IMG/VR virus record: IMGVR_UViG_3300045988_058019
Span: 39,546-103,545 of that record
Source: a virus
Length of the DNA stretch: 64,000 nucleotides
Strand: one strand, 5' to 3'
Shown here: positions 1-64,000 of the stretch, one piece after another
How the letters are laid out: the number at the start of each line of letters is the position of its first letter
How positions within the stretch are numbered: position 1 is the first letter of the stretch
The notes under the pieces: model-generated
The model's input: the letters and a program-made list of their open reading frames with translations, nothing else
The model's database searches: none
Told to the model about the DNA's origin: nothing
Program-made: the position numbers and the translations under genes

Positions 1-3000
1 GTTATATACAAAGTAAGGAAGATCTTGTACATGTATATCTTGCATCTGTGTAGGTTCTAACTATAACCAAGAGTCTGCAAAGTTTGAACTGGTTACGGTT
101 CTATGAATCTAATCACCGTGGAATAAATTCATATTAATAGTACTCTCAAATGGTATGTATGCGCCTATATAGTTCTTCATACCATCCCATTCTTTAGCGT
201 CAGGTAATTGGAATAGCATAGTATTAGGATAATCTAATAAACTTAAATAAGTATCTCCTCCAAATACGTATTTGCTGTCACGCGCTGCTATACTTATGTA
301 TACAGAATTCTATCTAGATGAAAATGTATTACCACCATATATAGAATTACCATCACGTTTAACGTTAAATACAGGAATAGCATTAGTAGAATCAAATGGA
401 TGGAGCTCTGGGTATTTGTTAGTAGGTACACTATTAAAACCTGCAAATGTTTTACTTAATTCAGGTACATGAGCTATGATACATGGACCAGCTGGACCTT
501 GTAATGATTGATTGTCATTATGAATAAAATCAGACATAGAATAATTAGTATAAGTTCTATTACCAACATTTATTCTTTTAGCTACAACATCAGGAGCTCC
601 ATACATATTATAATCTATATTAGGAGGATATTTAGCGTCTTCTATATATGATATATCTTGAGACTGACCAAAAGTTGGAACAAAGTATTTAGCTATAGAT
701 GCTCCGCGATATACCTTCTTGCCTCTACTATCCTAATAAGGAAATCCTACTGCTAATACATTAAGATCCCATCTTCTACCATAACCTACGTATGGTACAG
801 TATCTTGCTGCAATACTTCGCCGTTTATTTGAGTAACGTAATCTGCTGCAGCGAATATACTACGGCTTACACTGTTACCTATAGTATTACCATTAGTATA
901 GTTGTCTTTAAAATCATCAAATTTACTATCGTTTACCTTTCCACCAACAAATGGAGAATAGTATGAACCGATTCCATCTAAGTACACACTTCCTTCAAAT
1001 AGTCTAGTTACATCATCCCCTTGTACACATATCTCTGGAGATACAAGGCGTATATAGTCATTTGCCCTCATAGTAAGGGAGAAGTTACCAACGTCTTCAG
1101 CTGTACCTGTTGATATTGCTAGTTGTTCACCAATTAGACTACAGAAGAAAGGTGTGGGTCTCATTTCCAAACTACTATCTAACTCAGATCCTTGACCAAC
1201 CCACTTATCCTACTCTTGAATTCTATACTCATATACGTAACTACCTATAGTCTACATAAGCACAGTTCTATCACGTTCAGTTCTATCGCAACGAACTATT
1301 TCATAACTTACTGCACCAACAGGCATTTTCTTTACTTTAAATTCTACACCTAGAGCATTGCCTATAAGAGTATTGTTCTCATATTTAAACGGAGGCATTT
1401 GAGAAGCATGAGGCATTCTAATGTCACCTATCCAGAGTACAGGAGAAGCTACAGATTTATCATTATAAAATATTATACCAAATCTATACACTTCATCTCT
1501 CTAGTATCCTCTATAATTAGCAGCTATATAAGGATCAGCATAATTAGGTATATATGGATTATTCTTCTGCTCTTCAGTAGGCTGTAGTATTTCGGGCATC
1601 TTACTATCACCTCTGTTTATATATCTAGTGTTATTTCTAACAGTAGGTACATCCATACTACAGGATTGGTCTAATCTAAACTTATCTTGTTTATTACTTA
1701 GATTTATATCTGTAGTTACAAATGAATATTCTATATTGATACCATAACCGCCTAGTTCACCTTCCTTATTATATATGTATATATTCTGTGAATTAGATGC
1801 ATCCTTTGTATATTTTACATTGTTAAATGGATTTATACAGTCATGAGTAGCAGGAATACGTTTAATAGCTTCATCATCTGTTATAGACAGACGAATGTTA
1901 TTACTATCTAAACTAGATAATAGCTACACACTCCCTTCTGAATTAGCTCTGTAAGCTCTAGCATCATAGTCATTACCATCTTCATCTTCTGGTATCCAAG
2001 TATTCTCTGTTACATTAGCAGCAAATAATCTATTTTGCATTTTAGCAAGAGTCTATGCTATAAACTGATAACCAGTCATAGCATTAAATTCTTCTACAGA
2101 TATATCACTTAAAGTAGCTCCATAATCTACATACTGTATACTTGTTTGACCATCGGGTATATCTATTTCATCTACTATACTAATAGTAGGGGTAGAATTA
2201 TTCTGTTCATAGAATATACGAATTACTCTTAACTTATTAAAGTCCTAAAGTGATAATTCAGTAGATAGCATTACTGATTTATTTGATGCTTTATTCAGAC
2301 CAGTACCTTTATATTCAGAACTACCTTGGCTAGTTACACTATTTGTTAAGTGAATTAACTCACTCATTGGAGAAGTAACAGTTTCAGTGCCATGCACATT
2401 AAATAATTGATAACAATATGTTACCATTCCAGCTTTAAGATTACCTTCAGATAACCAACGGAATTTAAACGGCAATAAACTTACTACTGGAGTTATTTCT
2501 AATGAACCAGGATTGATTATATTCCCATTCTCATCTATAAGATTAGAATTGTCTATATACTCATTACTCATTATGTTAACAATCTTAATAGGACTGTTTC
2601 CATCAGTAAAGTATATCTTTATGTTAGTATCTGATTCATAGTTACCTACAATACTTAGTGTGGGATTCTTAGATAAATCTTCACACAACCCTAGAGCTCC
2701 TTTACATACTAATTTGATTTGAGGCATATTACTATCAAACCCCATTAATCTGTATATCTTATTAATGTTATCAGATGTTTTAGTTATTACTACCGCAATA
2801 TCATTTATAGTAGTAGTACCTATTATCGTCTCATCTTTAGGTATAATAGTATCATATTTTCTAGGGTTCTCTATACTTTGTAATACTCCTGTAGTTCCTC
2901 CATCATTAGTGATAACACGAACATCCTCAGCATATCTATACTGAGTATCCGGTATCAAATTTACGTCCTGGTCCATATTAAGACCTTGTGTAAACGTATT

Positions 3001-3009
3001 TATCTACAT
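1..3009 (-). CDS. Large virion/tail-associated protein, 3' end beyond window start; needs TAG read-through
   Basis: ORF-track fragments 310-606, 733-1170, 1252-1491 and 2245-2976 share one frame. A hand walk of 1-309, 607-732, 1171-1251 and 1492-2244 found only TAG in frame (61, 109, 310, 733, 1210, 1252, 1501, 1924, 2053, 2245) and no TAA/TGA. Start is uncertain (ATG 2976, 3009 or 3036). No family recognised. Confidence 0.6.
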
Positions 3010-3019
3010 ATTATTTTGT

Positions 3020-3670
3020 TCATTCTGCATAATCATTCTATTTATATTTCCATATATAACCATACGCAGACAACTATCTACCTTTGCAACAATCTCTTAT
3101 TCCTTCTTTCCTTCTATTTATTGATCTTGCAGCAAAACTTATACTGTAGAAACTCCTTATATACACACCATCTAACGTATATTGATCAACAGGAATTGTT
3201 CTATTTTTATTTATATAGTTGCTATTTTTTATCTTAACCGCTGGAGAAGGATTTTTAATATTCACCGGCCTTGGTTTACCTATTCTATTTTTAACTATCT
3301 TTGCTATAGACTCTTTAGTGTGGTGCCAACCGGCGTTATTTTTTGCACATTTTGCATTGTTATATTCAGGATTTAAATCTAAATATTTTTGTTCTATAAA
3401 CAAAATAGTGTCTTTTACTGGTTCACAATATTCTAATATTGCAAATTGGAAAGAAGTCTGTCCATATTTATTAAAAGCAGATTGAAGGTGCTTATTACCA
3501 TGTTTATCATGAAGTAATTTGCGTAAATGATCTTTTAACCTTCTTCTTACACAAAGTGAACTTCCAACATATGTTTTATTGTTTAGTATATTTTTAATTA
3601 TATATACTCCAGATGTTGAAGGAATCGTTTGTATATTTTCTCTATTAAAATTTAAAAATTCGGTACTCAT
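3020..3670 (-). CDS. GIY-YIG homing endonuclease (2 in-frame TAG)
   Basis: N-terminus GVYIIKN..KTYVGSS..RRRLKDH carries the GIY-YIG motifs. The ORF-track ORF stops at TAG 3074. Reading on gives CCKGRQLSAYGYIWKYKQNDYAE then TGA at 3020, restoring the YIWKY C-terminal motif seen in the paralogs at 30459 and 41379. The start ATG overlaps the upstream TAA (TAATG). Confidence 0.75.
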
Positions 3671-4599
3671 TATGGCCTATTCTAATTGTAAATATCTTGT
3701 CGTTCTCCTACTGTACTATAAAAAGTATCATGGGCATCTATTTCCGGGTATAATTTTAACCAGGAGTTCTACACTGAGGCCAAATCATCTACAGTAGGCA
3801 TCATAGCTTCAGCATATGCTTGCTTACGATAGAAGTTATAAGAGTTACGTATATCATAATAATCTCCCTGACTTATTTGACCTTTTAACTTTTTAGGATA
3901 CATTAACTTCATAGTAACATACCAGTATATGGCTTCCTTATAGGACTCTAAATCTGGTATCATTGGCATACTATCTTCATCTGTATATATAGCATAATAA
4001 GATATCTTAATATATCCCCTAGGTACATTAGTCATTATATAACCAGGTTTAGTCATATACTATAAATCGTAACTATACATAGTACCATCTTTATGACCTA
4101 TTCTATTACCTAAATATCTGCCATTTGCTGTAGGTACAGTATTCTAGTTTATTAATGCACTTAATGTTTCTCTAAGATTATTATCTTCATTTAACTTGTC
4201 CAATGCTTCTCTATCGTTAGTAAGATTAAACATATTCTTAACTAATGGAAACATAGCTGCATCCTGTATCAACATACAAGCTTTACTACAGCATTGATTA
4301 TCGTGAGATACACCAAAACTGGATGTTGCTTTTCTCATAGGTAACCAACCACCATTACAGCAGTATGAATATGCTACCTAATCTAATTTGTATAAATCAC
4401 AAGGCAATGATACTTGGTGACATTCTATTGGAAGTATTTCTACTTTATGCTCAAACTACTATATAGCTCCAATCTTGAGTATGGATTCCATAATCCACTC
4501 CCGAATATCTGTAATACGTATCTCATCTTCTCTTAAATCGAGATCTGCTATTACTTTAGCTACTACAGAAGCTGAACTAATCATACGATTATTTATCAT
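3670..4599 (-). CDS. Structural-module hypothetical protein (several in-frame TAG)
   Basis: Fragments 3769-4056 and 4144-4338 share a frame. Hand translation from ATG 4599 (ATGA overlap with the upstream gene) runs to TAA at 3670-3672 with only TAG interruptions. Confidence 0.55.
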
Positions 4600-5045
4600 A
4601 ATTCTGGGTAATCTTTTGTTTTGTTGAATATTATTTGAGCTAAATTTCTCTTGTTATCTCTTGAAGCTATAAACTAATACTTAGTTTTATTAGTAAGCAA
4701 ACTGTCTTTCTTTGACCAAAAGAATCTATACTTATAATAATTACTATGGTCATTAAGTAGGTATACAGGCTTACCGGTTTCTTTTGTAGCTTTCCAGTCC
4801 CATCTAAGACTCTTGCCTGTGAATTCTTTTGGCTAATGTTTAATGATTTGTAAAGTACCTAATCTACATGGAAACTTGAACTCTTTACAACTGTACATCA
4901 CCTCATCTCTAATGTACTAAAAATAGTCATTAATGATATTTTTATATGTCTATAAGTCAATATCGTATGGAGTATTAGGTTCTATGTACTATTTATAGCT
5001 TTCATAGAAATCAGTAGTAGTATAACTCTTTCTCTAATATTTCAT
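4596..5045 (-). CDS. Hypothetical protein, 149 aa (in-frame TAGs)
   Basis: Hand translation gives MKYQRKSYTTTDFYESYKQYIE...FKFPCRLGTLQIIKHQPK...DYPEL then TGA. The length is a multiple of 3 between independently located ATG and TGA. Confidence 0.5.
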
Positions 5046-5052
5046 ATATCAA

Positions 5053-5697
5053 TTATTTATTACTAACTCTGTTCTATGTATCATCATGCGCATCATTGGT
5101 ATCATCACTAGGCATAGTAATCATAAAACGTAATTCTCTCTCTAATATCATCTATGTAATAGTTGGTATCATTGCAGACGGTATAGGAAACTCGTTGTCT
5201 GGATCAAAGCAAGCATTAAGTTCTGTAGGATCTTCAGCTATTACATCTACACTGATATACTCTAGCTGATTAGAATCACCATCTACGTATATTCTATTAT
5301 TCTTAACCCACGCAATGTAATCTTTACACGTAGCTTTTCTATACTTCTATAATTTAGCTTTAGTACGGCTACCCATCTAAATTATATTACCAAACATATC
5401 ACGTACATTTATTACTCCAGGTCTATAGTTAAAGTCTATTAACTTAGGGAGTTCTTTATCTCCCACATAAGTAAAGTAACCTGGAACAGTTTCTTCACGA
5501 TCTAAATGGATAGGTTCTATAGTAGTAAGATATAATTCATTTATATCTCTACCCTTATCTATATCTTGCTTAATCAACATAGCCCTATAACCTATGATCC
5601 ACTTTTCAATTTGTATTCTACTTAAATGCTCAGACTCTGCAATATTATTATTACGAGCAATAAGTAGAATGTTATCTACAAGCTAATTGAGTGTCAT
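5053..5697 (-). CDS. Hypothetical structural-module protein, 214 aa
   Basis: ATG at 5697 is in frame with ORF-track 5377-5580. TAG at 5377 and others are read through, and TAA lies at 5053. Confidence 0.55.
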
Positions 5698-5813
5698 AAT
5701 ATATTATGTTTTAATAACGTTATAAGCCATATAACGCATTTTAAGGCTGTTATAGGCACTTTCTATTATTAATAATACAATCCTTTAATTCAAGTAATAG
5801 CGGTCTTAAAAAG

Positions 5814-5851
5814 GCTTAAAATAAAAAAGGTTGATCTTATTGACCAACCTT
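5814..5851 (-). terminator. Rho-independent terminator candidate
   Basis: Minus strand AAGGTTGGTC-AATAA-GATCAACCTT forms a 10-bp stem (one G.U) followed by TTTTTTATTTT. The hairpin encloses the TAA of the upstream gene. Confidence 0.6.
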
Positions 5852-6400
5852 ATCCATAGCATTCTTCATATCCTAAGGGAGCATTTCCTTCATAGGTGGT
5901 GGTACCATCTAATTAGCTTTCCTTATTATATTTTTTAATTCGTTAACTTCTTTCTATAACTCTATTATCTTATCATTCTCTTTAGCTGGTTCATTATCTA
6001 CTCCAAGCTTATCTAATAGAGTCTAACACTTAGCCATTTCTTCATCGCATTTAGCTATAGCTTCTTTTCTTTGTTTGTACGTATCATATTGGTTACGCAC
6101 TATATTTATAATCTCCTACTTATCTGTAGATATAGTAAGACCTAGTGCACTATCAGTAATAACTGATTTATTCTCAGGTATAGTGAACTTTTTAGTTTCT
6201 CCATTGCACTATATAGTTATATCTACTATTCTCTTTCTAGGCTGATTGGGCATAGGAAATTGCCCAGGTGGTAGTGGCTCATCATATACTGCACTTACTT
6301 GAGTAACGGAACCTTCATTATACTCAGTAGTTTTCTTGAATGTCCCAACCACTTCTATTATATATACCTTATCGCCTATGTTTAATTGATTGAATAACAT
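5837..6400 (-). CDS. Hypothetical protein, 187 aa (5 in-frame TAG)
   Basis: ORF-track 6209-6400 was extended codon by codon through TAGs at 6209, 6116, 6023, 5954, 5909 and 5873 to TAA at 5837. No TAA/TGA lies in between. Confidence 0.6.
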
Positions 6401-6409
6401 AATAAGTTA

Positions 6410-6435
6410 GTTTTAAGGGGCTCATTTAGAGCCCC
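6410..6435 (-). terminator. Hairpin / weak terminator candidate
   Basis: GGGGCTC-5 nt-GAGCCCC lies immediately downstream of the TAA at 6444. The U-run after it is weak. Confidence 0.4.
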
Positions 6436-6443
6436 AATTTATA

Positions 6444-6884
6444 TTAAGTTGCCGGTGTAGTCGGCGTTACTATATGATTAATTACTTGGAAGATTCCGTC
6501 ACATTTGTTATAGTATATAAGATATCTGTTACCAGTTGTAATTTCATTATTTGTCATTTGAGTTCCGGAACCATTTAATAGAGCTTTAGCTCCAGTAGAT
6601 GTAATAACCGTAGTAGTATTATCAATCTATCTATTAGTAAAGTTAGTAGGATCTATAAATACTAAATCCGTAGGAGTAGCTGCACTAGCAGGAGTAGACG
6701 TTACATGTAGTATAAATAAACCTTGACAAGGGAGTTGTCTCCATAATCTAGGACATACACCATAAGTAACTGAAGTAGTCGTAGTATCGGTAGTAACGTA
6801 GTTAGTTCTCAATACTGGAATACCATAATTATCTACAGTTCTTACTCTACCTCTATTAAAGTAGTTTAAAAAAGGATAAAACAT
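6444..6884 (-). CDS. Hypothetical protein, 146 aa, preceded by a strong Shine-Dalgarno
   Basis: ATG at 6884 is preceded by AAGGAGG. TAG at 6627 is read through for 60 more codons to TAA at 6444. The gene is visibly more GC-rich than its neighbours. Confidence 0.55.
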
Positions 6885-6901
6885 AACTGCCTCCTTTCTT
6901 A

Positions 6902-7822
6902 TTAGCAACCGCATCCGCAACCGTTATTATAACCGTAGCCGTAGCCGTAGCCATAATCATTCAAGCCACCCTGACAACCAAAAGGATTGCAAGTTAAGTA
7001 AGCAGGAACAGGACACGGACGAATTTGATTAACGATGTTTGCAGTTTGAGCTTGCTGAGAAGCAGACAATTGTAAAGCTTGTTTATCTTCACGCAAAGCA
7101 TCGATCTTATTCTGCATTTCTCTCATTTCGAGTTGACAGAACTTATCATTGATAATTTGAGTCTGTGCATCTATCTTAGCACCTACAATATTAAACTTAG
7201 ATGCATTATCAGCCATTAAAGAATTGAATCCACTAGTAATTGCATTTTGCAATATATTAGTCTAGTTGTAGTTAGCCAACTGATTTTCATAACCCATCTT
7301 AGTGATGTTGTTATTTACTCCACAGATTGCTTCTCTAACATCGCAGCAGCAGCTAGCTAACTGAGAAGCTAAGCTTGCATTACCAGAAGTAATAGCGTTA
7401 ATTACTTCACAGCTAGACAATTTAGTATCGCAAGAGATCTGGCTTACTCCAGAATTGATAGTATTAAGAGCTGTCTGAACAGAGTTAATATCACAATTCA
7501 AAGTACTAGCTAAGTTATTGATGGCATCTTTGTTACCATTAATAGCCTGCATCAACAGATTAGTATTAGCGTCATTGTTCAGTTCAGTAGCAAGAGCACC
7601 AGCGTTACGTCCGCCAAAACCATTACCACCGAAACCGCCCCAGCAGAAGAAGATCAGGATGATCCAAATCCACCACCAGCCGCCATTACCACCCATGCCA
7701 TTGTTGTTCATCATAGCCATTAAAGCAGCGGGATCCATATTACCTTTATTAGCATTCTATATTAAAGCAGCAAGACCAGCGTCAATACCGCGATCCTGCA
7801 CAATAATTCTATCTTCTAACAT
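6902..7822 (-). CDS. Gly/Trp-rich transmembrane protein with Cys-rich body and GYGYGYGY..GCGCGC C-terminus
   Basis: Fragments 7262-7738 and 6902-7252 are in frame and joined by TAG 7262. An upstream ATG at 7822 is in frame. The sequence includes the hydrophobic GGWWWIWIILIFFCWGGFGG segment. Confidence 0.55.
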
Positions 7823-7851
7823 AATTGATTTAATTTAAAAATTGATTTTTA

Positions 7852-8487
7852 TTAATATCTAACGTAGCGAACAGCTTTGCCACGTCCATATTCTGAGTAA
7901 GGTTCATACTCTTTTTCTCTTTCGAGCATACGTTCATAGTCATCTTCATAATCTCTAGCTCTGCTAGTAGAATATACTCTACGACCACCACGCATCATAC
8001 CACCTCTTCTACCACCTCTACGGAATAAGCCTATGCGTTCAAATTCGTCATCATCATCTTCTTCGTATTTATCACGCTTTTCAACTTCTTCCTCATAGCA
8101 TTCCATTTCAGCTTGTCTGATCTTATCACACATAACGTAAATATAGTAATACCACATCTTACCTTCATCAATGTCTTTATCATTGATCCAAGCCTTTGCC
8201 AATTCAACAAAATGCTTAGTACTATTAGAGTTAGTCATACTTATAATTACTTTATAGTAATCAGAATAAACCATGTTAAGTGCTACGAACCAATCATAAC
8301 GGTTAAATCTGCTACCCAGATTTATTCCGTACTGACTAGCTAATGCGGTAGTTTCTTCTACAGACCAATGCGGTCCACGAGTACCATCCTCATTTTCCAT
8401 TTTACTTACAGCTTTACGGGCATGTTCCTCATTGAAGTGAGGACCGTGTTCTGCTTCGTAAGCCTTTACACGAAATATTCTATGCAT
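7852..8487 (-). CDS. Hypothetical protein with acidic stretch and RGG repeats (no TAG)
   Basis: Intact ORF-track ORF with C-terminal EEDDDDEFERIGLFRRGGRRGGMMRGGRR. Visibly GC-richer codons. Confidence 0.6.
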   Translation of the reverse strand: MHRIFRVKAYEAEHGPHFNEEHARKAVSKMENEDGTRGPHWSVEETTALASQYGINLGSRFNRYDWFVALNMVYSDYYKVIISMTNSNSTKHFVELAKAWINDKDIDEGKMWYYYIYVMCDKIRQAEMECYEEEVEKRDKYEEDDDDEFERIGLFRRGGRRGGMMRGGRRVYSTSRARDYEDDYERMLEREKEYEPYSEYGRGKAVRYVRY

Positions 8488-8520
8488 ATTATTATTGATT
8501 AATATTATTGAATATATTGA

Positions 8521-9162
8521 TTATTGTTTAGGTAACTCAATTATGCGAGTATTGGTTACCTTGATTATTGGGTTACTGTTAACTATCTGATATTTTTTGG
8601 TACGTATTTTCTTCCAATCAAAGTGGAAGAACCTAACGAAGCCATTACGGTACTTGTTCTTGTATTCTTTCTTTTCTTCTACAAACAGAATCTGTTGATT
8701 CTTAATATCTAATGTGGCTTTAAGGATTGAGTCCTTCCTACTAACTATGATAGTTGTTAATGGATTAATTTTAAGTTCTTCGTCAAAATCTATTAGCCTG
8801 TGTTTTATAATAGTTCTAACAGAATCTTTAATCTCAGTATTGATTACATTTACATCAGTTAGGTTCTTGTCTTTGATTTTAAGCTTCTTCTAAGCATCCT
8901 TAGCTTCCTTTAATAAACTATCATTACTAGCATTTAGTTCTTCTATAGTAAGCTATAACACTCTGTTTAACTATTCCTTCTAGGATGCTAATTGTTCGTA
9001 AGCTCTAACATTGTTAGTTATTCTGTCAATCTCTTTATTCTTCTTTTGTAGCTAATGGTTCTAAACAAAAACAGTCGCAATAAGTAAACTAACTAAACCT
9101 ACTGCGACTGCTCTGAAATTCCTTGTAAACCAATTAACTAACTAATTCAGTATTGGAATCAT
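8521..9162 (-). CDS. Spanin-like protein candidate (N-terminal TM plus coiled coil)
   Basis: Hand translation gives MIPILNQLVNWFTRNFRAVAVGLVSLLIATVFV followed by a K/E-rich helical region, with TAA at 8521. The start lies inside the holin 3' end. Length is a multiple of 3. Confidence 0.4.
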
Positions 9163-9643
9163 CTGGTAATTCTTTATCTAATGATATATCTAAATATTTC
9201 TCTCCTTTTGCTTTTATAACCTTTTTGAGGATTTTCCATATTTTCCATTTAGGATATAAGTCGCTAAATGATTCTAGTAACGACCAAAACTCAACTAAGG
9301 CTATCATTCCTGCTACTATTTCTACAGCATGCAGGTTAATAGAGGTTACTACCAGCTAATCTATTATTGATGCACTAGTTATTGCTACTGCTGCATCTCT
9401 AGTCTTCCATATAGTTTTCCATGCTTTATGTGATTCAATCTTAGGATGCCCATATTTTTTAGAGACTTTATAACCATAGATAGCATCAAGTAGTATCAAT
9501 ATACCGACAGCAGTGATAGGAACCCATACAGGTGCGAATATAGAAAGTAGCCCAGTTATAACAGAAGCTACGCATTTATCCGCACTACTGAACATGTTCT
9601 TAAATATTGACATAGTATGTTCTCCTAATTGTTGGTAATTCAT
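9134..9643 (-). CDS. Holin-like membrane protein
   Basis: ORF-track 9356-9643 carries TM segments. TAG 9356 is read through for 73 codons (..EFWSLLESFSDLYPKWK..) to TAA at 9134. Confidence 0.5.
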
Positions 9644-9757
9644 AGATAGTAGCTGATAATAAAAATCAAATAAGCCCTAACAGATTAAAAGGGGAGTAAA
9701 ATCTGAGAGGGCTCGAAATTCCGTTTGAGATTATAATTATATAACGATAAGGTTTAT

Positions 9758-10780
9758 TTAAGGTTTCTATTTTGAAAATCTTCTTGCATAAACTAATAGC
9801 TCTTTATAGCGTAATATTTTCTTTAGTAAGTTAATACCATTACAATGCTTAAGCCAACCTATGTGACTACACATTTCTTGTTTGTAATCTTCTACTGTAA
9901 TATGCTTCTTTCTACCTAATCTAGCAGCTTTCCTACACATGCTACGCTTAATATTCTTCCTTACTAAAGTATAGTTATGTCTTATTACATAACCTACAAA
10001 TGATATTCCTCTATCTTCTACTTTAAATACCTGATAGTTATCTTTAAAAGATAATTTTAAAGTAGCAATATACTACTTCATTTCTTCAAACAATTCTCGT
10101 AAATACTCTTTATCCTTATGTAGTATTACTATATCATCTGCATATCTGAAGTAATATTTAACCTATTTATCTTCTTTAAGCCAGTGGTCAAAGTAAGTAA
10201 GATACAGATTAGCAAAGAACTAAGATAAGTAATTACCAATAGGTACACCTTCTGCTGAATCTATTATCTCATCTAATAGCTATAATAACTTCTAATCCTT
10301 TATCTTCTTTCTTATTATGCTCTTTAATACTTCATGGTCTATACTAGGATAGAACTTTCTGATATCTAACTTAAGACAATAAGTAGTATTATCTACATCT
10401 TTTAAAGCTTCTTTAACATTATGTAATGCTTCGTGAATACCTCTGTGTTTAATGCAACTATAAGTATCTTTAATAAAGATAGATACCCATATAGGTTCCA
10501 TTATATTCATTACAGCATGATGTACTATTCTATCTGGATAATAAGGTAATCTAAATATTAATCTTTCTTTAGGTTCTCTAATTATAAATGTATTATATTC
10601 AGAAGTTTTATACGTACCGTTAATTAAATTCTGCTATAGTTTTTTAAGTAATTCTTCTTTATTCTAGTCAAACTCTTTGATATCTTTTCTACTAGATTTA
10701 TTTCTTCTAGCTTTCTTATCTGCTAAATATAAATTGTCTAAGCTAACAATCTTATCGAATAAATTATTATATCTCTTCAT
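9758..10780 (-). CDS. Diversity-generating retroelement reverse transcriptase (8 in-frame TAG)
   Basis: Hand translation shows RLPYYPDRIVHHAV, DIRKFYPSIDH, GVPIGNYLS[TAG]FFANLYL (DGR-type IGxxxSQ motif), YFRYADDIVIL (YADD at 10133-10144) and GISFVGY. It is in frame with ORF-track 10292-10510 and ends at TAA 9758. Confidence 0.9.
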
Positions 10781-10916
10781 AAATAATATTTTCTGAAATA
10801 CCTTCACGCATCTTCACTTTCGTTACCAATGCGTTCAAGAAGCATGTCATATTTTACCAAGAGGTAAGGTTCAGCCCTTGATTTTTTGTCAGTTTATAAT
10901 TTTTTTACGTATTTCA

Positions 10917-11012
10917 GTGTCCTGACATTAGCATTGGAATTGTCTAACTCATTGTTAGAATTCAAATTGAACAAACCTGCATTAGACTCATTGTCTGAGT
11001 TACTGCTGATTT
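10917..11012 (-). repeat. DGR template repeat (TR)
   Basis: Aligns to 11155-11250 at a constant offset of 238 nt. All roughly 27 differences are plus-strand T (minus-strand A) in this copy. In the VR frame it reads as an AAY-rich string (ISSNSDNESNAGLFNLNSNNELDNSNANV). Confidence 0.9.
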
Positions 11013-11041
11013 ACTCACGACTGCAACCTTTTATTGGTTAA

Positions 11042-13603
11042 TTAAAACCAGTTTTCTTCAGATTCTATAGAATCTATTTGTTCGTAATCTTCATCATTTA
11101 ATTCCAGTGTAGCTGGAGCAGCTGGCAATGCCGGTTCACCATAGAAGGTAATTCGAGTCCCGACAAGAGCATGGGAACCGTCCAACCCACCGAGAGAATG
11201 CAAAGCGAACAAACCCGCATGAGACCCATGGCCCGAGCCACCGCCGATTAGAAGAGTTCTAGGTGTAGCTGTAGCACTAGTCCAGTGATAATCACAATAA
11301 TAAGTTGTAGCACTAGCTCCATTTCCTACTACAGTTGGGAATAGATCTGCCTAATTATTATTAACGAGTTTTTTTACATATTGACCAGTAATTGTACTTT
11401 CTTTAAAGTCTTGTAACTCATAACCTGCTGCAATTAATTGCTCTGCAGTAGGATTAGTTCCTCCTTCAAATGTACCAAACTTAGTATAATCTTTGCAGAT
11501 ATATACACTATTGTCAGTACCAGCAACTACTACATCAATTACATTCTTCCATACATGACCAAATGGATTCTCAATACCACGGTATCTAGGAACATTAACT
11601 ACCTTAGTACCAGTAGATGCGCCTTCTGCATTAGTGTTAGTATGAGTATATTCAATTATACCAGTACCATTACCTAATGAATTAGTAGTACCACAAGGTA
11701 CAAAAGAATATGTAGTAGCTCCATTTACAGTTACAGTTCCTGTAGTTACTCCATCACCCAAACCACCTTGATGATAGCCTTCTGCAGTTAAGCTAGCATT
11801 AAATGCTTTCTGACTATTCAATGTAGCATATTCTACTACGAATAACCAAGTAAGATCTCTGTGAGCATCATAAGTATAGATATTCCAGTTGTTAGTTCTA
11901 TTGTTATTTCTAGCCATAGTCTGGAATTCTGTTCTAGTTTTGCTTACTATAGGAGCAGCATTACGAACTTGAGTTCTCAATAAATTATTATGACTTGAAC
12001 TATCTAGATTTACACTTCCCTCATATGCACCAATATATTTCTTTTCTACTTTAGTATAACCAGGAAGATTGTATTCACTCATACGAATTTCAACTGTATT
12101 ATCTGGAGTAGCTATAAGTAATCTATAATGTTCTGGAATCTCTACAAAAGCTTCTACACCAACCCCACTACTATCTTGAGATGAGGTAGTACCGTCTTCC
12201 CACTTAGTCCAGTCATCTGCTTTTAAGTATTTCTTAGTATTATCTGTATTGCTGATAGTACACCCTCTCATCTTACTCTGGATAGGAAGTGTTTTATGCA
12301 TCTCCATATTACCAGTACGTACACCATCAGAACTAGAACTATTAGCTAAGTCAAACTTAACTCCATACCACAGTTCATTTTCATTTCTACTAAGCTTACC
12401 AATCTCTTCATCAAGAGTAACAGCTGCACTTATAGCACTAGGACTATCAGCTAAGTAATTAGTACTTGATAAGTCAGGCATTTCATTAGTTTCAGTTAAA
12501 CCTACCTTATCATTTACTTTAAGTAAAGTAGTTCTAAGTTCTGTAATATCTTCATTTAATGCATCTTCTAAGCTATCGATATTACCTTGTAATTCTGTAT
12601 CTTTCGCTTTTAATTCGTTTACAGCTGCTTCTCTAGCAGTCTTCTCATCATTAATAGCATCGGGAAGAGTTTCATTAATAGCTAACTTTTCAGCACCAGT
12701 CATTAAACCAGCAACAGTATTAGTAGCAGGAGTAATAGTAATATCAGCTAAAGTAGATTCTACATATCTACCATCACTCTTCTCTACTCCAGTAAGACTG
12801 ATAGTAATGTTATTAACATCTGTTTGATCTAATTGGAATGTACTCAGCAAGTTATCAGGCATAGAGTTAACTACATTCTCCATAGCTTTACCTTTACCAC
12901 CATCATAAGCAGTACCAGTAATATCACCAATAATAATAGCATTAGAATCGATGTGTACCCATTGTGAACCGGACCATCTAAACTGATAACTTACTTCACC
13001 AGGAGTTACATTAACATAGATTTTATCTCTTTCACCTACTATAGGAGTTTCATGTTCAGCATCTGCATATAACTGTATATTCTAAAGTACTCCAGTAGGA
13101 GATACAGTATAAGTAGCATATGCATCCATTACATCATCAACATACGAAGGCAATTGACTAGCAGGTACTTTACCATTACCATCAAGTTCAGCAAGACCAT
13201 TAGGTTGACCCTTTAATGCTTTGAAGTCTTGTAAGTCTTCATTTACATCATCAATCTTAGTATCTAGTCTATCTACTTGAGCTTTTACAGCAGCATCACC
13301 TTTATTAATGGCATCTACTATACTACTGCCTTTAAAATAGTTATTACTACTATTATCAGGCAGAGATATAATATCACTATTCTTATCATAGTTCAAACCA
13401 ACAGATTGTACAATCTCTTTAATGTGAGTCCATTGGTCTACATTAGCATCTCTATTCAGTGGTATCCATTTCTTAAGATCAGGACTATATGACTTAATAA
13501 CATTACCAGTACTGTCTGTTGCTAAGTCAATCCAATAAGAAACCTCTTTAGGATTTGGAGCATACTTAGATGCTATGAAATTAGGATTTTCTTGTTTAAC
13601 CAT
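11042..13603 (-). CDS. Tail fibre protein, DGR target with C-type-lectin-like variable C-terminus (2 in-frame TAG)
   Basis: Fragments 13082-13603 and 11351-12883 are in frame, and the gap 12884-13081 was hand-checked open. After TAG 11351, 102 codons run to TAA 11042: ..YYCDYHW..LLIGGGSGHGSHAGLFALHSLGGLDGSHALVGTR.. The fibre motif GQPNGLAELDGNGKVPASQLPSYVDDV is present. Confidence 0.8.
11155..11250 (-). repeat. DGR variable repeat (VR) inside the tail-fibre C-terminus
   Basis: See TR. All 61 non-adenine template positions are identical, and 27 of 35 TR adenines are substituted. Confidence 0.9.
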
Positions 13604-13701
13604 ATTTGCAAATATTTAATAATTAAATAATCTCCTGTTCTGGAGTATCGTATTCTTTCTATTTCGCATATTCATCATTGAAATATACAATATTGTTTTC
13701 A

Positions 13702-14790
13702 TTATGTTATTGGATTTAATGCTACAACTTGACCAGCTTCAGTCTTATCAAAGTAATTAACTACAGCAAACTCTTCTTCTGCCTTTTTTCCATTACCTCC
13801 TTCACTGTTTACATAACTTCTGATAAACTGCTATCCTCTCTTCTCACTGTTACCTGCTACGTAACCAAATCTGAATTCAGTACTTATATATTCACTATAC
13901 ACACTACCATTTTCTTTCAAAGTGACTACTCTAAGCTCTATTGATTCAGAGGCATTAGTAGTGTTAATACATTTAGAAGATGACTATACTAATATAGTTC
14001 CATCTATGTTTATCTATTGATTCCATACTTTATACTGTTTATTATTAAAGGTAACATAACCATTTATAGAAGTATTTGAAGTAGACTAATATGTGAAATC
14101 TCTCTGTATAATTAAATTAGGTATACCTTCTACACTGTCATCTACAGGATTAACTTTATACCATCTATCATTGTATTTAACAGCCTCCCCAACCCATATC
14201 TTCTCAAGCATACCTTCTTCAAATACCCAACCGTCTTTATCTGCAAATACATAATCCTGAGTATGTATTCCTACACTAAAACCATTTAGCTAATATGCTT
14301 TTACTATAGTACCTCCTTTATAAGCAGTACATTCAACAGTTACAATACCATCTTCTTTTGTACCATACCAGTTTCCTCTAAGTTGTACAATTAACTATTC
14401 TGGCATAGTTAAACTAGGGTCATTAGTATATACATCTTGAATGGATTTAATGTCTACCATTACACATTCTGCTCCAGATTGAGTATTATCACCTCCCCAG
14501 TATAAAAAAGGTTGGGTTCTATCCTCAGAAGAACCCCAACTCCATCCTACGATCTCACTAGGTATACCTGGAGCATTAGTAATATTAGTACCAGTATCAA
14601 AGTCTCTACCGTTAGATGTAGTCCATATGAATCTCAACTATATACTATTGAAATCATAGAAGTAAGCTACATCATCCCTAGTAGGCCATATATGGTTTAC
14701 TCCATCAAATACATCGGATATATTAGTATTGCCTACGGTTCTCTTTTGTAGGGGAACTGCTCGTCCCCCTGCTATACCTAACTCTAACAT
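13702..14790 (-). CDS. Tail-module hypothetical protein, 362 aa
   Basis: ATG 14790 (TAATG overlap) is in frame with ORF-track 14395-14637. Hand translation through TAGs reaches TAA at 13702. Confidence 0.5.
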
Positions 14791-15410
14791 TATGCACTCT
14801 CCTCATCAATAATATTATAAGTCATACCTGCTACTTTAGTAAGCTGATTATATTCAGCTTCAGTACCAGTCCATATAGGTAATGATATCTTACCACTATT
14901 AGCACTAGGTAATGCTAAAGTAACACCGGTACCTTTGTTCATTGCTTGTTGTACAGGGTCTAACACAGATATCTTATTCTCACTAATCAGTTTGTTTATT
15001 AACTGAGTAATGTACTCTTCATCAAGCAGCTCACCAACATTACCAAGATTATTTTCAATACTACTAATCTTATTGTTAATGCTAGTTATGTTCTGCTCAA
15101 TATCGTCTATACTAGATTCAAGATTAGTAATTCTATTATTAACCGTAGTTATCTTACTATCTAACTTATTTATCTTATTAGTAAGTTCTGATATACTTTG
15201 GTTAACTTCATTCTTGAAATCCCCTATTGAAGATTCTATAGTAGCATCTATATAGTCTTTAATTCTATCATCATTAATTACTAAATCAACAATCTAGTTT
15301 ATAGGAGCTTTATAGTTATGTTCCTTTTCAGCTACAACCATGTATTCACTACCTTCAAGATTGCGCTTAGGATCTAGCTCCGATATCTTTATGCCATCAC
15401 ATTTATTCAT
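14790..15410 (-). CDS. Short fibre-like coiled-coil protein, 206 aa
   Basis: The N-terminus MNKCDGIKISELDPKRNLEGSEYMVVAEKEHNYKAP resembles the N-terminus of the 23156-26437 fibre. One TAG is in frame. Length is a multiple of 3. Confidence 0.5.
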
Positions 15411-15415
15411 AACTA

Positions 15416-16321
15416 TTACTCTTTAAAGAATCCACTAGGAGCACTTACTTTATTAAATACTACACTATCAGTAGTAGCTAATGATAATTGAGCTCTAGTA
15501 ACTACATGAGGATTATCTCTTCTAGCTGCATGAGTATCAATAGCATTCTGTGCATTAGTAATTAACTGTTTAAGCTCATTAATTTGGGATTGCAAATTAT
15601 TATCTGCATTAGTTCTATTAGTAATCTCTTGATTAATTAACTCAGTAAGATCAGTAACTTTACCATCTACATAAGTCTTAAGCTCATTCTTAGCTTTAAT
15701 AATCTCACTATTTACATAGCTTCTTAAATCACTAATCTATTGGTCAATCTTACTATCTAACTCTTGTATATTCTGAGTTAATTCAGTAATCTTCTATTGA
15801 ATAGAACTTAAATCACTACCTACTATATTAGTTATATCTTGACGTATCTCTTCAATATTAGAATTGATATTAGTAATATCTTGATTTATATCATCAATGT
15901 TGTTATTAATATTTGTAATATCCTACTTGATATTATTAACATCGCCTTTGATATCATTAATCTCATTTCTAATATTGTTAATCTGAGTAGTTAACTCTTC
16001 TACTTTCTGATTAATATACTACCACAGTTTATTAACTTCCTCTTTCAGTTCATCTTTAAATTCAGCTAATTCATTTCTGATTTCAGTTATAGAATCATTA
16101 ATAAACTGTTCTATCTAATCAAGAGCTCTATTAATATAATCAATGATAGCATCTACTTGCTTATCATTCAGATCTAGCGTCTCCCATGTATTAGTATCAT
16201 TACGATAGTATCTAATACAACCACCATAGTAATTAGATGTAACGTCAATCCAATAATCTACTTCTAGAGGATTAGGCTACGTATCTGATGCTCTAAATCT
16301 AACTATCTCTCTCTGTAACAT
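15416..16321 (-). CDS. Coiled-coil fibre-like protein, 301 aa (about 6 in-frame TAG)
   Basis: The N-terminus ..PNPLEVDYWIDV.. resembles the DGR-target N-terminus. A long N/I/D-rich heptad-like region follows. TAA lies at 15416, and length is a multiple of 3. Confidence 0.5.
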
Positions 16322-16324
16322 ATA

Positions 16325-16768
16325 TTATGCTTTAAATGTTGTTATTTTATCTTCTGTTCCATCATCATATACATCGATATGAACCCATGTAACATCTTCC
16401 TCTAAACGTACTTTACATGGTAATAACAAAGGTTTAGCCTTTATTATCTCTCTTATTTCTTCTGCAGTCTTATCATCACAAGTGAAGTCCACAGCGTTTC
16501 CTGTAATGTGCCCGCTAACATACACTCCTTTCTTACTCTTGACTATAGGACACAGGTTACAACGCATACCTCTTTGATGCATATTGCCAATATTAATATG
16601 CATTGGCATTCGTAAAATATCAGTACGTAGACACAGTAATACATGTAGTAGCTATGTACTTAAGAACATCCATGACTATTCTCCAAACCTACTATATATG
16701 TGATTACATACTAACTCTTTTACATCAAAGTAAGGTTTAAGTTGTTTAATTATTTCTTCTCTCGGCAT
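16325..16768 (-). CDS. Peptidase M15-like cell-wall hydrolase (endolysin candidate)
   Basis: SGHITGNAVDF and WVHIDV match the Zn-ligand pattern of M15 (VanY / L-Ala-D-Glu peptidase type). An upstream in-frame ATG at 16768 is followed by 2 TAGs. Confidence 0.65.
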
Positions 16769-16937
16769 CATTGTTATTCATCATTAGAGCATCACCAACT
16801 AGATTGGCTGCTACGTTCATACCAAATTGTTTAGTGTCATTATCTATCTCACTTACCTTTACGTTGATTTGAAGGAGCAGAAGATATATCTGCTCCAACA
16901 ATTCTCTATCTGTCATATGTGCTAAGTATGGGTTCAT
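16746..16937 (-). CDS. Small hypothetical protein, 63 aa
   Basis: Intact ORF-track ORF. The ATG overlaps the TAA of the BACON gene (TAATG). Confidence 0.4.
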   Translation of the reverse strand: MNPYLAHMTDRELLEQIYLLLLQINVKVSEIDNDTKQFGMNVAANLVGDALMMNNNDAERRNN

Positions 16938-19174
16938 TAGAAACTAACTGTTTGTTCTCCTGTTTGTAACTAGAAACTTTTTACTAATGTATATCCGTTA
17001 CCTGAACGTACATATATGTTTGCAATATTACCAGCATATATAGTTCCTCTATTAATTGTTAAACCGTTATCTGTATTCCAAGTAAAGGTATTGGGCACCA
17101 AGAAGGCCAAATACACTGTCGAGCCTTCCACTGGTACTTCCCCTGGAGGGAATAGATAAGCTGTAGAATAAGTAAGACTGGTTAAAGTAAGCCTATTAGC
17201 AACTTCCTACTTACCATCTTGAATAACATTTACAAATGCTTGAGCACCACTCTCTGCTTGAGTTAAAGTAATCTTAGCAGTTCTCTAAGTTGTTGTTTCA
17301 TTCTCTGCTACAGTTATATACGTAGTGTTGGTTGTAGTTCTCGCAGCAGCAACCCAAGAATTATTTGACGAGAATTCATAATCTAGAGATTCTGTAGTTT
17401 CACTACCGTCGCTTTTAAGTACAGTCTTATAAGATTGCACTGTAAGAGTCTCATTAGTTTCTGCTGCAGTTACACTTAAATTCGTTGGAGTTACGTTAAA
17501 CGTATATGTAGGAGTATAACCGCTTTGAGTTATCTCTATAGATTGAGTCTTACCAGATTCATTCTATGTAAATACTAGAGTAGTACTTCTAGTACTAGAA
17601 GTAGTGTTTTTCAGTATCTCTACAGTTATTTTTCCAGTTGTACTTACAACTACCCAATCAGTATCGCCAGAAGTTAAGCTATAACCTATGTTACTACCAT
17701 TCTTAGTAGATACTGTTCTTGGAATGAAAGAAGCACTACTATATGGAGCATCATATGTATTTGGTGTTATTGTAAATACATACGTATCTGCTACGTATGC
17801 ACCTTGACTAACATTAACAGTTAATGTATTACCAGAACCACTCTGAGTTAATACTACTTTTCCACTTCTTGCAGATCCACTATTATCGGATGCACTAATA
17901 GTAACTTTACTACTAGTAGTAGAAGTAGTTATCCAGCTAGGTTTACTAGACACACTCCAAGATTGACTACTACCATTCTTAGTAGATATTACAGGTATAT
18001 TGGCAGCAGTTCCATTAGCAGAGAAATCCCACGGGAAGTTTGCACTAACATCTGAAGTACTGCCGTCATCCCAAGTAAACACATAATTATCTGCAGGTGG
18101 TACATAACCGCTCTGTGATATTGTAGCATAATCTCTATTACCAGATTCTTCCTATGTAAAGTATACATTTGCAGATCTAGAAGATGTAGATGAATTAGAA
18201 CTTATAGTAAATCTACCATTACTATATGTAGCCCATGAAGGTAATGTACTACTATCTATACTATATCCTAAACTGATCTGATTACCATTTACCAACTTAT
18301 ATGAAGTAAAGCCTATATCTCCTGTACCACCACTAGCTCCAACATTAACTTGCCATGGACTAATTGTAAATACATACTCAATAGTAGGTTCAGCACCAGC
18401 TTGAGTAACTGTACAAGTAGCTGACTTACCACTATAAGATGCGGTAATAGTTGCAGTTCTACTAGATGTAGATGTATTCTCTCCTAATGTTAAAGTACTA
18501 GGTGAAGTAGTACTACTAAGACTACCTAAGTTAGTAGACAATGTAGGATTACCTGTTTCTTCAGTAACATCTCCACTCTCCCAATATACAGTTCTCTTAG
18601 CACTAGCTGTAATAGTAGAAGTACCTCCACTACTAGATACACTAGTGGGACTAGCTGATACAGATATAGTCCATTCACCATATGAACTAACATCATCCCC
18701 ATCCTGTGATAAACTAATAGTAACTGTCTTATTAGACTCATTCTGAGTTATAGTAACTGTACCTGTTCTATTTGAAGTAATTTCATTAGCAGAAGCACTT
18801 ACTGTAGTTCCACTTAAAGAGAACCCACTACCAGATATAACTGTAGATTTCAATGACACACTAGTATCACCACTCTATTCTACTCCATCTAATACTTTTC
18901 TCTTATAAGAACTAACAGTAAAAGACTTACTACCACCACCAGCTCCAAATGACATACTCGTAGGAGATACTGTTAAATAGTAATTCCAAGTCTCTACCTT
19001 CTTACGTATATCATCTATCTTTACACATTCATTAGCTCCATAAGTAGAAGCATTATCAATAACTATCAATGAATTAATAGCTAAAATCTAGGTCTTAGTA
19101 GGACATTCTGTCCCACTCTAACCTAGACTAAGCTTACTTAATATCATAGAATATGTTGCTATTTCATTACTCAT
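16937..19174 (-). CDS. BACON-like repeat protein, 745 aa
   Basis: Fragments 18875-19069, 18152-18859 and 17564-18082 share a frame. 17563 down to 16937 was hand-walked (TAGs at 17285, 17207 and 16970, then TAA at 16937). It carries repeated units of the form ..SFxxxGGS..W...S....R(S/T)xxxxxTQxxSGxxxxxxxxQxG. Confidence 0.7.
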
Positions 19175-22100
19175 GCTGCTTATTCTTTAAAGTTTCTATT
19201 TCAGCTTTAAGCTTTTCAATCTCATCCTTAAGCATCTTAACTCCTTCAATAGCTAATACACCTAACATCTCATACTCTACCTTCTTAACCTTAACATACT
19301 CTTCACCATCTTTAGTGAATGATTCAAACTGTTCGGGATTACTTACTTCAGACTTAAGAGTATCACTTTCAGTTACTATGTCCTCAAAACCTAATTCCTC
19401 TAAGTTCTATGCTATAGTACCTATTTGCTTCTAATCATTCATTATAAATGATACAGTAGGTATAGAACATATCTGATCTAGAGTGTAGTCTAAAGGTTTA
19501 ATATCTGATTTTAAACGAGCATCAGATTCTTTGAAGAAACCACCTGCTGCAGATACTTTACCAGAAGATGCTACATTACCACCTATGTAAAGTTTATTAT
19601 CTCCAGCAATAGATCCAACATTAACCCCAACAATTACTGATCCACCGTTAGCACACATAAGTATATTCTTAGTACTAGCACCAGTAGAAGAATACCTATG
19701 GTTTAAATATAGATGGTTAGTATATGAATTTATTTCATTTGTGTGTTCTATATTTATACCTCCAGCTGCGCTAATAATATCATCTCCAGCATATATGGAC
19801 TATTTAGGAGTTATAGTTACCATTCTAGCTACTCCAGAAGTGGGCATAGCTGCATTACTTATAGATTCGACCATGTTACGATAGTCACTGCTATTGCTAT
19901 AATAAGCATGTACTACAAAAGATTGGAATTGTCGTATTTGTTTAAACCACAAATGAACCTTACCATCATGGATAAATACTTTTATATCACCAAATCCAGC
20001 TCCGTTATTAACCCCAGAATACTATATTATTGAGTTTCCTGTATTATAATTATAGAACTATATTACTGTATCAAACGGAGGTGTAGTATAATCGGAATTA
20101 CCGAATATTCTTACAGTAATCATTGCATCAACACTAGATGCATTTCTTAATTTTACCAAACATCCTTTATCATAGTTATATACCATTTTTGGTGAATAAC
20201 GCTAATCTAACTCGTTAGCATAATTACCTTTATGAAGTAATTTATAATGAGTACCTCCATAATAGAAAGTTGCTCCTTCATCTAAACTATCTACTCTACC
20301 TAATGATATACACGGATGAGTTGATAGTTTATCATTATACAGATATGCACCTAATGAGTTAGTATATCCTACTTCTGCAGTTTGTGTTCCACTATTAATA
20401 AACTGTATATAACTAGAAACATCAGTTCCATGTAAAGTTAAAGGAGTTACTGATGAAGTTTGATTTATTGTTAATGCTCCCGTCATAGTATCCCCAGCTT
20501 TCTTTACAAAAGCAGATGGACTGATACCACCAACTGTGTCAGCATTGCCAGCATTAGCTGGCTTACCAACGCTTACAGTCTATGCACTACCTCCAGATGG
20601 AGTTACTGTAAAATTACCAGCAGAACCATTAGCAAATGTATATGTAGTATTAGTATTCTACGAAGGTATACCTAGCGCGGTTATATCAGCTTTAGTTACA
20701 GCAGTAACACTAGCTACATGACTAGTAGAATCAGTAGAGAATTTATATAATCCAGATGCTTTACTAGGTGCAGAACCAGCAGGATGTACGTAGTTATTAT
20801 ATGTAGCTCCTTTAGTTAAAGTGAGAGTATCACCACTAATAGATGCAGTAGTAACAGCATTACCAGAACCAGCTACAGTTACTTTACCAACTTTCTTAGC
20901 TAATTCTGTATTCATAGTAGACTACAGATTGTTAATATTAGTCTGTAACTGAGCATCACCATCCTTTCTAGCTTGTATCTCTACATTCAAATCGTTAGTA
21001 ATCTCGGATGAACTACTCTCGATAAGCTCTTCTAATCTATCTACTTCAGTAGTTACTCTATTATCTAGATTAGTAATTCTATTAGGTATATTGACGTCTA
21101 AGTTCTATTTATCAGTAGCAGTCATTACACCAGCTGCAGATTGTGTAGCAGCAGGTATAGTCTATGACTTAGTAATAGGATTAGCATATGAATTACTAGC
21201 TGCAGATAAATCAGATTGCTTATAGTTAATAGTTACACTAGTTGCATTTCTAGACGTTGCATCTATACCAGTAACTAGGTTATTAGGTAGTGAATCAAGC
21301 TTATCACCAGGATTCTGTATACTACCAAATTCATTATATAAGTCATCTAATCTGCCTTTATCTATTGCAGACATAGCACCTGCATTAGTAGTTGTAGCTG
21401 ATGGTATATCTATATTATCATCTTGTAATGGACCGTAATTTAAACCATCTTTAGCTGCATACTTATAGTTAATCTTAACTAATTCACCAGTACTAGTAGT
21501 AGGAGTAAGATATGAAGTAAGTTTAGTAGGCATACTATTTAAAGCATCTCTATTAGCTTTACCTTTATCTCCAGGATACGCTGTACTAGGAGTTTCACCT
21601 AATGCTAAACTCTAACTAATCTCTAAGTATTGAGTACCAGTCCATCTATATGTTAAGTTAGTATCCTTAGATACATATATCTTACCAGTTTCACCAATCT
21701 GAGGGAATTGAGCTTTAGTAGAGAACTCTAATACATCATCTACATAAGATGGTAATTGAGCTGCAGGAACTTTACCAGTTGAGTCTAATTCAGCTAAACC
21801 ACTAGGTTGACCTTTAGTACTAATGAATGCATTTAAACTATTAGTAATAGTAGTGTCGCCTGCTTTCCTATCTTCAATTTCTTTCTGTAAAGCAGCTTCT
21901 AGCTCATCAGTAACTCCATCAAACTTGTTCTCAATTCTATCTATCTCAGCTTCTCTATCTGCAATCTCCTTATCAATCTTATCATCAAGATCATCTATTC
22001 TACTATTTAGATTGGAGTCTGCTTCCTTTAGGTCTTCAATCTATCCAGGAATAGTAGTATTAAGTTCTACATAGTCTTCCTTACTCATAAGACCATCCAT

Positions 22101-22757
22101 AGAAGCAGTAGCATTAGCTATACGTATATCCATATAGATATTGTTACCGCTCTTAATAGTGTTCCATGATACACAAGGAGTACTATTCTGTCTAAAGGTA
22201 ATGCCATTAGTTACTAAATCATAAGTAGATGTATTAGTACCATCTTTAAACTTAATGTTAGTTAATGCTAAATTACCTATATATACATACTGACCATTAT
22301 CTGTAAGTACTTTAGTACCATCTCCAGTAGTCTTAATAACTGTAGTAGTATATTGTTCTTTACTATAGTTTAATGAACCATCTACAGTAATAGTATCAAA
22401 TACTACTTGAGATATATTATCTGTACCTTCTTCTTTAATAAAATCAGGAGATTCAATGTATATAGTACCACCAACTATAGCTACTTCAGTTGCTAAGTCT
22501 AATCCATTTCTCTTAGGGTTAATAGTATAGATAAGCTTGCCTTCTTCTATAGCTTGTTTTAACGCGTCATAATCTTCTTGACTTACTTTACCATCAACGA
22601 TAGTAGGATCAAAGATATACATAGTCATATCTTTAAACTCTATCATTCGGATCTTACCATTTCTTTCACCATCTTGGAATGGAATCATTTCCTATCCTGT
22701 GACAGCAGTACGTTCTGAAGCTTGACTAATCTTTAAACCTTTAATTCTTGCTATCAT
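19167..22757 (-). CDS. Giant tail fibre with C-terminal S74-type intramolecular chaperone domain, about 1196 aa
   Basis: Five ORF-track fragments share one frame. Gaps 19659-20201, 20916-21161 and 21534-22040 were hand-walked and contain only TAG, no TAA/TGA. The C-terminus has SDARLKSDIKPL...IGTIAQNLEELGFEDIV...EMLGVLAIEGVKMLKDEIEKLK, ending at TAA 19167. Confidence 0.75.
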
Positions 22758-23145
22758 TGTCAATCAAATTATTTTCTTTCTACTATTCTAACAGTACTAC
22801 ACCGTTATCTTCCCATAACCAAGGATCTGCATCCTCTGTTAACAATGCTAATACATAAGGATCGTACAATCCTCTAAAGTATCCATTACCACAACCACAC
22901 TTAATACAATACGGTTTGAGTTTCATAGGTATACCACTATATAACTGTGGTTTAACCTAATGTAAGTATCTCTTTAGTATTTCAGAATCTATGGGAGTAG
23001 TAACACTAGATGTGTTACTAAACTCCAATAAATCTGTTAATTCATTGTATACTATGGTTGCTACAACATCTCTATTGTTCCTAAGTATATTAGTTTTAAG
23101 TATAGAGTTTGTTTTACTGTTTATATATTCTCTTGCTTTATCCAT
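22741..23145 (-). CDS. Hypothetical protein, 134 aa (Cys motif CIKCGCGNGY)
   Basis: ORF-track 22957-23145 extended through TAG 22957 and a TAG-TAG doublet to TAA 22741. Confidence 0.45.
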
Positions 23146-23155
23146 AGTAAATCAA

Positions 23156-26100
23156 TTAAGCTTCACCAACACAAATACCACCTACAAAACGTAAACCGTT
23201 TTTAGTACCAGTCCATCCTGTATAAGTACCACTAGAATTAGTTACTGTAATCATACTTTTCATAATGTCTATGTGAGTATTTACACCATCTGATACAGTC
23301 ACTCCTAACGGAGATATATATGCCTTATTACCCTAAGAATCATAAGCTGTTACAGAAATAGCATCAGCGGCATTGTCATCTAAAGCTTTTATTTCTACTC
23401 TGGATGAATCTACGCCAGTAGGATTCTTCAATACTATTGAAGAAGTAGTATTATCATAAGTAATAACTATATTATCAAGAGTGCTATTCTTTAATGAGAA
23501 GCTGCCACTATTAATAACAGCATGTTCATCGCTTGTATTTCCTATAGTTATACTATCATTTAATTTCAAGTTACCACTAGTATCTACGCTGAACCATTCA
23601 GTAAACGGAGACTGAGCCTAACCTAGATGCATACCAGTTGAATCTAGTTTAAACTGATAATCACCTGTAAGCTACGATATATTATTTTTCTTTATATAAG
23701 TACCTACAGTAGACAGCCCACTAGTATTATTAATCATACTCAATCCGCTACCGTCTAACGTAAGCTTAGTGTCTGCCGTAGTTAACTGTAACTAACTATT
23801 CTCAGAATCAGCAGCTAAGTGTATACCTCCAGCTCCAAAATAAGCTTCACCATTCTCAAAGTCTAACAAGAAATTAGGTCTGAATGAATTAGAAGTATTC
23901 ATAGGATCTGAAGTATTAATCAAATGATACTCAGAACTATCACCGCCACTAGAGTTCTTACCTCTTTGTGAGAACATCAGGTTGTTATTGAATACAGCTC
24001 CACCTACTAATGAGTTAGGTGCAATAAGTAAGTCAGTATAGATTGCCTCATAATTCTCTAATACAGTCCATGCACCAGATGTATCTGTAGCAGGAGATTC
24101 ATTATTCTGTTGAGTACCAATCCACGTCATTACTGATTTTAAGAAATAGTAGTTACCATCACTAGTATCGTATACATAAGGCGCTTTTTCTCCATCATTA
24201 ATATATGGAGTACTAGTACTATATATACCAGCTGGATATGCTATAGGTTGTGAACCTACTGGATCTGGAGTAATTATACCGCCCATAGGATTAGGTTTAG
24301 ACCATGCAGTCTCCATATTATCGTTAATAACTCTACATTGAATAAACCATATGTAATTATACTCATCTCCATTAGTAAGTTCAGGAACATCCATAGACCA
24401 ACCTGTAGGGTCTCTCTTCCACTTCATAGTATCACTCCAAGCTTCACCAGTATATGTAGTTTCAGTACCTTTACAGTATCTAACCTCATAACCTACTCCG
24501 GGAATACCTGAACCACCATTATCACCAGTCATACCGGTCATGTAGTATGGATCACACCATTGTTCCATTAACGTATTATCTCCGCCATTGATAAGAGCAA
24601 ATGTAGCCCATAATACTTTACCGCTACTTAACGCTGGTGCAGTAGAACTCCAACCTGCGGGATAACGTTCAGCTGCATTTAACTGAGGAGCGATTTCCCA
24701 ACTATTGTTTCTAGCAAATCTGTATTCATAGTAGTTACCATCCATGCCTTGAACCTTACCTACATTTACCCATTCACTACCATTCCATACCCACAAGAAA
24801 CCATCGATAACCCAACCATCTCCTATCTGGTTACCTTCCGTCGGAAGATCGTCTGTAGAATCTAAAGTACCTTTAATAACAACTCCTTGACCTGATACTC
24901 TAATTACAGCACCCCATTCTATTACTGTGCCTGTTTCACCTTGAACTGTAGCTATACACTTCCACCATATACCAGTAGACATATCAGGAGTAAGTACCCA
25001 ACCATCGCCTGGATGATACGGGTCATTACTAGTAGGCTTCTCAGGTTGAATCTAGCTCTATTTAAATGCTTCTACTTGATAATTGAAGTTATTACCATCA
25101 AGACCAGGTACACCAGTGATTAGATAAGGACCTTGCCAACCTCTTTCATCCTCAGGTAAGGATTCATCAATTACTAACTTATTATCAAAAGTAACAAGAG
25201 CTTGAATGCCCCATATAGCTTCTTTACCAGTCACAGAGGGCATACCTACACCCCAAATACTACCAGGGTTAATATTCAATCTATCTGGATCTCTAGGCTT
25301 AACATCACTACCAGATGTCTTAGTATACATTACTCTAAGGTGTTGACCATCTTGACCATTATCTCCGAATTTAGCCCATAATGCTGGAGAACTAAAGTTA
25401 CCCCATTTATGTGTGTTACCTTTATACTTTCTTTGACTAACCCATTCGTATTGGAATTCTTGTGTTACTCCCTTAGGAGCATCTGTCCAAGGTTGTTCAC
25501 CAGGAGCTGATTGAGGTATATATTCATCCTGATCTGGATTATTATCTGTAATCTCTGCAGGAGAAGCAGGTAATTTAGTACGCTGATATATATACTCTAC
25601 GCCATCTCCATCTTTACCATTCACTCCCCATTTGGACCAAATAGTAGGATCACTCCATTCACTCCAAGTACCATCAGCTTGTAAGTTGTGTGAACAAACC
25701 CATTCGCATTGGTATGATTCACTAATACCTGTAGGATGATCAGTCCAACCTTGTCTAATAGCTTCAGTCTGACTATTACCTGTAGGTTTAGTAGGAGTAA
25801 CTAAACTAGTTACAGTAAGCTTATATACAAACTCAATATTACTACCATCTGCACCATCATGACCATCTGCACCTGTAAGTCTTACAGGAGTACTCCAAGG
25901 CACTACTATTGTACCTTTACTAGAGAATGTAGCGGTAGACATCCATACATAGCCATTAGGATTACTATCACTACCAGACCATCCTTCAGGATATGTAATA
26001 GTATTAGTATCATAATCCCAACTACCTCCTACAGGAGTATCAGGTCTTTCTATACTCTTAGTAGACTTATATGCTATTACTACTCTAGTAGTATCTCCAT

Positions 26101-26437
26101 CTATACCTGGTACACCATCAATACCATCTTTACCATCTTTACCATCTTTACCATCTTTACCGTCCTTACCTGCATCTCCTGTTCTACCTGCAGGTATACC
26201 GAAGGAGAATAGGAATTGGTTTTTATCTAAAGATACAGATGCTGTAGGTGTACTTGATTCGTATACATCTTTAATTGCAGCTTTAAACTTAGAACTGCCT
26301 ATAACTATATCAGCTACCGATTCAAGTGGTAATTTATAGTTATTATCTTTCTCTGCAGTAACAATGTATTCACTACCTGTAGCTTCAAGCTTCTCTTCTA
26401 AGTCTAATATCTTTACACCATCACATTTTTGTGTCAT
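23156..26437 (-). CDS. Giant collagen-repeat tail fibre, about 1093 aa
   Basis: Fragments 25058-26437, 23792-24982 and 23333-23569 share a frame. Gap 23570-23791 was hand-walked (TAG only). After TAG 23333, 58 codons run to TAA 23156. A Gly-X-Y run GDAGKDGKDGKDGKDGKDGIDGVPGIDGD is present. Confidence 0.7.
26121..26170 (-). repeat. 9-nt tandem repeat encoding collagen-like GKD units
   Basis: Plus strand accatcttt is repeated about five times in tandem. Confidence 0.7.
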
Positions 26438-26448
26438 ATCTCTTTATT

Positions 26449-27147
26449 TTATAATTTACAATAACCGTTACTGCAATTTCCTGTACTGCAAGTATTATTA
26501 GAACAAGAGTAACAAATACCACTAAATAAAGTAGCAGAGTTACGCTCTTTCTCTAAATGAAGACAGTTATCCTTTTCTGTATTAAGGCAGTCACCTTTCT
26601 GAGTAAGAATAGCATTGTTACAGCAAGTACTAGCTGCACATTTGGGTCTAATAGATATCTCAAGTAATCTACAGATATCTACATATAATTGTAAAGCATC
26701 ACGATAATAATCGGATGCCAAAGCATACTCAAGCAACTATCTCTTAAAGACTACTAACATTATATTCTGCATAGTCTGATCATCTAAACAAGTTGAACAG
26801 TGAGTATGTAATTTCCTAATTTCTGCCATATACACAATTGAAGGATTGTAGTATATACCATGAAAATGAATTTCTTCCTGATCCGTAAAACATCTTAATG
26901 TAACATACTTCATATTCCAATCTAACTCTAGAATATCGTCATTAGTTACAGTTACATTATTATCGGAATCTACTGTAATATTCTCAGAAAAGCTAATGTT
27001 ATGTATAGGACTGTCTTCAAGTATGTTCTTTAAATTCCATACTTCATCTATATAAACTTCCCTACTATAGCTACTAAGGTCTACTTCAGTCTCTATTTTG
27101 AAGGTCAGTTTATCACCATCTATTTGTATATTTGTTAATTTGTCCAT
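26449..27147 (-). CDS. Hypothetical protein with Cys-rich C-terminal half, 232 aa
   Basis: Fragments 26737-27147 and 26449-26736 are in frame and joined by TAG 26737, ending at TAA 26449. Confidence 0.55.
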
Positions 27148-27156
27148 ATATCAACA

Positions 27157-27196
27157 ATAAAAAAAGTGGAGAGTGGAATATTCCACAACTCCACTT
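27157..27196 (-). terminator. Rho-independent terminator
   Basis: Near-perfect long palindrome AGTGGAG.GTGGAAT/ATTCCAC.CTCCACT, followed on the minus strand by TTTTTTTATT. Confidence 0.65.
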
Positions 27197-27247
27197 CTGT
27201 AGTTTGTAAAAGGAATCTTATCCCAAATTCAATCTCTCTAACGTGGA

Positions 27248-28222
27248 TTAGGCAATTGTCTTACCAGCAATAAATGACTGAATACCTTTATCTACAATAG
27301 AATTAACTAAACTAGGACAATAAACTTCCGTAGTCAACGGAGTAGTCTTGATGTACTGATTATCATTGCTCAAGTACAGGTTATCGTTTTCGATGATAGC
27401 ATAGTCATATTCTGCATCTTCTACTACTTTACGAGCCTGTTCAACAATAGGATATGCACCAGTAAATACGTGACCTTTATAACCCATGTTACGTACTTCT
27501 GCATCACGTACTTGCTTCCAATAACCCTTACCAGGATTACCAGCAGTCTTAACAATCGTAGCACCTACAACTGCCTTAGGCTGATTAGCAAGCAATGCGC
27601 CAGGGATAGTCTCATACAGAGAAGCTTCCATAGATACAACGCTGTATTCACTCAAAGAGTAAACACCTTCGTTATCATCCTTCGGCATAGCAGTCAAAGT
27701 CAGAACTGCAGCAGAAGCAGAAGCCTGTACTCTACGATTCTTATGAGCATTGATCTTCTTCAACAGAGCATTTACTAAATCTGCAGGGGTAGTAGTTTCA
27801 GCATATACTTCATAAGTATGAGTAAACTGCCAAGCGGCTTCATACATATCCTTATAAACAATACGCAAAACGTAACGATTACCAGCAATGATAGTAGCGT
27901 TAGTCAAAGTGATCACAATCTTTTCTTCAACAGGAGCTACATATTCGCCAATTACTGCAGACGGTTTAGAAGCTTTCTGAATTTCAGTAGAGAAATCAAT
28001 ATTAGCTTTCTGTGCTACCGTACCATCAGGCATAGTAACATTCATCTTTTCACCTGCTACACCTACATACAGAGAGTTAGCATTTACTGCATCAGCAGCA
28101 GTCTTAATAAGAGCCTTATTCTCATCGAACAAAGCAACATCACCAACAGCTAAAGCATCCACTGTAGTGTAAGAAGCCGGAGCTTGTTTTCCAATCAGAA
28201 CTGAGTGTACTGAAGTTATCAT
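27248..28222 (-). CDS. Probable abundant virion protein, 324 aa (no TAG, own terminator)
   Basis: Intact ORF with visibly GC-richer codons and a strong terminator immediately downstream. Family not recognised. Confidence 0.6.
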   Translation of the reverse strand: MITSVHSVLIGKQAPASYTTVDALAVGDVALFDENKALIKTAADAVNANSLYVGVAGEKMNVTMPDGTVAQKANIDFSTEIQKASKPSAVIGEYVAPVEEKIVITLTNATIIAGNRYVLRIVYKDMYEAAWQFTHTYEVYAETTTPADLVNALLKKINAHKNRRVQASASAAVLTLTAMPKDDNEGVYSLSEYSVVSMEASLYETIPGALLANQPKAVVGATIVKTAGNPGKGYWKQVRDAEVRNMGYKGHVFTGAYPIVEQARKVVEDAEYDYAIIENDNLYLSNDNQYIKTTPLTTEVYCPSLVNSIVDKGIQSFIAGKTIA

Positions 28223-28319
28223 ATTAAATGTTTGTTTTTAAATTAGACATTAGCGCTTAGTCTATTCGCTTACTTTCTACTTTCATTATTTCAGATTTCC
28301 ACGTTGGTAAGCGCCTTAA

Positions 28320-28988
28320 TTATTCGTCCTAAGATTTCTTAGAACTTGTATTAGGTATAGTTTGTACTATCATTTGAACTGCTAGATCAACTATATCCTA
28401 ATGTGTATTTTCTGGAAGATCTGTGTATTCTTTAGTAAGATCGCTTACGTTACCCAGATCTTTTGCTTTTCTTAAGTAGGTAAGTTCATAAGAACTTATA
28501 TCATATTTACCATCAGTATATAATACAATTTTATTGTCAGTATATACTCTAATAGGTTTTGCTTGATTATAACGCAATCTGTGATCTGATAGACTATTAC
28601 TTAGTCTAGAGCTTACTGTCTCTATTGTGGCCTCTATTACATCAGACTCACGAGTAATTAAGTTATTGCATTTATTATCCTTTATACTTATATATACATT
28701 TTCACCAAGTGCAAACATATAATCTTCAGGATAATCAGCTTCCCATTTATTACCTAATTTACTAAAGCTATAAGTAGTATAGCTCTTAGTATTTACTAAA
28801 GTACGTATGTTATCAGTAATCTCTTGATTTCTCTAGAATACTCTAAAGTTCTGTTTAACATATTCGTCTTTAGCTTTGTTTATGAAATGAAACAAAGTAT
28901 CTGAAGGAAACTTAATAGTATCATTATAGTTTGTTATAATGTTATTCAGTTGCCTTTCTACATTTATTTGAAAATCTCTTTCGCGCAT
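28320..28988 (-). CDS. Head/neck-module hypothetical protein, 222 aa
   Basis: ATG 28988 is in frame with ORF-track 28398-28718. TAGs are read through to TAA 28320. Confidence 0.5.
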
Positions 28989-28990
28989 AA

Positions 28991-29701
28991 TTATTCAGAT
29001 ACTTGGTTTAACTAAAATTTAGAAGATTGTCTTTGAGATTCTATATTCTCTAAAGCAATTACTACAGCTCTATTAATAATCTCATACATGACATCTTCAG
29101 GAAAATCTAATTCTTGTTCAGGTTTAGTGTAGTCAAACTTAGTTGGTTTCTTAACATAAGTAATATCTACTCTATAGAACTCTGTATTATCTTCTACTCT
29201 TGGAGCATACATAGGATCCTGCATTAAAACAGGATCTACGTATACTAAGAGTTTATCATTTTCTAAAGTAGCTACTGGATTCTCTACCCAAGGTATATTA
29301 TTATAAGTCTACTTAAAAGGCTTTACTAATTCATGACTAGTAAGTACGCAGTTAGTCTAGAATTGTCCATACTTAAGTAATACACTAAGTATAGTCATTC
29401 TATTATCTTCATCATGAACATCTTCTAATGCATACTCATTGTAGCCTGTATGTACAGCATGAAGATTAACATCTGTAGCTATTAACTTTTCTATCTCAGA
29501 TAAGTTAGATACAGAACCTTCTAAACCTACTCTTAAAGCATTATTACCAGTAATCTTATTACTTAAGATTTCTAACTATGCTTGATTAAGAAATAAGTCT
29601 ACTTCCTCGTCTAAAAATGCGGGGCATCCGCCATAAGCAATACCTTCTGCATTCTTATCCAGAACTACCTTGAAAATTATATGAGAATCTTTATTAGTCA
29701 T
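28991..29701 (-). CDS. Head/neck-module hypothetical protein, 236 aa
   Basis: ATG 29701 (TAATG overlap) is in frame with ORF-track 29012-29224. TAA lies at 28991. Confidence 0.5.
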
Positions 29702-30453
29702 TACTTAGATTTAATTTCATTAAGTATTGCTAATTTAATATCTTGATTCTTCTTATCCTTAAGATAAGCAATTACATCTTCAAGACCATTACCAATTAAA
29801 TCAGTACCAAAGTAATATTGAGCACGATTCTTTCTAATAATGTTTTTAGCAATAGCTTCTTCAATTACGAAGTTAATTTCTTTATTAGGGTTATTTACCC
29901 ATTTCATCAAGAACTTAGAAGGATCAGCTTCAATAAATTCTGACAGTTTAGCTTCAGCAACCTCATTAGACATAGAATCTGATTTCATACCATAGAGACG
30001 TAAACACTTACGCATTTCTTCAGTAGACATCTTATCCATCTCTCTATATGCTTCACGCTTAACTTTATTGAACTTGTTCTGTTCTTCTGCTTCACTATCC
30101 TTATTAATCATAACATAATCAGTGCTAGGCTTAATATCGTTAAGACCATTAGCTACTCTCTTATGTTTCTTAAGGAATAGGTATTTTAATTCATCCTCAG
30201 GTCTATTAGTATCCAATATTAAATCCTTTTTGCCAATCTTAATAGCAAAAGTATCCCAAAACGCACTATTAGGAGATAACTATCCCTCAGGATAACCAAT
30301 TTCTTTTTCTAATCTGGTTGCATCTTCTGCAGATAAACCAGTATATAAATTACCAGATCTAGTCCAGTAAGAGCTTACATAATCAAAACATGTAGGCCAT
30401 TTAGTAATCCCAGTCCAGGGATTAGTTTTAATTATTCTAACGATTACTTCCAT
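29701..30453 (-). CDS. Hypothetical protein, 250 aa
   Basis: ATG 30453 is in frame with ORF-track 29701-30216, with one TAG in between. Confidence 0.5.
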
Positions 30454-30458
30454 AATTA

Positions 30459-31469
30459 TTAATTAGATTGTTCAGTTAGTTGTTCTTTATATTTCCAGAT
30501 ATACTTAGCGTTGTTCCAAGCACGTTTATTATTTGGATCTATTGGATTTTGCAATTGTCTTTGTATACCTCTTCTATCACAACCAGATTCTCTAGATGCT
30601 TCAACAATAGAAACATATTCTTTAATTATATTGCCATCTTTATCATATTGATTTATAGCTTTAGCTACTTTTAAACCATTTTTAATGGCAATACTCTTTT
30701 GTTTTTCAGTTACCTTTCTATTCTTTCTAGATTCTAAATCAGCTTTTCTACAAGCTTCTGATATAGTAGGCTTCCAATCAGGGTCTTTAGCAAATAAACT
30801 AGCTGGAACTGTTTTAGGTACATCGGGGTAGTCTTCTTTGTAAACCCAAATGTAAGGATTTACTTTAGAACCAGTTATATTTCTACCCTTTAACGCATTA
30901 GATAGAGTTGTAACCTGTATTCCTGTTAATCTAGACGCTTCGTTTACACCACAATACTCTGATATAAATTTACCGTCTTTAGTGTATTGTAGCACTGGTT
31001 TTCTTCTAGAAGAACCAATATTTCCGGAATTGCGATAAGCTTCTCTTGCTTCTGTAATTATTTTTCCAGCTTCAGATAGTTTAAGTCTAGTGGCTTCGGT
31101 AACTTCTCTACCAATAGCTTTTTGACGAATCTTTTCTTTGGTTTCTTCAGTATGGCGTCTACCAAAAGTTCCGTCTCCGCCTTCAGTCATATTATAACCA
31201 AATTCATCTTGCAATGATTTATATTCGGAAATATAATATTGTTCTTTCTCGGTGAGTTCTTCCCAACTATTGCAGAAATCTATAAGTTCTATTGAGAAGT
31301 TCTCTTTTCCATATTTTCTTATAGCATTATGTAACTTGAAAGGGCATCCGTGCTCGGCACTATAGATGTGTTCTTTCCACCGAGCACTTATACCTTTACT
31401 TGTGATACCTATATATACTTTATTATTAACCTTGTTTGTTATTTTATAAACATCATATGAACGCATCAT
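30459..31469 (-). CDS. GIY-YIG homing endonuclease (no TAG)
   Basis: VYKITNKVNNKVYIGITS..ARWKEH, YNMTEGGDG, repeated K..S....G helix modules and a C-terminal KYIWKYKE. Confidence 0.8.
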   Translation of the reverse strand: MMRSYDVYKITNKVNNKVYIGITSKGISARWKEHIYSAEHGCPFKLHNAIRKYGKENFSIELIDFCNSWEELTEKEQYYISEYKSLQDEFGYNMTEGGDGTFGRRHTEETKEKIRQKAIGREVTEATRLKLSEAGKIITEAREAYRNSGNIGSSRRKPVLQYTKDGKFISEYCGVNEASRLTGIQVTTLSNALKGRNITGSKVNPYIWVYKEDYPDVPKTVPASLFAKDPDWKPTISEACRKADLESRKNRKVTEKQKSIAIKNGLKVAKAINQYDKDGNIIKEYVSIVEASRESGCDRRGIQRQLQNPIDPNNKRAWNNAKYIWKYKEQLTEQSN

Positions 31470-31552
31470 AATATATAATATTTTTTGTTATATATTATAT
31501 AACGTTAACCGTGCCGCAAGGTTCCTAATAATTGTATAAAAAAGTTAGTTTA

Positions 31553-33022
31553 TCACTCTGCTTCCATGATTAGTTCCCCACACGCACGTGGATCCCTTAA
31601 CATTATGCCCATTTCTCCAAGGAAGAATACCGTGTAGCCGTCCTTACCATTAGATCTCAGAGTATTAATAGACTTACCATAGCCAGACGGAAGAACTGCA
31701 CCACCAGTAGTCCAAGTTACGAATTCACGATCCTTACGAACTACCTTAACGATGTTAGCTTCACCATCACGTCTACCCAGATCCAGGAATGTCATACGAT
31801 ATGATTCCAGCGGTTTCAGAGTAACCGGATGCAACTTACGATTGTAAGTAATATCGTCGTACAGCGGGAAATACTTCAGAGTCAACTCGATACCATTAGT
31901 CATCTTATAAGTCTTGAACTGACCACCGAAAGTAAGACTATCACCAGAACCAGTTACAAATACAGTATCAATAAGGTTCATGTTAACTACCTTTTCCTTC
32001 AGAATTCTATCGAATTCACGGATACCCATTTCACCAGTCAATGCAACAAACTTACGTTCGTTAGTACCAAGTACATTGTAAGACAGGTCAAACAGGAAGT
32101 CTTCTAGCAATTCTGCAGTAAGATGAGTATAGTAACGTCTGTTAGACGGAGCAATCTGTTCCAACAGACCAGCACCAATAAATACTGGACGACCGTTAGT
32201 ACCCTTCAGATTACAAGAACCATCTTTGTTTACATTAGATTTCATGTAAACCAACATACGTTCACATCTCTTATACCATTCACGCAGAGCTACCCATTCC
32301 TGATAATCAGCCCACAAATAAGACTTCTTACCAGTCTTAGGATCTTGCAAAGCAATAGCCATTACTGTAGAATAAGCTGAACCAGTAATATCATAGTTGA
32401 TACGAATTGTAGTAAGATAATTACGCATCTTGAAGTGAGTATTATAGTTCAGGATATCACCCTCTTCACTGTACTCTTCAACAGCAGAAGCCAGACGAGA
32501 TACTTGGCAACCCGGTTTCAAGAGTTCTGCAGGAATATAAGAAGTAGGCTGACCATCAGCTACAAAACAAGTATATACCCACAAGTTACCATCTTGGTAC
32601 GGAGCACCTGCTACACGTACTTGGAATTCCTTATCGTCAAATTCCAATACAGCAGTAGGACCAAACCAGTTATCTTCTAACCACAGCATAATCGGTGTAT
32701 TGCCAAGACCTGCAGTTGAATCATCTGTAATAGCTGCGCCATTCCATTTTGCATCTCTAATTGTAACTGCTCTATCGGCATCAATCATTACATTCCACTC
32801 CCAGCTCGGTTGATCAATGGTCATTACATTACCAAGACCACCAGTAAGCATATCCAAAGAAGTGTTGTAACCATTATCTTTGGTACCGAATACATAGGAC
32901 AACACAGTAGCAACCTGATACGGATTCTATTGTGATGCTGCAGAAATCTTAGCGGTATCAATCAAATCACTGAACCACTTACCTTTATACAGTACCAAAT
33001 TATTCAGAATATTATTATCCAT
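31553..33022 (-). CDS. Major capsid protein candidate (crAss-like), 489 aa
   Basis: Size, visibly GC-richer codons, and position after the portal and an acidic scaffold-like gene. ATG 33022 is in frame with ORF-track 31553-32905. There is a single TAG at 32927, and the gene ends with TGA. Confidence 0.65.
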
Positions 33023-33053
33023 AAAATACTAGTAAATTAATTTTTAGTTATTA

Positions 33054-34214
33054 TTAATTAGCACGCAATCTTCGTGCGAAGGAATTCCACATAGACTCGG
33101 TGCTAGTGTTATCCTGTTTATTAGTCTTTCTACTTACTCCTGTTCTATTAAGGCTATTTTTAAACTTGTTAATAGCAGCATTTTGACCTTTTACTTCAGC
33201 AGCTTTTACAAGCGTATCTCCTTTCATAGTAAAGTAGGCAGACTCAATTAAATTTTTTACGCTCTTAGACCAATCTTTTTGAAATTTGGTCATACCATCA
33301 GAGGTAGGTTTGAATATATATTCCAACAGTATTTGTTTATCCTTTTCAGGAATTTTAACACCGCGAATATTATCCATGCCCTTTATTTCGTTGACAACGG
33401 TATCAAAGTACTCCTGTTGACGTTGGGCTGCAAGCTTAGCGGCATTTTCTTGGTCTTTCAATAGCTGTTGTTTCTTATTCTCTCTTATGTCCTTAAGGGC
33501 TTCAGCAGCATCTTGAGACTCATCTTCAAGAATACCGGCTTCCTCATATTTAGTAAGTTTCTTTTCAATCTATTTAGCATTAAAACCCTTTTCTTTAAGG
33601 AATTCTTTCAATACTAACTTCTGATTACTTTCATCTTCGAGGTCGATATCATCAAGATCAATTTCATTGTCAATTGAGAAATAATCTCTCAAATTACCAC
33701 CATTCTTAACAAACTTATCAAGTTGCTCAACTTCTTCACTAGCGTATTGTGGTACTGAGTTTTCTTCAATTACATCGTTAAAGTAATCAATAAGATCTTC
33801 AACGGTCTTGGGTTTATCATCATCCTCAATGTCATCCCAACCTAACTTTTCAGACAAAGAATCAAAGAAACCTGTTACTATGGTAGTTTCATCAGTAGAC
33901 TCTTCTGGTTCTTCTTCCTCAACTTCAGGTTCTTCTACTTCTTCTTTTGTAGTAGTTTTAGGTTTAGCCTTAGGTTTAGATTTTACTTCTTTATCTTCTT
34001 CCTTAGATTCTTCCTCTTCCTCAGGTTCAGTTTTAGTATTCTTACGAATGTTATCTAATTCTTCTTCACTGAGTTCTTCTCCTACTCCTTCAAGATCAAT
34101 TTTTGTTTCTTCCTCTTCCTCATTAGTAGGAGAAACAATAGGTTTATTCTTTACACTTGCTCCTGGCATGAGATCCTCAAATACCTCAAAACCGTTCAAT
34201 GTTACATTATCCAT
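33054..34214 (-). CDS. Acidic scaffold-like protein, 386 aa
   Basis: Fragments 33570-34214 and 33054-33461 are in frame, joined by TAG 33570. There is a long E/D/K-rich N-terminal region. The function call rests on position and composition only. Confidence 0.45.
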
Positions 34215-34232
34215 AATTATATATAATTAGAT

Positions 34233-34640
34233 TTATTGTATTTCTTTAAGTTCATTTATTTCATGTTTGAGTTCATCGATAGCTTCATCAATGTCCTCTT
34301 CTGATTCACTTTCTTCTATATTGTATTCCTTATCAGTTAGACAGTATCTAGATACTAATAGATCAAAGTAATATCTCAATTCTTCTTCATTGAAATATTT
34401 CTAATTAGTTAGTGCATCTAATTCCTCTCTAGTGAGATTTTTAGCATATAGTGGATCTGTCCTAGGATCGAAAGTAGAATAACATGACTAATCTAACCCC
34501 GTATAGCTACCATCGTAATAATTGAATATAGTATCGGTACAATATACTGGAGTGAATGTTTCGACGTACTATTGCTGCTTCTTGGCAGCTCTAATATAGG
34601 TCTATAATTTTATTTCAACTGTTATCGGATCTACTATCAT
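34233..34640 (-). CDS. Hypothetical protein, 135 aa (acidic C-terminus)
   Basis: Hand translation gives MIVDPITVEIKLQTYIRAAKK...EEDIDEAIDELKHEINELKEIQ. ATGA overlap with the upstream gene. Confidence 0.45.
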
Positions 34641-35734
34641 ACTAATGTTTTATTATTCCCATTACTAGTAATTGGAACTGAATTAAAATCTTTCACAAAC
34701 TACCTTTTACTTTTATAAGTATTAAATAGTTTTTTCATATTATCGTTATCAGAATTAAAAATCAAATCCTTTATTTGTTTCAATCCTACTTTACTATCAG
34801 GTTTCAATAGATTTTTATTTATCATGTTAGTCCTAAATTCATTCATATGCGATTTAGTTTCTTCAAAGTTATGTAAATATCTCTAAATCCAATCATACGT
34901 TTTAGGATACATAGTTTTAGTCTTTTTGGTATCTACGAATCTATTATCAAATATAGGCAAACTTAATGCTCCTGCTTTCTAATTATCATAATGACTTTTT
35001 TCATGACTTATTAAACCTGGCTATAATTTACCATTCTTAACGTAATCAGAATTAATAAATACATAGTCAGGTATATTAGGATCGAAAGAACCATTAGCAC
35101 TCATTGGTTTTATTCCGATCTACATTAAATCAGGAGAATTTTTACTTTTTGCATAATTCTATAACTATTTTGTATAAGTTTTTACATAGTTTGTACCATA
35201 TTTTTTATCAAAATTAGCTGCTCTTCTTAATGCATCCTCATTCTCTATAAGGCGCTCGTAACTAGCGTTTCTATCTTCAATAGCCTACTAATATAATTTA
35301 ATCCTACCATCTCTATAATTTTTTGCTTCGTCTATAGCATTATCTATAGCTTTCTTATTTACCGTAGGTATTTCTCTTTTAGGAGTAACGCCCTTGTACT
35401 TCTTTCTAAAGTTTCTAACAGTAGTAGGTACGAATGATATCATAGTAACCGCAGCTAATCCAGCACCTAACCAATCTCTATTCTTTACCGCATTATAAGT
35501 ATCTCTAGCTGATATAGCGTCGCCAATAGGAGTCATATTAGCAGCATCTTCAAGACTGAATACAGGTTTTAAGCCTTCCTCTAAAGGTCTACCACTACTA
35601 CTTCTACCTGTAGCTTGGAAGAATTTCTCCTTCTCAGGATCGCCTGTCTGACCACCATCTGCAAATGCTTCTACCTTCCAATCCCAATAGCCTTTACCGG
35701 GATTATTCTCCCGGTAAGACTTTAGGTTTTGCAT
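34637..35734 (-). CDS. Hypothetical protein with HEKSH (HExxH) motif
   Basis: ORF-track 35288-35734 extended through several TAGs to TGA 34637. An alternative ATG at 35761 is also in frame. Confidence 0.5.
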
Positions 35735-35771
35735 TCTCTATTTAAATGCTTGTTTATCCATAATCTTTCAA

Positions 35772-35825
35772 TTATTTCTTTCCGCCTTTTCCACCTTTGG
35801 ATTTCTTTCCGCCCTTGCAAGCCAT
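35772..35825 (-). CDS. 17-aa Lys/Gly-rich micro-ORF MACKGGKKSKGGKGGKK with strong SD
   Basis: AGGAGG lies about 8 nt upstream of the ATG. The ORF ends in TAA. Too short for confidence. Confidence 0.3.
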   Translation of the reverse strand: MACKGGKKSKGGKGGKK

Positions 35826-35840
35826 AATTAATTCCTCCTA

Positions 35841-36305
35841 TTATTTAATTGTTTTAAGATATTGTTTCCAATTCTTCTTATTAGCCTTATATGTCTTCTT
35901 TCTATCCTTAATCTTGTACTTATCAAGATCTTCAGGCTTACGTGTTTTCAGATAATCAAAGTTATCATCATTAGCATAAGCTTCCATCTCATAAGGAATA
36001 GTATAGTAAGCACTAGATGCAGGATAAATAATCGGATTACCTTTAATCCATTCCCATACATAAGACCAATAATAACTTATCCATCTCTTCTTATCTTTAG
36101 CTTCATAAAGATGAATATTTTCATGATTCCAAGTAGTAGGCTTAATCTGAGATTCAGGTTTTCTACTTAACAAGTAACCACACCAGCTCATTGCAGAATA
36201 ACCACTAAATGGATAATGATCCATATGCTTATACTCTACTTTATCTGCTTTTACTTTAGTAAATAGTTGTTTAACTATCCACCATGTTTCTTTAAACCAA
36301 TTCAT
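35841..36305 (-). CDS. Hypothetical protein with HENIH (HExxH) motif, 154 aa
   Basis: Intact ORF immediately downstream of the portal gene. Confidence 0.55.
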   Translation of the reverse strand: MNWFKETWWIVKQLFTKVKADKVEYKHMDHYPFSGYSAMSWCGYLLSRKPESQIKPTTWNHENIHLYEAKDKKRWISYYWSYVWEWIKGNPIIYPASSAYYTIPYEMEAYANDDNFDYLKTRKPEDLDKYKIKDRKKTYKANKKNWKQYLKTIK

Positions 36306-36307
36306 AA

Positions 36308-38788
36308 TTATTTACTCTTTTTAGCTTCTGCGTTTGTCTTATTCTTAAGTGCTGTCTTAGCTTTTAATCTTTCTCTCTCCATTGCTGCTTTATCTTTAGC
36401 TGCTTGCAACTTCATTTCGTGATCCATTCTTTCTCTTTCAAGCTGATTTTTCTTATCTTCTATCTCTTTCTTCATCTTCTGCTCTCTAATCTTAGCATTG
36501 AATTCAAATTGTTTAGAAGCTTCATCAGATGCTTGCTTACGTTCAGCTAAAGCTTGTTGAGCTATCTCTACTGGATCTGGAATTCCATTACCGTCTTGAT
36601 CCATATTCTCAGCACCTCTATAGGCATTAAGTTGAGCTACAGTAATCTTAGTAGCATTATCTTGATCTATCTTATATTTCTCAAGATCCATTTCTGCTTC
36701 TTTAATCATGAGCTCCTCTTCCTTAATCTCATTTTGCATCTGAATAGCTTGCTGTTCACGTTCTGCTTGAGCTTGTTCCATAGCTTGTTGTTGCTCCATA
36801 CGTTTTTGCTCAATTTCCTCTAATCTAGACTTAATCATACTAATATTATCCATAGTAATGATTTCAGCTATATCAAGTAAGCTAGCTCCGTTCTGCATAG
36901 CAGGTTGCATTAACTGCTTAAGTGTTTCTATATACTGTTGATTCTTAGTAGTATCTTCTATAAAGATATCAAAATCCTCATAAAGCATATCATCTGATAG
37001 CGTTAAGAATGCTCTAGTAGCATCATCTAATATATATTGTAGATGAGTTTTACTACTATCTTTCCAAGCCCATCTAGCAGTATTAAGTAGCATAGTTAAG
37101 CATTCTCTCTTTACCTAATTGTGTGTCCAGAACCAAGGTTCAGTAATATGAGCTGATTGTACTACAGAACGCTCTACATTACCTACTAATTCATTAGATG
37201 AAATAGACCCTTCTCTTTGCTTACTAACTCCAGATATCTCAGATAGCATACTTTCAATCTTATCCATAAGATTAATATACTAATCTATAGTATTAGCCAT
37301 AGTAAGGTCAAGAGCTGTAATCTAGTTAAACTGACTAGGTTTACCTCCTTCTCTACCAGGTATATCCCATCCTTCTTCATACGGATTAATAAAGTTTACA
37401 CCAAGAGCAGATAAATAATGCATCCATTTAGATACATCTATATTCATAGATTTTGGTATCTAAGTAATATCCATATTTACTACTTTACCTTTATCTCTAG
37501 CCATAGCAAGCTCAAGTCTATACCATAGTACAATATACATATACTGTAATGGTTTCATCATGCTTACTAAACTACGTGGTCTACTGTTTGTATTATTATA
37601 TACTACTCCAGTATAAGGCAATCTCTAAGAGTTAGGATTATCAGATGAAGTATATTGATATTCTAATGGTTGTATTCCTATATATAAGTCTTCTCCAGCT
37701 CTATATCCTTCCCATACTTCGGTAATCCATTTCCATTCTACATTAAGTTCCATCCCGGTCTCTTTATAGCTCTCATCTACTTGATATTCTTTAGGCTCAC
37801 CTAATTCAGGATCAATTATAGTAACAAAACCTATTTTCTTAAATGATTTCCAGCAACAGTGCCATACTTTCACACTATTAGTACTATCAAATGGATTACT
37901 ACTGAATCCGTTAATAGTATGTGTTTTAATATGAGTATAGTCTAAAGATGTCTTTCTTACTTCAGGATTTATACCTCCTTTAGAAGCTTGATCCATCATA
38001 TCTAACAACTAATTTAGCTGTTTCTCAGACATCTTATCGTATAATCTATCATATAGTTCAGTTACAGACATATTCATTTCATAACAACACCATTCTGCGT
38101 CATGAATGAATTCCAAGTCGGACGTTTCAGTATCATAATCAAAGTAGATAGGATTAACACGTTCGAGGCACGGTTCTCCATTCAGTATACCTACATAGTA
38201 TATCTCTTCACCACCAACTAAAGCATCTTTCCAACCTTTGAAGAATTCATGAGTAATGTTTAACTTATTTTTTAAGTAATTAAGACTGTGATATGCAGTT
38301 ACTTCTGCTATATCTTTATAGTCTTTACTCATGTATTTTTGTATCTACTAAGGAGTCATTATCTCACCATTCTGTAAAGCTTCCTAGTATCTAGCTTGTT
38401 CTTCAGGACCTAATTTACTCATTATAGTAGCCTGAATGTAATCTATTAAAAGCTATTTAGCTCTATCCTACATTTCACTAGCAGCTATATCACTTGTACG
38501 TACTACTCTGAAGTTGAATGGTCTTTTAGTTTCTTCTCCCAACAGTAAGTCTATTTTGGGCTTAATTATATTATAATCCTAAGCCATTGCAGGAAAGCCA
38601 TCCTGCTATTTAAAAGGATTAGTAACATATTTCAGATCTTTTTCATTGTATATACTATTATAAAGATCATAGTATGTTTGCATCTCCTCTCTGCGAGTTC
38701 TGTTATTACCATTTCTAGAACCTCCTAAACTACGACCTATAACATAGTCTATACAACTTTCTTGCCAGTCTTTTGTCTTCTTAGACAT
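36308..38788 (-). CDS. Portal protein candidate, 826 aa
   Basis: Four ORF-track fragments (38606-38788, 38009-38332, 37625-38008, 36308-37093) share one frame and are joined by TAG. It sits directly downstream of TerL and ends at TAA 36308. Confidence 0.7.
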
Positions 38789-38829
38789 AGGAAGTTTCTA
38801 TATTGGCATTTGATTAATATTATTCATAA

Positions 38830-40911
38830 TTAAAACATATATGCTTCGATATTATCTATAGCTTCGTCGTCACGAAACCATTCCTGAGTAAATATAGGGC
38901 CTTCAAACAGTACCCTATTTCTATTCTCTTTTTTAATCTCTTTTACTTTAACATTATATAGCTATTCTCTATATATCATTACTTGGGTCAACGCCATTAC
39001 ACGGTCTACGTTAACTACATCGTTTGCAGCTATAAGTTCCTCTAATAGCGGTTCCGACATTATATTGTATAAGTTCTTCTTGCCATCTGCATTAATATCG
39101 TTAAGCCAATCCTTTATTAGACCCCATCCCCATTGCTTAATCTATTTATTCATGTGGCAACCTTTCTTTCTATTTACTTTAGAATTACTTACTATATCGT
39201 TAATTATATCTGGTTGATCAGCAAGTAAGTAGTCACAATGCTTATTAGTAAAGTAAACAAATATGCCTTTATTTTGATTCTCATACATTGCTCTAGCATT
39301 ATAGTATATAAGTAATTTACGTACATTTTCATAAAAATCTTCTGCTGACTTAGGTCTGCCTGTGTACTCTGCTACTATTATATCTGAATACTATTCTATA
39401 GACTATACTCTCTTATATATAAAACAAGAACCCAAAGATGTAGTACTTGATTCATCATAGTCGTATGAGTCTATACCTGCAATATACAAACCAGCACTAG
39501 CATCCTTATTAGGATGCTCCCATATTACTATAGAACCAGTAGGATCATCTCCTACTAATGCTCCAGTAACTTCATCCCTTTTAGTTCTTAATGGGTAATG
39601 TGTTATATCTCCTGTCTTCTTAATAACCCATTTAAGACTACCGTCAGGTTGCCATACTAGATCACCTACCTACTTATGATTCTATAATTTTTTATTAGTT
39701 CTGAGTAATGATAACTACTCTTGTAATTCCTTCTTGGGGAATATGTTACCATTAAACTCTAGCATGGCCTCTGCTGGAGTAATAGGTCTCTCTGCAACGT
39801 ATCTGTCAACTGCTGCGTTATTAGTGGCATTAGTTATTACTACTTGCCTTTCTGCTAATATGTGTTCTAAAGACTTCTTACGGTACGTATTACCGTCCTC
39901 GTCCATATATATACGTTTACCATTCTCATCACGTATATCTAAGTTAGTATATTGAGGTACAAAGAAACCACATTTATTAGTAGTAGCAGACTCATCCCAT
40001 ATGTTATCAAACCCTAAACAATTGTATCCATCAGGGTTGTAAAACATATCCTTCATAGTTTCAAATGCAGAACCTTCATCACCACCAGTACCCCATACTA
40101 TCATAGTACCAAAGGCTATACCATCTACCTCTACAGAAGGTCTAGCAATTTGCCATGCTGCTCCTAATTCAGAGAAAGAACCACCTTCCTCAAACATAAT
40201 AAGATTAGCTTTCTTACCACGTACTACATCAGGATTATCTTTCAAAGTAACCCCTATAATCTCTGACTTATAACCTAATTCTATAATATTACCGTAGTCA
40301 TCCTTAGTATAGAATCCTGCACGTCTACGCATCTAAGTGTTAACTGATCTCTTCTTACCCCACGCAGTATTCTTATCTATAAAGTCCATATAATCCCAAG
40401 CTTTAGTAAGAATACCATCATCTGTCAAATACTATTTATTTGATGCATATATGAAGGTTTTAGAGTATGGTATTAGATAGAAATTACGGCATGCCATAGA
40501 ACCACCTTTGTATGAAAAACCTTTACGTCTAGACTTAAGTAAGCATAAATGTTTACCCTACTCTTGGGCTTCCTATACTGCATTAAAATAGTAATAGTCG
40601 TAATCCCAGAAGTCGGGGAAAGTTACCTCATTAACACGTTTTACTTTAGTATTACCTAATTCATCTGTAGTAATATGATTGACTATACGAGATATAGGAC
40701 AATAGTTTAAATAAAAATAGTTATACCCACTAATGAAATCTCCATCATCAGCAGTATAACCATCTACGCATCTTTTACTTTCCTCATCCCAGAACTTAAA
40801 ATATTCTGAAGTACCTTCTGGATATACGCAATAAGAACCAGTAGCTATAAACTATAGTGCTGGTCCTCTAAATTTATTACTATTTACTATCTTCTTATTA
40901 AAGTCTACCAT
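38830..40911 (-). CDS. terL: Terminase large subunit, 693 aa
   Basis: ATG 40911 is in frame with ORF-track 39715-40332. Hand translation shows ATPase and RNaseH-like nuclease regions (..IMFEEGGSF.., ..LYIAGIDSYDYDE.., ..AEYTGRP.., ..YYNARAMYENQ..). There are multiple TAGs and TAA at 38830. Confidence 0.85.
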
Positions 40912-40912
40912 A

Positions 40913-41098
40913 TTATAATTTTATATCCCAAGTATATTCTTCTTCTGTAATATCTGTTTGGTTAGGCGGATATGATAAATAATCGCAAGTGGGACACATG
41001 CTATATAGTTCATCAATCATTTGCAAGAGTTCTGGAACATTTGGGAAATTCCTGTTCTCTTCGTTTCCACCAACATTTAAACTTTTCATATTCTTCAT
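40913..41098 (-). CDS. Small hypothetical protein, 61 aa
   Basis: Intact ORF abutting the TerL start. Confidence 0.4.
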   Translation of the reverse strand: MKNMKSLNVGGNEENRNFPNVPELLQMIDELYSMCPTCDYLSYPPNQTDITEEEYTWDIKL

Positions 41099-41378
41099 AA
41101 TCTAACCAATAAGTATTTCTTCTAACTTTAATCTCCATCATAATATTATTTAAAAGGGGCGCGTTTCACAACGAACCCCTTTCCGAAAATGGGAAAAAAT
41201 TATTTTTTAGAAATAGGGAGATTTCTGTAGCTGCAACCTAGTTTCTTAATCTAGGGATTTATACGCCGTATATTTAGTACTCCCCACCTGGGCTAACATT
41301 ACCCCAGACTACCTGTTCACGATAACTACCTATCCAACAAGTTTCCTTCTGCTATTATAGTTTCAAAGGACTAGTATT

Positions 41379-42359
41379 TTAAGCAGTCTGCTTGCAGTCA
41401 GACTGCATTAATTCTTTCTTCCAGATATAACCTTTACACGTCTTAGCTCTACCATTGCAAGCTCTCTGTATAGATTTATAGTCAGTGTTTACTGCCTTAG
41501 CCGCATTGTGCATTCCCATATAAGTAGCTACTAATATATCATCTAAAGTATACTGGTAAACTAAATACTTAGTAGATGCCACTCTTAGTTTTTCTTTTTG
41601 CTCTTCAGACATCTTTTTACCTTTATTCAATCCAACCATACCTTTAACCCAGTTAGAATTGCCAAAATATACTTTATTACGTTTATATCTCTTAACCAAG
41701 GTAGATTTATTCTTTTCATACTCTTCTAACCATAATGGAATGTTAGACTTTTTATCTTCTAATTCTTCTTTAGTATATGCTGCAATAAAATTATTACAAA
41801 ACGGGTGGATGTAATTATTGTTGCATAGTCTACCTATATTAGAGCGACTCAGGCCTGTAATAGTTGCTGCATCCTTGATAGTCCAAGCATATATATAATA
41901 TCTATCAATAAAATTATATAAATGTACACGCTTACCGAATGTACCGTTTGCTACTAATTTTTTAGTATTTTCAGATACTTTCTTCTTTTGCTCTTCTGTC
42001 ATCTTGAGTCCAAGAACTCCAAAATCACCACCTTTAGTACAATTGTATCCCTCTGTATAAGCGTTGTATTTTTCAATATACTCTATTTCTAATTTGTCTA
42101 ATGTTTGAATTAGTTCTAAATTAGAAATATTTGGATCTGGAATAAATGATTCCAGTATATCTACAGTAAAGTTATGAAAACCGTACTTATTTATTGCTCT
42201 ATAAATTGGTAAATCTAATTTTCCATTCTTAGCATTTCGCATATGGTCTTTTAGTCTTGATCTTAGTTTAACACTTTGACCAATATAACATTTACCATTC
42301 ACATTATTTTTGATTATATATATACCAGCTAACTTTGGATCTATATCTCTGTATGTCAT
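41379..42359 (-). CDS. GIY-YIG homing endonuclease (no TAG)
   Basis: GIYIIKNNVNGKCYIGQS..LRSRLKDH, YNCTKGGD and a C-terminal CKGYIWKK. Confidence 0.8.
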   Translation of the reverse strand: MTYRDIDPKLAGIYIIKNNVNGKCYIGQSVKLRSRLKDHMRNAKNGKLDLPIYRAINKYGFHNFTVDILESFIPDPNISNLELIQTLDKLEIEYIEKYNAYTEGYNCTKGGDFGVLGLKMTEEQKKKVSENTKKLVANGTFGKRVHLYNFIDRYYIYAWTIKDAATITGLSRSNIGRLCNNNYIHPFCNNFIAAYTKEELEDKKSNIPLWLEEYEKNKSTLVKRYKRNKVYFGNSNWVKGMVGLNKGKKMSEEQKEKLRVASTKYLVYQYTLDDILVATYMGMHNAAKAVNTDYKSIQRACNGRAKTCKGYIWKKELMQSDCKQTA

Positions 42360-42382
42360 ATCTGCAAGTTTTATATGAATAT

Positions 42383-42460
42383 TGGTTGGGGCGGCAGGGC
42401 TCGAACCCGCACATCACAGAGGTTTAGAATCTCCGGTACTACCAATTATACCACGCCCCA
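42383..42460 (-). tRNA. Suppressor tRNA, anticodon CUA (reads UAG), probable Gln identity
   Basis: The reverse complement folds as TGGGGCG-TG-GTAT/AATTGGTA/GTAC-C-GGAGA/TTCTAAA/CCTCT-...-GCGGG/TTCGAGC/CCTGC-CGCCCCA-A-CCA. It has a perfect 7-bp acceptor stem, U33-CUA-A37 (anticodon at 42425-42427), a canonical T-loop and an encoded CCA. U1-A72 resembles bacterial tRNA-Gln. The variable region looks slightly long (about 7 nt). Confidence 0.85.
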
Positions 42461-42505
42461 ATATCACGTGGATATTCTTACCCTCCACGTAAGGGTTCTG
42501 ATGGT

Positions 42506-42643
42506 TTAGAACCAAGATTTAATTCTTTGCCATAATGACTTCTTTACAGGTTTGTTCAAATATTCAGAAGCTTCTTCAATCTGTCTAAATACTTCGTCTG
42601 TATCCTTAGTCAAGTCTATAGTAATCGTAAATTTCTTATTCAT
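42506..42643 (-). CDS. Small hypothetical protein, 45 aa
   Basis: ATG..TAA ORF MNKKFTITIDLTKDTDEVFRQIEEASEYLNKPVKKSLWQRIKSWF. Confidence 0.3.
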   Translation of the reverse strand: MNKKFTITIDLTKDTDEVFRQIEEASEYLNKPVKKSLWQRIKSWF

Positions 42644-42700
42644 AATATTTTCATTTATACACTATAACGTGTTGTTAGTATTTGGTTATATTTTAATGTA

Positions 42701-43231
42701 TTATCTTGCCAACTCGTATGGATTTACTTTAGCGTCACCTTTAACTTTGCCTATAGCTACTTCTTCCGCTTTAACCATAGTCTCTAGTGAATCTATACTT
42801 TTGAGTACTCCACCTACAGAAGTCATACCGGCTAATAAATCCTTAATCTTCTTTTCGTCTAAAGTATCGTCTAATGATTCTTTATAGTATTTACTCACAC
42901 TATCTAGTTTTAGACGCATATTATTTAGCATTTGTAGAGCTCTAGTGTTAAGTAGGTTCTTATATTCCTCTTCACAAATTAGTTCTTCAGAAGTTAATTT
43001 ATAATTTTCATCATTAAATATTTCCTTCTTTAATTTAAGCTCTCTACTATCTTCATCCATACTTTGTACATAAGGACTATCCCATTTATTCATAAGTACA
43101 ATGTAACTTATTACTTTAGAAGAATGCTCCTTATCTGGCTTATCAGTATCCCACACCTTTTTAAAGCATGGGATACCTATAGCATCAGGATGTATTACTA
43201 CCTTACCACCAACAATATCAAATAATTTCAT
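42701..43231 (-). CDS. Hypothetical protein, 176 aa
   Basis: Intact ORF-track ORF ending in TAA. Confidence 0.55.
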   Translation of the reverse strand: MKLFDIVGGKVVIHPDAIGIPCFKKVWDTDKPDKEHSSKVISYIVLMNKWDSPYVQSMDEDSRELKLKKEIFNDENYKLTSEELICEEEYKNLLNTRALQMLNNMRLKLDSVSKYYKESLDDTLDEKKIKDLLAGMTSVGGVLKSIDSLETMVKAEEVAIGKVKGDAKVNPYELAR

Positions 43232-43532
43232 TTGTAAGAACTTGTTTATTATCTTCTTTATTCCATCTTATAAGATCGTCTTTAGCAAAAGCGTCAGAAC
43301 AGACTATTGGTTTTAATGTCCACTTACTACTTATAGTATCATATTTACTTAATATGAGTACAATATCTCCTAGTTTATAGTCTATTACTTCCTCTTCTGT
43401 TATTATTTGACCATCCTACTATGCTATATATATAGTTCTACATTCAAAGTTGTCAGATATATTTTTAATGCTATTAGTATCTACTTTATATAAAATAGCA
43501 TTACCGTATTGATCTATCAATAATTTATCCAT
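43218..43532 (-). CDS. Hypothetical protein, 104 aa (TAG-TAG doublet in frame)
   Basis: Hand translation gives MDKLLIDQYGNAILYK...IYIAQQDGQII...NEII then TGA. Length is a multiple of 3. Confidence 0.45.
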
Positions 43533-43533
43533 A

Positions 43534-43908
43534 TTAGCAATCACACTGTACAGGTTCACAAGCACAATCACATTCAATATCACAAGAAGTAGATTTCTTT
43601 TTTTCTTCTTGTCCCTTTTCTAGCAATCTGTTATAGTGATTCTTTACTTCATCATTTTCAATAAAGATGTACTCTGCATCACTTTCTTTATCTATAGGAT
43701 ACAATTTTATTACCATAGTGCCTTTAGTAACACTCCTTCTCTCTTTAGAACCATCTTTCTTTGTATAGATCCACTCTCCATCTTCAGGAATATACCACGT
43801 ATAGTCTACATAAAAATGATCTAGTAAGCTAACATTTTCTACTTCTTTATCGTAACTAATAACGGTACCTCTATCTACTGAACAAATATACTTAATCATA
43901 ATAATCAA
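43534..43908 (-). CDS. Hypothetical protein with Cys-rich C-terminus
   Basis: Intact ORF ending ..CDIECDCACEPVQCDC. Confidence 0.5.
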   Translation of the reverse strand: MIIMIKYICSVDRGTVISYDKEVENVSLLDHFYVDYTWYIPEDGEWIYTKKDGSKERRSVTKGTMVIKLYPIDKESDAEYIFIENDEVKNHYNRLLEKGQEEKKKSTSCDIECDCACEPVQCDC

Positions 43909-43959
43909 TCAATTAAATAACCTAAATAATATTCTTTCTATAATCTCGCTATAATTTCC

Positions 43960-44340
43960 TTAGCACGCCCCATCGGTACATTCGGATTCACATAATCTGA
44001 TTTTATTTGATAATTCTGTATTATCTGCTAAAACTTCTCTATCTCCTCCTGTATGCTCTACTTTTTTATATTCTTCATACTTCTTAAATAGCATGTCACA
44101 CATTGCATTTACCTGATCGGCTCTACTAGGTTCTGCATTACTCTTCCCATTATCTACTATAGTAGTAGTAATACTGTCAATTACATCATTTGTGAAATCT
44201 TCATAAGTAATTACGCCTTCATTAATTAATTCATCTACTTTGTTATATAGGCGCTTCATTTCCTTACTAAATGAACCATAGAGTGGTTTATTGTTTTCCA
44301 CTTCTAATTTCCACATCATTTTACTTTCTTCAATTGTCAT
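43960..44340 (-). CDS. Hypothetical protein, 126 aa
   Basis: Intact ORF-track ORF. Confidence 0.5.
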   Translation of the reverse strand: MTIEESKMMWKLEVENNKPLYGSFSKEMKRLYNKVDELINEGVITYEDFTNDVIDSITTTIVDNGKSNAEPSRADQVNAMCDMLFKKYEEYKKVEHTGGDREVLADNTELSNKIRLCESECTDGAC

Positions 44341-44767
44341 ATTCTTTGTTTTTTAACTCATTACAGATAGTATTACTTATATTTCCTGCAGCCCATCCTA
44401 CTAAGTAGGCATACGCTTCATTGCCATCTTTAAAGTCTTGTGTATATAAGCCTAATTGTTCACAAAAGTAATCCGCAACGTGTACTGCCTCATGAGGAAT
44501 CATGTCTGGAGTAATATCTTCTGCATTAGCAACAGCTATCACTATTACTCCGTATTTATTATCACTCTTACGTATTACTTTACAAGTAACCATTCCACCA
44601 TCATGTTTATCTATTTCTTGTAGTAATCTATTATATTCGCTTCCATCGTTGTTACCATATACATCAAGAAATATAAAATATTTATCTAAATCCTCAATAT
44701 TAGTACTTACAAATAATAGTCTAGGGTATATCTTAGGACTATAAACATCATACGGTTTCTTTTTCAT
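44330..44767 (-). CDS. Hypothetical protein with HEAVH (HExxH) motif
   Basis: Intact ORF. A zincin-like motif is present, with no further family assignment. Confidence 0.5.
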   Translation of the reverse strand: MKKKPYDVYSPKIYPRLLFVSTNIEDLDKYFIFLDVYGNNDGSEYNRLLQEIDKHDGGMVTCKVIRKSDNKYGVIVIAVANAEDITPDMIPHEAVHVADYFCEQLGLYTQDFKDGNEAYAYLVGWAAGNISNTICNELKNKEYDN

Positions 44768-44942
44768 ATCTTTTCTTTAATTTGAATTTACCTAAGTAAG
44801 AGAATCTAACTGGTTTAGGATCTAAGTTAGAGATGATACTATTAGTAAATCTGAACGGGCTGTTACATATTACTTCTATAATAGGATATGGTATGTTATA
44901 CTTATTACTTAGCTCAGTATATATACTCACTTGATTCCTCAT
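44748..44942 (-). CDS. Small hypothetical protein
   Basis: Intact ORF overlapping its neighbours in an operon-like manner. Confidence 0.4.
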   Translation of the reverse strand: MRNQVSIYTELSNKYNIPYPIIEVICNSPFRFTNSIISNLDPKPVRFSYLGKFKLKKRYEKETV

Positions 44943-45291
44943 TTAAATCTATCTTTTTGTAATATTTACATTCTTCTAAAGTAGAAGAATCATTAAATGT
45001 ATTAGGCCTTACTATATTGATTATAGCTTTGATATCTTCCCAATTTCTATCATTTATATCATAAACAGATTGTAGTTTGTGTATCTCCTGTTTACTGTAC
45101 TTGCGTATAGGAGTATATGCAATAAAATTATACTCATCTATCGTAAGTAGCTCTATATTAGTAGGAATGATCTCAAACTTATTATAAGGCAAATCCTTTT
45201 TCTTTAATTTATTCCATAATCTGGTAAATATGTTATATTCTTTCCAACATAATATAGTGCCAGGTCTTACTATTGTTGTTTTAATCTTCAT
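44914..45291 (-). CDS. Hypothetical protein, 125 aa
   Basis: Intact ORF-track ORF. Confidence 0.45.
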   Translation of the reverse strand: MKIKTTIVRPGTILCWKEYNIFTRLWNKLKKKDLPYNKFEIIPTNIELLTIDEYNFIAYTPIRKYSKQEIHKLQSVYDINDRNWEDIKAIINIVRPNTFNDSSTLEECKYYKKIDLNEESSEYIY

Positions 45292-45658
45292 CTTTATTTA
45301 CTCTTAATATTATAGTAATCTGTACTCTATCGCCGATTATTTCAGGTATAAGCGCCTTATTCACTACAACTTCATCTTCAATCTTACCTTTAACTAATAT
45401 GCCTTGCTTCTTAAATCTAGCTATATATCTACTAAGATTATCAGGAGTAATACCTAATACTTTCCTAATATATTTTCTGTTTTCAGTAGATATTACATTT
45501 TTACTTATGTTAGGTAGCTTAGGAGTGTTAACATCTATTGCTATGAATGTAGCTAGTAGCTCTAGCTCCCTATCAGTAAGATCAAGTATACCATTAAGGC
45601 TCTTTAAGAATTCTGTGTTTAAATCGGCTTTGCTTACGCTTTTTACCAATTTATTCAT
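45281..45658 (-). CDS. Possible winged-helix DNA-binding protein
   Basis: ..GITPDNLSRYIARFKKQGILV.. resembles an HTH recognition segment. Weak call. Confidence 0.4.
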   Translation of the reverse strand: MNKLVKSVSKADLNTEFLKSLNGILDLTDRELELLATFIAIDVNTPKLPNISKNVISTENRKYIRKVLGITPDNLSRYIARFKKQGILVKGKIEDEVVVNKALIPEIIGDRVQITIILRVNKDED

Positions 45659-46028
45659 TTGTTAACGTATCCTTAATTTTATTTAAAACCTTATTTAAGT
45701 TATAATACACTGTCTCAGCTTCTAACTTAACACAAGGTTGTATTTCACCTTTATTTGCTCTTTCATTGGTCTCTTTTAGGTTACTTTCATATTTCTCAAG
45801 TAGGTCATCAATGAGCTCTAAAGTAGCATCTACATTATACTTACTTTCATCATCAATACTTAAAAGATAACCTTCTTCACATAAGTAATCTGCAGTATCA
45901 TAATCTAAAGACATCATTCTAGTGTAATTATCTTCAGCAATGTTAAATGATACTAAACCTGTTTCATCTTCTGCTAATACATCACCTTTCTTAGCAGAAC
46001 CAAATTCCTTAATTACTTTGTAGCTCAT
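45651..46028 (-). CDS. Acidic hypothetical protein, 125 aa
   Basis: Intact ORF-track ORF. Confidence 0.45.
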   Translation of the reverse strand: MSYKVIKEFGSAKKGDVLAEDETGLVSFNIAEDNYTRMMSLDYDTADYLCEEGYLLSIDDESKYNVDATLELIDDLLEKYESNLKETNERANKGEIQPCVKLEAETVYYNLNKVLNKIKDTLTNE

Positions 46029-46119
46029 AATATTTATTTTAAATGTTTATGTATCTATAAACGGCAGATTAAATAAATGTTAAAATCTGTTAACATTTAT
46101 TAACATTTATTATCTATAT

Positions 46120-46148
46120 AATAAAAAACCCTGACTAACGCCAGGGTT
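46120..46148 (-). terminator. Rho-independent terminator
   Basis: AACCCTG / CAGGGTT forms a 7-bp stem, followed on the minus strand by TTTTTTATT. It lies downstream of the 46172 stop. Confidence 0.6.
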
Positions 46149-46171
46149 CATTCTAACAATGAGTTATAATT

Positions 46172-46531
46172 TTAAATCATATTTGATACAGCAATTATAT
46201 CATATGGTTTGACTAATTGACTATCCTTAAACAAATCAAAGTCCTTAGCAAACTTTTTATTATAAACAATAGTATCTCCTACTCTATATTCACATTCTGT
46301 TAAGCATGTGGGAATCTTCAATACTACACCTGTTGAATATTCAGATTCTACCTCCTTAGTTTCAGTTTGTGTATCATACTTATTGAAACCATCTTCATCA
46401 ACTTCACCTGTAGGAATCTGCTCTGTTATCTCTTTAGTAACCATAACTGGTTCCAAAGGCTTAACTAACACATCCTTCAACATAGTATACTTAATTCCAT
46501 TTACTACTGTTTCTAGTACTTTATCTTCCAT
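46172..46531 (-). CDS. GroES-like co-chaperonin candidate
   Basis: The pattern LVKPLEP..V.....GVVLKIP......RVGDTIVYNK....D.......LVKPYDIIAV resembles Hsp10 with an insertion. Confidence 0.4.
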   Translation of the reverse strand: MEDKVLETVVNGIKYTMLKDVLVKPLEPVMVTKEITEQIPTGEVDEDGFNKYDTQTETKEVESEYSTGVVLKIPTCLTECEYRVGDTIVYNKKFAKDFDLFKDSQLVKPYDIIAVSNMI

Positions 46532-46562
46532 AATATTCTATATTTAATACTCAAATAACGTA

Positions 46563-46772
46563 TTATTTCTTATTTTGTTTCTCTAATATTAATATATTTC
46601 CGCCATTAGAACAACAATAACGTCTAGCCAAAGTAGGACAGTTTCTATTTAAGAAATAACAGCCATCGCAACTACCTATTGGATTAGACTCTATTATAAA
46701 CTATTTGTTGTCTATTGTTACTGGTATTCTATCTCTTACTATCTTTGCTAATTCCTAATCATTTAATGTCAT
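46563..46772 (-). CDS. Small Cys-motif protein (2 in-frame TAG), paralog of 47073-47261
   Basis: MTLNDQELAK...SCDGCYFLNRNCPTLARRYCCSNGGNILILEK shares the C.GC....CP......C...G.IL pattern with the paralog. Confidence 0.45.
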
Positions 46773-47073
46773 AGTCCTTTCCTTTTCCGTGTTTATCTAA
46801 GTAAAGCATAGCTATTGCATTCCAAGCTACAGCTGCTAAGTGGTTTACTTTAGTTTCATCATCAACCTTATTACCCTTCTCATATTCAAGTAAGTGTCTT
46901 AACATAGCGGCTTTATATCGTTGGTAGCCATTCTCTAAGTTTTGCCAATTATTATCACCATATTTAATAGAACCAGCAGTATAGAGCTTCACTATATCTT
47001 CAATCTCTTCTAAAGGTAGTAAATCCCAACGTAGCTTACCGTCTTGGTAATCATTTTTCTTCCCCTCTTTCAT
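46759..47073 (-). CDS. Nucleotide pyrophosphohydrolase-like protein (dATP/dGTP diphosphohydrolase N-terminal type)
   Basis: ..GKLRWDLLP...I..V...GS.KYG..NW........Y..A..RHL......VDDET.VNHLAAVAWNA.. Called from family recollection only. Confidence 0.4.
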   Translation of the reverse strand: MKEGKKNDYQDGKLRWDLLPLEEIEDIVKLYTAGSIKYGDNNWQNLENGYQRYKAAMLRHLLEYEKGNKVDDETKVNHLAAVAWNAIAMLYLDKHGKGKDYDIK

Positions 47074-47261
47074 TATTTATCTCTTTTAAGTATAAATCCT
47101 TGAGTACATAATGAAGTAATCCTAGAAGGGCAATAATAATTATATAAATCACATCCTTGACACATACCCTTTACTTCATTCTCTACTAGAGTATAAGGCT
47201 TATTACCAAAATATACTTTCTTACCTAAGTAAGCTACTTCTCTAACTTGTTTGTGTTTCAT
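47073..47261 (-). CDS. Small Cys-motif protein
   Basis: Intact ORF carrying CQGCDLYNYYCPSRITSLC. Confidence 0.45.
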   Translation of the reverse strand: MKHKQVREVAYLGKKVYFGNKPYTLVENEVKGMCQGCDLYNYYCPSRITSLCTQGFILKRDK

Positions 47262-47420
47262 AGTAATTATATTTGTGATTATCTAAAGTAGGAGTAATTA
47301 ATATTATATCACTTTACTTAACTAGACACTGTTATCACTTTACCCCTCTTACTCCCCATATAACGTCTAATATACTGTCTTAGTTACTATTTCTTTAACA
47401 TTTATTAACATTATTTATAG

Positions 47421-48140
47421 TTATTTAACGCTATTAAGTTCATTATTTTTAATATTCATTAACGATTTTAACTTATCCGCTAACTTTCTAGCATCTGGAT
47501 GAGCTGTACCACTACCTCCATCATTTAATTTCCATTCCCATATAAACCCTTTATCTGTTTTTCTGTATCCATTGCAACATTCGCTTATATGCCGTGCCCC
47601 AGTTATACGCTGAGCTTCATTTAGACCGAAATATTCAGATATAAAATTACCATGTTTATCAAACTATAACACAGGTTTACTTCGCTTCATCTTAGAAGAT
47701 TTTGTTCTATGTTTCCCTTTATTTTTGCTAACGCGCTTTTCTATTGTTTCTTTTGTTTGTTTTAAACCCACGTGTGATAATTTCATACGTTCAATTTGTT
47801 CAGGCGTAAAATTAATGCCAGAAACCCCCTCACCACCATCAGTGATGTTGTATGATTTGTGTTCCTTTTTGTATAGTTTTATATATAGTTTTTCATATTC
47901 ACAAGCCTATTTTTTAGTCAATCCTGCATGTAATATTTCATGTATTATATTATTCCACCCGTATTTTAGTATCGCTGGGGCAAACGCGGGATGTTTCCAA
48001 TTACCATTTTTCAATTTTATAACATAATTGCATCCATCCTAACCCCAGCGTTTAATCGGATTCTATCTAGTTATACCTATATAACATTTTCCACTCGGAG
48101 ACGTATGTTTATACACGCAATACTAATTATTTTTCGTCAT
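47421..48140 (-). CDS. GIY-YIG homing endonuclease (5 in-frame TAG), start overlaps thyX 3' end
   Basis: Hand translation gives MTKNNQYCVYKHTSPSGKCYIGITRQ..YNITDGGEG..FDKHGNFISEY..GFIWEWK.. then TAA at 47421. Length is a multiple of 3. It is absent from the ORF track because it is fragmented by TAG. Confidence 0.7.
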
Positions 48141-48927
48141 ATAATAACTCTTTTAGTTTTAACGATAACCGTTGAGCGTCTGGATGCGCGTTTTTGCTTG
48201 TCCGTAATGACAAGAAATGTTCCCAATCGCTCTTAAATCCTGTCATTACTAATGGTGAACATACAGCAAACGGAAGTACTTGTCTAGCTTGTTGTGGTTT
48301 CCAACCTTGTTCTATAAACTCTAAATATTGTTCTTCACAATTTTCTAAAAATATCTCAAAATCTTGTTTATGTGTTGTTCCAAGTTCATCCCACCAAGAC
48401 GGTTTAATGAAGGTAATTTCATTATTAAATTTATCTTTACTATAGTTGCAGTAACGGGTACTCTCTCTAGCGAAACTAAATACACGATGTCTTAGAAAGC
48501 TTTCTCCAGTTACTCTATCTAATGTCCATTTAACAGTAATACGTTTCTCGTGGGAAGGTGTAGGATCACATTGATATTTTAAATCATCAAGCCATTTATT
48601 TTCTACTAGTACTCGATAATTTGTAGTTATATAAGCCCTACCGTTAATACCATCTACACTTATCTTTTTTACTCTAGAATAAGGATTTATTTCGTATTTT
48701 CTTACTTCTGGAGAAGTGGCTGTTATAGTTAAATATACAGTGCCGTGCTCTAACATAGCCCCATGACCAAGCTTAATCATACGATCTACAAACTCTTTAG
48801 CGCTATTCTCTGTTATCTTATCAAGACTTTTATAACAATGGCGTCCAGCCCATTCTATTTGTTTATATACACCGTCTATTCCGGATTCTTGTTCTTTAAC
48901 TATTACACTTGAATTAATTAATTTCAT
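48127..48927 (-). CDS. thyX: Flavin-dependent thymidylate synthase ThyX
   Basis: The ThyX signature RHRxxSxxxxSxRY is present as LRHRVFSFARESTRYC. Confidence 0.85.
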   Translation of the reverse strand: MKLINSSVIVKEQESGIDGVYKQIEWAGRHCYKSLDKITENSAKEFVDRMIKLGHGAMLEHGTVYLTITATSPEVRKYEINPYSRVKKISVDGINGRAYITTNYRVLVENKWLDDLKYQCDPTPSHEKRITVKWTLDRVTGESFLRHRVFSFARESTRYCNYSKDKFNNEITFIKPSWWDELGTTHKQDFEIFLENCEEQYLEFIEQGWKPQQARQVLPFAVCSPLVMTGFKSDWEHFLSLRTSKNAHPDAQRLSLKLKELLYDEK

Positions 48928-49549
48928 TGTTTAATATTTTAGATTTATACTTACCGAAGAATTCTAATTCACCATTTAATCTAGCCTTAATTGCATCTTC
49001 TAAAGAAGAAAAACTGCCTAAATATATTTTTTCTTTATTACATTGTATTTCAGCATACCATTTATTTCGATCTTCTCGAAAACGTACTCCCAGTATTCCT
49101 GATGTATTGTTTTTAGGTAATTTTACTCTATTTTTTAAATTATCGGCATTATTGCATATTCTCAAATTTCTTTTTCTATTGTCTAATTTATCTCCATTTA
49201 TGTGATCTATAAGTAAATTGGTTTCGCCAAGAAGGATTCTGTGCAAATATTTCTGTTTAGAGTTTTTCACATATCCATTTTTATCTCTACACCATTTATC
49301 ATTGATTACTTTTGAGATATCTTCTTTATCTATTAAAGTTTCTGCAATTATATCACCGTCTTTATTGTAAAGATATATTATAGCATGATTTGAGAATTCT
49401 TCTATTTCGTTAGGATCGTATTTAGTCCTTAATTTTATTTTACCATATCTAATATATTGTAGGTAATGTTTTCCACATAGTATTCCAATGTTTGTATTAA
49501 CCGTTTTATTACTATTTCCACAAATACAACATATTTTTGTTTGTTTCAT
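48914..49549 (-). CDS. HNH homing endonuclease with AP2-like DNA-binding domain
   Basis: LIDHINGDKLDNRKRNLRICNNADNLKN (HNH) plus SGILGVRF..KWYAEI (AP2-like). An N-terminal CxxC..CxxH motif is also present. Confidence 0.8.
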   Translation of the reverse strand: MKQTKICCICGNSNKTVNTNIGILCGKHYLQYIRYGKIKLRTKYDPNEIEEFSNHAIIYLYNKDGDIIAETLIDKEDISKVINDKWCRDKNGYVKNSKQKYLHRILLGETNLLIDHINGDKLDNRKRNLRICNNADNLKNRVKLPKNNTSGILGVRFREDRNKWYAEIQCNKEKIYLGSFSSLEDAIKARLNGELEFFGKYKSKILNNEIN

Positions 49550-49769
49550 AATTAGTTATAATTTTTATTAATTATTGTTAATAACGCAATTTCTATGGAA
49601 GAGTTTACAAAAGTGTAGATAATTTAACATAAATTAAAAAATATTTTATAAAAAAATTTTTGAGATTAAAAAATATAGAATACTCCTACGTGTGCGTGAA
49701 GTACTACTCCAATTCATCCCCGGCTGTTATTAATCGCGGGAATACCCCCGCCAATAAAATCAAAGCATT

Positions 49770-49868
49770 ATGAGTTTATCAGATTGTATTTTTATTCCCA
49801 CAGATGAAGATGAGGAATATGTTGATGCATTAGCTGATGCATTGGAGTATTATGGAGGCTATGAGTAA
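49770..49868 (+). CDS. Possible 32-aa acidic micro-protein
   Basis: ATG..TAA ORF MSLSDCIFIPTDEDEEYVDALADALEYYGGYE. Confidence 0.25.
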   Translation: MSLSDCIFIPTDEDEEYVDALADALEYYGGYE

Positions 49869-49931
49869 TCATAGCTCTCCTACTCAATTCATTCACAACT
49901 GTAATACCATGCACATTAAATATATCAAGAT

Positions 49932-50075
49932 ATGAAGTACAGAATTGATGCTTACAAAAAAGGTGGTGCTGTTAAGCAAGGCACAAAGTTATTAGACAAC
50001 ATTGATGAGGCTATTAAGCTTGCATATGCTGTTGCTAATCATTACAAGTGTTATACAAGAATAGCCAGGGTTTAA
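49932..50075 (+). CDS. Possible 47-aa protein
   Basis: ATG..TAA ORF. A hairpin TAGCCAGG/CCTGGCTA overlaps the stop. Confidence 0.3.
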   Translation: MKYRIDAYKKGGAVKQGTKLLDNIDEAIKLAYAVANHYKCYTRIARV

Positions 50076-50156
50076 CCTGGCTATCTCTTAGTAAACAGTT
50101 ACAATTCATACTCATCTTAATAGAATTGCATTATTAACCATTTAAATATTTAACTT

Positions 50157-50387
50157 ATGTTAACTAAAGTTAAAGAGGTGAGTAAAAGACTCATCACAGG
50201 TGGCTTACTTTGTATAGCCATCGGAGTTGTTCAGGGATTTGCTGTACAGATGTTAGGCTTATCCTCAGTATTCCCTAACCATATTCAGCTATTTGGTATG
50301 CTACTAATGGTAGGCATCACTAGCATATTAATAGGTGCTATTATGCTATTGTTTATATGGCTAATAAACATGGTTAACAAACTCTAA
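50157..50387 (+). CDS. Small membrane protein (2 TM)
   Basis: Intact ORF with two hydrophobic segments. Confidence 0.55.
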   Translation: MLTKVKEVSKRLITGGLLCIAIGVVQGFAVQMLGLSSVFPNHIQLFGMLLMVGITSILIGAIMLLFIWLINMVNKL

Positions 50388-50406
50388 GCCACTCTAAATG
50401 GTTATA

Positions 50407-50437
50407 GCGGGGAGTCGTGCACTCCCTGCTTTTTCTT
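50407..50437 (+). terminator. Rho-independent terminator
   Basis: GCGGGGAGT-cgtgc-ACTCCCTGC followed by TTTTTCTT. Confidence 0.7.
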
Positions 50438-50764
50438 CACATCCAATTCACACACAGCCAATTATACTGGGTGTACTATAGTACCGTAGTACGTGTTATT
50501 TAGTACTCAGTATCGGATATTCAGTATCTGGTATTGAGTACTTACACCGGCTGCGCACGAACCCCATTCAGCTGCGTCTGCCAAGAATCGGAGGAAAACA
50601 GAAAAGTTCTTCCCGCAATATCATGTGAGCGTTATATAATGATTACGTTTAGATGTGGTAGTGTATAAAAACCACTCCAGTTTGAGCATACTGTAAAAAG
50701 CTCATCATTACTTCACCAAGTAATATATAGCCTTTATAGATTATTCACCAAAAAACATATTATC

Positions 50765-51481
50765 ATGGCAAAGTTTCAGTTATTAAACCCAGTATTAAGA
50801 GTAGTAGGTCAAAAGTATGATGAAAAAGGCATACCTGTTGGAGAAATCAACAAAAATGTTCAAAATGCAGGTAACAAATACTTGTATTCCCAATTAATCA
50901 ATCTTGACTGTCCTTGGGAAGGAACACAAACCTACACAAGTTTTCAAAAGCCAGTAGTAGCCATATTTGAGCCACTACTAAGCATGCAACATGGAGGCAT
51001 TGGTCAAACAGACCAAGCCATACCTGAGATGTTCCAAACTATTGAAGGTTGCTACGTGTCTTGGAAATCACCACAACCATTTTACAAGAAGCACTTGTCT
51101 GCACATCCAGCAAATCCAGCTAAAGGCACACCAGCTATTATGGCGGGAGACATTGTAAAACAAGGAGGAGTTCCAGTAATATACACAGAATTAGTTGTAT
51201 TCTGTCAGTATTACTATGACAGTCGTGGAGAAAAGCAATGGATGAGAGGAAGCACTCCTGAAGAAGTCGGAAGAGCAGCATTCAGTAATTATTGTATTCC
51301 AGCTAACGACACTCGCGCATTAGCAGCAGAACAACCTCAACAACAGGAAACAGTTGGAGGGCAAACTATCAACACAGTTAATCCTAACCAACAACCTCAA
51401 CAGCAAGCTCAGCCTCAACAAGCTCAACCGCAGTTTGTACAAGGCCCAGCTCAACAGCAAGGTGCCGCATTTGGCGCGTAA
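50765..51481 (+). CDS. Hypothetical protein with Gln/Pro-rich C-terminal tail (SSB-like architecture?)
   Basis: Intact 238-aa ORF. A globular N-terminal part is followed by the low-complexity QPQQQ..QQAQPQQAQPQ tail. The function is a guess. Confidence 0.55.
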   Translation: MAKFQLLNPVLRVVGQKYDEKGIPVGEINKNVQNAGNKYLYSQLINLDCPWEGTQTYTSFQKPVVAIFEPLLSMQHGGIGQTDQAIPEMFQTIEGCYVSWKSPQPFYKKHLSAHPANPAKGTPAIMAGDIVKQGGVPVIYTELVVFCQYYYDSRGEKQWMRGSTPEEVGRAAFSNYCIPANDTRALAAEQPQQQETVGGQTINTVNPNQQPQQQAQPQQAQPQFVQGPAQQQGAAFGA

Positions 51482-51969
51482 CCACTAATTAGAACAAGAG
51501 AATAGCATAGCAAAAATAATGCGCTTGTTCTATATTTTTTATTAAAATAGACTCACAAAGAAAATGTATTTGTGAGTAAATAATGGTGAAACCACATTGC
51601 TTTAAATAGTAATGTGAGGACCATTCCGCCCTATTTGCAATTATGAACTGCATAGTGACAGAGACCTAAGAAAGGGAAGCAAATGAGCGTTGATATCGTG
51701 GCGAAAGCTGCGTTCCACCATTGTACGTAGGGGTGTGTGGGTAATCGGCTAAAGGAACGTTCTATTATAGTATGTTGCGAGTACTATAGTAAATAGAGTA
51801 AGCATGGCGACTCGGAAAGACGAGCTTTACTTGCTGGTAGGGTAGTTTAAACCAGTAGTGCATATCTTTTCGGCGGTTTACTAGTAACGCACTTAAAAGT
51901 TTAAGGATAAACTGTACAGGAAACCAATTCCGATTTATAAGTTTGGTGACAACTTGAAAGAGAGTGACA

Positions 51970-51992
51970 GCCTGGAAAGACAGGCATTTTTT
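51970..51992 (+). terminator. Terminator-like hairpin inside a long intergenic region
   Basis: GCCTG-GAAAGA-CAGGC followed by ATTTTTT. Confidence 0.55.
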
Positions 51993-52066
51993 AGTCATCT
52001 ATAGTATTAAAAAGGCTATAGTATAGTAGTAATACCTACTCAAAGAGCACGGCGGTGGGCTCATAG

Positions 52067-52096
52067 TCAGGTGATAAGCCTATTCCTGACATTTTT
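52067..52096 (+). terminator. Terminator-like hairpin
   Basis: GTCAGG-13 nt-CCTGAC followed by ATTTTTATT. Confidence 0.45.
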
Positions 52097-52118
52097 ATTA
52101 ATTCAAAAACAAAAAGTA

Positions 52119-52379
52119 ATGAAATATTACGCATTTATGCCATTTTGGCATTGGTCTGAAGTTATGGATGAAAGACCAACTGATGGAGATTACATTCTTG
52201 GTAATATTGTAAGAACTACTGATGCATTACTAGCTCTTACTTTGTATTCAGAAACTCCATGTCCTGCATCTCAACTAATAGAGGCTAATAGCGAAGAAGA
52301 ACTTGAAGCTAAAATAGAAGAGATGAAACAAAACTATAAGAATCCAGAATGGGTTTCTAAACTTGAAGAATTTCTATAA
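52119..52379 (+). CDS. Hypothetical protein, 86 aa
   Basis: The ORF-track ORF 52071-52379 starts at a non-ATG codon inside a hairpin. The in-frame ATG at 52119 (MKYYAFMPFWHW..) is preferred. Confidence 0.5.
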   Translation: MKYYAFMPFWHWSEVMDERPTDGDYILGNIVRTTDALLALTLYSETPCPASQLIEANSEEELEAKIEEMKQNYKNPEWVSKLEEFL

Positions 52380-52390
52380 ATTCTTATTTA

Positions 52391-52475
52391 GCCCGAATGG
52401 TGAAATAGGTATACACGAAAGACTTAAAATCTTTTGACCATTATGGTCGTGCGAGTTCAAGTCTCGCTTCGGGTA
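52391..52475 (+). tRNA. tRNA-Leu (anticodon UAA), type II
   Basis: GCCCGAA acceptor, anticodon arm AAAGA/CTTAAAA/TCTTT, long variable arm GACCA-tta-TGGTC, T arm GCGAG/TTCAAGT/CTCGC, 3' strand TTCGGGT (G1.U72). Confidence 0.85.
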
Positions 52476-52850
52476 CAAAAGGATAGCTATCGTTTACTTC
52501 TCACAGACAGTTCTCAATAAAAAACTCAATAACTTCGGAGTAGCGTAAGCTACGGAGTTGTGTAACAATCCCAAGACATTGAGGGCACCAGTTTCTTATA
52601 ATAGTATAGTTGGCAGACGTAAGGGCGTACTCAGCTGCCAGATGAAGCAGTGAATTCTGTGGACTGATAGAGAACGTGTGATATTCAGGCTATGCGTTGC
52701 GCAGTTATAAGTTTTAGGTGTAAAATGCAATTTAATCATTAACTAAATAATCATATGGATAGAGACACAGAATTAGGTATGTTATCAGTAATAATCACAA
52801 TGATAGTATTATATCTATCTATATGGTTATTTAACTAAAAATGAACAGAA

Positions 52851-53075
52851 ATGAATACTCTAATTAGTAAATTATTAGGAACTGCAGTAGGAGTAAAAAT
52901 AGGGAATAATACTATTATAGGCTTATTAGTAGGTGTAGCATGGGATGAAAATTTACAAATATCAGAGTTATCATTATCTCCTTCAGAGAATAATGTAAAT
53001 ACTTATCTCATTGACACATATATTATGCCTTATTTTGACGAACACCTAAATATAGTAGTATATACCGCATTATAA
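52851..53075 (+). CDS. Hypothetical protein, 74 aa
   Basis: Intact ORF-track ORF. Confidence 0.45.
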   Translation: MNTLISKLLGTAVGVKIGNNTIIGLLVGVAWDENLQISELSLSPSENNVNTYLIDTYIMPYFDEHLNIVVYTAL

Positions 53076-53727
53076 TATTAATACAGATTTATTTCGCAAA
53101 GTAATTATTCTATGAAATGCAAATTATCCTCATATGTTGTGAAACATAATTTAACCACGTTAAAGTATAATAATATAAGTTAGGTATGTCCTTATAAAGA
53201 CTTAGGTAGCGCTAAGGACTATATTATTATACTTCTCTTCTTAAACCACCGATGATACGTGACAAGTCGTATATGGAATGAGTGTGAGTCAAGAAGTAAA
53301 CTATTCCGCCTTTATATGCACATTAAAGGTTAAAGATTGAATAGTAATCCACGTGGTAGATGCAGTTGTAGGTTCCAACTGGTGCACATCTTTTAGAGAC
53401 AGCAACCAAGCTCGAAGTAAGCAGAGCGAAGATTAGCTATACCTCGATAGGCTTAATGAGGTGCTTAACAGTCTGACACTAACTGAACAATAAGTGTCTT
53501 TTAAGTTCACCCTCAAGAAGGGAAAATGTTGAACTCTACAGATATGTAGACAGCTCCATTAACTCTAGCTGTAATAAAGAGTTATTAATAGAGTAAGAGA
53601 ATAGAAACGTGTATATCTACGTAGTTCTTAGCATAGCTTATAGTCGCACATCGTAACTGATGACTATATTAATGCGCTTACTCTATTATTTTTATTGCAT
53701 TAACTAACAAATAAATAATATCAAATT

Positions 53728-54174
53728 ATGGAGAAAATAACTTGTATTCAGCAGTATGTAATAGATAATCTTATTGAAGATGAGATATTATCTACAAACA
53801 GTCTATTAGATGCAGTTTCTGAAGTATGTTCAGAAGAACAATTTAATAACATACTATCTATTCTTATTGAAACACCTATTCCTTGTACAGACATACCTAA
53901 ATTGGAGCATAAAGAAGACTCAGGAAATAAAACAAACTTAGTAAGAATGAGTATGTTTATACCTGAAGAAACTAACACTTTAGCTAAACTAGGCATAATA
54001 AAAATACTAAAAAAACAATTCAACTTTAGTCTTAACCAAACTAAAGAATATGTAGATAGTTGCATAGGAAAGTATAGTATACTACCCAATGCTATTCTAC
54101 AAACAGAAGTAGATGAAGTTACTAAAAAATTAGAACCTTACAATGTAATTGTATCTACAGCAGTGTTTTATTAA
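53728..54174 (+). CDS. Hypothetical protein, 148 aa
   Basis: Intact ORF-track ORF. Confidence 0.5.
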   Translation: MEKITCIQQYVIDNLIEDEILSTNSLLDAVSEVCSEEQFNNILSILIETPIPCTDIPKLEHKEDSGNKTNLVRMSMFIPEETNTLAKLGIIKILKKQFNFSLNQTKEYVDSCIGKYSILPNAILQTEVDEVTKKLEPYNVIVSTAVFY

Positions 54175-54206
54175 TAAGTTAATGCAGTAAATATTACTGC
54201 ATCTAT

Positions 54207-54321
54207 ACTGTGAGAATCAGTGTCAACTTTGTGGGGCTTATATTCAGTTATTCTTTATGTAAAATAGGAGTCATGACCTAATAATATCATAATATAAACT
54301 GATATTAGTGCAGAGAAATCA
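54207..54321 (+). ncRNA. Structured RNA module, copy 1 (UGAGAAU hairpin ... UGUGGGGCUUAUAU - variable hairpin - UAUUAGUGCAGAG)
   Basis: ACTG-TGAGAAT-CAGT hairpin, conserved TGTGGGGCTTATAT, variable stem TCAGTT/AACTGA, conserved TATTAGTGCAGAGAAATCA. Confidence 0.5.
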
Positions 54322-54469
54322 AAGACAATATACATTTTAGTGCGATTGATGTATACGAGTAAAGGTCATGACAAGGTTCATGATTTAAGGGTGTCTTAAA
54401 CGACAGGTTGAGAGCAACAACGTAAAAGCACAATTGCTAAGTCAGAGGAACCCATCTCTGGCGCTCTTT

Positions 54470-54557
54470 AAGGTGAGAATCCTTAACAATCCTGTGGGGC
54501 TTATATCTCGTGTTTATAGTAGTGGTGTCACGAGTATTAGTGCAGACGTTAAAATCA
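54470..54557 (+). ncRNA. Structured RNA module, copy 2
   Basis: AAGG-TGAGAAT-CCTT (a compensatory stem relative to copies 1 and 3), TGTGGGGCTTATAT, stem CTCGTG/CACGAG, TATTAGTGCAGACGTTAAAATCA. Confidence 0.5.
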
Positions 54558-54891
54558 GGAACAACTATATTAGACGGCAATATTACCTTCTTCCGGTCGC
54601 AAATGTCATATAGTTTAATATAGCCAAGTTTGTTTCGTCCTTAGATTTACAGTATTTGCCATTTGTTTATTTAATCATTGTTCGTTCTTAATTATACAGA
54701 TTGATTAATTAAGCATAACAGTAAGCGTACTGTTGTCAGTATATTTATATGTGAATATAGATATACTGATTGCACTCAAAAGCTGGCCTTCACGTGGCGA
54801 GTGTGTTAAGTAATAGGTCTAAAAAATCTTCCAGTTTTACCTATGAAAACTAACAGCTACCTTTTTATTAACTTTAATAACTATCAAAAAT

Positions 54892-55077
54892 ATGTATAAA
54901 AAACTATCAAATTTAAATGTTGGAGATATATTCCAATATGGAGACACTATATATGAAATAGTAGAAAAAGGAGTATGGCATGCAAAATGCAAGTATATTA
55001 ATGAAACTCCTAAATCGGAATATTCACCTAAATATTTATTTATAAATTTTAGTCTTTATACTCGAGTTAAAGTTTAA
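54892..55077 (+). CDS. Small hypothetical protein, 61 aa
   Basis: Intact ORF-track ORF. Confidence 0.45.
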   Translation: MYKKLSNLNVGDIFQYGDTIYEIVEKGVWHAKCKYINETPKSEYSPKYLFINFSLYTRVKV

Positions 55078-55088
55078 TAATTTTAAAT

Positions 55089-55171
55089 GCCCAGATGGCG
55101 AAATAGGTAGACGCTAAGGTCTTAAACACCTTTGACCATTGGTCGTGCGGGTTCGACTCCCGCTCTGGGTA
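55089..55171 (+). tRNA. tRNA-Leu (anticodon UAA), second diverged copy
   Basis: GCCCAGA acceptor, anticodon arm AAGGT/CTTAAAC/ACCTT, variable arm GACCA-t-TGGTC, T arm GCGGG/TTCGACT/CCCGC, 3' strand TCTGGGT (G1.U72). Confidence 0.85.
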
Positions 55172-55200
55172 CAATTAGTAATTAACATTAAAATCTATTT

Positions 55201-55506
55201 ATGATAAAAGTAATTAAATATTATGAACTAAATCGAATTAGTAGAATATTAGTAATAGCAATAATAACATATATTATTGGCATTCTAATTAAAAGAGAAT
55301 ATGAAGAGTCCAAAACTGTATATAATTTTGTAGATTTACAAATGAAGTACAAGAATTATATATTAGTTAATAAAGAGAGAAGTATTACTAATGATGAAGA
55401 ATATAAGTTCACATTACGTAATCCTATTACAAATCAAAATAGTACTGTATACGTAAAATACTATCTATATCATCATGTATATTTCGTTGGAGATACTATA
55501 AAATAA
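55201..55506 (+). CDS. Hypothetical membrane-anchored protein
   Basis: Intact ORF with an N-terminal hydrophobic segment. Confidence 0.5.
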   Translation: MIKVIKYYELNRISRILVIAIITYIIGILIKREYEESKTVYNFVDLQMKYKNYILVNKERSITNDEEYKFTLRNPITNQNSTVYVKYYLYHHVYFVGDTIK

Positions 55507-55525
55507 CATTTTAATCAATAAAAGT

Positions 55526-55894
55526 ATGAAAAGAGAAGAAATTAAATCTTACAAAGATGCTTGCAAAGTAATAGGTAGGAAACCTAGAACTTATAAAGAT
55601 AAGCATTTGAATCTGTATGAACAGCTTAGTACAATTATAGCTGCTCTAAATTTCATTAGTAATGGTAATAAACCTTGGACACCTAAGTTCGATTATTATT
55701 ACATCTATTCTTGGTTGTATAGAGAAGATGAATATAATAAAACTGCGGGTTTGTTCCATTTGAATTCTTACCGTGGGTTGGGCTCTTCCTCTGCTGGTGT
55801 CGGGGCTTCTCTGAAGATAAAAGAAAGAGAAGATGGAAATTACATAATGGAAAACTTTGAAGAACTACTCCAAGATTGGTTTTGGGGAGATTAA
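55526..55894 (+). CDS. Hypothetical protein, 122 aa
   Basis: Intact ORF-track ORF. Confidence 0.5.
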   Translation: MKREEIKSYKDACKVIGRKPRTYKDKHLNLYEQLSTIIAALNFISNGNKPWTPKFDYYYIYSWLYREDEYNKTAGLFHLNSYRGLGSSSAGVGASLKIKEREDGNYIMENFEELLQDWFWGD

Positions 55895-55919
55895 TTACTA
55901 ATTTTAAAACATTATCAAA

Positions 55920-56384
55920 ATGGAAAATGATTTAATGGCGAGACCTGAACCGCCAAGAAGAACTGTTTGGGTAGTAGTAGCAATCCTTGCCTTAATAGGC
56001 ATGATTGGAGCAATATTTTACGCAGAGCGTAAAAACATTGCTAATTTCTTAAATGGTGTAAACCAAGAAGAAGTACAAGAAGATGCGCATATTACTATTG
56101 AAGAGCCTGTAGCAACAATACAGGATATTCTCGATATGCGTGAGCAAATGAGAGAAGATAGAAGGATTGATAGTGTATTTTTAGCTATGCCAAAGGTAGT
56201 ATTAATTGATATTTTGATGCAGCATGGTACATCATTGTCTATAAAAGACATGATTTACATATATGAATCAAACACATCAACGTATAACACAGTACTATCT
56301 GGAGCAAGAGCTCAAAAATATCTTGATGACTCTATACAAACTCATGTTATATCAACGGTTGTAAATGACTCTATTCAAAATTAA
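55920..56384 (+). CDS. Hypothetical membrane-anchored protein
   Basis: Intact ORF with TM segment VWVVVAILALIGMIGAIFY. Confidence 0.5.
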   Translation: MENDLMARPEPPRRTVWVVVAILALIGMIGAIFYAERKNIANFLNGVNQEEVQEDAHITIEEPVATIQDILDMREQMREDRRIDSVFLAMPKVVLIDILMQHGTSLSIKDMIYIYESNTSTYNTVLSGARAQKYLDDSIQTHVISTVVNDSIQN

Positions 56385-56474
56385 AACCAAACCTCCTGTT
56401 TTAAATGAATATTAGAGTCTAGTATACTCAGTCTGTGAAGATAGAGTATACTTTCATTAAAAAAACTAAATAAT

Positions 56475-56918
56475 ATGAGAAAGTACACAAACACATATAT
56501 AATAAAAGATAACAATGGAGTATTAGTTATTAAAGGAAACAATAAATACATTGAAGTATTAATTGATGTTGAAGATATTGATAAATTAAAGCCTTATTCT
56601 TGGAGAATAAACGATAAAGGGTATATAATATCTGATTATAAAAGAAATAAAGTAAGATTACACAATATAATATTAGATAGAGACACATCTAATACAAAAA
56701 TCGTGTGTGACCATATTAATCGAAATAAGTTAGATAATAGAAAAGCAAATCTAAGAATAATAAGTCAAAGAGAAAACAACTTAAATAGAGAGAATATAAT
56801 CAACGCTAAATATTATACTTATAGAAAAGACAGAAATAAGTATTATGTATATGGAGTTGGTTATTTTAATACTGAAGAAGAAGCAATAAAAGCTCGTAAT
56901 AACTGTGAGAATCAGTAA
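56475..56918 (+). CDS. HNH homing endonuclease
   Basis: VCDHINRNKLDNRKANLRIISQRENN is the HNH motif. The 3' end overlaps RNA module copy 3. Confidence 0.8.
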   Translation: MRKYTNTYIIKDNNGVLVIKGNNKYIEVLIDVEDIDKLKPYSWRINDKGYIISDYKRNKVRLHNIILDRDTSNTKIVCDHINRNKLDNRKANLRIISQRENNLNRENIINAKYYTYRKDRNKYYVYGVGYFNTEEEAIKARNNCENQ

Positions 56919-56994
56919 CAAACATGTGGGGCTCATATCTTATCAAAAGAATGCTAGCGCTTTTAGATAGGTATTAGTGCAGACGTTAAAATCA
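56902..56994 (+). ncRNA. Structured RNA module, copy 3
   Basis: ACTG-TGAGAAT-CAGT, TGTGGGGCTCATAT, variable hairpin CTTATC../..GATAGG, TATTAGTGCAGACGTTAAAATCA. Confidence 0.5.
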
Positions 56995-57187
56995 TGTACT
57001 CCAATAAGATTTAGTTTGACAGCTATTTCTGCTTATGAGTTAAAACTATAGTGAGAGTCATAGTAAGTAACGATTGTAGTCGTTTATCTTTGTCTTATAA
57101 CAAATGCTATAAACTAAGAGTTGGCACTAACTTAATTAAATCCTGAGTGTCCAGGCGTCATTATTAACAATTTAAATTTTTAGAAAC

Positions 57188-57421
57188 ATGAAAAAGATTG
57201 GAAAATTTTTATTTGTAGAGCAATGCTTTACAGATACTGAAGAAACAAAACCTTGTATTATTCACATTGATGCAATTGACTGTATAACATGCACCAATAT
57301 CAGTGGACTCGGAGAAGTTGTAGTAATAGAAACAGATAATACAAAAATTCTCTGCAACGATCCGGATAATTTCTTTACTGAGTTTGAAAACCTAATTTCA
57401 TCAGAGGAAGAAGAATGGTAG
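57188..57421 (+). CDS. Hypothetical acidic protein (ends at TAG)
   Basis: Intact ORF. The TAG stop is followed 3 codons later by an in-frame TAA. Confidence 0.5.
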   Translation: MKKIGKFLFVEQCFTDTEETKPCIIHIDAIDCITCTNISGLGEVVVIETDNTKILCNDPDNFFTEFENLISSEEEEW

Positions 57422-57678
57422 TCAATAAAGTAAAAGAAGGTCGTAAGTTAACTGAAATAAAGTTCAGTAACGACCATTATCTTGCTAACCTATTAGCTAC
57501 TACTAAAGTACTTGGTATATCGTTAGAACGAGCTAAAAAGCTATGTAGAACAGTACCAGGTAAAAGAGTAGAAGTTAATCCACCTATTGAAATTATCAGT
57601 AAACTAAATACTGATAAACTATTTGAAGAATTAGAGGAATATGAAATAGAAGTATCTATCAGTATTCCTAGTAAATAA
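57415..57678 (+). CDS. Hypothetical protein, 87 aa
   Basis: Intact ORF whose start overlaps the previous stop. Confidence 0.5.
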   Translation: MVVNKVKEGRKLTEIKFSNDHYLANLLATTKVLGISLERAKKLCRTVPGKRVEVNPPIEIISKLNTDKLFEELEEYEIEVSISIPSK

Positions 57679-57695
57679 CTTATCAAAAGTAAAGT

Positions 57696-58163
57696 ATGAA
57701 AGCAATTATTATTTCGTTTGAAGGAGTTATAAAGGATGAAACTATATTAGCATCACTTTTAGCATCCTGCATAGGAAAAAATGTAAATACTGAAGATGTA
57801 GATGTTCATATCTTGTCAGATATAGATGTAACAAATGCTTTAATAGCTAAATGTTTAACTCCACCTGCTATAGCAGTAGATAGACCAGCTAATCCGCAAA
57901 TTGCAGTAGTAAAAGACTTCTGTAAGAAGATTATTGCATCTATTGGTTCACCTGCTCTCAAGACACGAGAGCTATTGAATTCAGAACTATGTAAGTTCTT
58001 AGTACAACAGAATCGCGAGGTTATTAGTGTTCCAGTAAGTATTATTGCTAAAGTAAATACTACTTCTGCATATTACGAACATCGTAAGGTACTAAAGGAA
58101 TACGGTTTATCTGCATTACCTGAGTTATTACGAGATATTAATCCTCTATTTAAATTTTATTAG
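57696..58163 (+). CDS. Hypothetical protein, 155 aa (ends at TAG)
   Basis: Intact ORF. TAG is followed by 5 codons and then TAA. Confidence 0.5.
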   Translation: MKAIIISFEGVIKDETILASLLASCIGKNVNTEDVDVHILSDIDVTNALIAKCLTPPAIAVDRPANPQIAVVKDFCKKIIASIGSPALKTRELLNSELCKFLVQQNREVISVPVSIIAKVNTTSAYYEHRKVLKEYGLSALPELLRDINPLFKFY

Positions 58164-58164
58164 T

Positions 58165-58263
58165 ATGGCAAAGAAGAATAATGAAGAACCTCCAAAGGAA
58201 TTCAAAAAGAAGCCAAAACATAAAAAGATGGAGCCTTATAATCGTAAGAAAGCATGGAAGTAA
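58165..58263 (+). CDS. Possible 32-aa Lys-rich peptide
   Basis: ATG..TAA ORF MAKKNNEEPPKEFKKKPKHKKMEPYNRKKAWK. Confidence 0.3.
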   Translation: MAKKNNEEPPKEFKKKPKHKKMEPYNRKKAWK

Positions 58264-58400
58264 ACAATGATTGTCCTACACTTGATAATCATATCAACTG
58301 TAGTGAATGTACTCACGAGTGTAAACTCAGAATGCAACCAAAGAATAGTAAAGAAGTAGAGGTTCCGCCAGAGCCTCTACTCAATACTATATATTACTAA
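58254..58400 (+). CDS. Possible 48-aa Cys-containing peptide
   Basis: ATG..TAA ORF MEVNNDCPTLDNHINCSECTHECK.. Confidence 0.3.
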   Translation: MEVNNDCPTLDNHINCSECTHECKLRMQPKNSKEVEVPPEPLLNTIYY

Positions 58401-58642
58401 TTTAAATTGTTAGTAAAATGGTGGATTCAGTCAACCTAAAGAACTGTTTAAGACTAGAACCCTAATGGAAATTGTCAATCAAGAGTACAATGGACTATAC
58501 AACGGTCAACCACATTATATGTAGGTCAGGAGAAGGCAGGGAGTCTCCTGTTGAATAAGAAGTACAAATAGACAGGAACAGTTCTTTTTAATTATTACTT
58601 AAATTTACTAAAAGATATGAGTAAAACAAAAAACAAATTAAA

Positions 58643-58870
58643 ATGTCATATTATATGACCAATATAGTCATCACTCCTACTCTATACGAGGAGAAAAGAT
58701 TAGAAGCTATATCATACTTTAGTAGATGTAGCAAAGAAGTAGCACTAAAAATTCATAAAAAGAATAAGTATAAAGATATCAAATTAAGGCTAAATGTTAT
58801 AGCAGTAGCTATAATAGAAGCTAAAAAGAGATATTTTGACGACTGTTCTTTTATTAAGATTATATTATAG
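58643..58870 (+). CDS. Hypothetical protein, 75 aa (ends at TAG)
   Basis: Intact ORF. TAG is followed by one codon and then TAA. Confidence 0.45.
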   Translation: MSYYMTNIVITPTLYEEKRLEAISYFSRCSKEVALKIHKKNKYKDIKLRLNVIAVAIIEAKKRYFDDCSFIKIIL

Positions 58871-58914
58871 TGTTAAATAAATTTTATTGTTAAATCAATT
58901 AAACTGTATTCAAA

Positions 58915-59385
58915 ATGGCAGAAAAAGAAAAATTGAACATCCTTACAGAGGATGTAAATGGTGACAACATCCAAGACGTAATTGCAAACTCAAGTAAAGT
59001 AACTGAAGAAATCGCAGAAGAAGCTGCGAAGAAGATTGCCGAACGCCGTAAGGAGAAACTTACGAAGGATCTTGTCAATGTTGTTCAGAAGAGCGAATAT
59101 ACTGTTATGTCGGCAGTATTGCAAGTTCGCCGTTCTAACAGAACAAACCAACGTATCAAAACCTACCTGAAGGAATTGTCCGCACTGAAGGAAGAGATTG
59201 TGAGCGGAAAGAAACCCGTGTCCGCATGGAATGAAGAAGCGCTCGCTCTCAAGAAACAGTACGATAAAGACCTTATTGAGATTGGGAAAGAAATCGACAA
59301 GTCGCTTAACGAATTGAACGAAATCTTCCCGGACTCCTGGCAGTGGAGATACAATGAGTTAGTTCCCGGTGTAAATCGTCGCTAA
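58915..59385 (+). CDS. Coiled-coil hypothetical protein, compositionally GC-richer
   Basis: Intact ORF whose codons are visibly richer in G/C than those of neighbouring early genes. Confidence 0.55.
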   Translation: MAEKEKLNILTEDVNGDNIQDVIANSSKVTEEIAEEAAKKIAERRKEKLTKDLVNVVQKSEYTVMSAVLQVRRSNRTNQRIKTYLKELSALKEEIVSGKKPVSAWNEEALALKKQYDKDLIEIGKEIDKSLNELNEIFPDSWQWRYNELVPGVNRR

Positions 59386-59898
59386 CTCAAAACAAACAAA
59401 ATAAAAGAGGTTCCAAGCTTAGAATCTTTGAATCAATAGCTTAGTATGTGAGTCGGAATCAGTTCTTTTGAACTAACTAGGGCCTGAGGCATACAAGGAC
59501 CTGAATTAACAGGTCTCATACAGAATTTTTAAATCAGTTATGGGGAACTACCGTGAACTACTGATCATAAGTCTGAGATCGCGACAATAAGATTGTCCTC
59601 TAGAGATAGAGAAACGCCTTAGTCGTGACATCAAGTTAGACTGAATAATATGAATCTTTGAATCGCTTAAAGTATCTATACTTTAACTATTATTCGTGTA
59701 TTATCAAGATCAGTATAAGAGAACTAACCATTCTCAAGACCATAGGGTATATGACTTTGGTCGGTCATATACTCACAATAGAGTAGGTATAATACCGAAC
59801 TGTAAAAAGAATTGACTGTTAGGTCTATTTATGCCTTCAGGTGACCGCGGGGCAGTACCGCGCACATCCACTAAAAAAATATAATAAGGGTGTGAAAT

Positions 59899-60092
59899 AG
59901 TATTGAACCGTTGAAACAGAATAGAATAGGTCAATAAGCAGATAACTGGCAATACAAGTTATGTAACGGACTATACTGGTATCGCAGCGTGATAACAGAG
60001 TCCAACGGCTAAGCTAATGTCGTAGAAAGCTGGGGCATATCAGGCTAGATCAGACGTAAGGGCTGTGAAGGGTTCGATTCCCTTCAATGCTA
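59899..60092 (+). ncRNA. tRNA-like-terminated structured RNA candidate
   Basis: A canonical T arm AAGGG/TTCGATT/CCCTT (60068-60084) is followed by CAATGCT-A. This pairs 7/7 (one U.G) with AGTATTG at 59899-59905. The interior has helices CCGTTG/CAACGG and GACT/AGTC. There is no canonical D or anticodon arm. Confidence 0.35.
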
Positions 60093-60125
60093 CAATATTA
60101 AGTTTAATCAATAAATTAATTTGAA

Positions 60126-60404
60126 ATGGGATTAATGAATTTTATTAGACAGAATCTTCCAGAATCATGGGAGAAAGCTGCAACAGAGATGAGAATGAAG
60201 ACTGAATTAATAACTCGTCTTCATAATGTAGTACCTCGTGCTTATAAGAATAAGTATCACTACAAAGAAGGAATATCTTATATTAGAAGAGTATTCAATA
60301 CTAAATGTGACATAATACATTTAGTAGATGCTACTGATATAGATATTACTAAATGGAATGAATTAAGTAGTAAAATAAAAGAATACGAATATCAATGCGT
60401 GTAA
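60126..60404 (+). CDS. Hypothetical protein, 92 aa
   Basis: Intact ORF-track ORF. Confidence 0.5.
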   Translation: MGLMNFIRQNLPESWEKAATEMRMKTELITRLHNVVPRAYKNKYHYKEGISYIRRVFNTKCDIIHLVDATDIDITKWNELSSKIKEYEYQCV

Positions 60405-60580
60405 GATATTTTGCTTGGTTTGACTCTAAACATGAAAGAACAGAGTTCATTAACTTGCTCAGATCAGCTAAGTCTGATATTGATGCAGTTAATAAAGTGA
60501 TGCAAAAGTATCCAGAATTAACTTTATCAGAAGTATCTGGAATAGTAAATAACTTTAAAAAAGAAATTAATCAACCATGA
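60395..60580 (+). CDS. Hypothetical protein, 61 aa
   Basis: Intact ORF with overlapping ends. Confidence 0.45.
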   Translation: MRVRYFAWFDSKHERTEFINLLRSAKSDIDAVNKVMQKYPELTLSEVSGIVNNFKKEINQP

Positions 60581-61038
60581 GACTCAATCATCCTGGTATC
60601 TACAGAATTGTAGGTGAAAGCTTTGAACTTCTAGCTAATATAACTGGAGAAGTTCCTTGTATGAGAATTACTTCTGCACTATTAGTTAATGACTTAGTAC
60701 AGAAAGGGGAATTCACAGTACTACCTGAAGAATCTATTGAAATTCAGAGCGTATTAGCGAATCCCGACAAATTTGTTTTTCTAGAGTATGAATACTCAGA
60801 AATATGTTCATTACCATCTTATCGTCAATCGATACATGGTACAAAAATGCCTAATATAACTGATGAACAGTTAAAGACATTTACTAATAAATACCTTGAA
60901 GATATTGGAATATATGGACGAGGTGTAGCTGCAACTAAAGCTTATATATTAGAAACTACAGGCTGGTCATTGGCACAAATTAATGTAGTACTAATGAAAA
61001 TAGCTAAAAGAGTAAAGCAGCAATATGTTAATTTATAG
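60577..61038 (+). CDS. Hypothetical protein, 153 aa (ends at TAG)
   Basis: Intact ORF. TAG is followed by 11 codons and then TAA. Confidence 0.5.
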   Translation: MRLNHPGIYRIVGESFELLANITGEVPCMRITSALLVNDLVQKGEFTVLPEESIEIQSVLANPDKFVFLEYEYSEICSLPSYRQSIHGTKMPNITDEQLKTFTNKYLEDIGIYGRGVAATKAYILETTGWSLAQINVVLMKIAKRVKQQYVNL

Positions 61039-61417
61039 TTTGACAAACCATATATATACTACTTGGGGAGTTAAGTATAGTTCATTTAACTGGCGACCTG
61101 AGTGGTATACCTTTTTAAGAATACAAAAAAGGGAATTAAAAGAACTAGAGTTTCATGAATCTCATAAAGTTCAAACTGTAAAATATTTAATATTTTGGTT
61201 TGATAATAGGATAATACAAAAGATAGGAGTAGATAAAGATTTAACTCTAAAAGTTCGTATAAGAATATTATGTGGATTAATTAATAATACTCCTACTAGT
61301 GTACTTACTAGACCTATGAAAATAGAATTCATGGAATGTATATGGGATACTTATAATAAATTCTACAAAGATTGGTATGAATATTATTGTAGGAATGTAC
61401 TAGAATTACCATTTTAA
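61025..61417 (+). CDS. Hypothetical protein, 130 aa
   Basis: Intact ORF-track ORF. Confidence 0.5.
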   Translation: MLIYSLTNHIYTTWGVKYSSFNWRPEWYTFLRIQKRELKELEFHESHKVQTVKYLIFWFDNRIIQKIGVDKDLTLKVRIRILCGLINNTPTSVLTRPMKIEFMECIWDTYNKFYKDWYEYYCRNVLELPF

Positions 61418-61465
61418 GTCTATAGAGTCTTGGTTGACTCTATAGGCACACTAAAGCCCGTAATT

Positions 61466-62026
61466 ATGACAGATGAAGAAAGACAACAGCTTTTAGATCT
61501 GATCAAGCAGGCTAAAGAAGGTAAACAATATGCCTTCACACAGCTTTATAATCGTTATCACAGAATTATATACAATACTATATATAATATTGTACACAAT
61601 AAGGATGTAACAGATGATTTAGTATCTGTAACGTTTACTAAAGCTTTCTTTAAGATAGCTAGTTATGTTAATCATATTTCATTTGAGATGTGGTTAAAAA
61701 CTATCGCTATAAATAGTAGTATTGATTATATACGACGTACTAAAAAAGAGAAGTATGATTATGAGTTAGATAATGATAATAACTGTCTACAGGTAAGCAG
61801 TTCGGCCGACAGCTCACCAGAGGATTTGTACATATATCATGAGACAGATAGTAAGTTATCAGATGCATTAAGCAGACTCCGCTATAAGTATAGGTATATA
61901 CTTGAACTACGTACAGTTCAGAATCTCTCTTACAAAGAGATTGCTGAACATCTTGAGCTCTCTGAGTCTCAAGTAAAATCTCGCCTTAACAAAGCGAGAG
62001 AGAAATTAAAACAATTGTTAAACTAA
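61466..62026 (+). CDS. ECF-type sigma-70 family RNA polymerase sigma factor
   Basis: Region-2-like ..FTQLYNRYHRIIYNTIYNIVHNKDVTDDLVSVTFTKAF..FEMWLKTIAINSSIDYIRR and region-4 HTH ..ILELRTVQNLSYKEIAEHLELSESQVKSRLNKAREKLK. The ATG at 61466 is preferred over the ORF-track TTG start. Confidence 0.7.
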   Translation: MTDEERQQLLDLIKQAKEGKQYAFTQLYNRYHRIIYNTIYNIVHNKDVTDDLVSVTFTKAFFKIASYVNHISFEMWLKTIAINSSIDYIRRTKKEKYDYELDNDNNCLQVSSSADSSPEDLYIYHETDSKLSDALSRLRYKYRYILELRTVQNLSYKEIAEHLELSESQVKSRLNKAREKLKQLLN

Positions 62027-62042
62027 AAAACATTTACTAATT

Positions 62043-62414
62043 ATGACACCAGCAATTATTGGGCTATTAACCGTAGCATTTATCCTTGCACGATTATTTC
62101 GTAGTACAGGAATGTGGTGGAAACTTGTTTTCGCCATTATGGCTGGTCTATTAGTAGGTATTTTGAGTAAGGAAGTAGTTAAGTCAGATAATGATAAAAC
62201 TACTTCTCTTACTAGTTTAGTTAGCACCATGAGTAATGATGATGCTTTAACATGCATGCAAAGCTTAGTAGCTACAGTGACAGAAGGTACTACCATTCGC
62301 CTTACTGGGGTTGCAGGTTACATTGTTAAAGATGAAGAATTATTCGATGCACTAACTAAAAATAATACTTTTACTAATGGACGTGACTCACCAGAAATAG
62401 AGGATGATAGTTAA
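62043..62414 (+). CDS. Membrane protein (2 N-terminal TM) downstream of the sigma factor
   Basis: Intact ORF. An anti-sigma role is speculation from adjacency. Confidence 0.5.
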   Translation: MTPAIIGLLTVAFILARLFRSTGMWWKLVFAIMAGLLVGILSKEVVKSDNDKTTSLTSLVSTMSNDDALTCMQSLVATVTEGTTIRLTGVAGYIVKDEELFDALTKNNTFTNGRDSPEIEDDS

Positions 62415-62488
62415 CTTTTAAACTAATCTATCTTTTTAATTGTACTTAATAATAACTTTTATTTTAACACTTTAAAACATTATCAAAA

Positions 62489-64000
62489 ATGGCAAAAGAA
62501 ATGAGTAAGGCTGAAAGAAAGGCAGCCTTGAAAGCAGCAAAAGCAGCAGCAAAAGCTGAAACTAAAGTAAACAACACTGAGAACAAGAAAGAGGAAACTA
62601 ATCCTCAGGTAGATAACAAGCCGAAAGATGCTAAAGTAGAGGATGCAAAGAAAGCTCCTACTACAGCTAAGGAAACTAAGGTTCAGGCAAAGAAGGATGC
62701 CCCTAAAAGTCCGGATAAGCCTAAGAAGAAGGAAGAGAAAATTCCTACAATCATTCCTGAAGATGCAACAGGTAAGAACAGCCCTGAAAAGAAAGCTGTA
62801 GAACGTGCTGCAAACCTTATCACAGGAATTCCTACGGCCGGTATACCTATTGGTTCAAGAGAATCATCTGTTGATGGTAAGGCTATGTTAGCATTTGTAA
62901 TGCAACAGAGATATGCCAACAATGAGGAACTCAAGAAACAATATCCTGAGTTATATGCAGACCTCAACCGCAGCATTGATGTAGTTACATTATTAGCTCT
63001 TGTTGACGTACGTCAAGACTTGTTCAATCGTAGTGAACGTGGCGAACTGCAGTTACAGATACCGGCAGACCAAGTGTTACCGCTGCAAAGTACAGCAGAA
63101 ATGCTAGGTATTAAACTAGCTCCTGCTAAAGCTCTGCCTGGGAACGATGGACAAATGTCTATTAACTTCTCAGAAAGTGAAGTACCTACAGAACTTGCAA
63201 GTAGCAAGCATAAAGTAGAAATTCCAGAGCTTGATCCCAATAAGATCACTAATGATGAGGAAATGAAAACTGCCCTTAATTACCTCATCTCTAAAGAGAA
63301 AAATGTGGCAGAAAATATAGTTAACACTGTAGAATGGTATCGTGTATACCGTGGTCTAAAAGAAACTGATGCAGATAAGAAGCTTGCATTAGACGAGAAG
63401 ACAGTTACAGATTGGATTAATGAGATATTCTCTATTATCCAGCCTACAGCTATCTTGCGTGGTTTAGGTCGTGCTGTATACTTATATACTTCACAGACAG
63501 GTTCACCGTGTATGGCTCACTCTATCATGCATACGCATATGTCTAAAGCTGGTTGGAGTGAAGAACAAGTAGCAGAAGCATTACGTGCTTTAATTGGAGA
63601 AAACTTCCGCTATAAGCTGAAGGATGATCCTGAAGCAAAACCTGAACAGGATAAAGCAATTAATGCTATTACTGGCTTACTAGGCAATGACTACATTGAT
63701 AAGTTATTTGCTGACTATACTACTACTACTGATGGTGTAGAAGACAGTAAGAAGACTGAACTTGAAGCTGCACGTGAAGTTGCCCGTAAAGTTCTAGGGA
63801 GTATTCGTACCAATTACTTTGACAAACAGAAGGAGACTCCTACGCTTGATAAGATGCGTATGGTTGTAGGTCAGATTATTAATCTGTATCGAGACCCAGC
63901 TGATCGTCTTGCAGAGTATTGTCAAGGAGATTTAATAGCTCCAAAGGAAGACGAATACCCAAAGAAGGAAGAACAATCTGAAGGAACTGAAAAAAAAAAC
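62489..64000 (+). CDS. Large protein with Lys/Ala-rich N-terminus, 3' partial (runs off window end)
   Basis: ATG at 62489 is followed by 504 codons open to position 64000. It is not in the ORF track because no stop lies within the window. The minus-strand ORFs 62683-62976 and 63013-63249 are its antisense shadows. Confidence 0.7.
   Translation, partial: MAKEMSKAERKAALKAAKAAAKAETKVNNTENKKEETNPQVDNKPKDAKVEDAKKAPTTAKETKVQAKKDAPKSPDKPKKKEEKIPTIIPEDATGKNSPEKKAVERAANLITGIPTAGIPIGSRESSVDGKAMLAFVMQQRYANNEELKKQYPELYADLNRSIDVVTLLALVDVRQDLFNRSERGELQLQIPADQVLPLQSTAEMLGIKLAPAKALPGNDGQMSINFSESEVPTELASSKHKVEIPELDPNKITNDEEMKTALNYLISKEKNVAENIVNTVEWYRVYRGLKETDADKKLALDEKTVTDWINEIFSIIQPTAILRGLGRAVYLYTSQTGSPCMAHSIMHTHMSKAGWSEEQVAEALRALIGENFRYKLKDDPEAKPEQDKAINAITGLLGNDYIDKLFADYTTTTDGVEDSKKTELEAAREVARKVLGSIRTNYFDKQKETPTLDKMRMVVGQIINLYRDPADRLAEYCQGDLIAPKEDEYPKKEEQSEGTEKKN

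Follow-up and report, generated by a model that had tools for sequence, protein, structure and literature searches.

The 64,000-nucleotide stretch of DNA analysed here (the window; positions 39,546 to 103,545 of IMG/VR record IMGVR_UViG_3300045988_058019) carries a long minus-strand block of late genes, a tRNA gene with anticodon CUA, a minus-strand block of TAG-free genes and a set of plus-strand early genes (Table 1). The phage, a crAss-like one from the human gut (Crassvirales, Suoliviridae), is close to Blohavirus americanus cr53_1 (NC_055889.1; Suoliviridae, Loutivirinae, according to the taxonomy in its record), and about two thirds of its genome falls within the window. The marks of Crassvirales, Suoliviridae and Blohavirus are all present, namely TerL, portal and major capsid (MCP) proteins of crAss type, synteny and high nucleotide identity. 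Indeed, the alignment to cr53_1 takes in 81% of the window, gene order is the same and nucleotide identity is 87–98%, only a short thyX stretch falling to 69%, and a 13 kb query gave 93.9% identity over 81%. Since identity over the part seen does not reach the 95% customary for a species, the phage probably represents a separate species within the genus.

Table 1. Coordinates and properties of features in the window.
Feature	Position	Strand	Properties
Late gene block (virion, packaging, lysis, DGR)	1..43532	-	TAG=Gln code; 38 genes; ends only at TAA or TGA
Lysis cassette	8521..9643	-	LysB/spanin-like gene and holin; names from cr53_1 annotation
LysB/spanin-like gene	8521-9162	-	TAG in 7/13 Gln codons; name from cr53_1 annotation
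Holin	9134-9643	-	1 TAG; name from cr53_1 annotation
DGR reverse transcriptase	9758..10780	-	TAG in 8/11 Gln codons; phrog_1423, E 3e-119, residues 1-327
Major capsid protein (MCP)	31553..33022	-	489 aa; TAG in only 1/12 Gln codons; stop TGA; phrog_11589, E 2e-132
Portal protein	36308..38827	-	839 aa; 14 TAGs; stop TAA; phrog_6547, E 2e-162, residues 7-831
Terminase large subunit (TerL)	38830..40911	-	693 aa; 12 TAGs (52% of Gln codons); stop TAA; phrog_6681, E 1e-150
GIY-YIG homing endonuclease	41379..42359	-	TAG-free; 24 nt downstream of suppressor tRNA; insertion relative to cr53_1
Amber suppressor tRNA, anticodon CUA	42383..42460	-	ARAGORN and Rfam tRNA (45.5 bits, gathering score 29)
TAG-free gene block	43534..47261	-	Nine co-directional genes upstream of tRNA; 0/20 Gln codons TAG (P = 0.001); standard-code compatible
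GIY-YIG homing endonuclease, recoded	47421..48140	-	5 in-frame TAGs; phrog_314 match, residues 2-203, spans all 5; outside 1-43532
Early genes with TAG as real stop	57188-57421, 57696-58163, 58643-58870, 60577-61038	+	Region 57188..61038

When TAG is treated as a sense codon, the resulting gene models contain 158 in-frame TAG codons across 38 minus-strand late genes (13,753 codons) within positions 1–43532. Not one in-frame TAA or TGA occurs in these codons, against the ~1,250 expected by chance from the off-frame rate of 0.091 per codon (log10 P about -569). The longest open reading frame under this treatment is 1,198 codons, compared with 219 at most among 100 shuffles, and coding density over positions 1–43600 rises from 0.545 with the standard code to 0.961, yielding a tightly tiled late operon in which TerL, portal, MCP and reverse transcriptase are full length. 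A control in which TGA was treated as sense gave no comparable gain, either in ORF length or in coding density (only 0.588 over the same positions). Additionally, the PHROG matches of TerL, portal, MCP and reverse transcriptase are full length, each in one profile stretch that runs across the TAG codons, the TerL match being to phrog_6681 from residue 18 to residue 670. Read with the standard code, the late region looks 45% non-coding and has every large virion gene in pieces, and it is the correct table that restores the 38 genes.

These data bear out an earlier, sequence-only reading of the window, in which the late and structural genes were held to be intact only if TAG is decoded as sense. 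Re-prediction of genes with TAG as sense, a check that it had proposed, gave the gain in density described above, and the in-frame TAA or TGA codons that it had named as evidence against the merged gene models are absent from them. Each of the 37 breaks that it had listed is CTA on the plus strand and lies, as TAG, in frame within a merged ORF of the minus strand, and together they are a sample of the 158. The gene ends that it had assigned to other stops, at 31553 (TGA, MCP), 36308 (TAA, portal) and 38830 (TAA, TerL), were likewise recovered, with the identities of the three proteins established by PHROG profiles. Its statement that nine gaps walked by hand contain only TAG is correct in frame, but has to be amended for a TAA at 16937–16939, which is a gene's own stop at the edge of a gap. 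The reading had also regarded TAG reassignment as an established class, in agreement with the annotation of cr53_1, the nearest RefSeq genome.

TAG accounts for 29% of all glutamine codons in the late block. The codons are distributed evenly along the genes, and TAG and CAG do not differ in the distribution of the base that follows (p = 0.99). The load is uneven among late genes: the spanin-like gene uses TAG preferentially, and the tail-tube gene has a high TAG share (50%) that is not significant taken alone. A PHROG search with the lysis cassette gave no match.

TAG specifies glutamine in the late genes. In the portal, TerL and MCP genes, 34 of the 54 aligned TAG columns are occupied by CAA or CAG in cr10_1 and cr1_1, the two closest standard-code relatives, against a background glutamine frequency of 4.7%. 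In the genome-wide comparison with cr10_1, 31 of 84 TAG positions align to glutamine, which equals the conservation at ordinary glutamine positions (0.41), and the log-likelihoods at TAG columns are -194 for Q, -250 for E and -252 for K. TAG columns also align with glutamine in the relative cr113_1. Comparison with the ~93% identical cr53_1 revealed 119 TAGs that are conserved codon for codon, and those that have changed are CAG or CAA in 14/21 and 28/41 of cases, with AAG or GAG only rarely encountered. Column decoding from profiles and alignments, the type of code inference that had been suggested beforehand, and codon interchange with the close relative thus both return glutamine.

The amber suppressor tRNA, a feature absent from the sequence-only reading, supplies a mechanism; it is encoded between the TAG-free gene block and TerL, just upstream of the latter. 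Its identification is based on ARAGORN and Rfam as opposed to folding energy, which does not differ significantly from that of shuffles (z = -0.96). The tRNA has U1-A72, G2-C71, G3-C70, G10, U35, A37 and A73, an A31-C39 mismatch and a 7-nt variable loop, and its CCA end is encoded. The first six of these features, together with C34, are held in common with E. coli tRNA-Gln, and the acceptor stem is Gln-like, whereas the phage tRNA differs from the E. coli GlnRS identity set at G36, U38 and G73, having A38 and A73 at the last two positions. The departure at G36 is unavoidable for any amber suppressor. Homologous CUA tRNAs, annotated as tRNA-Gln, occupy the same site upstream of TerL in seven other Suoliviridae genomes. 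Bacterial genomes were scanned for a host tRNA-Gln similar to the tRNA of the phage, with a pattern that was overly specific, and the sole match (Pirellulaceae MAG) proved not to be a tRNA. A scan for sigma-70 promoters and terminators around the tRNA gene found fewer promoter-like sites than in shuffled sequence, and tells us nothing about a Bacteroidota phage that has an RNA polymerase of its own. Pfam scans of the TAG-free genes of the window revealed no release factor, aminoacyl-tRNA synthetase (GlnRS included) or Pyl genes, and neither a release factor nor an aminoacyl-tRNA synthetase is annotated in cr53_1.

It is very unlikely that TAG is a sense codon for a residue other than glutamine, be it pyrrolysine, Lys, Glu, Tyr, Ser, Leu or Trp. 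Glutamate and lysine are the next commonest residues in the TAG columns, but the likelihood of Q is higher by about 55 log units, and TAG swaps with CAG and CAA, with zero exchange with its single-base neighbours TAT, TAC, TGG, TTG and TCG. The tRNA itself might be taken to favour another residue, since it carries A73 in place of the G73 of E. coli tRNA-Gln and is labelled 'tRNA-Pyl' by ARAGORN, although ARAGORN calls any CUA tRNA 'Pyl'; its D and T loops, however, are ordinary (GG, GTTCGAG) and its variable region short, unlike those of tRNA-Pyl or of bacterial Tyr, Ser and Leu tRNAs. The CUA tRNA of cr113_1 does have a long variable arm resembling that of Ser, Leu and Tyr tRNAs, yet the TAG columns hold Q even for that phage. 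Pyrrolysine decoding was considered separately. A pylT-type tRNA has a short D loop, a 3-nt variable loop and an atypical T loop, and goes with pylS and pylBCD; given the canonical D and T loops, the 7-nt variable loop, the absence of pylS/pylBCD-like matches from the Pfam scans of TAG-free genes and TAG columns that are Q and not K, this candidate was rejected. Moreover, proteomics of related phages gave Q (PMC9523058).

The recoding is confined to late genes. None of the 113 glutamine codons of the early genes is an internal TAG (P = 2e-17), internal TAG being absent from 22 plus-strand genes and nine minus-strand genes; the scan covered genes within the window, with the replication module situated outside it. 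Four plus-strand early genes end in TAG, and the sole TAG of each lies 1–11 codons ahead of the next TAA. Three of these four stops lie at or close to an out-of-frame ATG: two overlap the start codon of the called next gene (57415 and 61025), and the ATG beside 58161 was read from the sequence, no gene being called there. The lack of internal TAG in the early genes, together with the four that end in TAG, indicates that two codes are in use in the genome. The switch does not follow position cleanly, as TAGs occur in two genes upstream of the tRNA (two in the gene at 43218–43532 and five in the recoded endonuclease). The interval 1–43532, to which the recoding had originally been assigned, does contain the 158 TAGs, but it needs refining in two respects, in that the recoded endonuclease falls outside it and seven genes inside it are without any TAG.

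A code belonging to the host, which would itself read TAG as glutamine or possess a suppressor of its own and so render the phage tRNA dispensable, is another highly improbable explanation. We know of no Bacteroidota host that uses code 15. The recoded relatives cr7_1 and cr272_1 are without a CUA tRNA in the 14–16 kb examined, and recoding and detectable suppressor tRNAs match only imperfectly (Yutin et al., PMC7886860). However, the early genes of the present phage wholly avoid internal TAG, and TAG is the stop of four of them, backed up by a TAA nearby, indicating that TAG must terminate early in infection. The phage also retains a CUA tRNA that is conserved, as is its position. Least credible is the notion that TAG is a genuine stop and the late genes are fragmented, whether as pseudogenes, through assembly or sequencing artefact or as proteins built from short pieces, for although the standard code does give many short same-frame ORFs, these fragments have no start codons or spacing of their own, in-frame TAA and TGA are missing where about 1,250 were expected, the 119 TAGs shared with cr53_1 are kept in an independently assembled relative, the same recoded proteins occur on hundreds of public contigs and profiles run straight through the TAGs.

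We consider it very probable, therefore, that this is a two-code crAss-like phage, with standard-code early genes, a late block in which TAG encodes glutamine and an amber suppressor tRNA of its own. In the scheme envisaged, the early genes (plus strand, 50–64 kb; minus-strand block, 43.5–47.3 kb) would be readable by the standard code of the host. The suppressor tRNA, encoded at the head of the late block, would then be transcribed and processed, most likely charged with glutamine by the host glutaminyl-tRNA synthetase, and would presumably compete with host release factor 1 at UAG, after which late mRNAs would give full-length proteins. Recoding could feasibly serve as a timer that keeps lysis and virion proteins from being made prematurely, in keeping with the late-gene and lysis timing model that has been proposed previously (Borges 2021, bioRxiv 10.1101/2021.08.26.457843).

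Recoding of late genes from TAG to glutamine is real in this phage but is already known. Such recoding is exactly what has been described by Peters 2022, Borges 2021 and Yutin 2021. In the 'Delta group' of crAss-like phages (Guerin 2018; Yutin 2021), of which cr53_1 is one, TAG stands for glutamine mostly in late genes and suppressor tRNAs are present (Yutin 2021, PMC7886860), and LC-MS/MS has detected Q at TAG in peptides of two crAss-like phages, with none in early proteins (Peters 2022, PMC9523058). TAG-to-Q translations of the window's proteins are already in public protein collections. The phage is accordingly one more instance of a well-documented amber-to-glutamine late-gene strategy in the Suoliviridae, for which reference genomes are so annotated, gene callers cope and proteomics exists in relatives. 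Possible additions are the clear evidence of a dual use of TAG within one genome (early stop, late glutamine), the uneven TAG load and the endonuclease-linked tRNA alleles.

With regard to the last of these, the window tRNA matches that of cr114_1, which belongs to a different subfamily, at 78/78 positions, and is unlike that of cr53_1 despite 93% genome-wide identity to the latter. Both alleles are found in several lineages in IMG/VR, and an endonuclease-sized insert between tRNA and TerL is present in 10/10 measurable IMG/VR contigs with the window allele versus 3/36 with the cr53_1-type allele. The endonuclease is 99.9–100% identical among phages whose flanks differ by 7–18%. These distributions hint, albeit tentatively and with some doubt on our part, that the suppressor tRNA may be part of a mobile cassette with the TAG-free GIY-YIG homing endonuclease as opposed to a fixed vertical gene, which may be new. 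If this is the case, homing would spread or replace the code-switch determinant among co-infecting phages, and the endonuclease, being TAG-free, would be able to act before the code switch.

Comparison with known systems places the phage alongside the code-15 phages of Peters 2022 and Borges 2021, with which it shares recoded structural and lysis genes, standard code in the other genes scanned and a suppressor tRNA. The phages of Peters 2022 have genomes that differ from this one (94 kb and 191 kb) and are validated by peptides, whereas the present phage is known from its sequence. In Jade/Lak-type phages, RF2 and/or an aminoacyl-tRNA synthetase lies by the suppressor tRNA (Borges 2021), unlike the window, where Pfam found none in the TAG-free genes. 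The closest likeness is to cr53_1, which has the same TAG-recoded late block, the 119 TAG codons in common, a CUA tRNA upstream of TerL annotated as tRNA-Gln and read-through genes annotated as such. The window differs from cr53_1 in its suppressor-tRNA allele, in two extra GIY-YIG endonuclease insertions (30459–31469 and 41379–42359), in a TerL gene without the roughly 1.1 kb insertion (intein) and in a divergent thyX region.

Phage T4 SegB is a GIY-YIG homing endonuclease in a tRNA gene cluster. The arrangement here is similar in that a GIY-YIG endonuclease directly adjoins a phage tRNA gene, and the allele distribution suggests that the tRNA region may be co-inherited with it; unlike the T4 case, the adjoining tRNA is the genome's code-switching suppressor, and cleavage and homing are putative. 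Finally, the E. coli glnV amber suppressor supE, a tRNA-Gln with anticodon CUA, inserts glutamine at UAG in competition with RF1. The phage tRNA resembles supE as a type I tRNA with anticodon CUA, U1-A72, G2-C71, G3-C70, G10, U35 and A37. It is unlike supE in having A73, A38, the 7-nt variable loop and the A31-C39 mismatch, and in that it is encoded by a phage and serves a whole gene block as opposed to the rescue of nonsense mutants.

The window is from a crAss-like phage. Positions 28000-41000 share 93.9% identity with NC_055889.1 (crAssphage cr53_1; Suoliviridae, Loutivirinae, Blohavirus americanus; source human faeces), to which 81% of the window aligns with the same gene order and with identities of 87-98%, except for a short thyX stretch (69%). 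The portal, terminase large subunit (TerL), major capsid protein (MCP) and tail genes are already annotated as full length through their TAGs in the cr53_1 record, which also has a "tRNA-Gln" adjoining TerL. The window MCP, translated with TAG as Q, has a residue-for-residue match on 262 public contigs, and the cr53_1 portal, translated likewise, is a member of a 2,853-member cluster. TerL of cr53_1 differs in having a ~1.1 kb in-frame insertion (7926-9023), which is absent from the window gene (site 40071-40072); annotations of related records describe this insertion as an intein.

A sequence-only reading had proposed that the late block, comprising minus-strand genes from 1 to 43532, is intact only if TAG is a sense codon, citing 37 breaks between ORF fragments. 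All 37 proved to be CTA on the plus strand and, with TAG as sense, to be TAGs lying in frame within minus-strand ORFs, and represent a sample of the 158 in-frame TAGs present in 38 genes. Gaps said to contain only TAG did so, apart from a TAA at 16937 that is the gene's own stop, and the ends quoted for MCP (31553), portal (36308) and TerL (38830) were correct. When gene models were built with TAA and TGA as sole stops, a search for either codon in frame found none in the 13,753 codons of the 38 genes; in their remaining two frames these codons occur at 0.091 per codon, giving an expectation of ∼1,250. Re-prediction with TAG as sense restored the late genes, coding density across 1-43600 rising from 0.545 with the standard code to 0.961, as against 0.588 when TGA is made sense instead. 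The longest TAG-sense ORF has 1,198 codons, compared with no more than 219 in 100 shuffles, and the TerL, portal and MCP ORFs have full-length, single-stretch PHROG matches that span all of their TAGs. TAG accounts for 29% of late-block Gln codons, with a load that differs among genes (heterogeneity P < 5e-5), being high in TerL (12/23), gp89 (10/15), the reverse transcriptase (RT; 8/11) and gp62 (6/8), and low in the Mtd-like tail protein (2/25) and gp82 (0/10). The low share in MCP (1/12) and the high share in the spanin-like gene (7/13) are not significant alone.

Eight standard-code relatives have no in-frame TAG in these genes, some of which end in TAG. Portal, TerL and MCP of the window contribute 27 TAG columns; in 34 of the 54 corresponding cells the two closest of these relatives, cr10_1 and cr1_1, show CAA or CAG, against a background Q frequency of 4.7%. 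Genome-wide tblastn against cr10_1 aligned 84 TAG positions, with Q at 31, a share that matches conservation at ordinary Q positions (0.41), while an empirical-substitution likelihood placed Q (-194) ahead of E (-250) and K (-252); this equivalent of the column decoding suggested earlier as a check returned Gln. Between the window and cr53_1, 119 TAGs are kept, and the counterparts of those that changed are CAG or CAA in 14 of 21 cases (window TAG) and 28 of 41 cases (cr53_1 TAG), with no exchange with TAT, TAC, TGG, TTG or TCG. TAG positions are evenly spread along genes, and the base 3' of TAG is distributed as that 3' of CAG (p = 0.99). The Gln inference also holds in five other recoded relatives. 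Together, the Q columns, likelihood, CAG/CAA interchange, base context and further relatives indicate, at the level of sequence, that TAG encodes Gln.

Internal TAG is absent from the 113 Gln codons of 22 plus-strand genes at 50-64 kb, the early region (P = 2e-17), and from nine minus-strand genes at 43534-47261 (P = 0.001). Four plus-strand genes have a single TAG each, followed by T in every case, with the next TAA 1-11 codons on. In two cases the TAG overlaps the start codon at which the following called gene begins (57415, 61025); in a third, at 58161, the sequence shows an out-of-frame ATG five bases after the TAG, with no gene called there. All four are conserved in cr53_1. The nearby TAA, start-codon overlaps and conservation indicate that TAG is the real stop in these four genes, and with the back-up TAA, late-phase suppression would add a short tail only. 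The code boundary is not fully clean: on the upstream side of the tRNA(CUA), the gene at 43218-43532 carries two TAGs next to each other and the GIY-YIG endonuclease at 47421-48140 carries five, and seven late-block genes have none. The early region also has, in standard code, an ECF-type sigma factor gene (Sigma70_r2/r4; 61466-62026, plus strand).

Coordinates of features in the window
Feature	Position	Strand	Remarks
Diversity-generating retroelement (DGR)	9758-13603	minus	RT, template and variable repeats, tail gene
RT	9758-10780	minus	8 TAGs among 11 Gln codons
Template repeat	10919-11011	minus	DGR
Variable repeat	11157-11249	minus	Near 3' end of Mtd-like tail gene 11042-13603
tRNA, anticodon CUA	42383-42460	minus	ARAGORN and Rfam
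GIY-YIG	3020-3670	minus	2 TAGs
GIY-YIG	30459-31469	minus	0 TAG; inside recoded block; insertion absent from cr53_1
GIY-YIG	41379-42359	minus	0 TAG; inside recoded block; insertion absent from cr53_1
GIY-YIG	47421-48140	minus	5 TAGs; next to thyX; block otherwise TAG-free
HNH/AP2-like	48914-49549	minus	0 TAG
tRNA-Leu(UAA), two	52391-52476, 55089-55172	plus	Early region
RAGATH-6	53087-53237	plus	Rfam, above gathering score
RAGATH-7	53300-53499	plus	Rfam, above gathering score
RAGATH-9	58427-58588	plus	Rfam, above gathering score
Hatchet ribozymes, three	54201-54324, 54464-54560, 56896-56997	plus	Rfam, above gathering score
Permuted tmRNA-like match	59811-59992	plus	Rfam, 56 bits vs gathering score 47
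Early-gene TAG stops	57419, 58161, 58868, 61036	plus	Next TAA nearby

The phage carries a tRNA(CUA), located between a TAG-free gene block and TerL, with a cloverleaf fold and ordinary D and T loops. The E. coli tRNA-Gln sequence, checked for comparison, has U1-A72, G2-C71, G3-C70, G10, C34, U35 and A37 in common with it, positions known as GlnRS identity elements, and differs at positions 36, 38 and 73. The label "Pyl" is just the name that ARAGORN gives to any CUA anticodon, and this is not a pylT-type tRNA. Seven other Suoliviridae genomes have CUA tRNAs in the equivalent position. The window's TAG-free genes yielded neither a release factor nor an aminoacyl-tRNA synthetase; a promoter scan around the tRNA gave nothing useful, and a scan of bacterial genomes for a host tRNA-Gln resembling it gave no useful match. 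Suppressor scaffolds vary within this family. The CUA tRNA of cr113_1 (locus L002, 4297-4387) is 91 nt in length and of type II, having the extended variable arm typical of Ser, Leu and Tyr tRNAs; its annotation is tRNA-Gln, and cr113_1 TAG columns still align with Gln.

The window tRNA is identical at 78/78 positions to that of cr114_1, a member of another subfamily, and does not resemble the tRNA of cr53_1, even though cr53_1 is 93% identical (41379-42460, minus strand; loci L018-L021 and L022-L082). A TAG-free GIY-YIG homing endonuclease, one of five homing-endonuclease ORFs in the window, lies 24 nt downstream. Among IMG/VR contigs, in which both tRNA alleles are present in several lineages, an endonuclease-sized insert precedes TerL in 10/10 with the window allele and 3/36 with the cr53_1-type allele, and endonuclease identity is 99.9-100%, against 82-93% in the flanks. 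This association, and endonuclease identity above that of the flanks, suggest that tRNA and endonuclease may form a mobile cassette. The last ∼28 residues of the GIY-YIG ORF at 47421-48140 match the C-terminus of ThyX, encoded upstream (48127-48927, minus strand; 50% identity, E = 1e-6), a repeat best read from sequence as a duplicated thyX 3' end such as an endonuclease or intron insertion leaves.

Template and variable repeats of the DGR are 73% identical, and on the coding strand their mismatches coincide with adenines of the template. The RAGATH, Hatchet and tmRNA-like matches all lie in early-region intergenic spaces (53087-59992); ARAGORN made no tmRNA call at 59811-59992. A tmRNA is annotated in cr10_1.

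These data show that the late genes depend on decoding of UAG as Gln and that the early genes do not. The tRNA(CUA) is probably charged by host GlnRS and, once charged, would compete with RF1, and recoding could thereby delay or protect late and lysis gene expression, as proposed by Borges et al. (bioRxiv 10.1101/2021.08.26.457843). The TAG-to-Gln finding is correct and already known, and existing tools include Mgcod and reassignment-aware gene callers. The earlier statement that TAG reassignment is established in some crAss-like phages is borne out by Yutin et al. 2021 (PMC7886860), who described TAG-to-Gln in Delta-group crAss-like phages, mainly in late genes and with suppressor tRNAs, and by Peters et al. 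2022 (PMC9523058), who, working with two crAss-like phages, detected Q-at-TAG peptides but saw none from early proteins. The window agrees point for point with these published descriptions of TAG-to-Gln in crAss-like phages.

Follow-up and report, generated by a model that had tools for sequence, protein, structure and literature searches.

How can a phage maintain a functional reverse transcriptase (RT) if a glutamine that is nearly universally conserved in these enzymes is written as the stop codon TAG? This question is raised by a DGR-type RT gene located in the window, the whole stretch of 64,000 nucleotides that was analyzed. Judged by its sequence, the window belongs to the ~100-kb genome of a gut phage of the crAss-like group (Crassvirales, Suoliviridae), with Blohavirus americanus cr53_1 as a close relative. 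In the RT and target region, the RefSeq record of cr53_1 (NC_055889.1; Crassvirales; Suoliviridae; Loutivirinae; Blohavirus americanus; from Yutin et al. 2021) is 95.7% identical to the window at the nucleotide level, and it has the same gene order (tail protein, template repeat, RT, holin). The answer is that the conserved RT glutamine is indeed written as TAG and is most probably decoded as Gln by the phage's own suppressor tRNA. The following features of the RT gene have to be considered first:

9758-10780, minus strand: DGR-type reverse transcriptase gene of 340 codons with eight in-frame TAGs and a TAA stop (Pfam, PDB, PHROG, RefSeq)
10220-10222, minus strand: in-frame TAG, codon 187 of the RT gene, which falls on the Q of IGxxxSQ, the motif-4 signature

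The RT was assigned by its matches to Pfam RVT_1 (8e-20) and to PHROG 1423 'reverse transcriptase' (3e-123) in family scans that covered seven proteins of the window. Its best PDB match was the Bordetella phage bRT (8ub7, 3e-44), aligned over aa 2-308, while group II intron and retron RTs scored about 1e-17 in the same comparison. A scan against NCBIfam gave nothing above the cut-offs, and the listed matches all belonged to other RT classes. Besides the catalytic YADD, the gene encodes the motif IGNYLS-[TAG]-F, in which the DGR-clade signature (I/L)GxxxSQ is present only if TAG is read as Gln. Nucleotides 10220-10222 read CTA on the plus strand and thus TAG on the minus strand, in the context ...AEGVPIGNYLS-TAG-FFANLYLTYF... 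(peptide covering the TAG: GVPIGNYLSQFFANLYLTYFDHWLK), and aa 187 was aligned with the Q of bRT IGSLTSQ. Reading frame and alignment agreed with the first-pass annotation, which had placed a TAG in the RT frame at the Gln of IGxxxSQ, and its number of eight in-frame TAGs was recovered by counting in the ORF 9758-10780. They affect aa 39, 49, 163, 167, 187, 206, 236 and 338 (10664, 10634, 10292, 10280, 10220, 10163, 10073 and 9767, in the same order), the eighth being located two codons ahead of the terminal TAA. The frame is free of internal TAA and TGA, of which the two alternative frames contain 20 and 40. By the standard code the gene is split into pieces of at most 113 codons, and without the suppressor tRNA translation would end after 38 residues.

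To what extent the residue at codon 187 is fixed was determined with 135 diverse representative homologues. The column contained Q in 124 of them (92%), the exceptions being P, S, A and G, while G182 and S186 were near-invariant. Epsilon crAss-like DGR RTs even possess GxxxSP (PMC11054128). The glutamine, which had been called invariant, is thus highly conserved, though not strictly invariant, and of the claim that TAG must be Gln for an active enzyme the Gln reading was retained, whereas the strict need for this residue was not. As DGR RTs do not absolutely depend on a motif-4 Q, RT activity is no strict proof of Gln at codon 187. RT codons were compared by DNA-level alignments of relatives and distant homologues; database homologues have already been translated with TAG = Q, so that for close relatives an apparently conserved Q at the protein level is a circular argument. 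Among 80 related phage contigs, codon 187 was TAG in 74, CAG in four and CAA in two.

In only four out of 340 RT columns (49, 187, 250 and 301) was Q the commonest residue of the 135 homologues. Of these, 49 and 187 are written as TAG in the window, while 250 and 301 are CAG/CAA there and TAG in relatives. Hence, all four Q-majority columns are written as TAG somewhere in the clade. A permutation test on the mean Q frequency at the RT TAG columns gave p = 0.0006. Comparison of the eight TAGs with the homologues, by which they had been expected to fall on Gln columns, was nevertheless positive only for aa 49 and aa 187. The other six reside in variable polar columns, in which the commonest residue is K, E or R; at column 167, W is commonest among the representatives. 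Because of this variability, only aa 187 and aa 49 are informative on the inserted residue. The full-length RT frame was maintained in 80 relatives, down to 73% identity, and the clade at 73% identity also contains several RT TAGs, which are located elsewhere in the gene.

The distribution of TAG in the window was studied by means of two further features:

3020-40911, minus strand: recoded late block comprising TerL, portal, MCP, tail, DGR and lysis genes, with 145 in-frame TAGs in 29 of 33 genes
42383-42460, minus strand: phage suppressor tRNA with the anticodon CUA, a tRNA-Gln-type body and an encoded CCA (ARAGORN; Rfam tRNA, 45.5 bits)

The labels 'late' and 'early' were assigned by gene content, and the identities of the late-block genes were derived from PDB matches to the crAss001 portal and MCP and from the annotation of cr53_1 and cr60_1. 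Per 1000 codons, the late block has 11.9 TAGs; the figure is 3.3 for the minus-strand genes lying upstream of the tRNA and 1.7 for the early block. On the minus strand, the tRNA(CUA) gene separates genes with almost no TAG from the block that is rich in it. The four in-frame TAGs of the early block are each located 3-12 codons from the next TAA, and TAG is apparently used as stop codon in four early genes. In the RefSeq annotation of cr53_1, TAG is read through everywhere, early genes included, which makes this record uninformative on termination at early TAGs. With TAG read through, ORFs of 100 codons or more covered 87% of the window instead of 62%, and the longest ORF grew from 577 to 1199 codons. 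By counting TAG as Gln, the Gln content of the late genes increased from 2.8% to 3.9%, compared to 3.8-4.0% in the early genes; approximately 30% of the late-block Gln codons are TAG. It had been proposed that TAG couples the activity of the RT, and thereby diversification, to the late phase. This is a reasonable inference, which would hold for 29 of the 33 late genes and not for the RT in particular.

With eight out of 11 Gln positions written as TAG, the RT gene exceeds the 30% of the late genes overall (binomial p = 0.004, uncorrected). The share is low in MCP (1/12), in the gene 27248-28222 (0/10) and in the DGR target (2/25), all of which encode proteins expected to be abundant. It is therefore conceivable, albeit on balance unlikely, that the high TAG load of the RT adds a further layer to decoding as Gln, namely a gate on dosage and timing brought about by less than 100% read-through at each UAG. 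The seven internal TAGs would keep the RT at a low level, which would depend steeply on the suppressor, and would confine retrohoming to late infection, once the suppressor tRNA has built up. The several RT TAGs of the 73%-identity clade would fit this idea. However, the RT is not unique, as other small late genes are equally rich in TAG (0.62-0.75), and weaker purifying selection on weakly expressed genes gives the same pattern without any regulation. Slightly less likely still is the general assumption that the TAG load of a gene sets its expression level in this lineage and that the RT, in which one TAG even affects a residue of the catalytic site, is deliberately kept among the most TAG-dense genes. 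If it were true, full-length RT would be made only when the suppressor tRNA is abundant, and error-prone reverse transcription would take place late and at a very low dose.

Decoding of TAG as Gln, with or without such a gate, was examined for the whole window by aligning 122 of its TAGs with the codons of cr60_1, where 36 TAG, 18 CAA and 13 CAG were found. CAA is the commonest sense partner, although it is two mutations away from TAG. The substitution profile yielded a log likelihood of -222 for Q and of -308 for the next best residue, K, a preference of 86 log units, while W, Y and L were far worse. In the reverse direction, Q was the best residue as well. For single proteins, a comparison of TAG columns had been suggested also for TerL, portal and MCP. 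In the portal, three of 14 TAGs were paired with Q of the standard-code crAss001 portal and the remainder mostly with E, N, K and D. The only TAG of the MCP (aa 32) lies outside the segment aligning to crAss001 gp32. TerL gave no sequence match in the PDB, and its TAG columns were judged solely by the cr60_1 codon alignment. Another gene of the late block is also of relevance:

3020-3670, minus strand: GIY-YIG/NUMOD1 homing endonuclease gene with TAGs at 3074-3076 (codon 199) and 3038-3040

The observation that this gene regains a paralog motif after the TAG at 3074 proved to be correct, since GYIWKYK is encoded downstream of codon 199 and is shared with three paralogs.

A residue other than Gln, i.e. 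pyrrolysine, Trp, Lys, Glu, Tyr or Leu, might be suggested by the ARAGORN label 'tRNA-Pyl', by W at RT column 167 and by some TAG columns that swap with TGG, TTG and AAG, all of them single-step neighbours of TAG. This reading is very improbable, not only because of the substitution profile described above and the 92% Q in the SQ column, where none of these residues was recorded among the exceptions. ARAGORN assigned 'tRNA-Pyl' to every tRNA with a CTA anticodon in 17 related loci, and the label appears to be driven by the anticodon alone. Furthermore, the pattern of the 5' 25-mer of tRNA(CUA) matched 27 bacterial loci, every one of which is a tRNA-Gln(CTG). This result, together with the alignment, which displayed a canonical tRNA-Gln body, spoke against tRNA-Pyl. 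The variable region exceeds that of the aligned tRNA-Gln genes by just 3 nt and is devoid of a long extra arm, whose absence in bacterial tRNAs speaks against Leu, Ser and Tyr. Less in line with tRNA-Gln is the discriminator, A73; most of the aligned bacterial tRNA-Gln genes have G at this position and two have A. In E. coli, the discriminator of tRNA-Gln is G73. The gene is 100% identical to the 'tRNA-Gln' of cr114_1, and the suppressor of cr53_1 is also annotated as 'tRNA-Gln'. In two other crAss-like phages, Gln at TAG has been proven by LC-MS/MS (Peters 2022; PMC9523058).

BLAST searches with tRNA(CUA) did not reveal any match in E. coli genomes and, beyond near relatives, yielded only T-arm matches in phage records. 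When anticodon variants of the tRNA were sought in IMG/VR, only CTA was detected. No theta (HDV-like) ribozyme was found beside the tRNA in Rfam at E <= 1. The next gene is only 23 nt away, and a scan of the surrounding region for terminators and for promoters other than those of the Bacteroides type disclosed no excess over shuffled sequence.

Decoding as Gln should be reflected by the activity of the retroelement, which comprises, in addition to the RT gene, the following elements:

10919-11011, minus strand: non-coding template repeat (TR) with a core of 93 nt, located between the stop of the target gene and the RT start
11157-11249, minus strand: variable repeat (VR) within the target gene, close to its 3' end and ending 115 nt before the target stop
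11042-13603, minus strand: DGR target gene with two in-frame TAGs; the product, 853 aa long, is a tail (receptor-binding) protein (PHROG, RefSeq cr53_1)

Of the 93 positions, 25 differ between VR and TR, without exception at TR adenines. By direct reading, the TR adenines mostly reside within AAY codons in the VR frame. In 40 relatives, the VR had an entropy of 1.27 bit where the TR has an adenine and of 0.05 bit at the remaining positions; that of the TR was about 0.03 bit. The 40 contigs contained 10 TR variants and 40 distinct VRs; no two of the 32 contigs with TAG at codon 187 had the same VR. The contigs L031 and L032 have identical RT and TR sequences and also share an identical 415-nt stretch that terminates at the VR, of which 400 nt are upstream flank, and still differ at 13 of 97 VR positions. 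The retroelement is thus active, its VR being diversified at adenines in natural populations. As the activity of the RT is visible in this diversification, the reassigned codon must be decoded productively in nature.

The C-terminal 360 aa of the target protein matched PHROG 5302 'tail protein' (6e-57), and RefSeq cr53_1 labels the protein 'tail protein; similar to sulfatase, major tropism determinant'. Its C-terminal domain gave no significant match to Pfam and PDB sequences. Ligand-binding proteins targeted by DGRs usually have a C-type lectin fold, for which the resemblance to the major tropism determinant given in the RefSeq label is the only indication here. In the gap that separates the target stop (11042) from the RT start (10780), no ORF of at least 70 codons that might encode Avd was found, nor was an inverted repeat beyond an 8-nt palindrome detected as a candidate IMH/hairpin 3' of the VR. 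In zeta crAss-like phages, Avd is missing from most DGRs (PMC12386605). Since Avd is thus not universal, its absence is compatible with membership in the DGRs.

That the RT is merely a decaying pseudogene with nonsense mutations and the DGR a fossil, as one might suppose from the fragmentation of the gene by the standard code and from the truncated DGR cassettes of many alpha-group crAss-like phages (PMC7290462), is effectively refuted by TAG being the sole interrupter of the frame, by the frame kept in the 80 relatives, by the same TAG pattern in TerL, portal and tail genes, and by VR adenines that are diversified between otherwise identical genomes.

Sequence comparison thus supports both that TAG stands for Gln and that the RT needs read-through. 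The assignment is based on five independent lines of evidence, namely the alignments with bRT and the 135 homologues, the interchange of TAG, CAG and CAA, the substitution profile, the tRNA-Gln body and the ongoing diversification of the VR. Taken as a whole, the data are with high probability explained by a crAss-like phage with two codes, in which TAG is Gln in the late block including the RT. In the early genes, as in those located upstream of the tRNA on the minus strand, internal TAG is nearly absent, and the late block is recoded. tRNA(CUA) is a tRNA-Gln in which G36 is replaced by A, and in this phage it is presumably charged by the host GlnRS, like supE-type suppressors. It would compete with release factor 1 for UAG and decode it as Gln, so that the seven internal RT TAGs and the one near the C-terminus would be read as Gln and full-length RT would be produced. 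This enzyme would copy the TR RNA (10919-11011) with adenine-specific errors, and the mutated cDNA would replace the VR (11157-11249) in the tail-protein gene, by which receptor binding would be diversified. The timing of tRNA(CUA) expression and a resulting temporal limit on the synthesis of the RT are inferred.

The window is about 96% identical to cr53_1, and TAG = Gln in its RT is already known in principle, being a textbook case of the published code switch. In cr53_1, the RT is annotated as a 1023-nt CDS, i.e. translated through its TAGs, under the name 'Intron reverse transcriptase'. Unlike cr53_1, the window contains a GIY-YIG homing endonuclease gene (41379-42359) between the tRNA and TerL, and the TerL ORF encodes 693 aa, compared to about 1060 aa annotated in cr53_1. 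Phages of genetic code 15 that switch codes between early and late genes were reportedly described by Ivanova 2014, in a bioRxiv study of 2021 (10.1101/2021.08.26.457843) and by Peters 2022 (PMC9523058). They share with the window the restriction of TAG to late, structural and lysis genes, a tRNA(CUA) and Gln as the inserted residue. These studies have concentrated on structural and lysis genes, whereas the case presented here concerns an RT. For delta-group crAss-like phages, TAG-to-Gln reassignment in late genes was described by Yutin et al. 2021, whose main text mentions neither DGR nor RT (PMC7886860); the RT is likewise unmentioned in the main text of Peters 2022 (PMC9523058).

Amber codons in RT genes of crAss-like DGRs were reported in 2025 (PMC12386605). 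The zeta crAss-like phages treated there resemble the window in tRNA(CUA), in the order of target/VR, TR and RT, in the fact that Avd is mostly missing, and in GxxxSQ, but they represent another family than the Suoliviridae/delta phage of the window. In the passages considered here, no TAG is placed on the SQ glutamine, and the population diversity of the VR is not used as proof that a recoded RT is active (PMC12386605). The DGR of BPP-1 (bRT-Avd, Mtd; 8ub7) has in common with the window IGxxxSQ and YxDD, adenine-specific mutagenesis from TR to VR, and a tail receptor-binding target. Unlike the window, it uses the standard code, encodes Avd in the interval from the target gene to the TR, and possesses a defined IMH and hairpin.

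As both the code switch and DGRs of crAss-like phages have been published, the finding adds no biology of a new kind to them. Its practical consequence is that DGR finders and gene callers working with the standard code will overlook or fragment such RTs. For genetic code 15, the locus provides a clean internal control, in which a stop codon resides on a residue conserved to 92% and the activity of the enzyme can be read directly from metagenomes.

The CTA on the plus strand at 10220-10222 is a TAG on the minus strand and lies in frame as codon 187 of the following gene.

9758-10780, minus strand: DGR-type reverse transcriptase (RT), 340 codons followed by a TAA stop

The translation (...AEGVPIGNYLS-TAG-FFANLYLTYF...) agrees exactly with the first-pass annotation, which had placed this TAG at the glutamine of the IGxxxSQ motif found in RTs of diversity-generating retroelements (DGRs). 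The eight in-frame TAGs counted there were also recovered, at amino acids 39, 49, 163, 167, 187, 206, 236 and 338, the last one being located two codons ahead of the terminal TAA. Internal TAA or TGA codons are absent from this frame, whereas the two other frames contain 20 and 40. The protein matched Pfam RVT_1 (8e-20) and PHROG 1423 'reverse transcriptase' (3e-123). Among solved structures the closest is bRT, the DGR enzyme of a Bordetella phage (8ub7, E = 3e-44), while group II intron and retron RTs gave weaker matches (~1e-17). Without a suppressor tRNA, translation would break off at codon 39; RT synthesis, and with it diversification, therefore needs one.

TAG codons are spread over the whole late block (3020-40911, minus strand), where they occur in 29 of 33 genes (145 TAGs in total), among them TerL, portal, MCP, tail genes, the DGR and lysis genes. 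It follows that suppressor-tRNA dependence is not peculiar to the RT but holds for all 29, the DGR target included. ORFs of at least 100 codons cover 62% of the window if TAG is a stop and 87% if it is read through, by which the longest ORF grows from 577 to 1199 codons. Hardly any TAG is found in the early genes on the plus strand (50157-62414) or in those minus-strand genes that lie upstream of the tRNA (41379-49549). In the late genes TAG makes up 30% of the Gln-plus-TAG codons; counting it as Gln raises their Gln content from 2.8% to 3.9%, compared to 3.8-4.0% in early genes.

42383-42460, minus strand: tRNA with anticodon CUA, at the border between nearly TAG-free and TAG-rich minus-strand genes

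ARAGORN assigned this tRNA to tRNA-Pyl, an identity that we rejected: throughout 17 related loci, all tRNAs with anticodon CTA received the same label, which therefore appears to track the anticodon alone. The isotype was searched in 185,579 species genomes by a degenerate 25-nt pattern comprising the acceptor 5' strand and the D arm. All 27 matching loci were tRNA-Gln(CTG). Aligned to tRNA-Gln, the suppressor tRNA shares the body, and the anticodon loop is equal but for G36, which is replaced by A. The acceptor pairs U1:A72, G2:C71 and G3:C70 are typical of tRNA-Gln, judged by the identity elements of E. coli GlnRS. Compared with the aligned tRNA-Gln genes, the variable region has just 3 extra nt and forms no long extra arm, the absence of which in a bacterial tRNA speaks against Leu, Ser and Tyr. 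The gene matches the 'tRNA-Gln' of phage record cr114_1 with 100% identity, and the suppressor tRNA of a close relative, cr53_1, is annotated as 'tRNA-Gln' too.

The inserted residue was also deduced from codon-by-codon alignments of the read-through ORFs with those of cr60_1 (NC_055891.1), which belongs to a different genus (11,075 codon pairs). The 122 aligned TAGs of the window face TAG (36), CAA (18) and CAG (13), the remaining partners being scattered, for the most part over codons one step from TAG and over polar residues. CAA is two mutations away from TAG and yet the commonest sense partner, so that the equivalence lies at the amino-acid level. When TAG was scored against each amino acid's own substitution profile, derived from the same alignments, Gln (logL -222) was clearly ahead of Lys (-308), the next best; the reverse direction likewise put Gln first. 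Opposite the 14 portal TAGs, the standard-code crAss001 portal (7qog) has Q (3), N (3), E (2), K (2) and D, I, Y and C (one each).

For the RT itself, close homologues in protein databases show Q at every TAG, but these had been translated with TAG as Q, and the agreement was set aside because it is circular. At the DNA level, codon 187 is TAG in 74, CAG in four and CAA in two of 80 related IMG/VR contigs, with TAG occurring in both the ~95% and the ~73% identity clades. Column 187 holds Q in 124 (92%) of 135 diverse representatives (36-64% identity), besides P (3), S (2), A (2) and G (2), and the neighbouring G182 and S186 are nearly invariant. The Gln, regarded as invariant in the first-pass annotation, thus predominates without being universal. 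RTs of epsilon crAss-like phages carry GxxxSP (PMC11054128), so that this Q is characteristic but not obligatory. Q is the commonest residue in just four of the 340 columns, two of which are written as TAG in the window (49 and 187) and two as CAG/CAA (250 and 301); among 81 sequences including the window, TAG occurs at column 250 in 28 and at column 301 in 12. Over the eight TAG columns the mean Q frequency is 18% versus 2.8% overall (permutation p = 0.0006). The proposed alignment of the TAGs to conserved columns thus supported Gln at two sites, while the other six lie in variable polar columns (K/E/R; one with W commonest) and say nothing on which residue is inserted.

Eight of the 11 Gln positions of the RT are written as TAG, compared to 30% in the late genes overall (uncorrected p = 0.004). 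The share reaches 52-75% in TerL, the RT and several small late genes and drops to 0-8% in MCP (31553-33022, 1/12), gene 27248-28222 (0/10) and the DGR target (2/25). These values fit selection against TAG in highly expressed genes. TAG load could moreover lower expression and keep the RT at a very low, tRNA-dependent dose, which would agree with its TAG richness and with the low load of the three latter proteins, all expected to be abundant. However, several other small late genes are as TAG-rich as the RT, and relaxed selection on weakly expressed genes accounts for the pattern equally well.

The activity of the DGR was assessed by comparing its template repeat (TR) and variable repeat (VR).

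10919-11011: TR, 93-nt core
11157-11249: VR, 93-nt core, near the 3' end of the tail protein gene
11042-13603: DGR target, gene of an 853-aa tail protein

TR and VR differ at 25 positions, all 25 at TR adenines. In the VR frame the TR adenines reside mainly in AAY codons, the usual DGR design, and none can mutate to a stop. Forty close relatives possess 40 distinct VRs but just 10 TR variants. The VR has an entropy of 1.27 bit where the TR carries adenine and of 0.05 bit at its other positions; for the TR the value is ~0.03 bit. Two related contigs (L031 and L032), both with TAG at codon 187, are identical in their RT genes, TRs and a 415-nt stretch ending at the VR (400 nt upstream flank), while their VRs differ at 13 of 97 positions. 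Thus, we concluded that the recoded RT is functional in nature and, therefore, that all seven internal TAGs are productively decoded; a pseudogene is ruled out by this VR diversity at TR adenines. Neither an Avd gene nor a clear IMH hairpin was found at the DGR locus. Zeta crAss-like DGRs mostly lack Avd, too (PMC12386605).

A homing endonuclease gene had been put forward as independent support for read-through. It is one of four GIY-YIG paralogs.

3020-3670, minus strand: GIY-YIG/NUMOD1 endonuclease, TAGs at 3074-3076 and 3038-3040
30459-31469, minus strand: GIY-YIG homing endonuclease
41379-42359, minus strand: GIY-YIG homing endonuclease
47421-48140, minus strand: GIY-YIG homing endonuclease

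The motif GYIWKYK, which 3020-3670 has in common with three paralogs of the window, lies downstream of its first TAG. Read-through is indeed needed to reach it, but the inserted residue is not identified by this gene, as the paralogs have A or R at the TAG position. In codon usage the four do not match the genes around them. Two have no TAG even though they are located within the TAG-rich late block or at its edge, and one has five, in a block upstream of the tRNA that is otherwise devoid of TAG. cr53_1 lacks the copy at 41379-42359, which is flanked by the suppressor tRNA and TerL; in cr4_1, cr109_1 and cr114_1 a homing endonuclease adjoins the tRNA.

The roughly 2400 early codons are without in-frame TAG except for four genes with one near-terminal TAG each.

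57188-57433, plus strand: early gene
57696-58181, plus strand: early gene
58643-58876, plus strand: early gene
60577-61074, plus strand: early gene

Because these TAGs sit 3-12 codons ahead of the next TAA, they are most likely true stops, and TAG is probably the real stop codon of the four genes, in which case their products would gain short C-terminal extensions through the suppressor tRNA. In RefSeq cr53_1 the read-through versions are annotated. Upstream of the tRNA, in the block otherwise lacking TAG, two in-frame TAGs directly adjoin each other (43416-43421, minus strand; codons 38-39 of ORF 43218-43532). Instead of encoding two Gln, they could form a tandem stop that ends a short upstream ORF; the counterpart in cr53_1 is annotated as a single CDS.

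Further features were noted in the window.

within 53087-58588, plus strand: three Hatchet ribozymes, RAGATH-6, RAGATH-7 and RAGATH-9 (Rfam, all above gathering scores)
59811-59992, plus strand: permuted tmRNA (56 bits, gathering score 47)
52391-52476 and 55089-55172, plus strand: two tRNA-Leu(UAA) genes, early region

The structured RNAs form a dense cluster in the early region (53087-53237, 53300-53499, 54201-54324, 54464-54560, 56896-56997 and 58427-58588). In cr60_1, tmRNA and tRNA-Leu are annotated at the homologous place; the presence of a phage tmRNA alongside stop-codon reassignment may merit attention. Imperfect direct repeats with 21/42-nt spacing (15825-16053) within the late gene 15416-16321 (minus strand), whose cr53_1 counterpart is annotated 'keratin/vimentin-like', are probably of coiled-coil or heptad type. 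The GC skew changes sign near 50 kb (about 49600-50150), where transcription turns from the minus to the plus strand; this marks a divergent early/late junction and possibly a replication origin or terminus as well.

RT and target region are 95.7% identical to uncultured phage cr53_1 (NC_055889.1; Crassvirales, Suoliviridae, Blohavirus americanus), whose record already lists this RT as a full-length CDS of 1023 nt and the gene upstream of it as 'tail protein, similar to ... major tropism determinant'. The related IMG/VR contigs are ~100 kb each. Yutin et al. 2021 (PMC7886860) described delta-group crAss-like phages that have suppressor tRNAs and read TAG as Gln in their late genes, LC-MS/MS has confirmed code 15 (TAG read as Gln) for two crAss-like phages (PMC9523058), and crAss-like phage DGRs have been known since 2020 (PMC7290462). 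The papers examined contain neither a report of TAG on the SQ glutamine itself nor the use of VR population diversity to show productive TAG decoding. The TAG is confirmed and its reading as Gln supported; both the TAG on the SQ glutamine and the VR evidence exemplify known biology and do not amount to a new kind of system.

What the first reader, a model, noticed from the sequence alone, without database searches (positions are those of the whole stretch)
42383..42460. Phage-encoded tRNA with anticodon CUA placed at the head of the packaging/late operon
- **Fold.** A clean cloverleaf on the minus strand has U33-CUA-A37 in a 7-nt loop, a perfect 7-bp acceptor stem, a canonical TTCGAGC T-loop and an encoded CCA.
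- **Identity.** The U1-A72 first pair is a hallmark of bacterial tRNA-Gln, which agrees with the motif evidence that TAG = Gln.
- **Position.** It lies between the mostly TAG-free genes upstream and the TerL-portal-capsid block. A GIY-YIG homing endonuclease gene and a hairpin-rich spacer (41100-41378) lie immediately downstream, so it may travel as a mobile cassette.
- **Irregularities.** There is an A31.C39 mismatch, and the variable region looks about 7 nt long.
Basis: partly seen in the sequence, partly recalled or inferred. Interest (0 to 1): 0.7.

Follow-up and report, generated by a model that had tools for sequence, protein, structure and literature searches.

The report
Amber-suppressor tRNA-Gln in a crAss-like phage
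This is a real phage tRNA that reads the stop codon TAG as glutamine so the phage's late genes can be translated; that is a known feature of crAss-like gut phages, and the one less familiar point is that this version of the tRNA always travels with a homing-endonuclease gene.

Summary
The window is a Suoliviridae crAss-like phage, 94% identical to cr53_1.

- **Recoding.** In-frame TAG is nearly absent upstream of the tRNA (0.9 per 1000 codons). It is common from TerL onward (11.9 per 1000, in 29 of 33 genes).
- **TAG means Gln.** In non-recoded relatives the TAG columns of TerL and portal align mainly with Gln (31 of 51).
- **tRNA body.** It scores as Gln-type rather than Trp-type.
- **Prior knowledge.** The identical 78-nt gene is annotated tRNA-Gln in RefSeq cr114_1. 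Suppressor tRNAs and late-gene TAG recoding in these phages are published (Yutin 2021, Borges 2021, Peters 2022). The core finding is therefore already known.

One detail I did not find in the literature I searched. The locus holds two tRNA(CUA) families. Family A (75 nt) never has the adjacent GIY-YIG gene (0 of 55 loci). Family B (the window's) always has it 17-27 nt downstream (28 of 28, and 33 of 33 in the reverse test). Both states occur on the same backbone in at least four lineages. The tRNA plus endonuclease therefore behaves as one mobile unit, like T4 SegB. The spacer is backbone, not cassette.

The parts
42383..42460 (-). tRNA(CUA), family B1, 78 nt with encoded CCA. It is an amber suppressor with a Gln-type body; the anticodon C34 U35 A36 lies at 42427-42425.
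   Evidence: ARAGORN; Rfam RF00005, 45.5 bits; covariation on 15 relatives; 78/78 identical to KNV55_gt002, annotated 'tRNA-Gln', in RefSeq NC_055897.1; Gln-versus-Trp score +25.9 bits.
42466..42490 (-). Leader hairpin ACGTGG-N13-CCACGT, ending 5 nt before the tRNA 5' end. It is part of the backbone, not of the cassette.
   Evidence: Read from the sequence. A 6-7 bp hairpin sits at the same place with a different sequence in other backbones, and is identical in family-A and family-B loci of one backbone. Its function is unknown.
41379..42359 (-). Free-standing GIY-YIG homing-endonuclease gene (326 aa, no in-frame TAG). Its ATG is 24 nt after the tRNA 3' end.
   Evidence: Pfam PF01541 E = 2e-9, plus weak NUMOD1 and HTH hits; PHROG homing endonuclease E = 8e-30. 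Present in 28/28 family-B loci and 0/55 family-A loci. All 33 homologues of at least 54% identity follow a family-B tRNA.
41379..42460 (-). The swapped unit: tRNA-B, a 23-nt linker and the endonuclease gene. HE-less relatives carry only a 75-nt family-A tRNA(CUA) here.
   Evidence: The alignment to cr53_1 breaks inside the tRNA and resumes just after the endonuclease stop codon. The junctions are seen in several backbones. Identity is mosaic: tRNA and HE are 100% and 99.9-100% identical to L017/L051/L070, whereas TerL and portal are 97-99% identical to the family-A loci L023/L030.
41274..41378 (-). Conserved element of about 105 nt immediately after the cassette. It is backbone sequence of unknown function.
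   Evidence: 96-100% identical in all close relatives, while neighbouring coding DNA is 89-99% identical. No Rfam match. The fold of the whole spacer is not better than shuffles, z = -0.96.
41152..41179 (-). Terminator-like hairpin GGGGTTCGTTGTGAAACGCGCCCC followed by TTTT, lying between the cassette and TerL.
   Evidence: Read from the sequence. Found in 51 of 72 related loci, usually ending 15-18 nt before the TerL ATG. Only a weak Rfam resemblance to the terminator of a Bacteroides sRNA, E = 0.069 and far below gathering. Not called by the simple terminator scan.
40913..41098 (-). Small ORF (61 aa, no TAG) just upstream of TerL. It has no family match.
   Evidence: the ORF listing; no Pfam or PHROG hit. 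It is absent from cr53_1 at this place.
38830..40911 (-). TerL (693 aa with 12 in-frame TAG, no intein): the first TAG-recoded gene downstream of the tRNA.
   Evidence: 91-98% identical homologues; annotated terminase large subunit in relatives.
36308..38827 (-). Portal protein (839 aa with 14 in-frame TAG).
   Evidence: used with TerL to infer TAG = Gln.

Best explanation
**What it is.** The feature is a functional, phage-encoded amber-suppressor tRNA with a tRNA-Gln-type body and anticodon CUA. The phage is a TAG-recoded (genetic code 15) crAss-like phage of the family Suoliviridae.

**How it most likely works.**
1. The gene lies downstream of, and in the same orientation as, a run of small TAG-free genes (shown). 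It is probably transcribed with them, or from its own promoter, and then processed from its leader; CCA is encoded (inferred).
2. The host glutaminyl-tRNA synthetase charges it with Gln (inferred, not tested). The grounds are U35, U1-A72, G2-C71, G3-C70 and G10.
3. It then decodes UAG as Gln in the TerL, portal, capsid, tail and lysis genes that follow, about 12 TAG per 1000 codons (shown that TAG stands where relatives have Gln).
4. Those late proteins can therefore only be completed once the tRNA has accumulated. This is the published model of recoding as a late-gene gate (inferred).

**The added layer.** This allele (family B) is physically and evolutionarily coupled to a free-standing GIY-YIG homing endonuclease 24 nt downstream. 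The pair replaces a different tRNA(CUA) allele (family A) found in otherwise near-identical phages. The simplest reading is intronless homing:
- The endonuclease cuts HE-less genomes in or next to the family-A tRNA gene.
- Repair from an HE-bearing co-infecting genome copies the endonuclease gene together with its diverged, presumably cut-resistant but functionally equivalent, tRNA.

The linkage and the mosaicism are shown. Cleavage and its site are inferred.
For: **A real tRNA.**

**Recoding boundary.** Upstream minus-strand genes carry 2 TAG in 2260 codons, which is 4% of Gln-type codons. Downstream genes carry 145 in 12178 codons, which is 30%, in 29 of 33 genes. Off-frame TAG density is the same on both sides, 36.5 and 36.9 per 1000. 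No ORF counted ends in TAG. That scan delimited ORFs by TAA/TGA only, so the test is real only for the TAG-free upstream genes.

**TAG = Gln.** Non-recoded relatives have Q at 31 of 51 TAG cells. That fraction (0.61) matches the fraction at the window's own CAA/CAG columns (0.55). Log-likelihood favours Q over E by 46 nats. Metaproteomics has shown TAG to Gln in two crAss-like phages (PMC9523058).

**Gln-type body.**

**Only suppressor.** The complete genome of cr114_1, which carries the identical tRNA and is TAG-recoded, has no other CUA tRNA.

**Synteny.** A tRNA(CUA) sits between the 176-aa protein gene (with a small ORF after it) and TerL in 84 related loci.

**Cassette.**
- Adjacent endonuclease in 28/28 family-B loci and 0/55 family-A loci.
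- Reverse test: all 33 homologues of at least 54% identity follow a family-B tRNA by 17-27 nt, and those of 45% or less do not.
- Identical 70-nt leaders carry A or B+HE in four backbones.
- The window's TerL and portal are 97-99% identical to family-A loci. Its tRNA and HE are 100% and 99.9-100% identical to loci whose TerL is 76-93% identical.

**Precedent.** T4 SegB is a GIY-YIG endonuclease in a tRNA cluster. It recognises a T-arm motif and drives inheritance of the neighbouring tRNA genes (PMC2330249).
Against: - No expression, processing or aminoacylation data exist for this tRNA, and the phage is uncultured.
- A73 (not G73), A38 (not U38), the A31.C39 mismatch and a 7-nt variable region all depart from ordinary tRNA-Gln. 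Its Gln-versus-Trp score is at the low end of the Gln range, and only those two isotypes were compared.
- Only 64 kb of a roughly 100-kb genome was seen, so a second suppressor elsewhere in this genome is not excluded. cr114_1 argues against it.
- One upstream ORF (43218-43532) has two tandem in-frame TAG, and a second GIY-YIG ORF at 47421-48140 has five. The TAG-free block is therefore not absolute.
- No promoter could be located. The terminator-like hairpin leaves only 15-18 nt before TerL in many relatives. The transcription-unit assignment, and hence the timing model, remains inference.
- Endonuclease cleavage, its target and the resistance of family B are untested. The strict linkage could arise simply because A and B are too diverged for a crossover between the tRNA and the endonuclease gene.
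Confidence: 0.85

Rival explanations
1. The tRNA does read UAG but is charged with another amino acid. Trp is the obvious candidate, because its acceptor stem, D loop and A37 A38 resemble tRNA-Trp. A mixture of amino acids is also possible.
For: Twenty-one of the 98 cellular tRNAs sharing the acceptor and D-arm signature are tRNA-Trp. The D arm of a Bacteroidales tRNA-Trp (GUAU..GUAC) equals that of B1. The 3' half of family B3 is close to tRNA-Trp of Bacilli. A73 is not the usual Gln discriminator.
Against: W appears at 0 of 51 TAG cells in non-recoded relatives, against Q at 31. The Gln-versus-Trp score is positive for every family-B variant, +18.8 to +40 bits, whereas Trp tRNAs score at most -3.4. 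U1 is found in 74 of 74 matching Gln tRNAs and in none of the Trp tRNAs. Families A and B replace each other on the same backbone, so they must insert compatible residues, and family A is plainly a Bacteroidota-type tRNA-Gln. From textbook knowledge, not tested here: E. coli tRNA-Trp with anticodon CUA (Su7) is itself charged largely with Gln.
Confidence: 0.05
2. The tRNA-like gene is only a passenger or target-site relic of the homing endonuclease and does no decoding. Suppression would come from the host or from another element.
For: It is never found without the endonuclease. It carries an A31.C39 mismatch and a long variable region.
Against: Compensatory changes maintain all the stems among the family-B variants. 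The 78 nt are identical between subfamilies whose flanks are 72-74% and whose endonuclease gene is 77% identical, which implies strong purifying selection. It is the only CUA tRNA in the complete recoded genome of cr114_1. In family-B phages it replaces the family-A suppressor, so without it 29 of 33 late genes would terminate early.
Confidence: 0.03
3. The tRNA is a working Gln suppressor, but recoding is not a timing switch. TAG may simply have become free after being lost as a stop codon in an AT-rich genome (codon capture). Or the main benefit may be read-through of host TAG stops, which would damage host and defence proteins.
For: No ORF in the window was found to end in TAG, though the ORF scan delimited ORFs by TAA/TGA. 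G+C content is 33%. Yutin et al. propose host sabotage, and Borges et al. propose a low-GC route to recoding. No promoter or timing evidence was obtained here.
Against: The boundary is sharp and falls exactly at the tRNA/TerL junction: 0.9 against 11.9 TAG per 1000 codons, with equal off-frame TAG density. Neutral capture alone does not predict that. The tRNA and the endonuclease gene are themselves TAG-free. These readings are not exclusive of the main one.
Confidence: 0.25
4. It is a pyrrolysine tRNA, as the ARAGORN label says.
For: Only the label 'tRNA-Pyl' given to any CUA anticodon.
Against: It has ordinary elbow elements (G18 G19, T54 T55 C56), an 8-nt D loop, a 5-bp anticodon stem and a 7-nt variable region. 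From textbook knowledge, tRNA-Pyl has a shortened D loop, a 3-nt variable loop and a 6-bp anticodon stem. The TAG columns align with Gln.
Confidence: 0.01

Closest known systems
Suppressor tRNA(CUA) of TAG-recoded (code 15) crAss-like phages: Yutin et al. 2021 (PMC7886860), Borges et al. 2021 (bioRxiv 10.1101/2021.08.26.457843), Peters et al. 2022 (PMC9523058). Specifically KNV55_gt002, 'tRNA-Gln', of RefSeq NC_055897.1 (cr114_1).
   Same: The 78-nt sequence is identical. The synteny is the same: small ORFs, tRNA, homing endonuclease, TerL, portal. The late genes are TAG-recoded in the same way, and the phage family is the same, Suoliviridae or 'delta' group.
   Different: Nothing about the tRNA itself. 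The papers read here describe suppressor tRNAs and late-gene recoding in general. In the passages I read they do not mention two allelic tRNA families at this locus, or their coupling to an endonuclease.
Phage T4 SegB, a GIY-YIG homing endonuclease in the tRNA gene cluster (Brok-Volchanskaya et al. 2008, PMC2330249).
   Same: Both are free-standing GIY-YIG genes embedded next to phage tRNA genes. In both, related phages lack the gene at the homologous locus and the neighbouring tRNA markers are inherited with it (compare).
   Different: - SegB's cleavage and its T-arm recognition site are shown experimentally; here nothing is tested.
- Here the cargo is a single suppressor tRNA that the phage should need for its late genes, and it is swapped for a diverged functional allele rather than added.
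- The two proteins were not compared directly.
E. coli amber suppressors supE (tRNA-Gln2 with CUA) and Su7 (tRNA-Trp with CUA, charged with Gln). Textbook knowledge, not checked with the tools.
   Same: A CUA anticodon on a body with U1-A72, G2-C71, G3-C70 and G10, and Gln inserted at UAG. The resemblance of family B to both Gln and Trp bodies mirrors the known overlap of the two identities.
   Different: This tRNA is phage-encoded. It has A73 and A38, an A31.C39 mismatch and a 7-nt variable region. The host is presumably a Bacteroidales species whose GlnRS identity rules were not examined.
[quoted passage not shown]
   Same: Standard-code machinery is placed directly upstream of the recoded late genes.
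   Different: No synthetase or release factor lies next to the tRNA here; its neighbour is a homing endonuclease. The reassignment is TAG to Gln rather than TGA to Trp.

Membership tests
tRNA (Rfam RF00005) | Cloverleaf that scores above the curated threshold, with conserved U8, A14, G18 G19, U33 and the T54-Psi55-C56 positions. | tested here: met
   45.5 bits against a gathering score of 29; ARAGORN call; 94% of cells paired and 14 of 21 pairs compensatory across 15 relatives.
Amber suppressor tRNA of a code-15 phage | Anticodon CUA. | tested here: met
   C34 U35 A36 at 42427-42425.
Amber suppressor tRNA of a code-15 phage | The genome has in-frame TAG in conserved genes, and does not use TAG as a stop. 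| tested here: met
   145 in-frame TAG in 33 late ORFs, including 12 in TerL and 14 in portal. None of the TAG-free upstream ORFs ends in TAG; the scan delimited ORFs by TAA/TGA, so TAG stops in the late genes were not tested.
Amber suppressor tRNA of a code-15 phage | TAG positions correspond to glutamine. | tested here: met
   Q at 31 of 51 cells in two non-recoded relatives; Q favoured over E by 46 nats.
Amber suppressor tRNA of a code-15 phage | The tRNA is expressed, charged with Gln and used at UAG. | not testable with these tools
   Only indirect support: metaproteomics of other crAss-like phages (PMC9523058).
Bacterial tRNA-Gln (identity set of E. coli GlnRS, from textbook knowledge) | Weak first pair U1-A72. 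| tested here: met
   U1-A72 in the window's tRNA. 88 of 92 cellular tRNA-Gln have it, but tRNA-Asn also starts with U.
Bacterial tRNA-Gln (identity set of E. coli GlnRS, from textbook knowledge) | G2-C71, G3-C70 and G10. | tested here: met
   Read from the sequence.
Bacterial tRNA-Gln (identity set of E. coli GlnRS, from textbook knowledge) | Discriminator G73. | tested here: not met
   A73 here, and in family A too. G73 occurs in 89 of 92 sampled cellular tRNA-Gln.
Bacterial tRNA-Gln (identity set of E. coli GlnRS, from textbook knowledge) | Anticodon loop U35, G36, A37, U38. | tested here: inconclusive
   U35 and A37 are present. Position 36 is A, as any amber suppressor requires. Position 38 is A, not U.
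Bacterial tRNA-Gln (identity set of E. coli GlnRS, from textbook knowledge) | The overall body is closer to Gln than to the most similar other isotype. | tested here: met
   Gln-versus-Trp score of +25.9 bits with the anticodon excluded. Left-out Gln tRNAs score at least +19.2 and Trp tRNAs at most -3.4. The training set was small and chosen by pattern, and tRNAscan-SE isotype models were not available.
tRNA-Pyl | Compact D loop, 3-nt variable loop, 6-bp anticodon stem, and no G18 G19 or T-Psi-C elbow motifs (textbook knowledge). | tested here: not met
   8-nt D loop with GG, 7-nt variable region, 5-bp anticodon stem and a TTCGAGC T loop.
Free-standing GIY-YIG homing endonuclease with intronless homing (Seg-like) | GIY-YIG catalytic domain plus a DNA-binding module. 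| tested here: met
   PF01541 E = 2e-9. The NUMOD1, I-HmuI NUMOD-like and HTH hits are below their curated cut-offs. PHROG homing endonuclease E = 8e-30.
Free-standing GIY-YIG homing endonuclease with intronless homing (Seg-like) | Presence or absence at one locus among close relatives, out of step with the backbone phylogeny. | tested here: met
   Both states occur on four backbones with the same leader. Identity is mosaic. The endonuclease gene is 99.9-100% identical among backbones that are about 90% identical.
Free-standing GIY-YIG homing endonuclease with intronless homing (Seg-like) | Flanking markers are carried along with the endonuclease gene. | tested here: met
   The family-B tRNA always accompanies the gene: 28/28, 0/55 and 33/33.
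Free-standing GIY-YIG homing endonuclease with intronless homing (Seg-like) | Site-specific cleavage of the HE-less allele, and resistance of the HE-bearing allele. | not testable with these tools
   Inference only. The family-A tRNA gene is the only sequence shared by the four invaded backbones, whose leaders and trailers differ.

The most novel reading that the evidence does not exclude
In Suoliviridae crAss-like phages the code-switch gene itself is the homing site of a selfish element. A GIY-YIG endonuclease targets the family-A suppressor tRNA gene, which the phage should need for its late genes. It spreads by replacing that gene with a diverged, cut-resistant but functionally equivalent family-B suppressor carried beside it. 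Two non-recombining suppressor alleles would then be maintained across several genera. The strict two-way linkage and the mosaicism are shown here. The cleavage target and the resistance of family B are not. I found no description of this in the open-access papers searched, but the library is incomplete.
Probability: 0.45. Interest if true: 0.5.

Novelty: already known. Interest (0 to 1): 0.3.

Why it matters
**The tRNA itself.** It matters mainly for annotation. Without code 15 and this suppressor, the TerL, portal, tail and lysis genes of this phage break into fragments. It adds one more clean example of the sharp standard-code to recoded boundary that underlies the model of recoding as a late-gene gate.

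**The extra result has some wider use.**
- Two suppressor alleles are exchanged on the same backbone, and one is welded to a homing endonuclease.
- This is a natural experiment. The two tRNA bodies should be interchangeable for Gln insertion at UAG in the same host.
- Comparing them could show which features the host GlnRS and ribosome really require. They share A73 and the G27.U43 and U13.G22 pairs. They differ in acceptor stem, position 31-39 and variable loop.
- It also gives a concrete, testable case of a selfish endonuclease using translation machinery the phage needs as its landing site.
- It warns that suppressor-tRNA phylogenies in these phages will not follow genome phylogenies.

Tried and rejected
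1. **Large protein search with TerL.** The 120 hits listed were all at least 90% identical and had already been translated with TAG read through, so they could not test what TAG encodes. I used tblastn against non-recoded phage genomes instead.
2. **BLAST of the family-B and family-A tRNAs against E. coli genomes.** No match, so uninformative.
3. **Ranking cellular tRNAs by global identity.** This did not separate isotypes (0.72-0.76 for Gln, Leu, Trp and Tyr), and long tRNAs were favoured by free end gaps. I replaced it with a column-wise Gln-versus-Trp score.
4. **Promoter and terminator scans.** The sigma-70 and terminator scan of 40500-44000 found 19 promoter-like sites against 19.5 expected and missed the conserved hairpin. 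A Bacteroides-type promoter pattern (TTTG-N17-23-TAnnTTTG) gave 3 matches against 2.4 expected, none on the tRNA strand nearby. The transcription units therefore remain unassigned.
5. **Folding energies.** Both the tRNA and the spacer give z = -0.96. This is no support for a structured spacer RNA as a whole.
6. **Rfam at a permissive threshold on 40800-42700.** It found only the tRNA and a sub-threshold resemblance to the terminator of a Bacteroides sRNA.
7. **Rejected readings.** tRNA-Pyl, on structure. A tRNA used as an integration site, because I saw no integrase annotated in the related records examined and this is a virulent-type crAss-like genome. The spacer as part of the mobile cassette, because it is present in HE-less relatives.
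Full report
**1. The observation**

ARAGORN reports three tRNAs in the window. One lies at 42383-42460 on the minus strand with anticodon cta at position 34. Its label 'tRNA-Pyl' is only the program's name for that anticodon. Rfam's tRNA model matches 42386-42460 (-) at 45.5 bits against a gathering score of 29.

Read directly, the RNA is UGGGGCG UG GUAU AAUUGGUA GUAC C GGAGA UUCUAAA CCUCU GUGAUGU GCGGG UUCGAGC CCUGC CGCCCCA A CCA. Its features are:
- a perfect 7-bp acceptor stem with U1-A72;
- a 7-nt anticodon loop with U33, CUA and A37;
- an A31.C39 mismatch, flagged as non-canonical in the Rfam alignment;
- a 7-nt variable region;
- a canonical T loop, discriminator A73 and an encoded CCA.

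The minimum free energy is not unusual (z = -0.96), which is normal for tRNAs. The real support is comparative and is given in section 4.

**2. What genome this is**

The 20 kb around the tRNA is 94% identical to crAss-like phage cr53_1 (NC_055889.1; Crassvirales, Suoliviridae, Blohavirus). It is 76-82% identical to a dozen other Suoliviridae. In cr53_1 a tRNA annotated tRNA-Gln sits at the syntenic place, directly upstream of the terminase large subunit. The window's 78-nt sequence is 100% identical to KNV55_gt002, 'tRNA-Gln', of cr114_1 (NC_055897.1). There it is followed by an annotated homing endonuclease, a tRNA-Met, TerL and portal. It is 80% identical to the tRNA-Gln of cr4_1, which has the same neighbours. 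The object is therefore already in RefSeq.

**3. Recoding and the meaning of TAG**

With TAA and TGA as the only stops, the minus strand from 40911 down to 3020 resolves into 33 long ORFs. These include TerL, portal, major head protein and tail proteins.
- They carry 145 in-frame TAG, or 11.9 per 1000 codons. That is 30% of all TAG+CAA+CAG codons, and 29 of the 33 ORFs have at least one.
- The 16 minus-strand ORFs counted between 49549 and 40913, including the endonuclease gene, carry 2 TAG in 2260 codons. Both are a tandem pair in one small ORF.
- Off-frame TAG density is the same in both blocks, 36.5 and 36.9 per 1000, so the contrast is not compositional.
- None of the TAG-free upstream ORFs ends in TAG. 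The scan delimited ORFs by TAA/TGA only, so it could not detect a TAG stop in the late genes.

To learn what TAG encodes, I aligned the window's TerL and portal (26 TAG positions) by tblastn to relatives fetched from GenBank.
- In cr10_1 (64% identity, no in-frame stops) the TAG columns hold Q 18, E 4, S 2, N 1, G 1.
- In cr118_1 they hold Q at 13 of 25.
- The fraction of Q at TAG columns (0.61) matches that at the window's own CAA/CAG columns (0.55).
- A likelihood comparison over all 20 residues puts Gln 46 nats ahead of Glu.

TAG = Gln is therefore shown for this phage by comparison. It has been shown by metaproteomics for two other crAss-like phages (PMC9523058).

**4. Is it a tRNA-Gln, and is it under selection?**

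A scan of IMG/VR for the anticodon arm gave 119 loci. ARAGORN on them shows two tRNA(CUA) families at the same Suoliviridae locus.
- *Family A* is 75 nt: UGCCCUAUGGUGUAAUGGYUAGCAC.., with arm GGAGGCUCUAACCCUCU and usually U1.U72.
- *Family B* is 76-78 nt: UGGGG.., with arm GGAGAUUCUAAACCUCU and the A31.C39 mismatch. The window carries variant B1.

On 15 distinct sequences the cloverleaf is 94% paired and 14 of 21 pairs show double changes. No shuffle reaches this, and slid controls give 47-56%. The anticodon stem is invariant only because it was the search pattern.

For isotype I scanned one genome per species for the acceptor and D-arm signature of family B, leaving base 1 free.
- Of 98 matching tRNAs, 76 are Gln (74 of them with U1), 21 are Trp (20 with A1, one with G1) and 1 is Pro.
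- A column-wise log-odds score of Gln against Trp, anticodon excluded, gives B1 +25.9, B2 +29.3, B3 +18.8, B4 +40, A1 +19.1 and A2 +25.0 bits.
- Left-out Gln tRNAs score at least +19.2, and left-out Trp tRNAs at most -3.4.
- Family A is close in D arm, variable loop and T arm to a Bacteroidota tRNA-Gln(CUG).

Both phage families have A73, whereas 89 of 92 sampled cellular tRNA-Gln have G73. U1 is typical of Gln (93 of 97) but also occurs in Asn. The complete, recoded genome of cr114_1 has no other CUA tRNA.

Conclusion: this is a selected, functional tRNA with a Gln-type body. Some features are unusual (A73, A38, A31.C39, long variable loop). Charging by the host GlnRS is inferred, not shown.

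**5. The endonuclease link**

The ORF 41379-42359 (-) is a GIY-YIG endonuclease, and it has no TAG. The alignment to cr53_1 breaks inside the tRNA and resumes exactly after the endonuclease stop codon. The evidence for a coupled unit is as follows.
- *Linkage.* Among loci with the Suoliviridae context, 28 of 28 family-B loci have this gene starting 17-26 nt after the tRNA. None of 55 family-A loci has it.
- *Reverse test.* All 33 IMG/VR homologues of the endonuclease with at least 54% identity are preceded by a family-B tRNA(CUA) 17-27 nt upstream. None of the homologues at 45% or less is.
- *Same backbone, both states.* The 70-nt leader is backbone-specific, and four different leaders occur with either allele. 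The pairs are window/L051 against cr53_1/L039, L016/L043 against L034, cr4_1 against L026, and L025 against L067.
- *Mosaic identity.* The window's TerL and portal are 97-99% identical to family-A loci (L023, L030). Its tRNA and endonuclease gene are 100% and 99.9-100% identical to L017, L051 and L070, whose TerL is only 76-93% identical.

So the unit 42460..41379 (tRNA-B, a 23-nt linker and the endonuclease gene) moves by recombination, independently of the backbone.

The spacer after it is backbone. It is present in HE-less relatives, and its first 105 nt are 96-100% conserved.

The published analogue is T4 SegB. That is a GIY-YIG enzyme inside the tRNA cluster which recognises a T-arm motif and drives inheritance of the surrounding tRNA genes (PMC2330249).

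The endonuclease's target here is not tested. The family-A tRNA gene is the only sequence shared by the four invaded backbones, which makes it the obvious candidate. The strict linkage could also follow simply from A and B being too different to recombine within.

**6. Position relative to the late genes**

The hairpin GGGGTTCGTTGTGAAACGCGCCCC followed by TTTT (41179..41152) lies between the cassette and TerL. It is kept in 51 of 72 related loci, usually ending 15-18 nt before the TerL ATG.
- If it terminates transcription, the tRNA and endonuclease gene close the TAG-free unit rather than open the late one. Late transcription would then have to read through it.
- No promoter could be assigned.
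- In a few relatives TerL starts only 19 nt after the tRNA, so the arrangement varies.

The timing model is the published one: the suppressor is made from standard-code DNA, and late proteins can be completed only afterwards. It fits the sharp boundary seen here but remains inference.

**7. Comparison with what is known, and verdict**

The suppressor tRNAs of crAss-like phages, TAG to Gln recoding of their late genes, and inteins and introns in the delta group are all published. This very tRNA and its neighbouring endonuclease gene are annotated in RefSeq. The finding is therefore correct but already known.

What I did not find described, in a limited open-access library, is the two-allele structure of the suppressor locus and the obligate coupling of one allele to a homing endonuclease. 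That is a new example of a known kind of element (Seg-like intronless homing) with an unusual cargo.

Overall interest is 0.3. Confidence that this is a functional Gln-inserting amber suppressor is about 0.85. Confidence that the tRNA-endonuclease pair is a mobile unit is about 0.9. Confidence that the endonuclease targets the family-A tRNA gene itself is about 0.45.

Noticed in passing
window 52391-59992 (+): A dense cluster of curated ncRNAs on the plus strand. It holds RAGATH-6 (53087-53237), RAGATH-7 (53300-53499), RAGATH-9 (58427-58588) and three Hatchet ribozymes (54201-54324, 54464-54560, 56896-56997). It also holds two tRNA-Leu(UAA) (52391-52476, 55089-55172) and a permuted tmRNA (59811-59992). 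All are above Rfam gathering scores. cr114_1 also carries an annotated tmRNA. A phage tmRNA beside an amber suppressor might deal with ribosomes that read through host TAG stops, but that is speculation.
   Followed up: no
window 47421-48140 (-): A second GIY-YIG-like ORF (about 239 codons, motif ..YCVYKHTSPSGKCYIGIT..) with five in-frame TAG. It abuts the thymidylate synthase (ThyX-like) ORF 48127-48927, inside the otherwise TAG-free block. It may be an intron or free-standing endonuclease whose own translation needs the suppressor. Borges et al. propose that for a recoded intron endonuclease in Agate phages.
   Followed up: partly
window 41274-41378 (-): An element of about 105 nt immediately after the endonuclease stop codon. 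It is 96-100% identical in all close relatives, more conserved than the flanking coding DNA (89-99%). It has no Rfam match and too little variation for a covariation test. It could be an RNA leader or a DNA site for late transcription or packaging.
   Followed up: partly
window 41152-41179 (-): The terminator-like hairpin plus T run is kept in 51 of 72 related loci and usually ends 15-18 nt before the TerL ATG. That leaves no room for a promoter. It suggests read-through or antitermination control, or a 5' structure of the TerL mRNA.
   Followed up: partly
window 42466-42490 (-), and the leaders of related loci: A 6-7 bp hairpin ends 4-5 nt before the tRNA 5' end. It is kept in different backbones with different stem sequences: ACGTGG/CCACGT, ACGTAGA/TCTACGT, ACGTGGG/CCCACGT, TGAGGAT/ATCCTCA and GCTTGA/TCAAGC. 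It is possibly a processing or termination signal.
   Followed up: no
L001 (cr53_1) 10666-13845, and proteins P0011-P0120: TerL of cr53_1 and of many relatives is 1039-1064 aa, with intein and LAGLIDADG domains (PF14528, PF14890). The window's TerL is 693 aa, without an intein, and the alignment to cr53_1 skips about 1.1 kb. This is another presence/absence mobile element in the same operon, already noted by Yutin et al..
   Followed up: no
L023 and L099 (about 335 nt after the tRNA), L022, L112: Some family-A loci carry other endonuclease genes in the tRNA-TerL spacer. L023 and L099 have a 216-aa ORF with an HNH-like motif (..DFHH..CSNCHRKLH). L112 has a distant GIY-YIG relative at 37% identity. 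The intergenic region therefore seems to be a general landing pad for homing endonucleases.
   Followed up: no
L002 (cr114_1) 7180-7250, and L016, L256, L257: In some family-B loci a tRNA with anticodon CAU, annotated tRNA-Met, lies between the endonuclease gene and TerL. The window has the conserved 105-nt element there instead.
   Followed up: no
L021/L038, L050/L088/L095; L018/L049/L116/L042/L120: The identical 17-nt anticodon arm GGAGATTCTAAACCTCT, with the A31.C39 mismatch, occurs on unrelated tRNA bodies in other viral contigs. Some contigs carry a tandem pair of CUA tRNAs, one of 73 nt and one of 89-91 nt with a long extra arm. This may reflect selection on the anticodon arm for suppression efficiency. 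These loci were retrieved by that very pattern, so the sample is biased.
   Followed up: no
window 43218-43532 (-): A small ORF, homologous in position to cr53_1 gp13, contains two adjacent in-frame TAG codons (..TIYIA**DGQ..). It lies upstream of the tRNA in the otherwise TAG-free block. It is unclear whether this is one read-through protein or a short ORF that ends at a double TAG.
   Followed up: no

Follow-up and report, generated by a model that had tools for sequence, protein, structure and literature searches.

Ribozyme or tRNA "punctuation", in which self-cleaving or RNase P-recognised elements stand between functional units on one strand, is represented by HDV-like theta ribozymes beside tRNAs in gut phages and by the tRNA punctuation of mitochondria. 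Hatchet ribozymes (RF02678; Weinberg et al., 2015; Li et al., 2015) cleave at the 5' base of helix P1, leaving 2',3'-cyclic phosphate and 5'-hydroxyl ends (PMC6561176, PMC6154101), and lie wholly downstream of their own cut, as HDV-type ribozymes do (PMC6561176). About 90% of them possess P0, an accessory hairpin 5' of the cleavage site (PMC4604424), and according to a 2026 preprint the family is by now restricted for the most part to Crassvirales genomes. Phage DNA also harbors structured RNAs near tRNA genes, namely GOLLD and ROOL (PMC5737381), each of them one RNA of 500-800 nt. Further relevant families are the RAGATH RNAs (Weinberg et al., 2015, 2017) and the two-piece tmRNAs (RF04321; alpha_tmRNA RF01849).

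The window, which is the whole stretch of 64,000 nucleotides analysed here, derives from a Suoliviridae crAss-like gut phage with ~91% identity to cr53_1. According to the literature, crAss-like relatives of this phage infect Bacteroidales. An earlier note on this DNA had pointed to five long non-coding stretches within 51482-60125. These are real, as they contain no plus-strand ORF of at least 60 aa under code 11, with TAG read-through or with TGA read-through, and two further gaps of the same kind (56919-57187 and 58401-58642) had been overlooked. The non-coding share of 51482-60125 is 40-47%, compared with 9.6% in 1-49500, and the contrast to the tightly packed rest of the phage holds only if TAG is counted as sense; the late genes recode TAG, and under code 11 the non-coding share of 1-49500 is an apparent 43%.

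The G+C content of the five stretches (0.374, 0.352, 0.331, 0.335 and 0.373) slightly exceeds the mean of the neighboring CDS (0.32; whole window 0.333), so that "visibly richer" was too strong a wording. A hairpin-dense character has no thermodynamic support: in 150-nt windows the mean MFE z was -0.93 for non-coding and -1.55 for coding DNA, and the folding energies of the gaps are no better than those of shuffled sequence (z = -0.43 and 0.03 for the first two regions). The individual hairpins that had been quoted are all present, i.e., GTAGC-GTAA-GCTAC at 52541-52554, CTCG-GAAAGA-CGAG at 51811-51824 and GCCTG-GAAAGA-CAGGC at 51970-51985. The latter is followed by a T-run and is the sole plus-strand terminator-like site reported by the scanner inside 51482-60125; a second terminator-like hairpin at ~52069-52093 is visible in the sequence, its loop exceeding the length limit of the scanner.

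Judged from sequence, the gaps consist mostly of already known RNA families, plus a few candidate new motifs that are not catalogued. Curated Rfam families account for about 1.1 kb with matches that exceed the respective gathering scores and lie throughout on the plus strand: RAGATH-6, RAGATH-7, RAGATH-9, three hatchets and a permuted tmRNA. Two tRNA-Leu genes are found on this strand as well. The earlier statement that no known family could be assigned was therefore wrong, while the suggestion of phage ncRNAs including ribozymes was right in kind, as the gaps carry self-cleaving ribozyme families. That these RNAs are undescribed does not apply to the bulk and survives only for candidates among the leftover stretches, which are 51826-51985, 52477-52850, 53500-53727, 54325-54463, 54561-54891, 56998-57187 and 59386-59810. 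The features are as follows, every RNA element lying on the strand of the small ORFs (+).

51826..51985, plus strand: U1b, a 160-nt module with the 3' hairpin GCCUG-GAAAGA-CAGGC
52391..52476, plus strand: tRNA-Leu(UAA), copy 1 (ARAGORN; Rfam tRNA 57.7 bits)
52477..52850, plus strand: U2, with a GNRA hairpin (52541-52554), a 13-mer hairpin (~52609-52640) and a long AT-rich hairpin (~52752-52832)
53087..53237, plus strand: RAGATH-6 (RF02686, 173.5 bits against a gathering score of 170, full model length)
53300..53499, plus strand: RAGATH-7 (RF03159, 190.3 against 111.8 bits)
53500..53727, plus strand: U3, at the place where relatives have RAGATH-7-assoc
54182..54202, plus strand: P0 hairpin of 8 bp upstream of hatchet 1, read from the sequence
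54201..54324, plus strand: hatchet 1 (RF02678, 89.6 against 51 bits; predicted cleavage 54204/54205)
54325..54463, plus strand: U4a, spacer RNA between hatchets 1 and 2 (8 loci only, one compensatory pair)
54464..54560, plus strand: hatchet 2, conserved core intact (97.6 against 51 bits; predicted cleavage 54467/54468)
54561..54891, plus strand: U4b, structured leader after hatchet 2
55089..55172, plus strand: tRNA-Leu(UAA), copy 2 (ARAGORN, Rfam; kept in most relatives)
56896..56997, plus strand: hatchet 3, core intact (88.7 against 51 bits; predicted cleavage 56899/56900)
56998..57187, plus strand: U5, structured leader of 190 nt after hatchet 3
58427..58588, plus strand: RAGATH-9 (RF03146, 136.4 against 75.2 bits)
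59498..59580, plus strand: RAGATH-20/22-like element, a hairpin with a GAAUUAAC loop and the motif ACUGAUCA...AGAUC
59745..59774, plus strand: 12-bp hairpin directly 5' of the tmRNA, within covarying 59600-59810
59778..60083, plus strand: permuted tmRNA, acceptor piece first (RF04321, 56.1 against 47 bits at 59811-59992)
60016..60093, plus strand: tRNA-like remnant after the tmRNA, with an acceptor-like helix, a T-arm (60067-60085) and the second 13-mer copy

Both tRNA-Leu genes named in the earlier note are thus real. The same families occur reshuffled at the same place in 16 relatives from several Suoliviridae genera, which additionally carry RAGATH-14, RAGATH-7-assoc and RAGATH-20.

All three hatchets match the full published model (89-98 bits) and show P1-P4, the CAA linker and the UGGGG and GCAG...AAA core; like the original metagenomic examples, they are found in human-gut phage DNA. 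Upstream P0 hairpins precede hatchets 1 and 2, that of hatchet 2 (54443-54460) lying inside U4a; the register of U1 in hatchet 2 was taken from PMC6561176. Two copies depart from the published motif. Hatchet 1 is a variant without 4 nt (CGUU) of the 3' core in the Rfam alignment, and the identical deletion in 14 distinct copies from relatives marks a recurrent subclass. In hatchet 3, position -1 is A instead of C, and P1 extends over the final codons of the HNH homing-endonuclease ORF 56475-56918 (PHROG_99, E = 4e-16; Pfam HNH_3, 23.9 bits); the predicted cut falls 19 nt before the end of this ORF, stop codon counted. The activity of these two atypical copies is putative. Of 43 hatchets preceded by an ORF, 36 have its stop codon at a distance of 10-60 nt upstream of the cleavage site.

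The tmRNA gene resembles known two-piece tmRNAs in being acceptor-first, in its G3.U70 wobble and in a tag ending with AA and a stop, and its T-arm loop GGCAGUA is like that of alphaproteobacterial tmRNA. It comprises a T-arm (59846-59862), acceptor strands (59863-59869 and 59888-59894) and a tag ORF (59948-59992) encoding the 14 residues GNTSYVTDYTGIAA followed by two stops. In contrast to known representatives, it is phage-encoded with this particular tag, its 3' end is ACU with no encoded CCA, the loop between the acceptor strands has only 17 nt, and it is flanked by a RAGATH-20-like RNA (5') and a tRNA-like remnant (3'). ARAGORN finds it at 95% of the default threshold, whereas the tmRNAs of relatives are called at the default threshold with the tags GNTSYVMDYTGIAA and GNTSYIMNYSRIAA; their GenBank records already annotate a tmRNA. 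The tag is conserved, and the acceptor helices of the window and cr115_1 differ by compensatory changes. The remnant lacks a normal anticodon arm and is reported by ARAGORN only at 85% of the threshold, with a 4-base "anticodon". Its site is occupied by an annotated tRNA-Leu in cr60_1 (Rfam tRNA 31.5 bits) and by an odd tRNA of 91 nt in two further loci (L004, L028).

As their family name implies, the RAGATH copies of the window cluster with self-cleaving ribozymes; RAGATH-6, -7 and -9 exceed their gathering scores at full model length, RAGATH-6 being borderline with a margin of 3.5 bits. We know of no function for any of RAGATH-6, -7, -9, -20 and -22. The functional exception in the wider series is RAGATH-18, a TnpB guide RNA (PMC11061315), which is absent from the window. 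The element at 59498-59580 remains below threshold for RAGATH-20 (28.8 against 101.4 bits) and RAGATH-22 (18.8 against 120.3 bits), with which it shares only the loop hairpin and the motif listed above; a true RAGATH-20 is found at the equivalent site upstream of the tmRNA in cr52_1 and cr60_1. Unlike the known RAGATH-7 neighborhood, the stretch after RAGATH-7 is not RAGATH-7-assoc, to which U3 has no similarity by nhmmer or Rfam. It ends in a long helix and a U-rich run, and compensatory change was seen in 9 pairs, compared with 0-3 when partners were slid, among only 5 distinct homologues.

The leftover stretches are not filler. Compensatory base-pair changes occur in four of them, namely in the leader of 190 nt that follows hatchet 3, in a domain of ~120 nt that follows hatchet 2, in the RAGATH-20/22-like element and in the hairpin before the tmRNA. 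Downstream of 119 distinct hatchets only two large conserved classes were detected, U5 (74 distinct copies, the largest) and U4b (41), and neither is part of the published hatchet motif or matches Rfam. The conserved domain of U4b (54737-54858) consists of a long GUGA-capped hairpin and a multi-helix domain closed by AGCUG/CAGCU; in 31 distinct sequences, double changes affect 9 pairs (56 cells) against 0-1 with partners slid. In U5, 56998-57040 forms a two-helix domain, 57119-57132 a hairpin whose loop reads GGYAYU, and 57142-57155 a further hairpin; the latter is followed by CGUCAU (57156-57161), which stands 32 nt upstream of the ATG at 57188. The 5' domain of U5 shows 95 double-change cells against 14-29 slid, and 0 of 500 shuffles attain the observed value. 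Paired cells amount to 99.4% in U4b and 85.5% in the U5 5' domain (32-46% slid), percentages that are inflated, since for several of the covariation counts alignments were registered by hand or structures predicted from the same alignment. Further upstream of the tmRNA, 59386-59600 has double changes in 6 pairs (45 cells; 0-2 pairs slid) and 59600-59810 in 20 pairs (91 cells; 0-6 pairs slid; 35 distinct sequences), with compensatory change in 11 of the 12 pairs of the pre-tmRNA hairpin. Taken together, the alignments show covariation in U4b, U5 and 59386-59810 (U6) and no useful signal in U1b and U2. U5 also contains a tiny ORF in which a conserved AACAAAUG precedes 1-6 codons (as many as 8 in locus L107).

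U1b is known from 24 distinct IMG/VR copies on unrelated contigs, including contigs of 150-175 kb. Its homology is sharply bordered with unrelated flanks, and its 3' 75 nt are nearly invariant; the T-run after the hairpin is seen in this window only. It has no Rfam match at E<=1, an MFE z of -0.43 and one compensatory pair only. U2 likewise has no Rfam match, a z of 0.03 and no compensatory changes in sets of 5 and 23 distinct homologues.

We consider it probable that the gaps together make up an RNA island, with RNA genes and structured leader RNAs, in a rightward early/middle operon whose transcript is processed, the operon and the processing being inferred from sequence. The island would be transcribed as long polycistronic early RNAs, because no plus-strand intrinsic terminator is detectable at ~52000-60400 with a scanner whose E. 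coli-type rule may miss terminators of Bacteroidota or phages; internal promoters may exist. Cleavage by each hatchet would take place at the 5' edge of the ribozyme, as a rule 10-60 nt past an ORF stop and just past P0, and the upstream mRNA would therefore carry a terminal hairpin bearing a 2',3'-cyclic phosphate. The unit that follows would keep the ribozyme as its 5'-hydroxyl cap, ahead of a long structured leader (U4b or U5) and a small ORF. RNase P and RNase Z would cleave additionally at both tRNA-Leu genes as well as at the tmRNA and the tRNA-like remnant, producing mRNAs and stable RNAs; the freed RAGATH RNAs and the tmRNA would act in trans, the latter presumably rescuing stalled ribosomes. 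Such an arrangement would be a ribozyme and tRNA punctuation, with the difference to theta ribozymes that the cutters are hatchets after ORF stops and not directly at tRNA 3' ends; no HDV-like ribozyme was found in the window at E<=1 (Rfam). GOLLD and ROOL have no Rfam match in the window either, which contains many small units of 80-200 nt instead of one large RNA.

It is conceivable, though distinctly less probable, that the unassigned stretches and perhaps portions of the assigned ones act mainly at the DNA level, as promoters, operators or recombination seams of mobile cassettes. The region is strongly mosaic (of the 58 loci searched, between 2 and 58 possess a given block, and some blocks have sharp borders), includes the HNH ORF and repeats GAATCTTTGAATC upstream of both the RAGATH-20-like element and the tmRNA; the phage encodes an ECF-type sigma factor of its own, and U1b and U2 combine ordinary folding energies with a lack of covariation. 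The hairpin and CGTC motif of U5 lie at a fixed 31-35 nt from the ATG of the next ORF in at least four unrelated ORF families, as would a promoter or translation-initiation element, and could represent a promoter element at the DNA level, in which case U5 would consist of a 3' trailer plus a promoter. However, the stem adjoining this motif, which occurs with 19 different sequences, varies from 4 to 10 bp across copies and is therefore no fixed-spacing -35 element, while sigma-70-type sites are fewer than in shuffles (45 vs 54). The Rfam matches are structure-based. At least six helices from U4b, U5 and U6 keep their pairing through compensatory changes while the sequence shifts, and this points to a folded single strand.

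Fossil self-splicing introns or decayed mobile elements lacking a present function, as had also been considered in the earlier note, are very improbable. Mobile traffic is evident from the HNH ORF adjoining hatchet 3 and from cr4_1, where the locus corresponding to that of the tmRNA contains a group I intron (75.4 bits) with an ORF on the opposite strand, and the degenerate tRNA-like remnant would fit decay. Intron relics in the window itself are largely refuted, as Rfam yields no group I or II match at gathering scores or E<=1 and nhmmer with the cr4_1 intron finds nothing; moreover, the unassigned blocks exceed their flanking genes in conservation (U5 >97% in 57 loci, flanking CDS there ~90% identical), which indicates purifying selection and not decay. 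Even slightly less credit is due to short or recoded protein genes overlooked by a standard ORF scan. TAG recoding in late genes and tiny ORFs such as that in U5 speak for them, but no gap has a plus-strand ORF of 60 aa or more in the three genetic codes, substitutions keep base pairs and not reading frames, and more than 1 kb lies under RNA covariance-model matches.

The 13-mer shared between distant gaps occurs exactly twice, as the earlier note had stated, at 52614 and 60051 on the plus strand. It is weakly beyond chance: 5 of 100 shuffles gave at least two matches within 2 mismatches, and across 4 kb of non-coding sequence an estimated ~0.4 pairs would arise by chance. Sequences flanking the two copies show no relation to each other, and cr115_1 retains both copies.

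The window was scanned with Rfam at curated thresholds, which returned ten matches. Seven of them are located in or next to the long gaps between the small ORFs of 51482-60125, all on the + strand:

53087-53237, + strand, RAGATH-6, 173.5 bits against a gathering score of 170 (marginal)
53300-53499, + strand, RAGATH-7, 190.3 bits against a gathering score of 111.8
54201-54324, + strand, hatchet ribozyme 1, 89.6 bits against a gathering score of 51
54464-54560, + strand, hatchet ribozyme 2, 97.6 bits against a gathering score of 51
56896-56997, + strand, hatchet ribozyme 3, 88.7 bits against a gathering score of 51
58427-58588, + strand, RAGATH-9, 136.4 bits against a gathering score of 75.2
59811-59992, + strand, permuted tmRNA (RF04321), 56.1 bits against a gathering score of 47

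All elements are co-oriented with the ORFs and their family memberships hold. Both tRNA-Leu(UAA) genes pointed out in the earlier note were recovered in the same scan. The statement of that note that no known RNA family could be assigned here had to be abandoned, because catalogued families are placed in the gaps at curated thresholds. The five long stretches are indeed non-coding, as had been claimed: they contain no + strand ORF of at least 60 aa with code 11, TAG read-through or TGA read-through. Two more gaps of the same kind, 56919-57187 and 58401-58642, had been overlooked. The original observation is for the most part made up of catalogued families, and the genome has close relatives among the public ones. 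Where phage annotation pipelines leave these 4 kb blank, most of the space could be filled by an Rfam scan.

The best match among GenBank phages is cr53_1 (NC_055889; Suoliviridae, Loutivirinae, Blohavirus) with 90.9% identity over 62% of the query in a megablast search with 51400-60200, and the matches of this query among GenBank phages are crAss-like phages of human faeces. The RNA-rich region lies within a rightward block of small ORFs which starts at a divergent junction near 49550-50156 and extends up to an ECF-type sigma-factor gene at 61430-62026. For comparison, 56 relatives were fetched from IMG/VR through a conserved ORF and several GenBank genomes of other Suoliviridae genera were added. 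In the 16 relatives scanned with Rfam, the same early region carries a shuffled set of RAGATH-14, -6, -7, -7-assoc, -9 and -20 RNAs, together with two or three hatchets, a permuted tmRNA and tRNA-Leu. Single blocks of the island are present in as few as 2 and as many as all 58 of 58 loci, and this very uneven conservation identifies the island as a mosaic. In 2015, 210 hatchets were known, all of them metagenomic and none from a sequenced organism (Li et al., 2015; PMC4604424); by now the class is largely confined to Crassvirales genomes (2026 preprint, Rfam 15.1). Given this confinement and the recurrence of the island in relatives, the RAGATH and hatchet families evidently have a main source in crAss-like phages of this kind.

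All three hatchets span model positions 1-133 of RF02678 above 51 bits. The most conserved part of the core consists of the CAA linker, U28-G31, G63-G66 and A73-A75 (PMC6561176), and the conserved core nucleotides are complete in copies 2 and 3. Copy 1 has kept CAA, UGGGG, GCAG and AAA and lacks the 4 nt CGUU between them, so that its 3' core reads GUGCAGAG-AAAUCA in place of GUGCAGACGUUAAAAUCA. The same deletion was detected in 14 distinct copies among the fetched loci and therefore defines a maintained hatchet subclass rather than a one-off decay product. According to the crystal structure, P1 begins with U1 and the entire ribozyme lies 3' of the cut (PMC6561176); with this register, cuts are predicted at 54204/54205, 54467/54468 and 56899/56900. 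At position -1, copies 1 and 2 have U and copy 3 has A, and the studied constructs carry C there (PMC4604424).

The hatchets occupy stereotyped positions after ORF stops. Among the distinct pattern-caught copies with an upstream ORF in the loci fetched up to that point, 36 of 43 have the stop 10-60 nt before the predicted cut. The accessory hairpin P0, found a few nucleotides 5' of the cut in about 90% of hatchets and dispensable (PMC4604424), is located at 54182-54202 for hatchet 1 and at 54443-54460 for hatchet 2. Hatchet 3 is the exception. It has only a weak 3-bp P0 candidate, since the space is filled by a 147-aa HNH homing-endonuclease ORF (56475-56918, + strand; PHROG_99 at E=4e-16, Pfam HNH_3 at 23.9 bits), which the window shares with just two relatives. 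The ORF extends 19 nt past the predicted cut and has its final six codons and stop in common with P1, so that the predicted self-cleavage would remove the stop codon. In most relatives the hatchet is found about 75 nt after a 154-aa 'shock protein B' ORF instead.

Base pairing is conserved in several stretches without a family, among them those directly behind hatchets 2 and 3. IMG/VR was scanned for the hatchet 3' core GTGCRGACGTWAAAATCA, which yielded at least 120 stretches, some on contigs of 130-250 kb. Among the matches listed, the sequences downstream of 119 distinct hatchets comprise two large classes: at least 74 distinct copies resemble U5, the stretch behind hatchet 3 (56998-57187), and at least 41 resemble U4b, the stretch behind hatchet 2 (54561-54891). 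Neither U5 nor U4b has an Rfam match at E<=1. In the primary hatchet paper (PMC4604424), P0 on the 5' side is the only accessory structure named, and none is described downstream of the ribozyme. A 'P5 hairpin' mentioned in a review (PMC6154101) was considered as an earlier description of the U5 5' domain and dismissed, as the accessory hairpin of the primary paper is P0 on the 5' side (PMC4604424). Hatchets with a U5-like leader also occur on viral contigs far larger than crAss-like genomes (L071, L074, L113, L118, L139 and others, 130-250 kb); the cassette is therefore not limited to Suoliviridae.

In 57 loci U5 is more than 97% identical, the flanking genes there showing about 90% identity. 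Its 5' domain, the first 43 nt, is a 10-bp hairpin inside a 4-bp outer helix. In an alignment of 37 distinct sequences, registered by hand with N-padding, 85.5% of the cells pair, compared with 32-46% when the pairing partners were slid along the alignment as a control; 95 cells carry compensatory changes in both bases versus 14-29 with slid partners, and none of 500 shuffles reached the observed value. RNAalifold recovered no structure of this domain from the raw MAFFT alignment, in which the outer helix is mis-registered. Further downstream, compensatory changes were seen by eye in a hairpin at 57119-57132 with the loop GGYAYU, and a hairpin at 57142-57155 adjoins the almost invariant motif CGUCRUCA. 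The stem preceding this motif is 4-10 bp long and has 19 different sequences, with its end 0-2 nt from the motif in every case, and in most U5 copies the motif itself is located 31-35 nt before a start codon. A pseudoknot of the U5 loop UUUGACAG with CGUCRUCA and a pairing of CGUC with the GACG core of the hatchet were both discarded, as the variants show no supporting covariation. A conserved UUAUUAACAAAUG inside U5 (about 57095-57110 and homologues) resembles the sequence before genuine start codons. Behind it, a mini-ORF, 1-6 codons long (up to 8 in locus L107), runs into the GGYAYU hairpin; in the window the mini-ORF reads AUG CUA UAA.

The conserved domain of U4b, 54737-54858, consists of a long hairpin with a GUGA cap, together with a part made up of several helices. 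The closing helix of this part, AGCUG/CAGCU, appears in relatives as AGGCA/UGCCU and AGGUA/UACCU. Within 31 distinct sequences, nine pairs (56 cells) carry double changes, versus 0-1 with slid partners. An alternative outer helix, CUGUU/AACAG, is weakened in variants that retain AGGYA/URCCU, and a GCACUC/GAGUGU helix is without covariation; both were rejected.

The tmRNA of the window was missed by ARAGORN at its default threshold and reported as a permuted tmRNA at 59778-60083 when the threshold was lowered to 95%. Its tag, GNTSYVTDYTGIAA followed by two stops, is encoded at 59948-59995; relatives carry GNTSYVMDYTGIAA with two stops and GNTSYIMNYSRIAA with one, in permuted tmRNAs that ARAGORN reports at default and that are annotated as tmRNA in GenBank. 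The frame ends with hydrophobic-Ala-Ala and a stop, and this is conserved among relatives. A 7-bp acceptor helix is formed by GGGUGUG (59888-59894) and CACAUCC (59863-59869), the 3' strand preceding the 5' strand in the permuted order, and the T-arm comprises 59846-59862. The wobble pair G59890.U59867 corresponds to G3.U70, the alanine identity element. In the relative cr115_1 the acceptor differs (GGGGCAU/AUGCUCC) and G3.U70 is retained. The 3' end reads ACU and not an encoded CCA. Judged by its sequence, the element qualifies as a permuted tmRNA with a predicted tRNA-Ala-like domain and a tag frame. After the tag, a tRNA-like remnant at 60016-60093 (+ strand), reported by ARAGORN only at 85% of the threshold, has an acceptor-like helix with G.U at pair 3 and a canonical T-arm and lacks a normal anticodon arm. 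At the same site, a tRNA-Leu is annotated in cr60_1 and an odd 91-nt tRNA occurs in two IMG/VR loci (L004 and L028); the remnant may act as a signal for processing or represent a tRNA in decay. At the tmRNA-equivalent locus of cr4_1 (L061, 9720-10009), Rfam places a group I intron with 75.4 bits, accompanied by an ORF on the opposite strand; the intron may interrupt a tmRNA or tRNA there.

The other stretches without an assigned family are 59386-59810, 53500-53727, 51826-51985, 52477-52850 and 54325-54463. The element 59498-59580 has in common with RAGATH-20 and RAGATH-22 only a GAAUUAAC-loop hairpin and the 3' motif ACUGAUCA...AGAUC. It scores far under both thresholds (28.8 vs 101.4 bits for RAGATH-20, 18.8 vs 120.3 for RAGATH-22), was not matched by true RAGATH-20 sequences as nhmmer queries, and is therefore treated as a relative and not as a member. 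In cr52_1 and cr60_1 a true RAGATH-20 is found at the same position upstream of the tmRNA. The surrounding 59386-59810, which contains a 12-bp hairpin at 59745-59774, covaries clearly, its two halves having 6 and 20 double-change pairs compared with 0-6 for slid partners. The sequence GAATCTTTGAATC occurs twice, at 59422-59434 upstream of the RAGATH-20-like element and at 59652-59664 upstream of the tmRNA; the repeats may be promoter or protein-binding sites. The stretch 53500-53727 takes the position of RAGATH-7-assoc in relatives, yet is unrelated to it by nhmmer, and shows nine compensatory pairs in only five distinct homologues. Finally, 51826-51985 forms a module with sharp borders. It has 24 distinct copies, some on contigs of 150-175 kb, and its 3' 75 nt are nearly invariant and vary too little for judging covariation.

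Between about 52000 and 60400 no terminator-like site was found on the + strand, and for this reason the island is probably transcribed into long polycistronic RNAs. Each hatchet would then sever the RNA, leaving the upstream mRNA with its stop codon and with an end composed of the P0 hairpin and a 2',3'-cyclic phosphate, and the following unit, a structured leader and a small ORF, would keep the folded ribozyme as its 5'-OH end. The tRNAs, the tmRNA and the tRNA-like remnant would be sites of additional cuts, made by RNase P and RNase Z, with release of the RAGATH RNAs and the tmRNA. It is conceivable, although we regard it as rather doubtful, that U5 and the U4b domain 54737-54858 represent undescribed functional RNA classes and that the leader is combined with the ribozyme and the small ORF in one regulatory cassette. 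In such a cassette the hatchet would make the 5'-OH end, and the leader fold, including the invariant hairpin-CGUCRUCA, would control stability or translation of whichever ORF follows. More speculatively, in the HNH-bearing variants a cut inside the ORF would create a non-stop mRNA, which the tmRNA of the phage itself would deal with.

The serious rival is a regulatory or recombination sequence acting at the DNA level; it applies to the hairpin-CGTC element and to those parts that show no covariation. The ORFs behind U5 belong to at least four unrelated families, by which a leader of one gene family is ruled out and U5 behaves as a general leader rather than a gene-specific element; alternatively, the hairpin and CGTC of U5 may together be a DNA element resembling a promoter. 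An ECF-sigma promoter made up of AAATCC...CGTC was rejected, the spacing being too short and variable. The phage has an ECF-type sigma factor of its own (Sigma70_r2 and r4_2; sigma-W-like in the annotation of relatives), encoded at 61430-62026 (+ strand), shortly behind the RNA island. Relics of introns, proposed in the earlier note, are essentially excluded in the window: neither a group I nor a group II intron core was found by Rfam at gathering scores or E<=1, and the group I intron of cr4_1 had no nhmmer match. Hidden protein genes in the window are essentially excluded as well, as none turned up with alternative genetic codes. Searches for other RNAs were likewise negative, with RAGATH-14, RAGATH-7-assoc and RAGATH-20 as nhmmer queries in the window and with HDV-family Rfam models at E<=1 in 49500-60600.

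Possibly new against Rfam are the two hatchet-linked structured leaders, the CGUU-deletion hatchet subclass, the RAGATH-20/22-like variant and the 160-nt module 51826-51985. Hatchet and RAGATH RNAs were discovered in anonymous gut metagenomes. Here, three hatchets, four RAGATH-type RNAs and a phage tmRNA are arranged in one genomic grammar in a near-complete crAss-like genome, with the ribozyme just after ORF stops, P0 presumably left on the upstream product and the ribozyme fused to one of two conserved leaders. If the leaders are functional, they would extend the list of RNA classes and provide a case in nature of mRNA 5' ends defined by a ribozyme.

The long gaps had been contrasted with an otherwise tightly packed genome, which applies if TAG is read as sense but not under code 11. 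In a greedy ORF model 1-49500 is 43% non-coding with code 11 vs 9.6% with TAG as sense, and 51482-60125 stays 40-47% non-coding with either code. The late and structural genes on the - strand (1-49500) appear to use TAG as sense, their ORFs then being much longer (up to 3.6 kb), and a tRNA with anticodon CUA, labelled 'Pyl' by ARAGORN, is located among them at 42383-42460 (- strand); the early + strand block needs no recoding. The described G+C enrichment is present but small, with 0.374, 0.352, 0.331, 0.335 and 0.373 in the five regions vs 0.32 in neighbouring coding sequence. Every hairpin quoted in the earlier note was found in the sequence; the claimed hairpin density is without thermodynamic support, the mean z being -0.93 for non-coding and -1.55 for coding 150-nt windows. 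Two whole regions gave MFE z-scores of -0.43 (51800-51990) and 0.03 (52477-52700), so that such scores do not separate the RNAs from coding sequence and are useless as a detector here. The 13-mer CAGACGTAAGGGC has exactly two copies, 52614-52626 and 60051-60063, but does not mark a shared module, as the two copies have unrelated flanks and exceed chance only weakly. At both sites it lies in the loop region of a small hairpin, and both sites keep the 13-mer in cr115_1.
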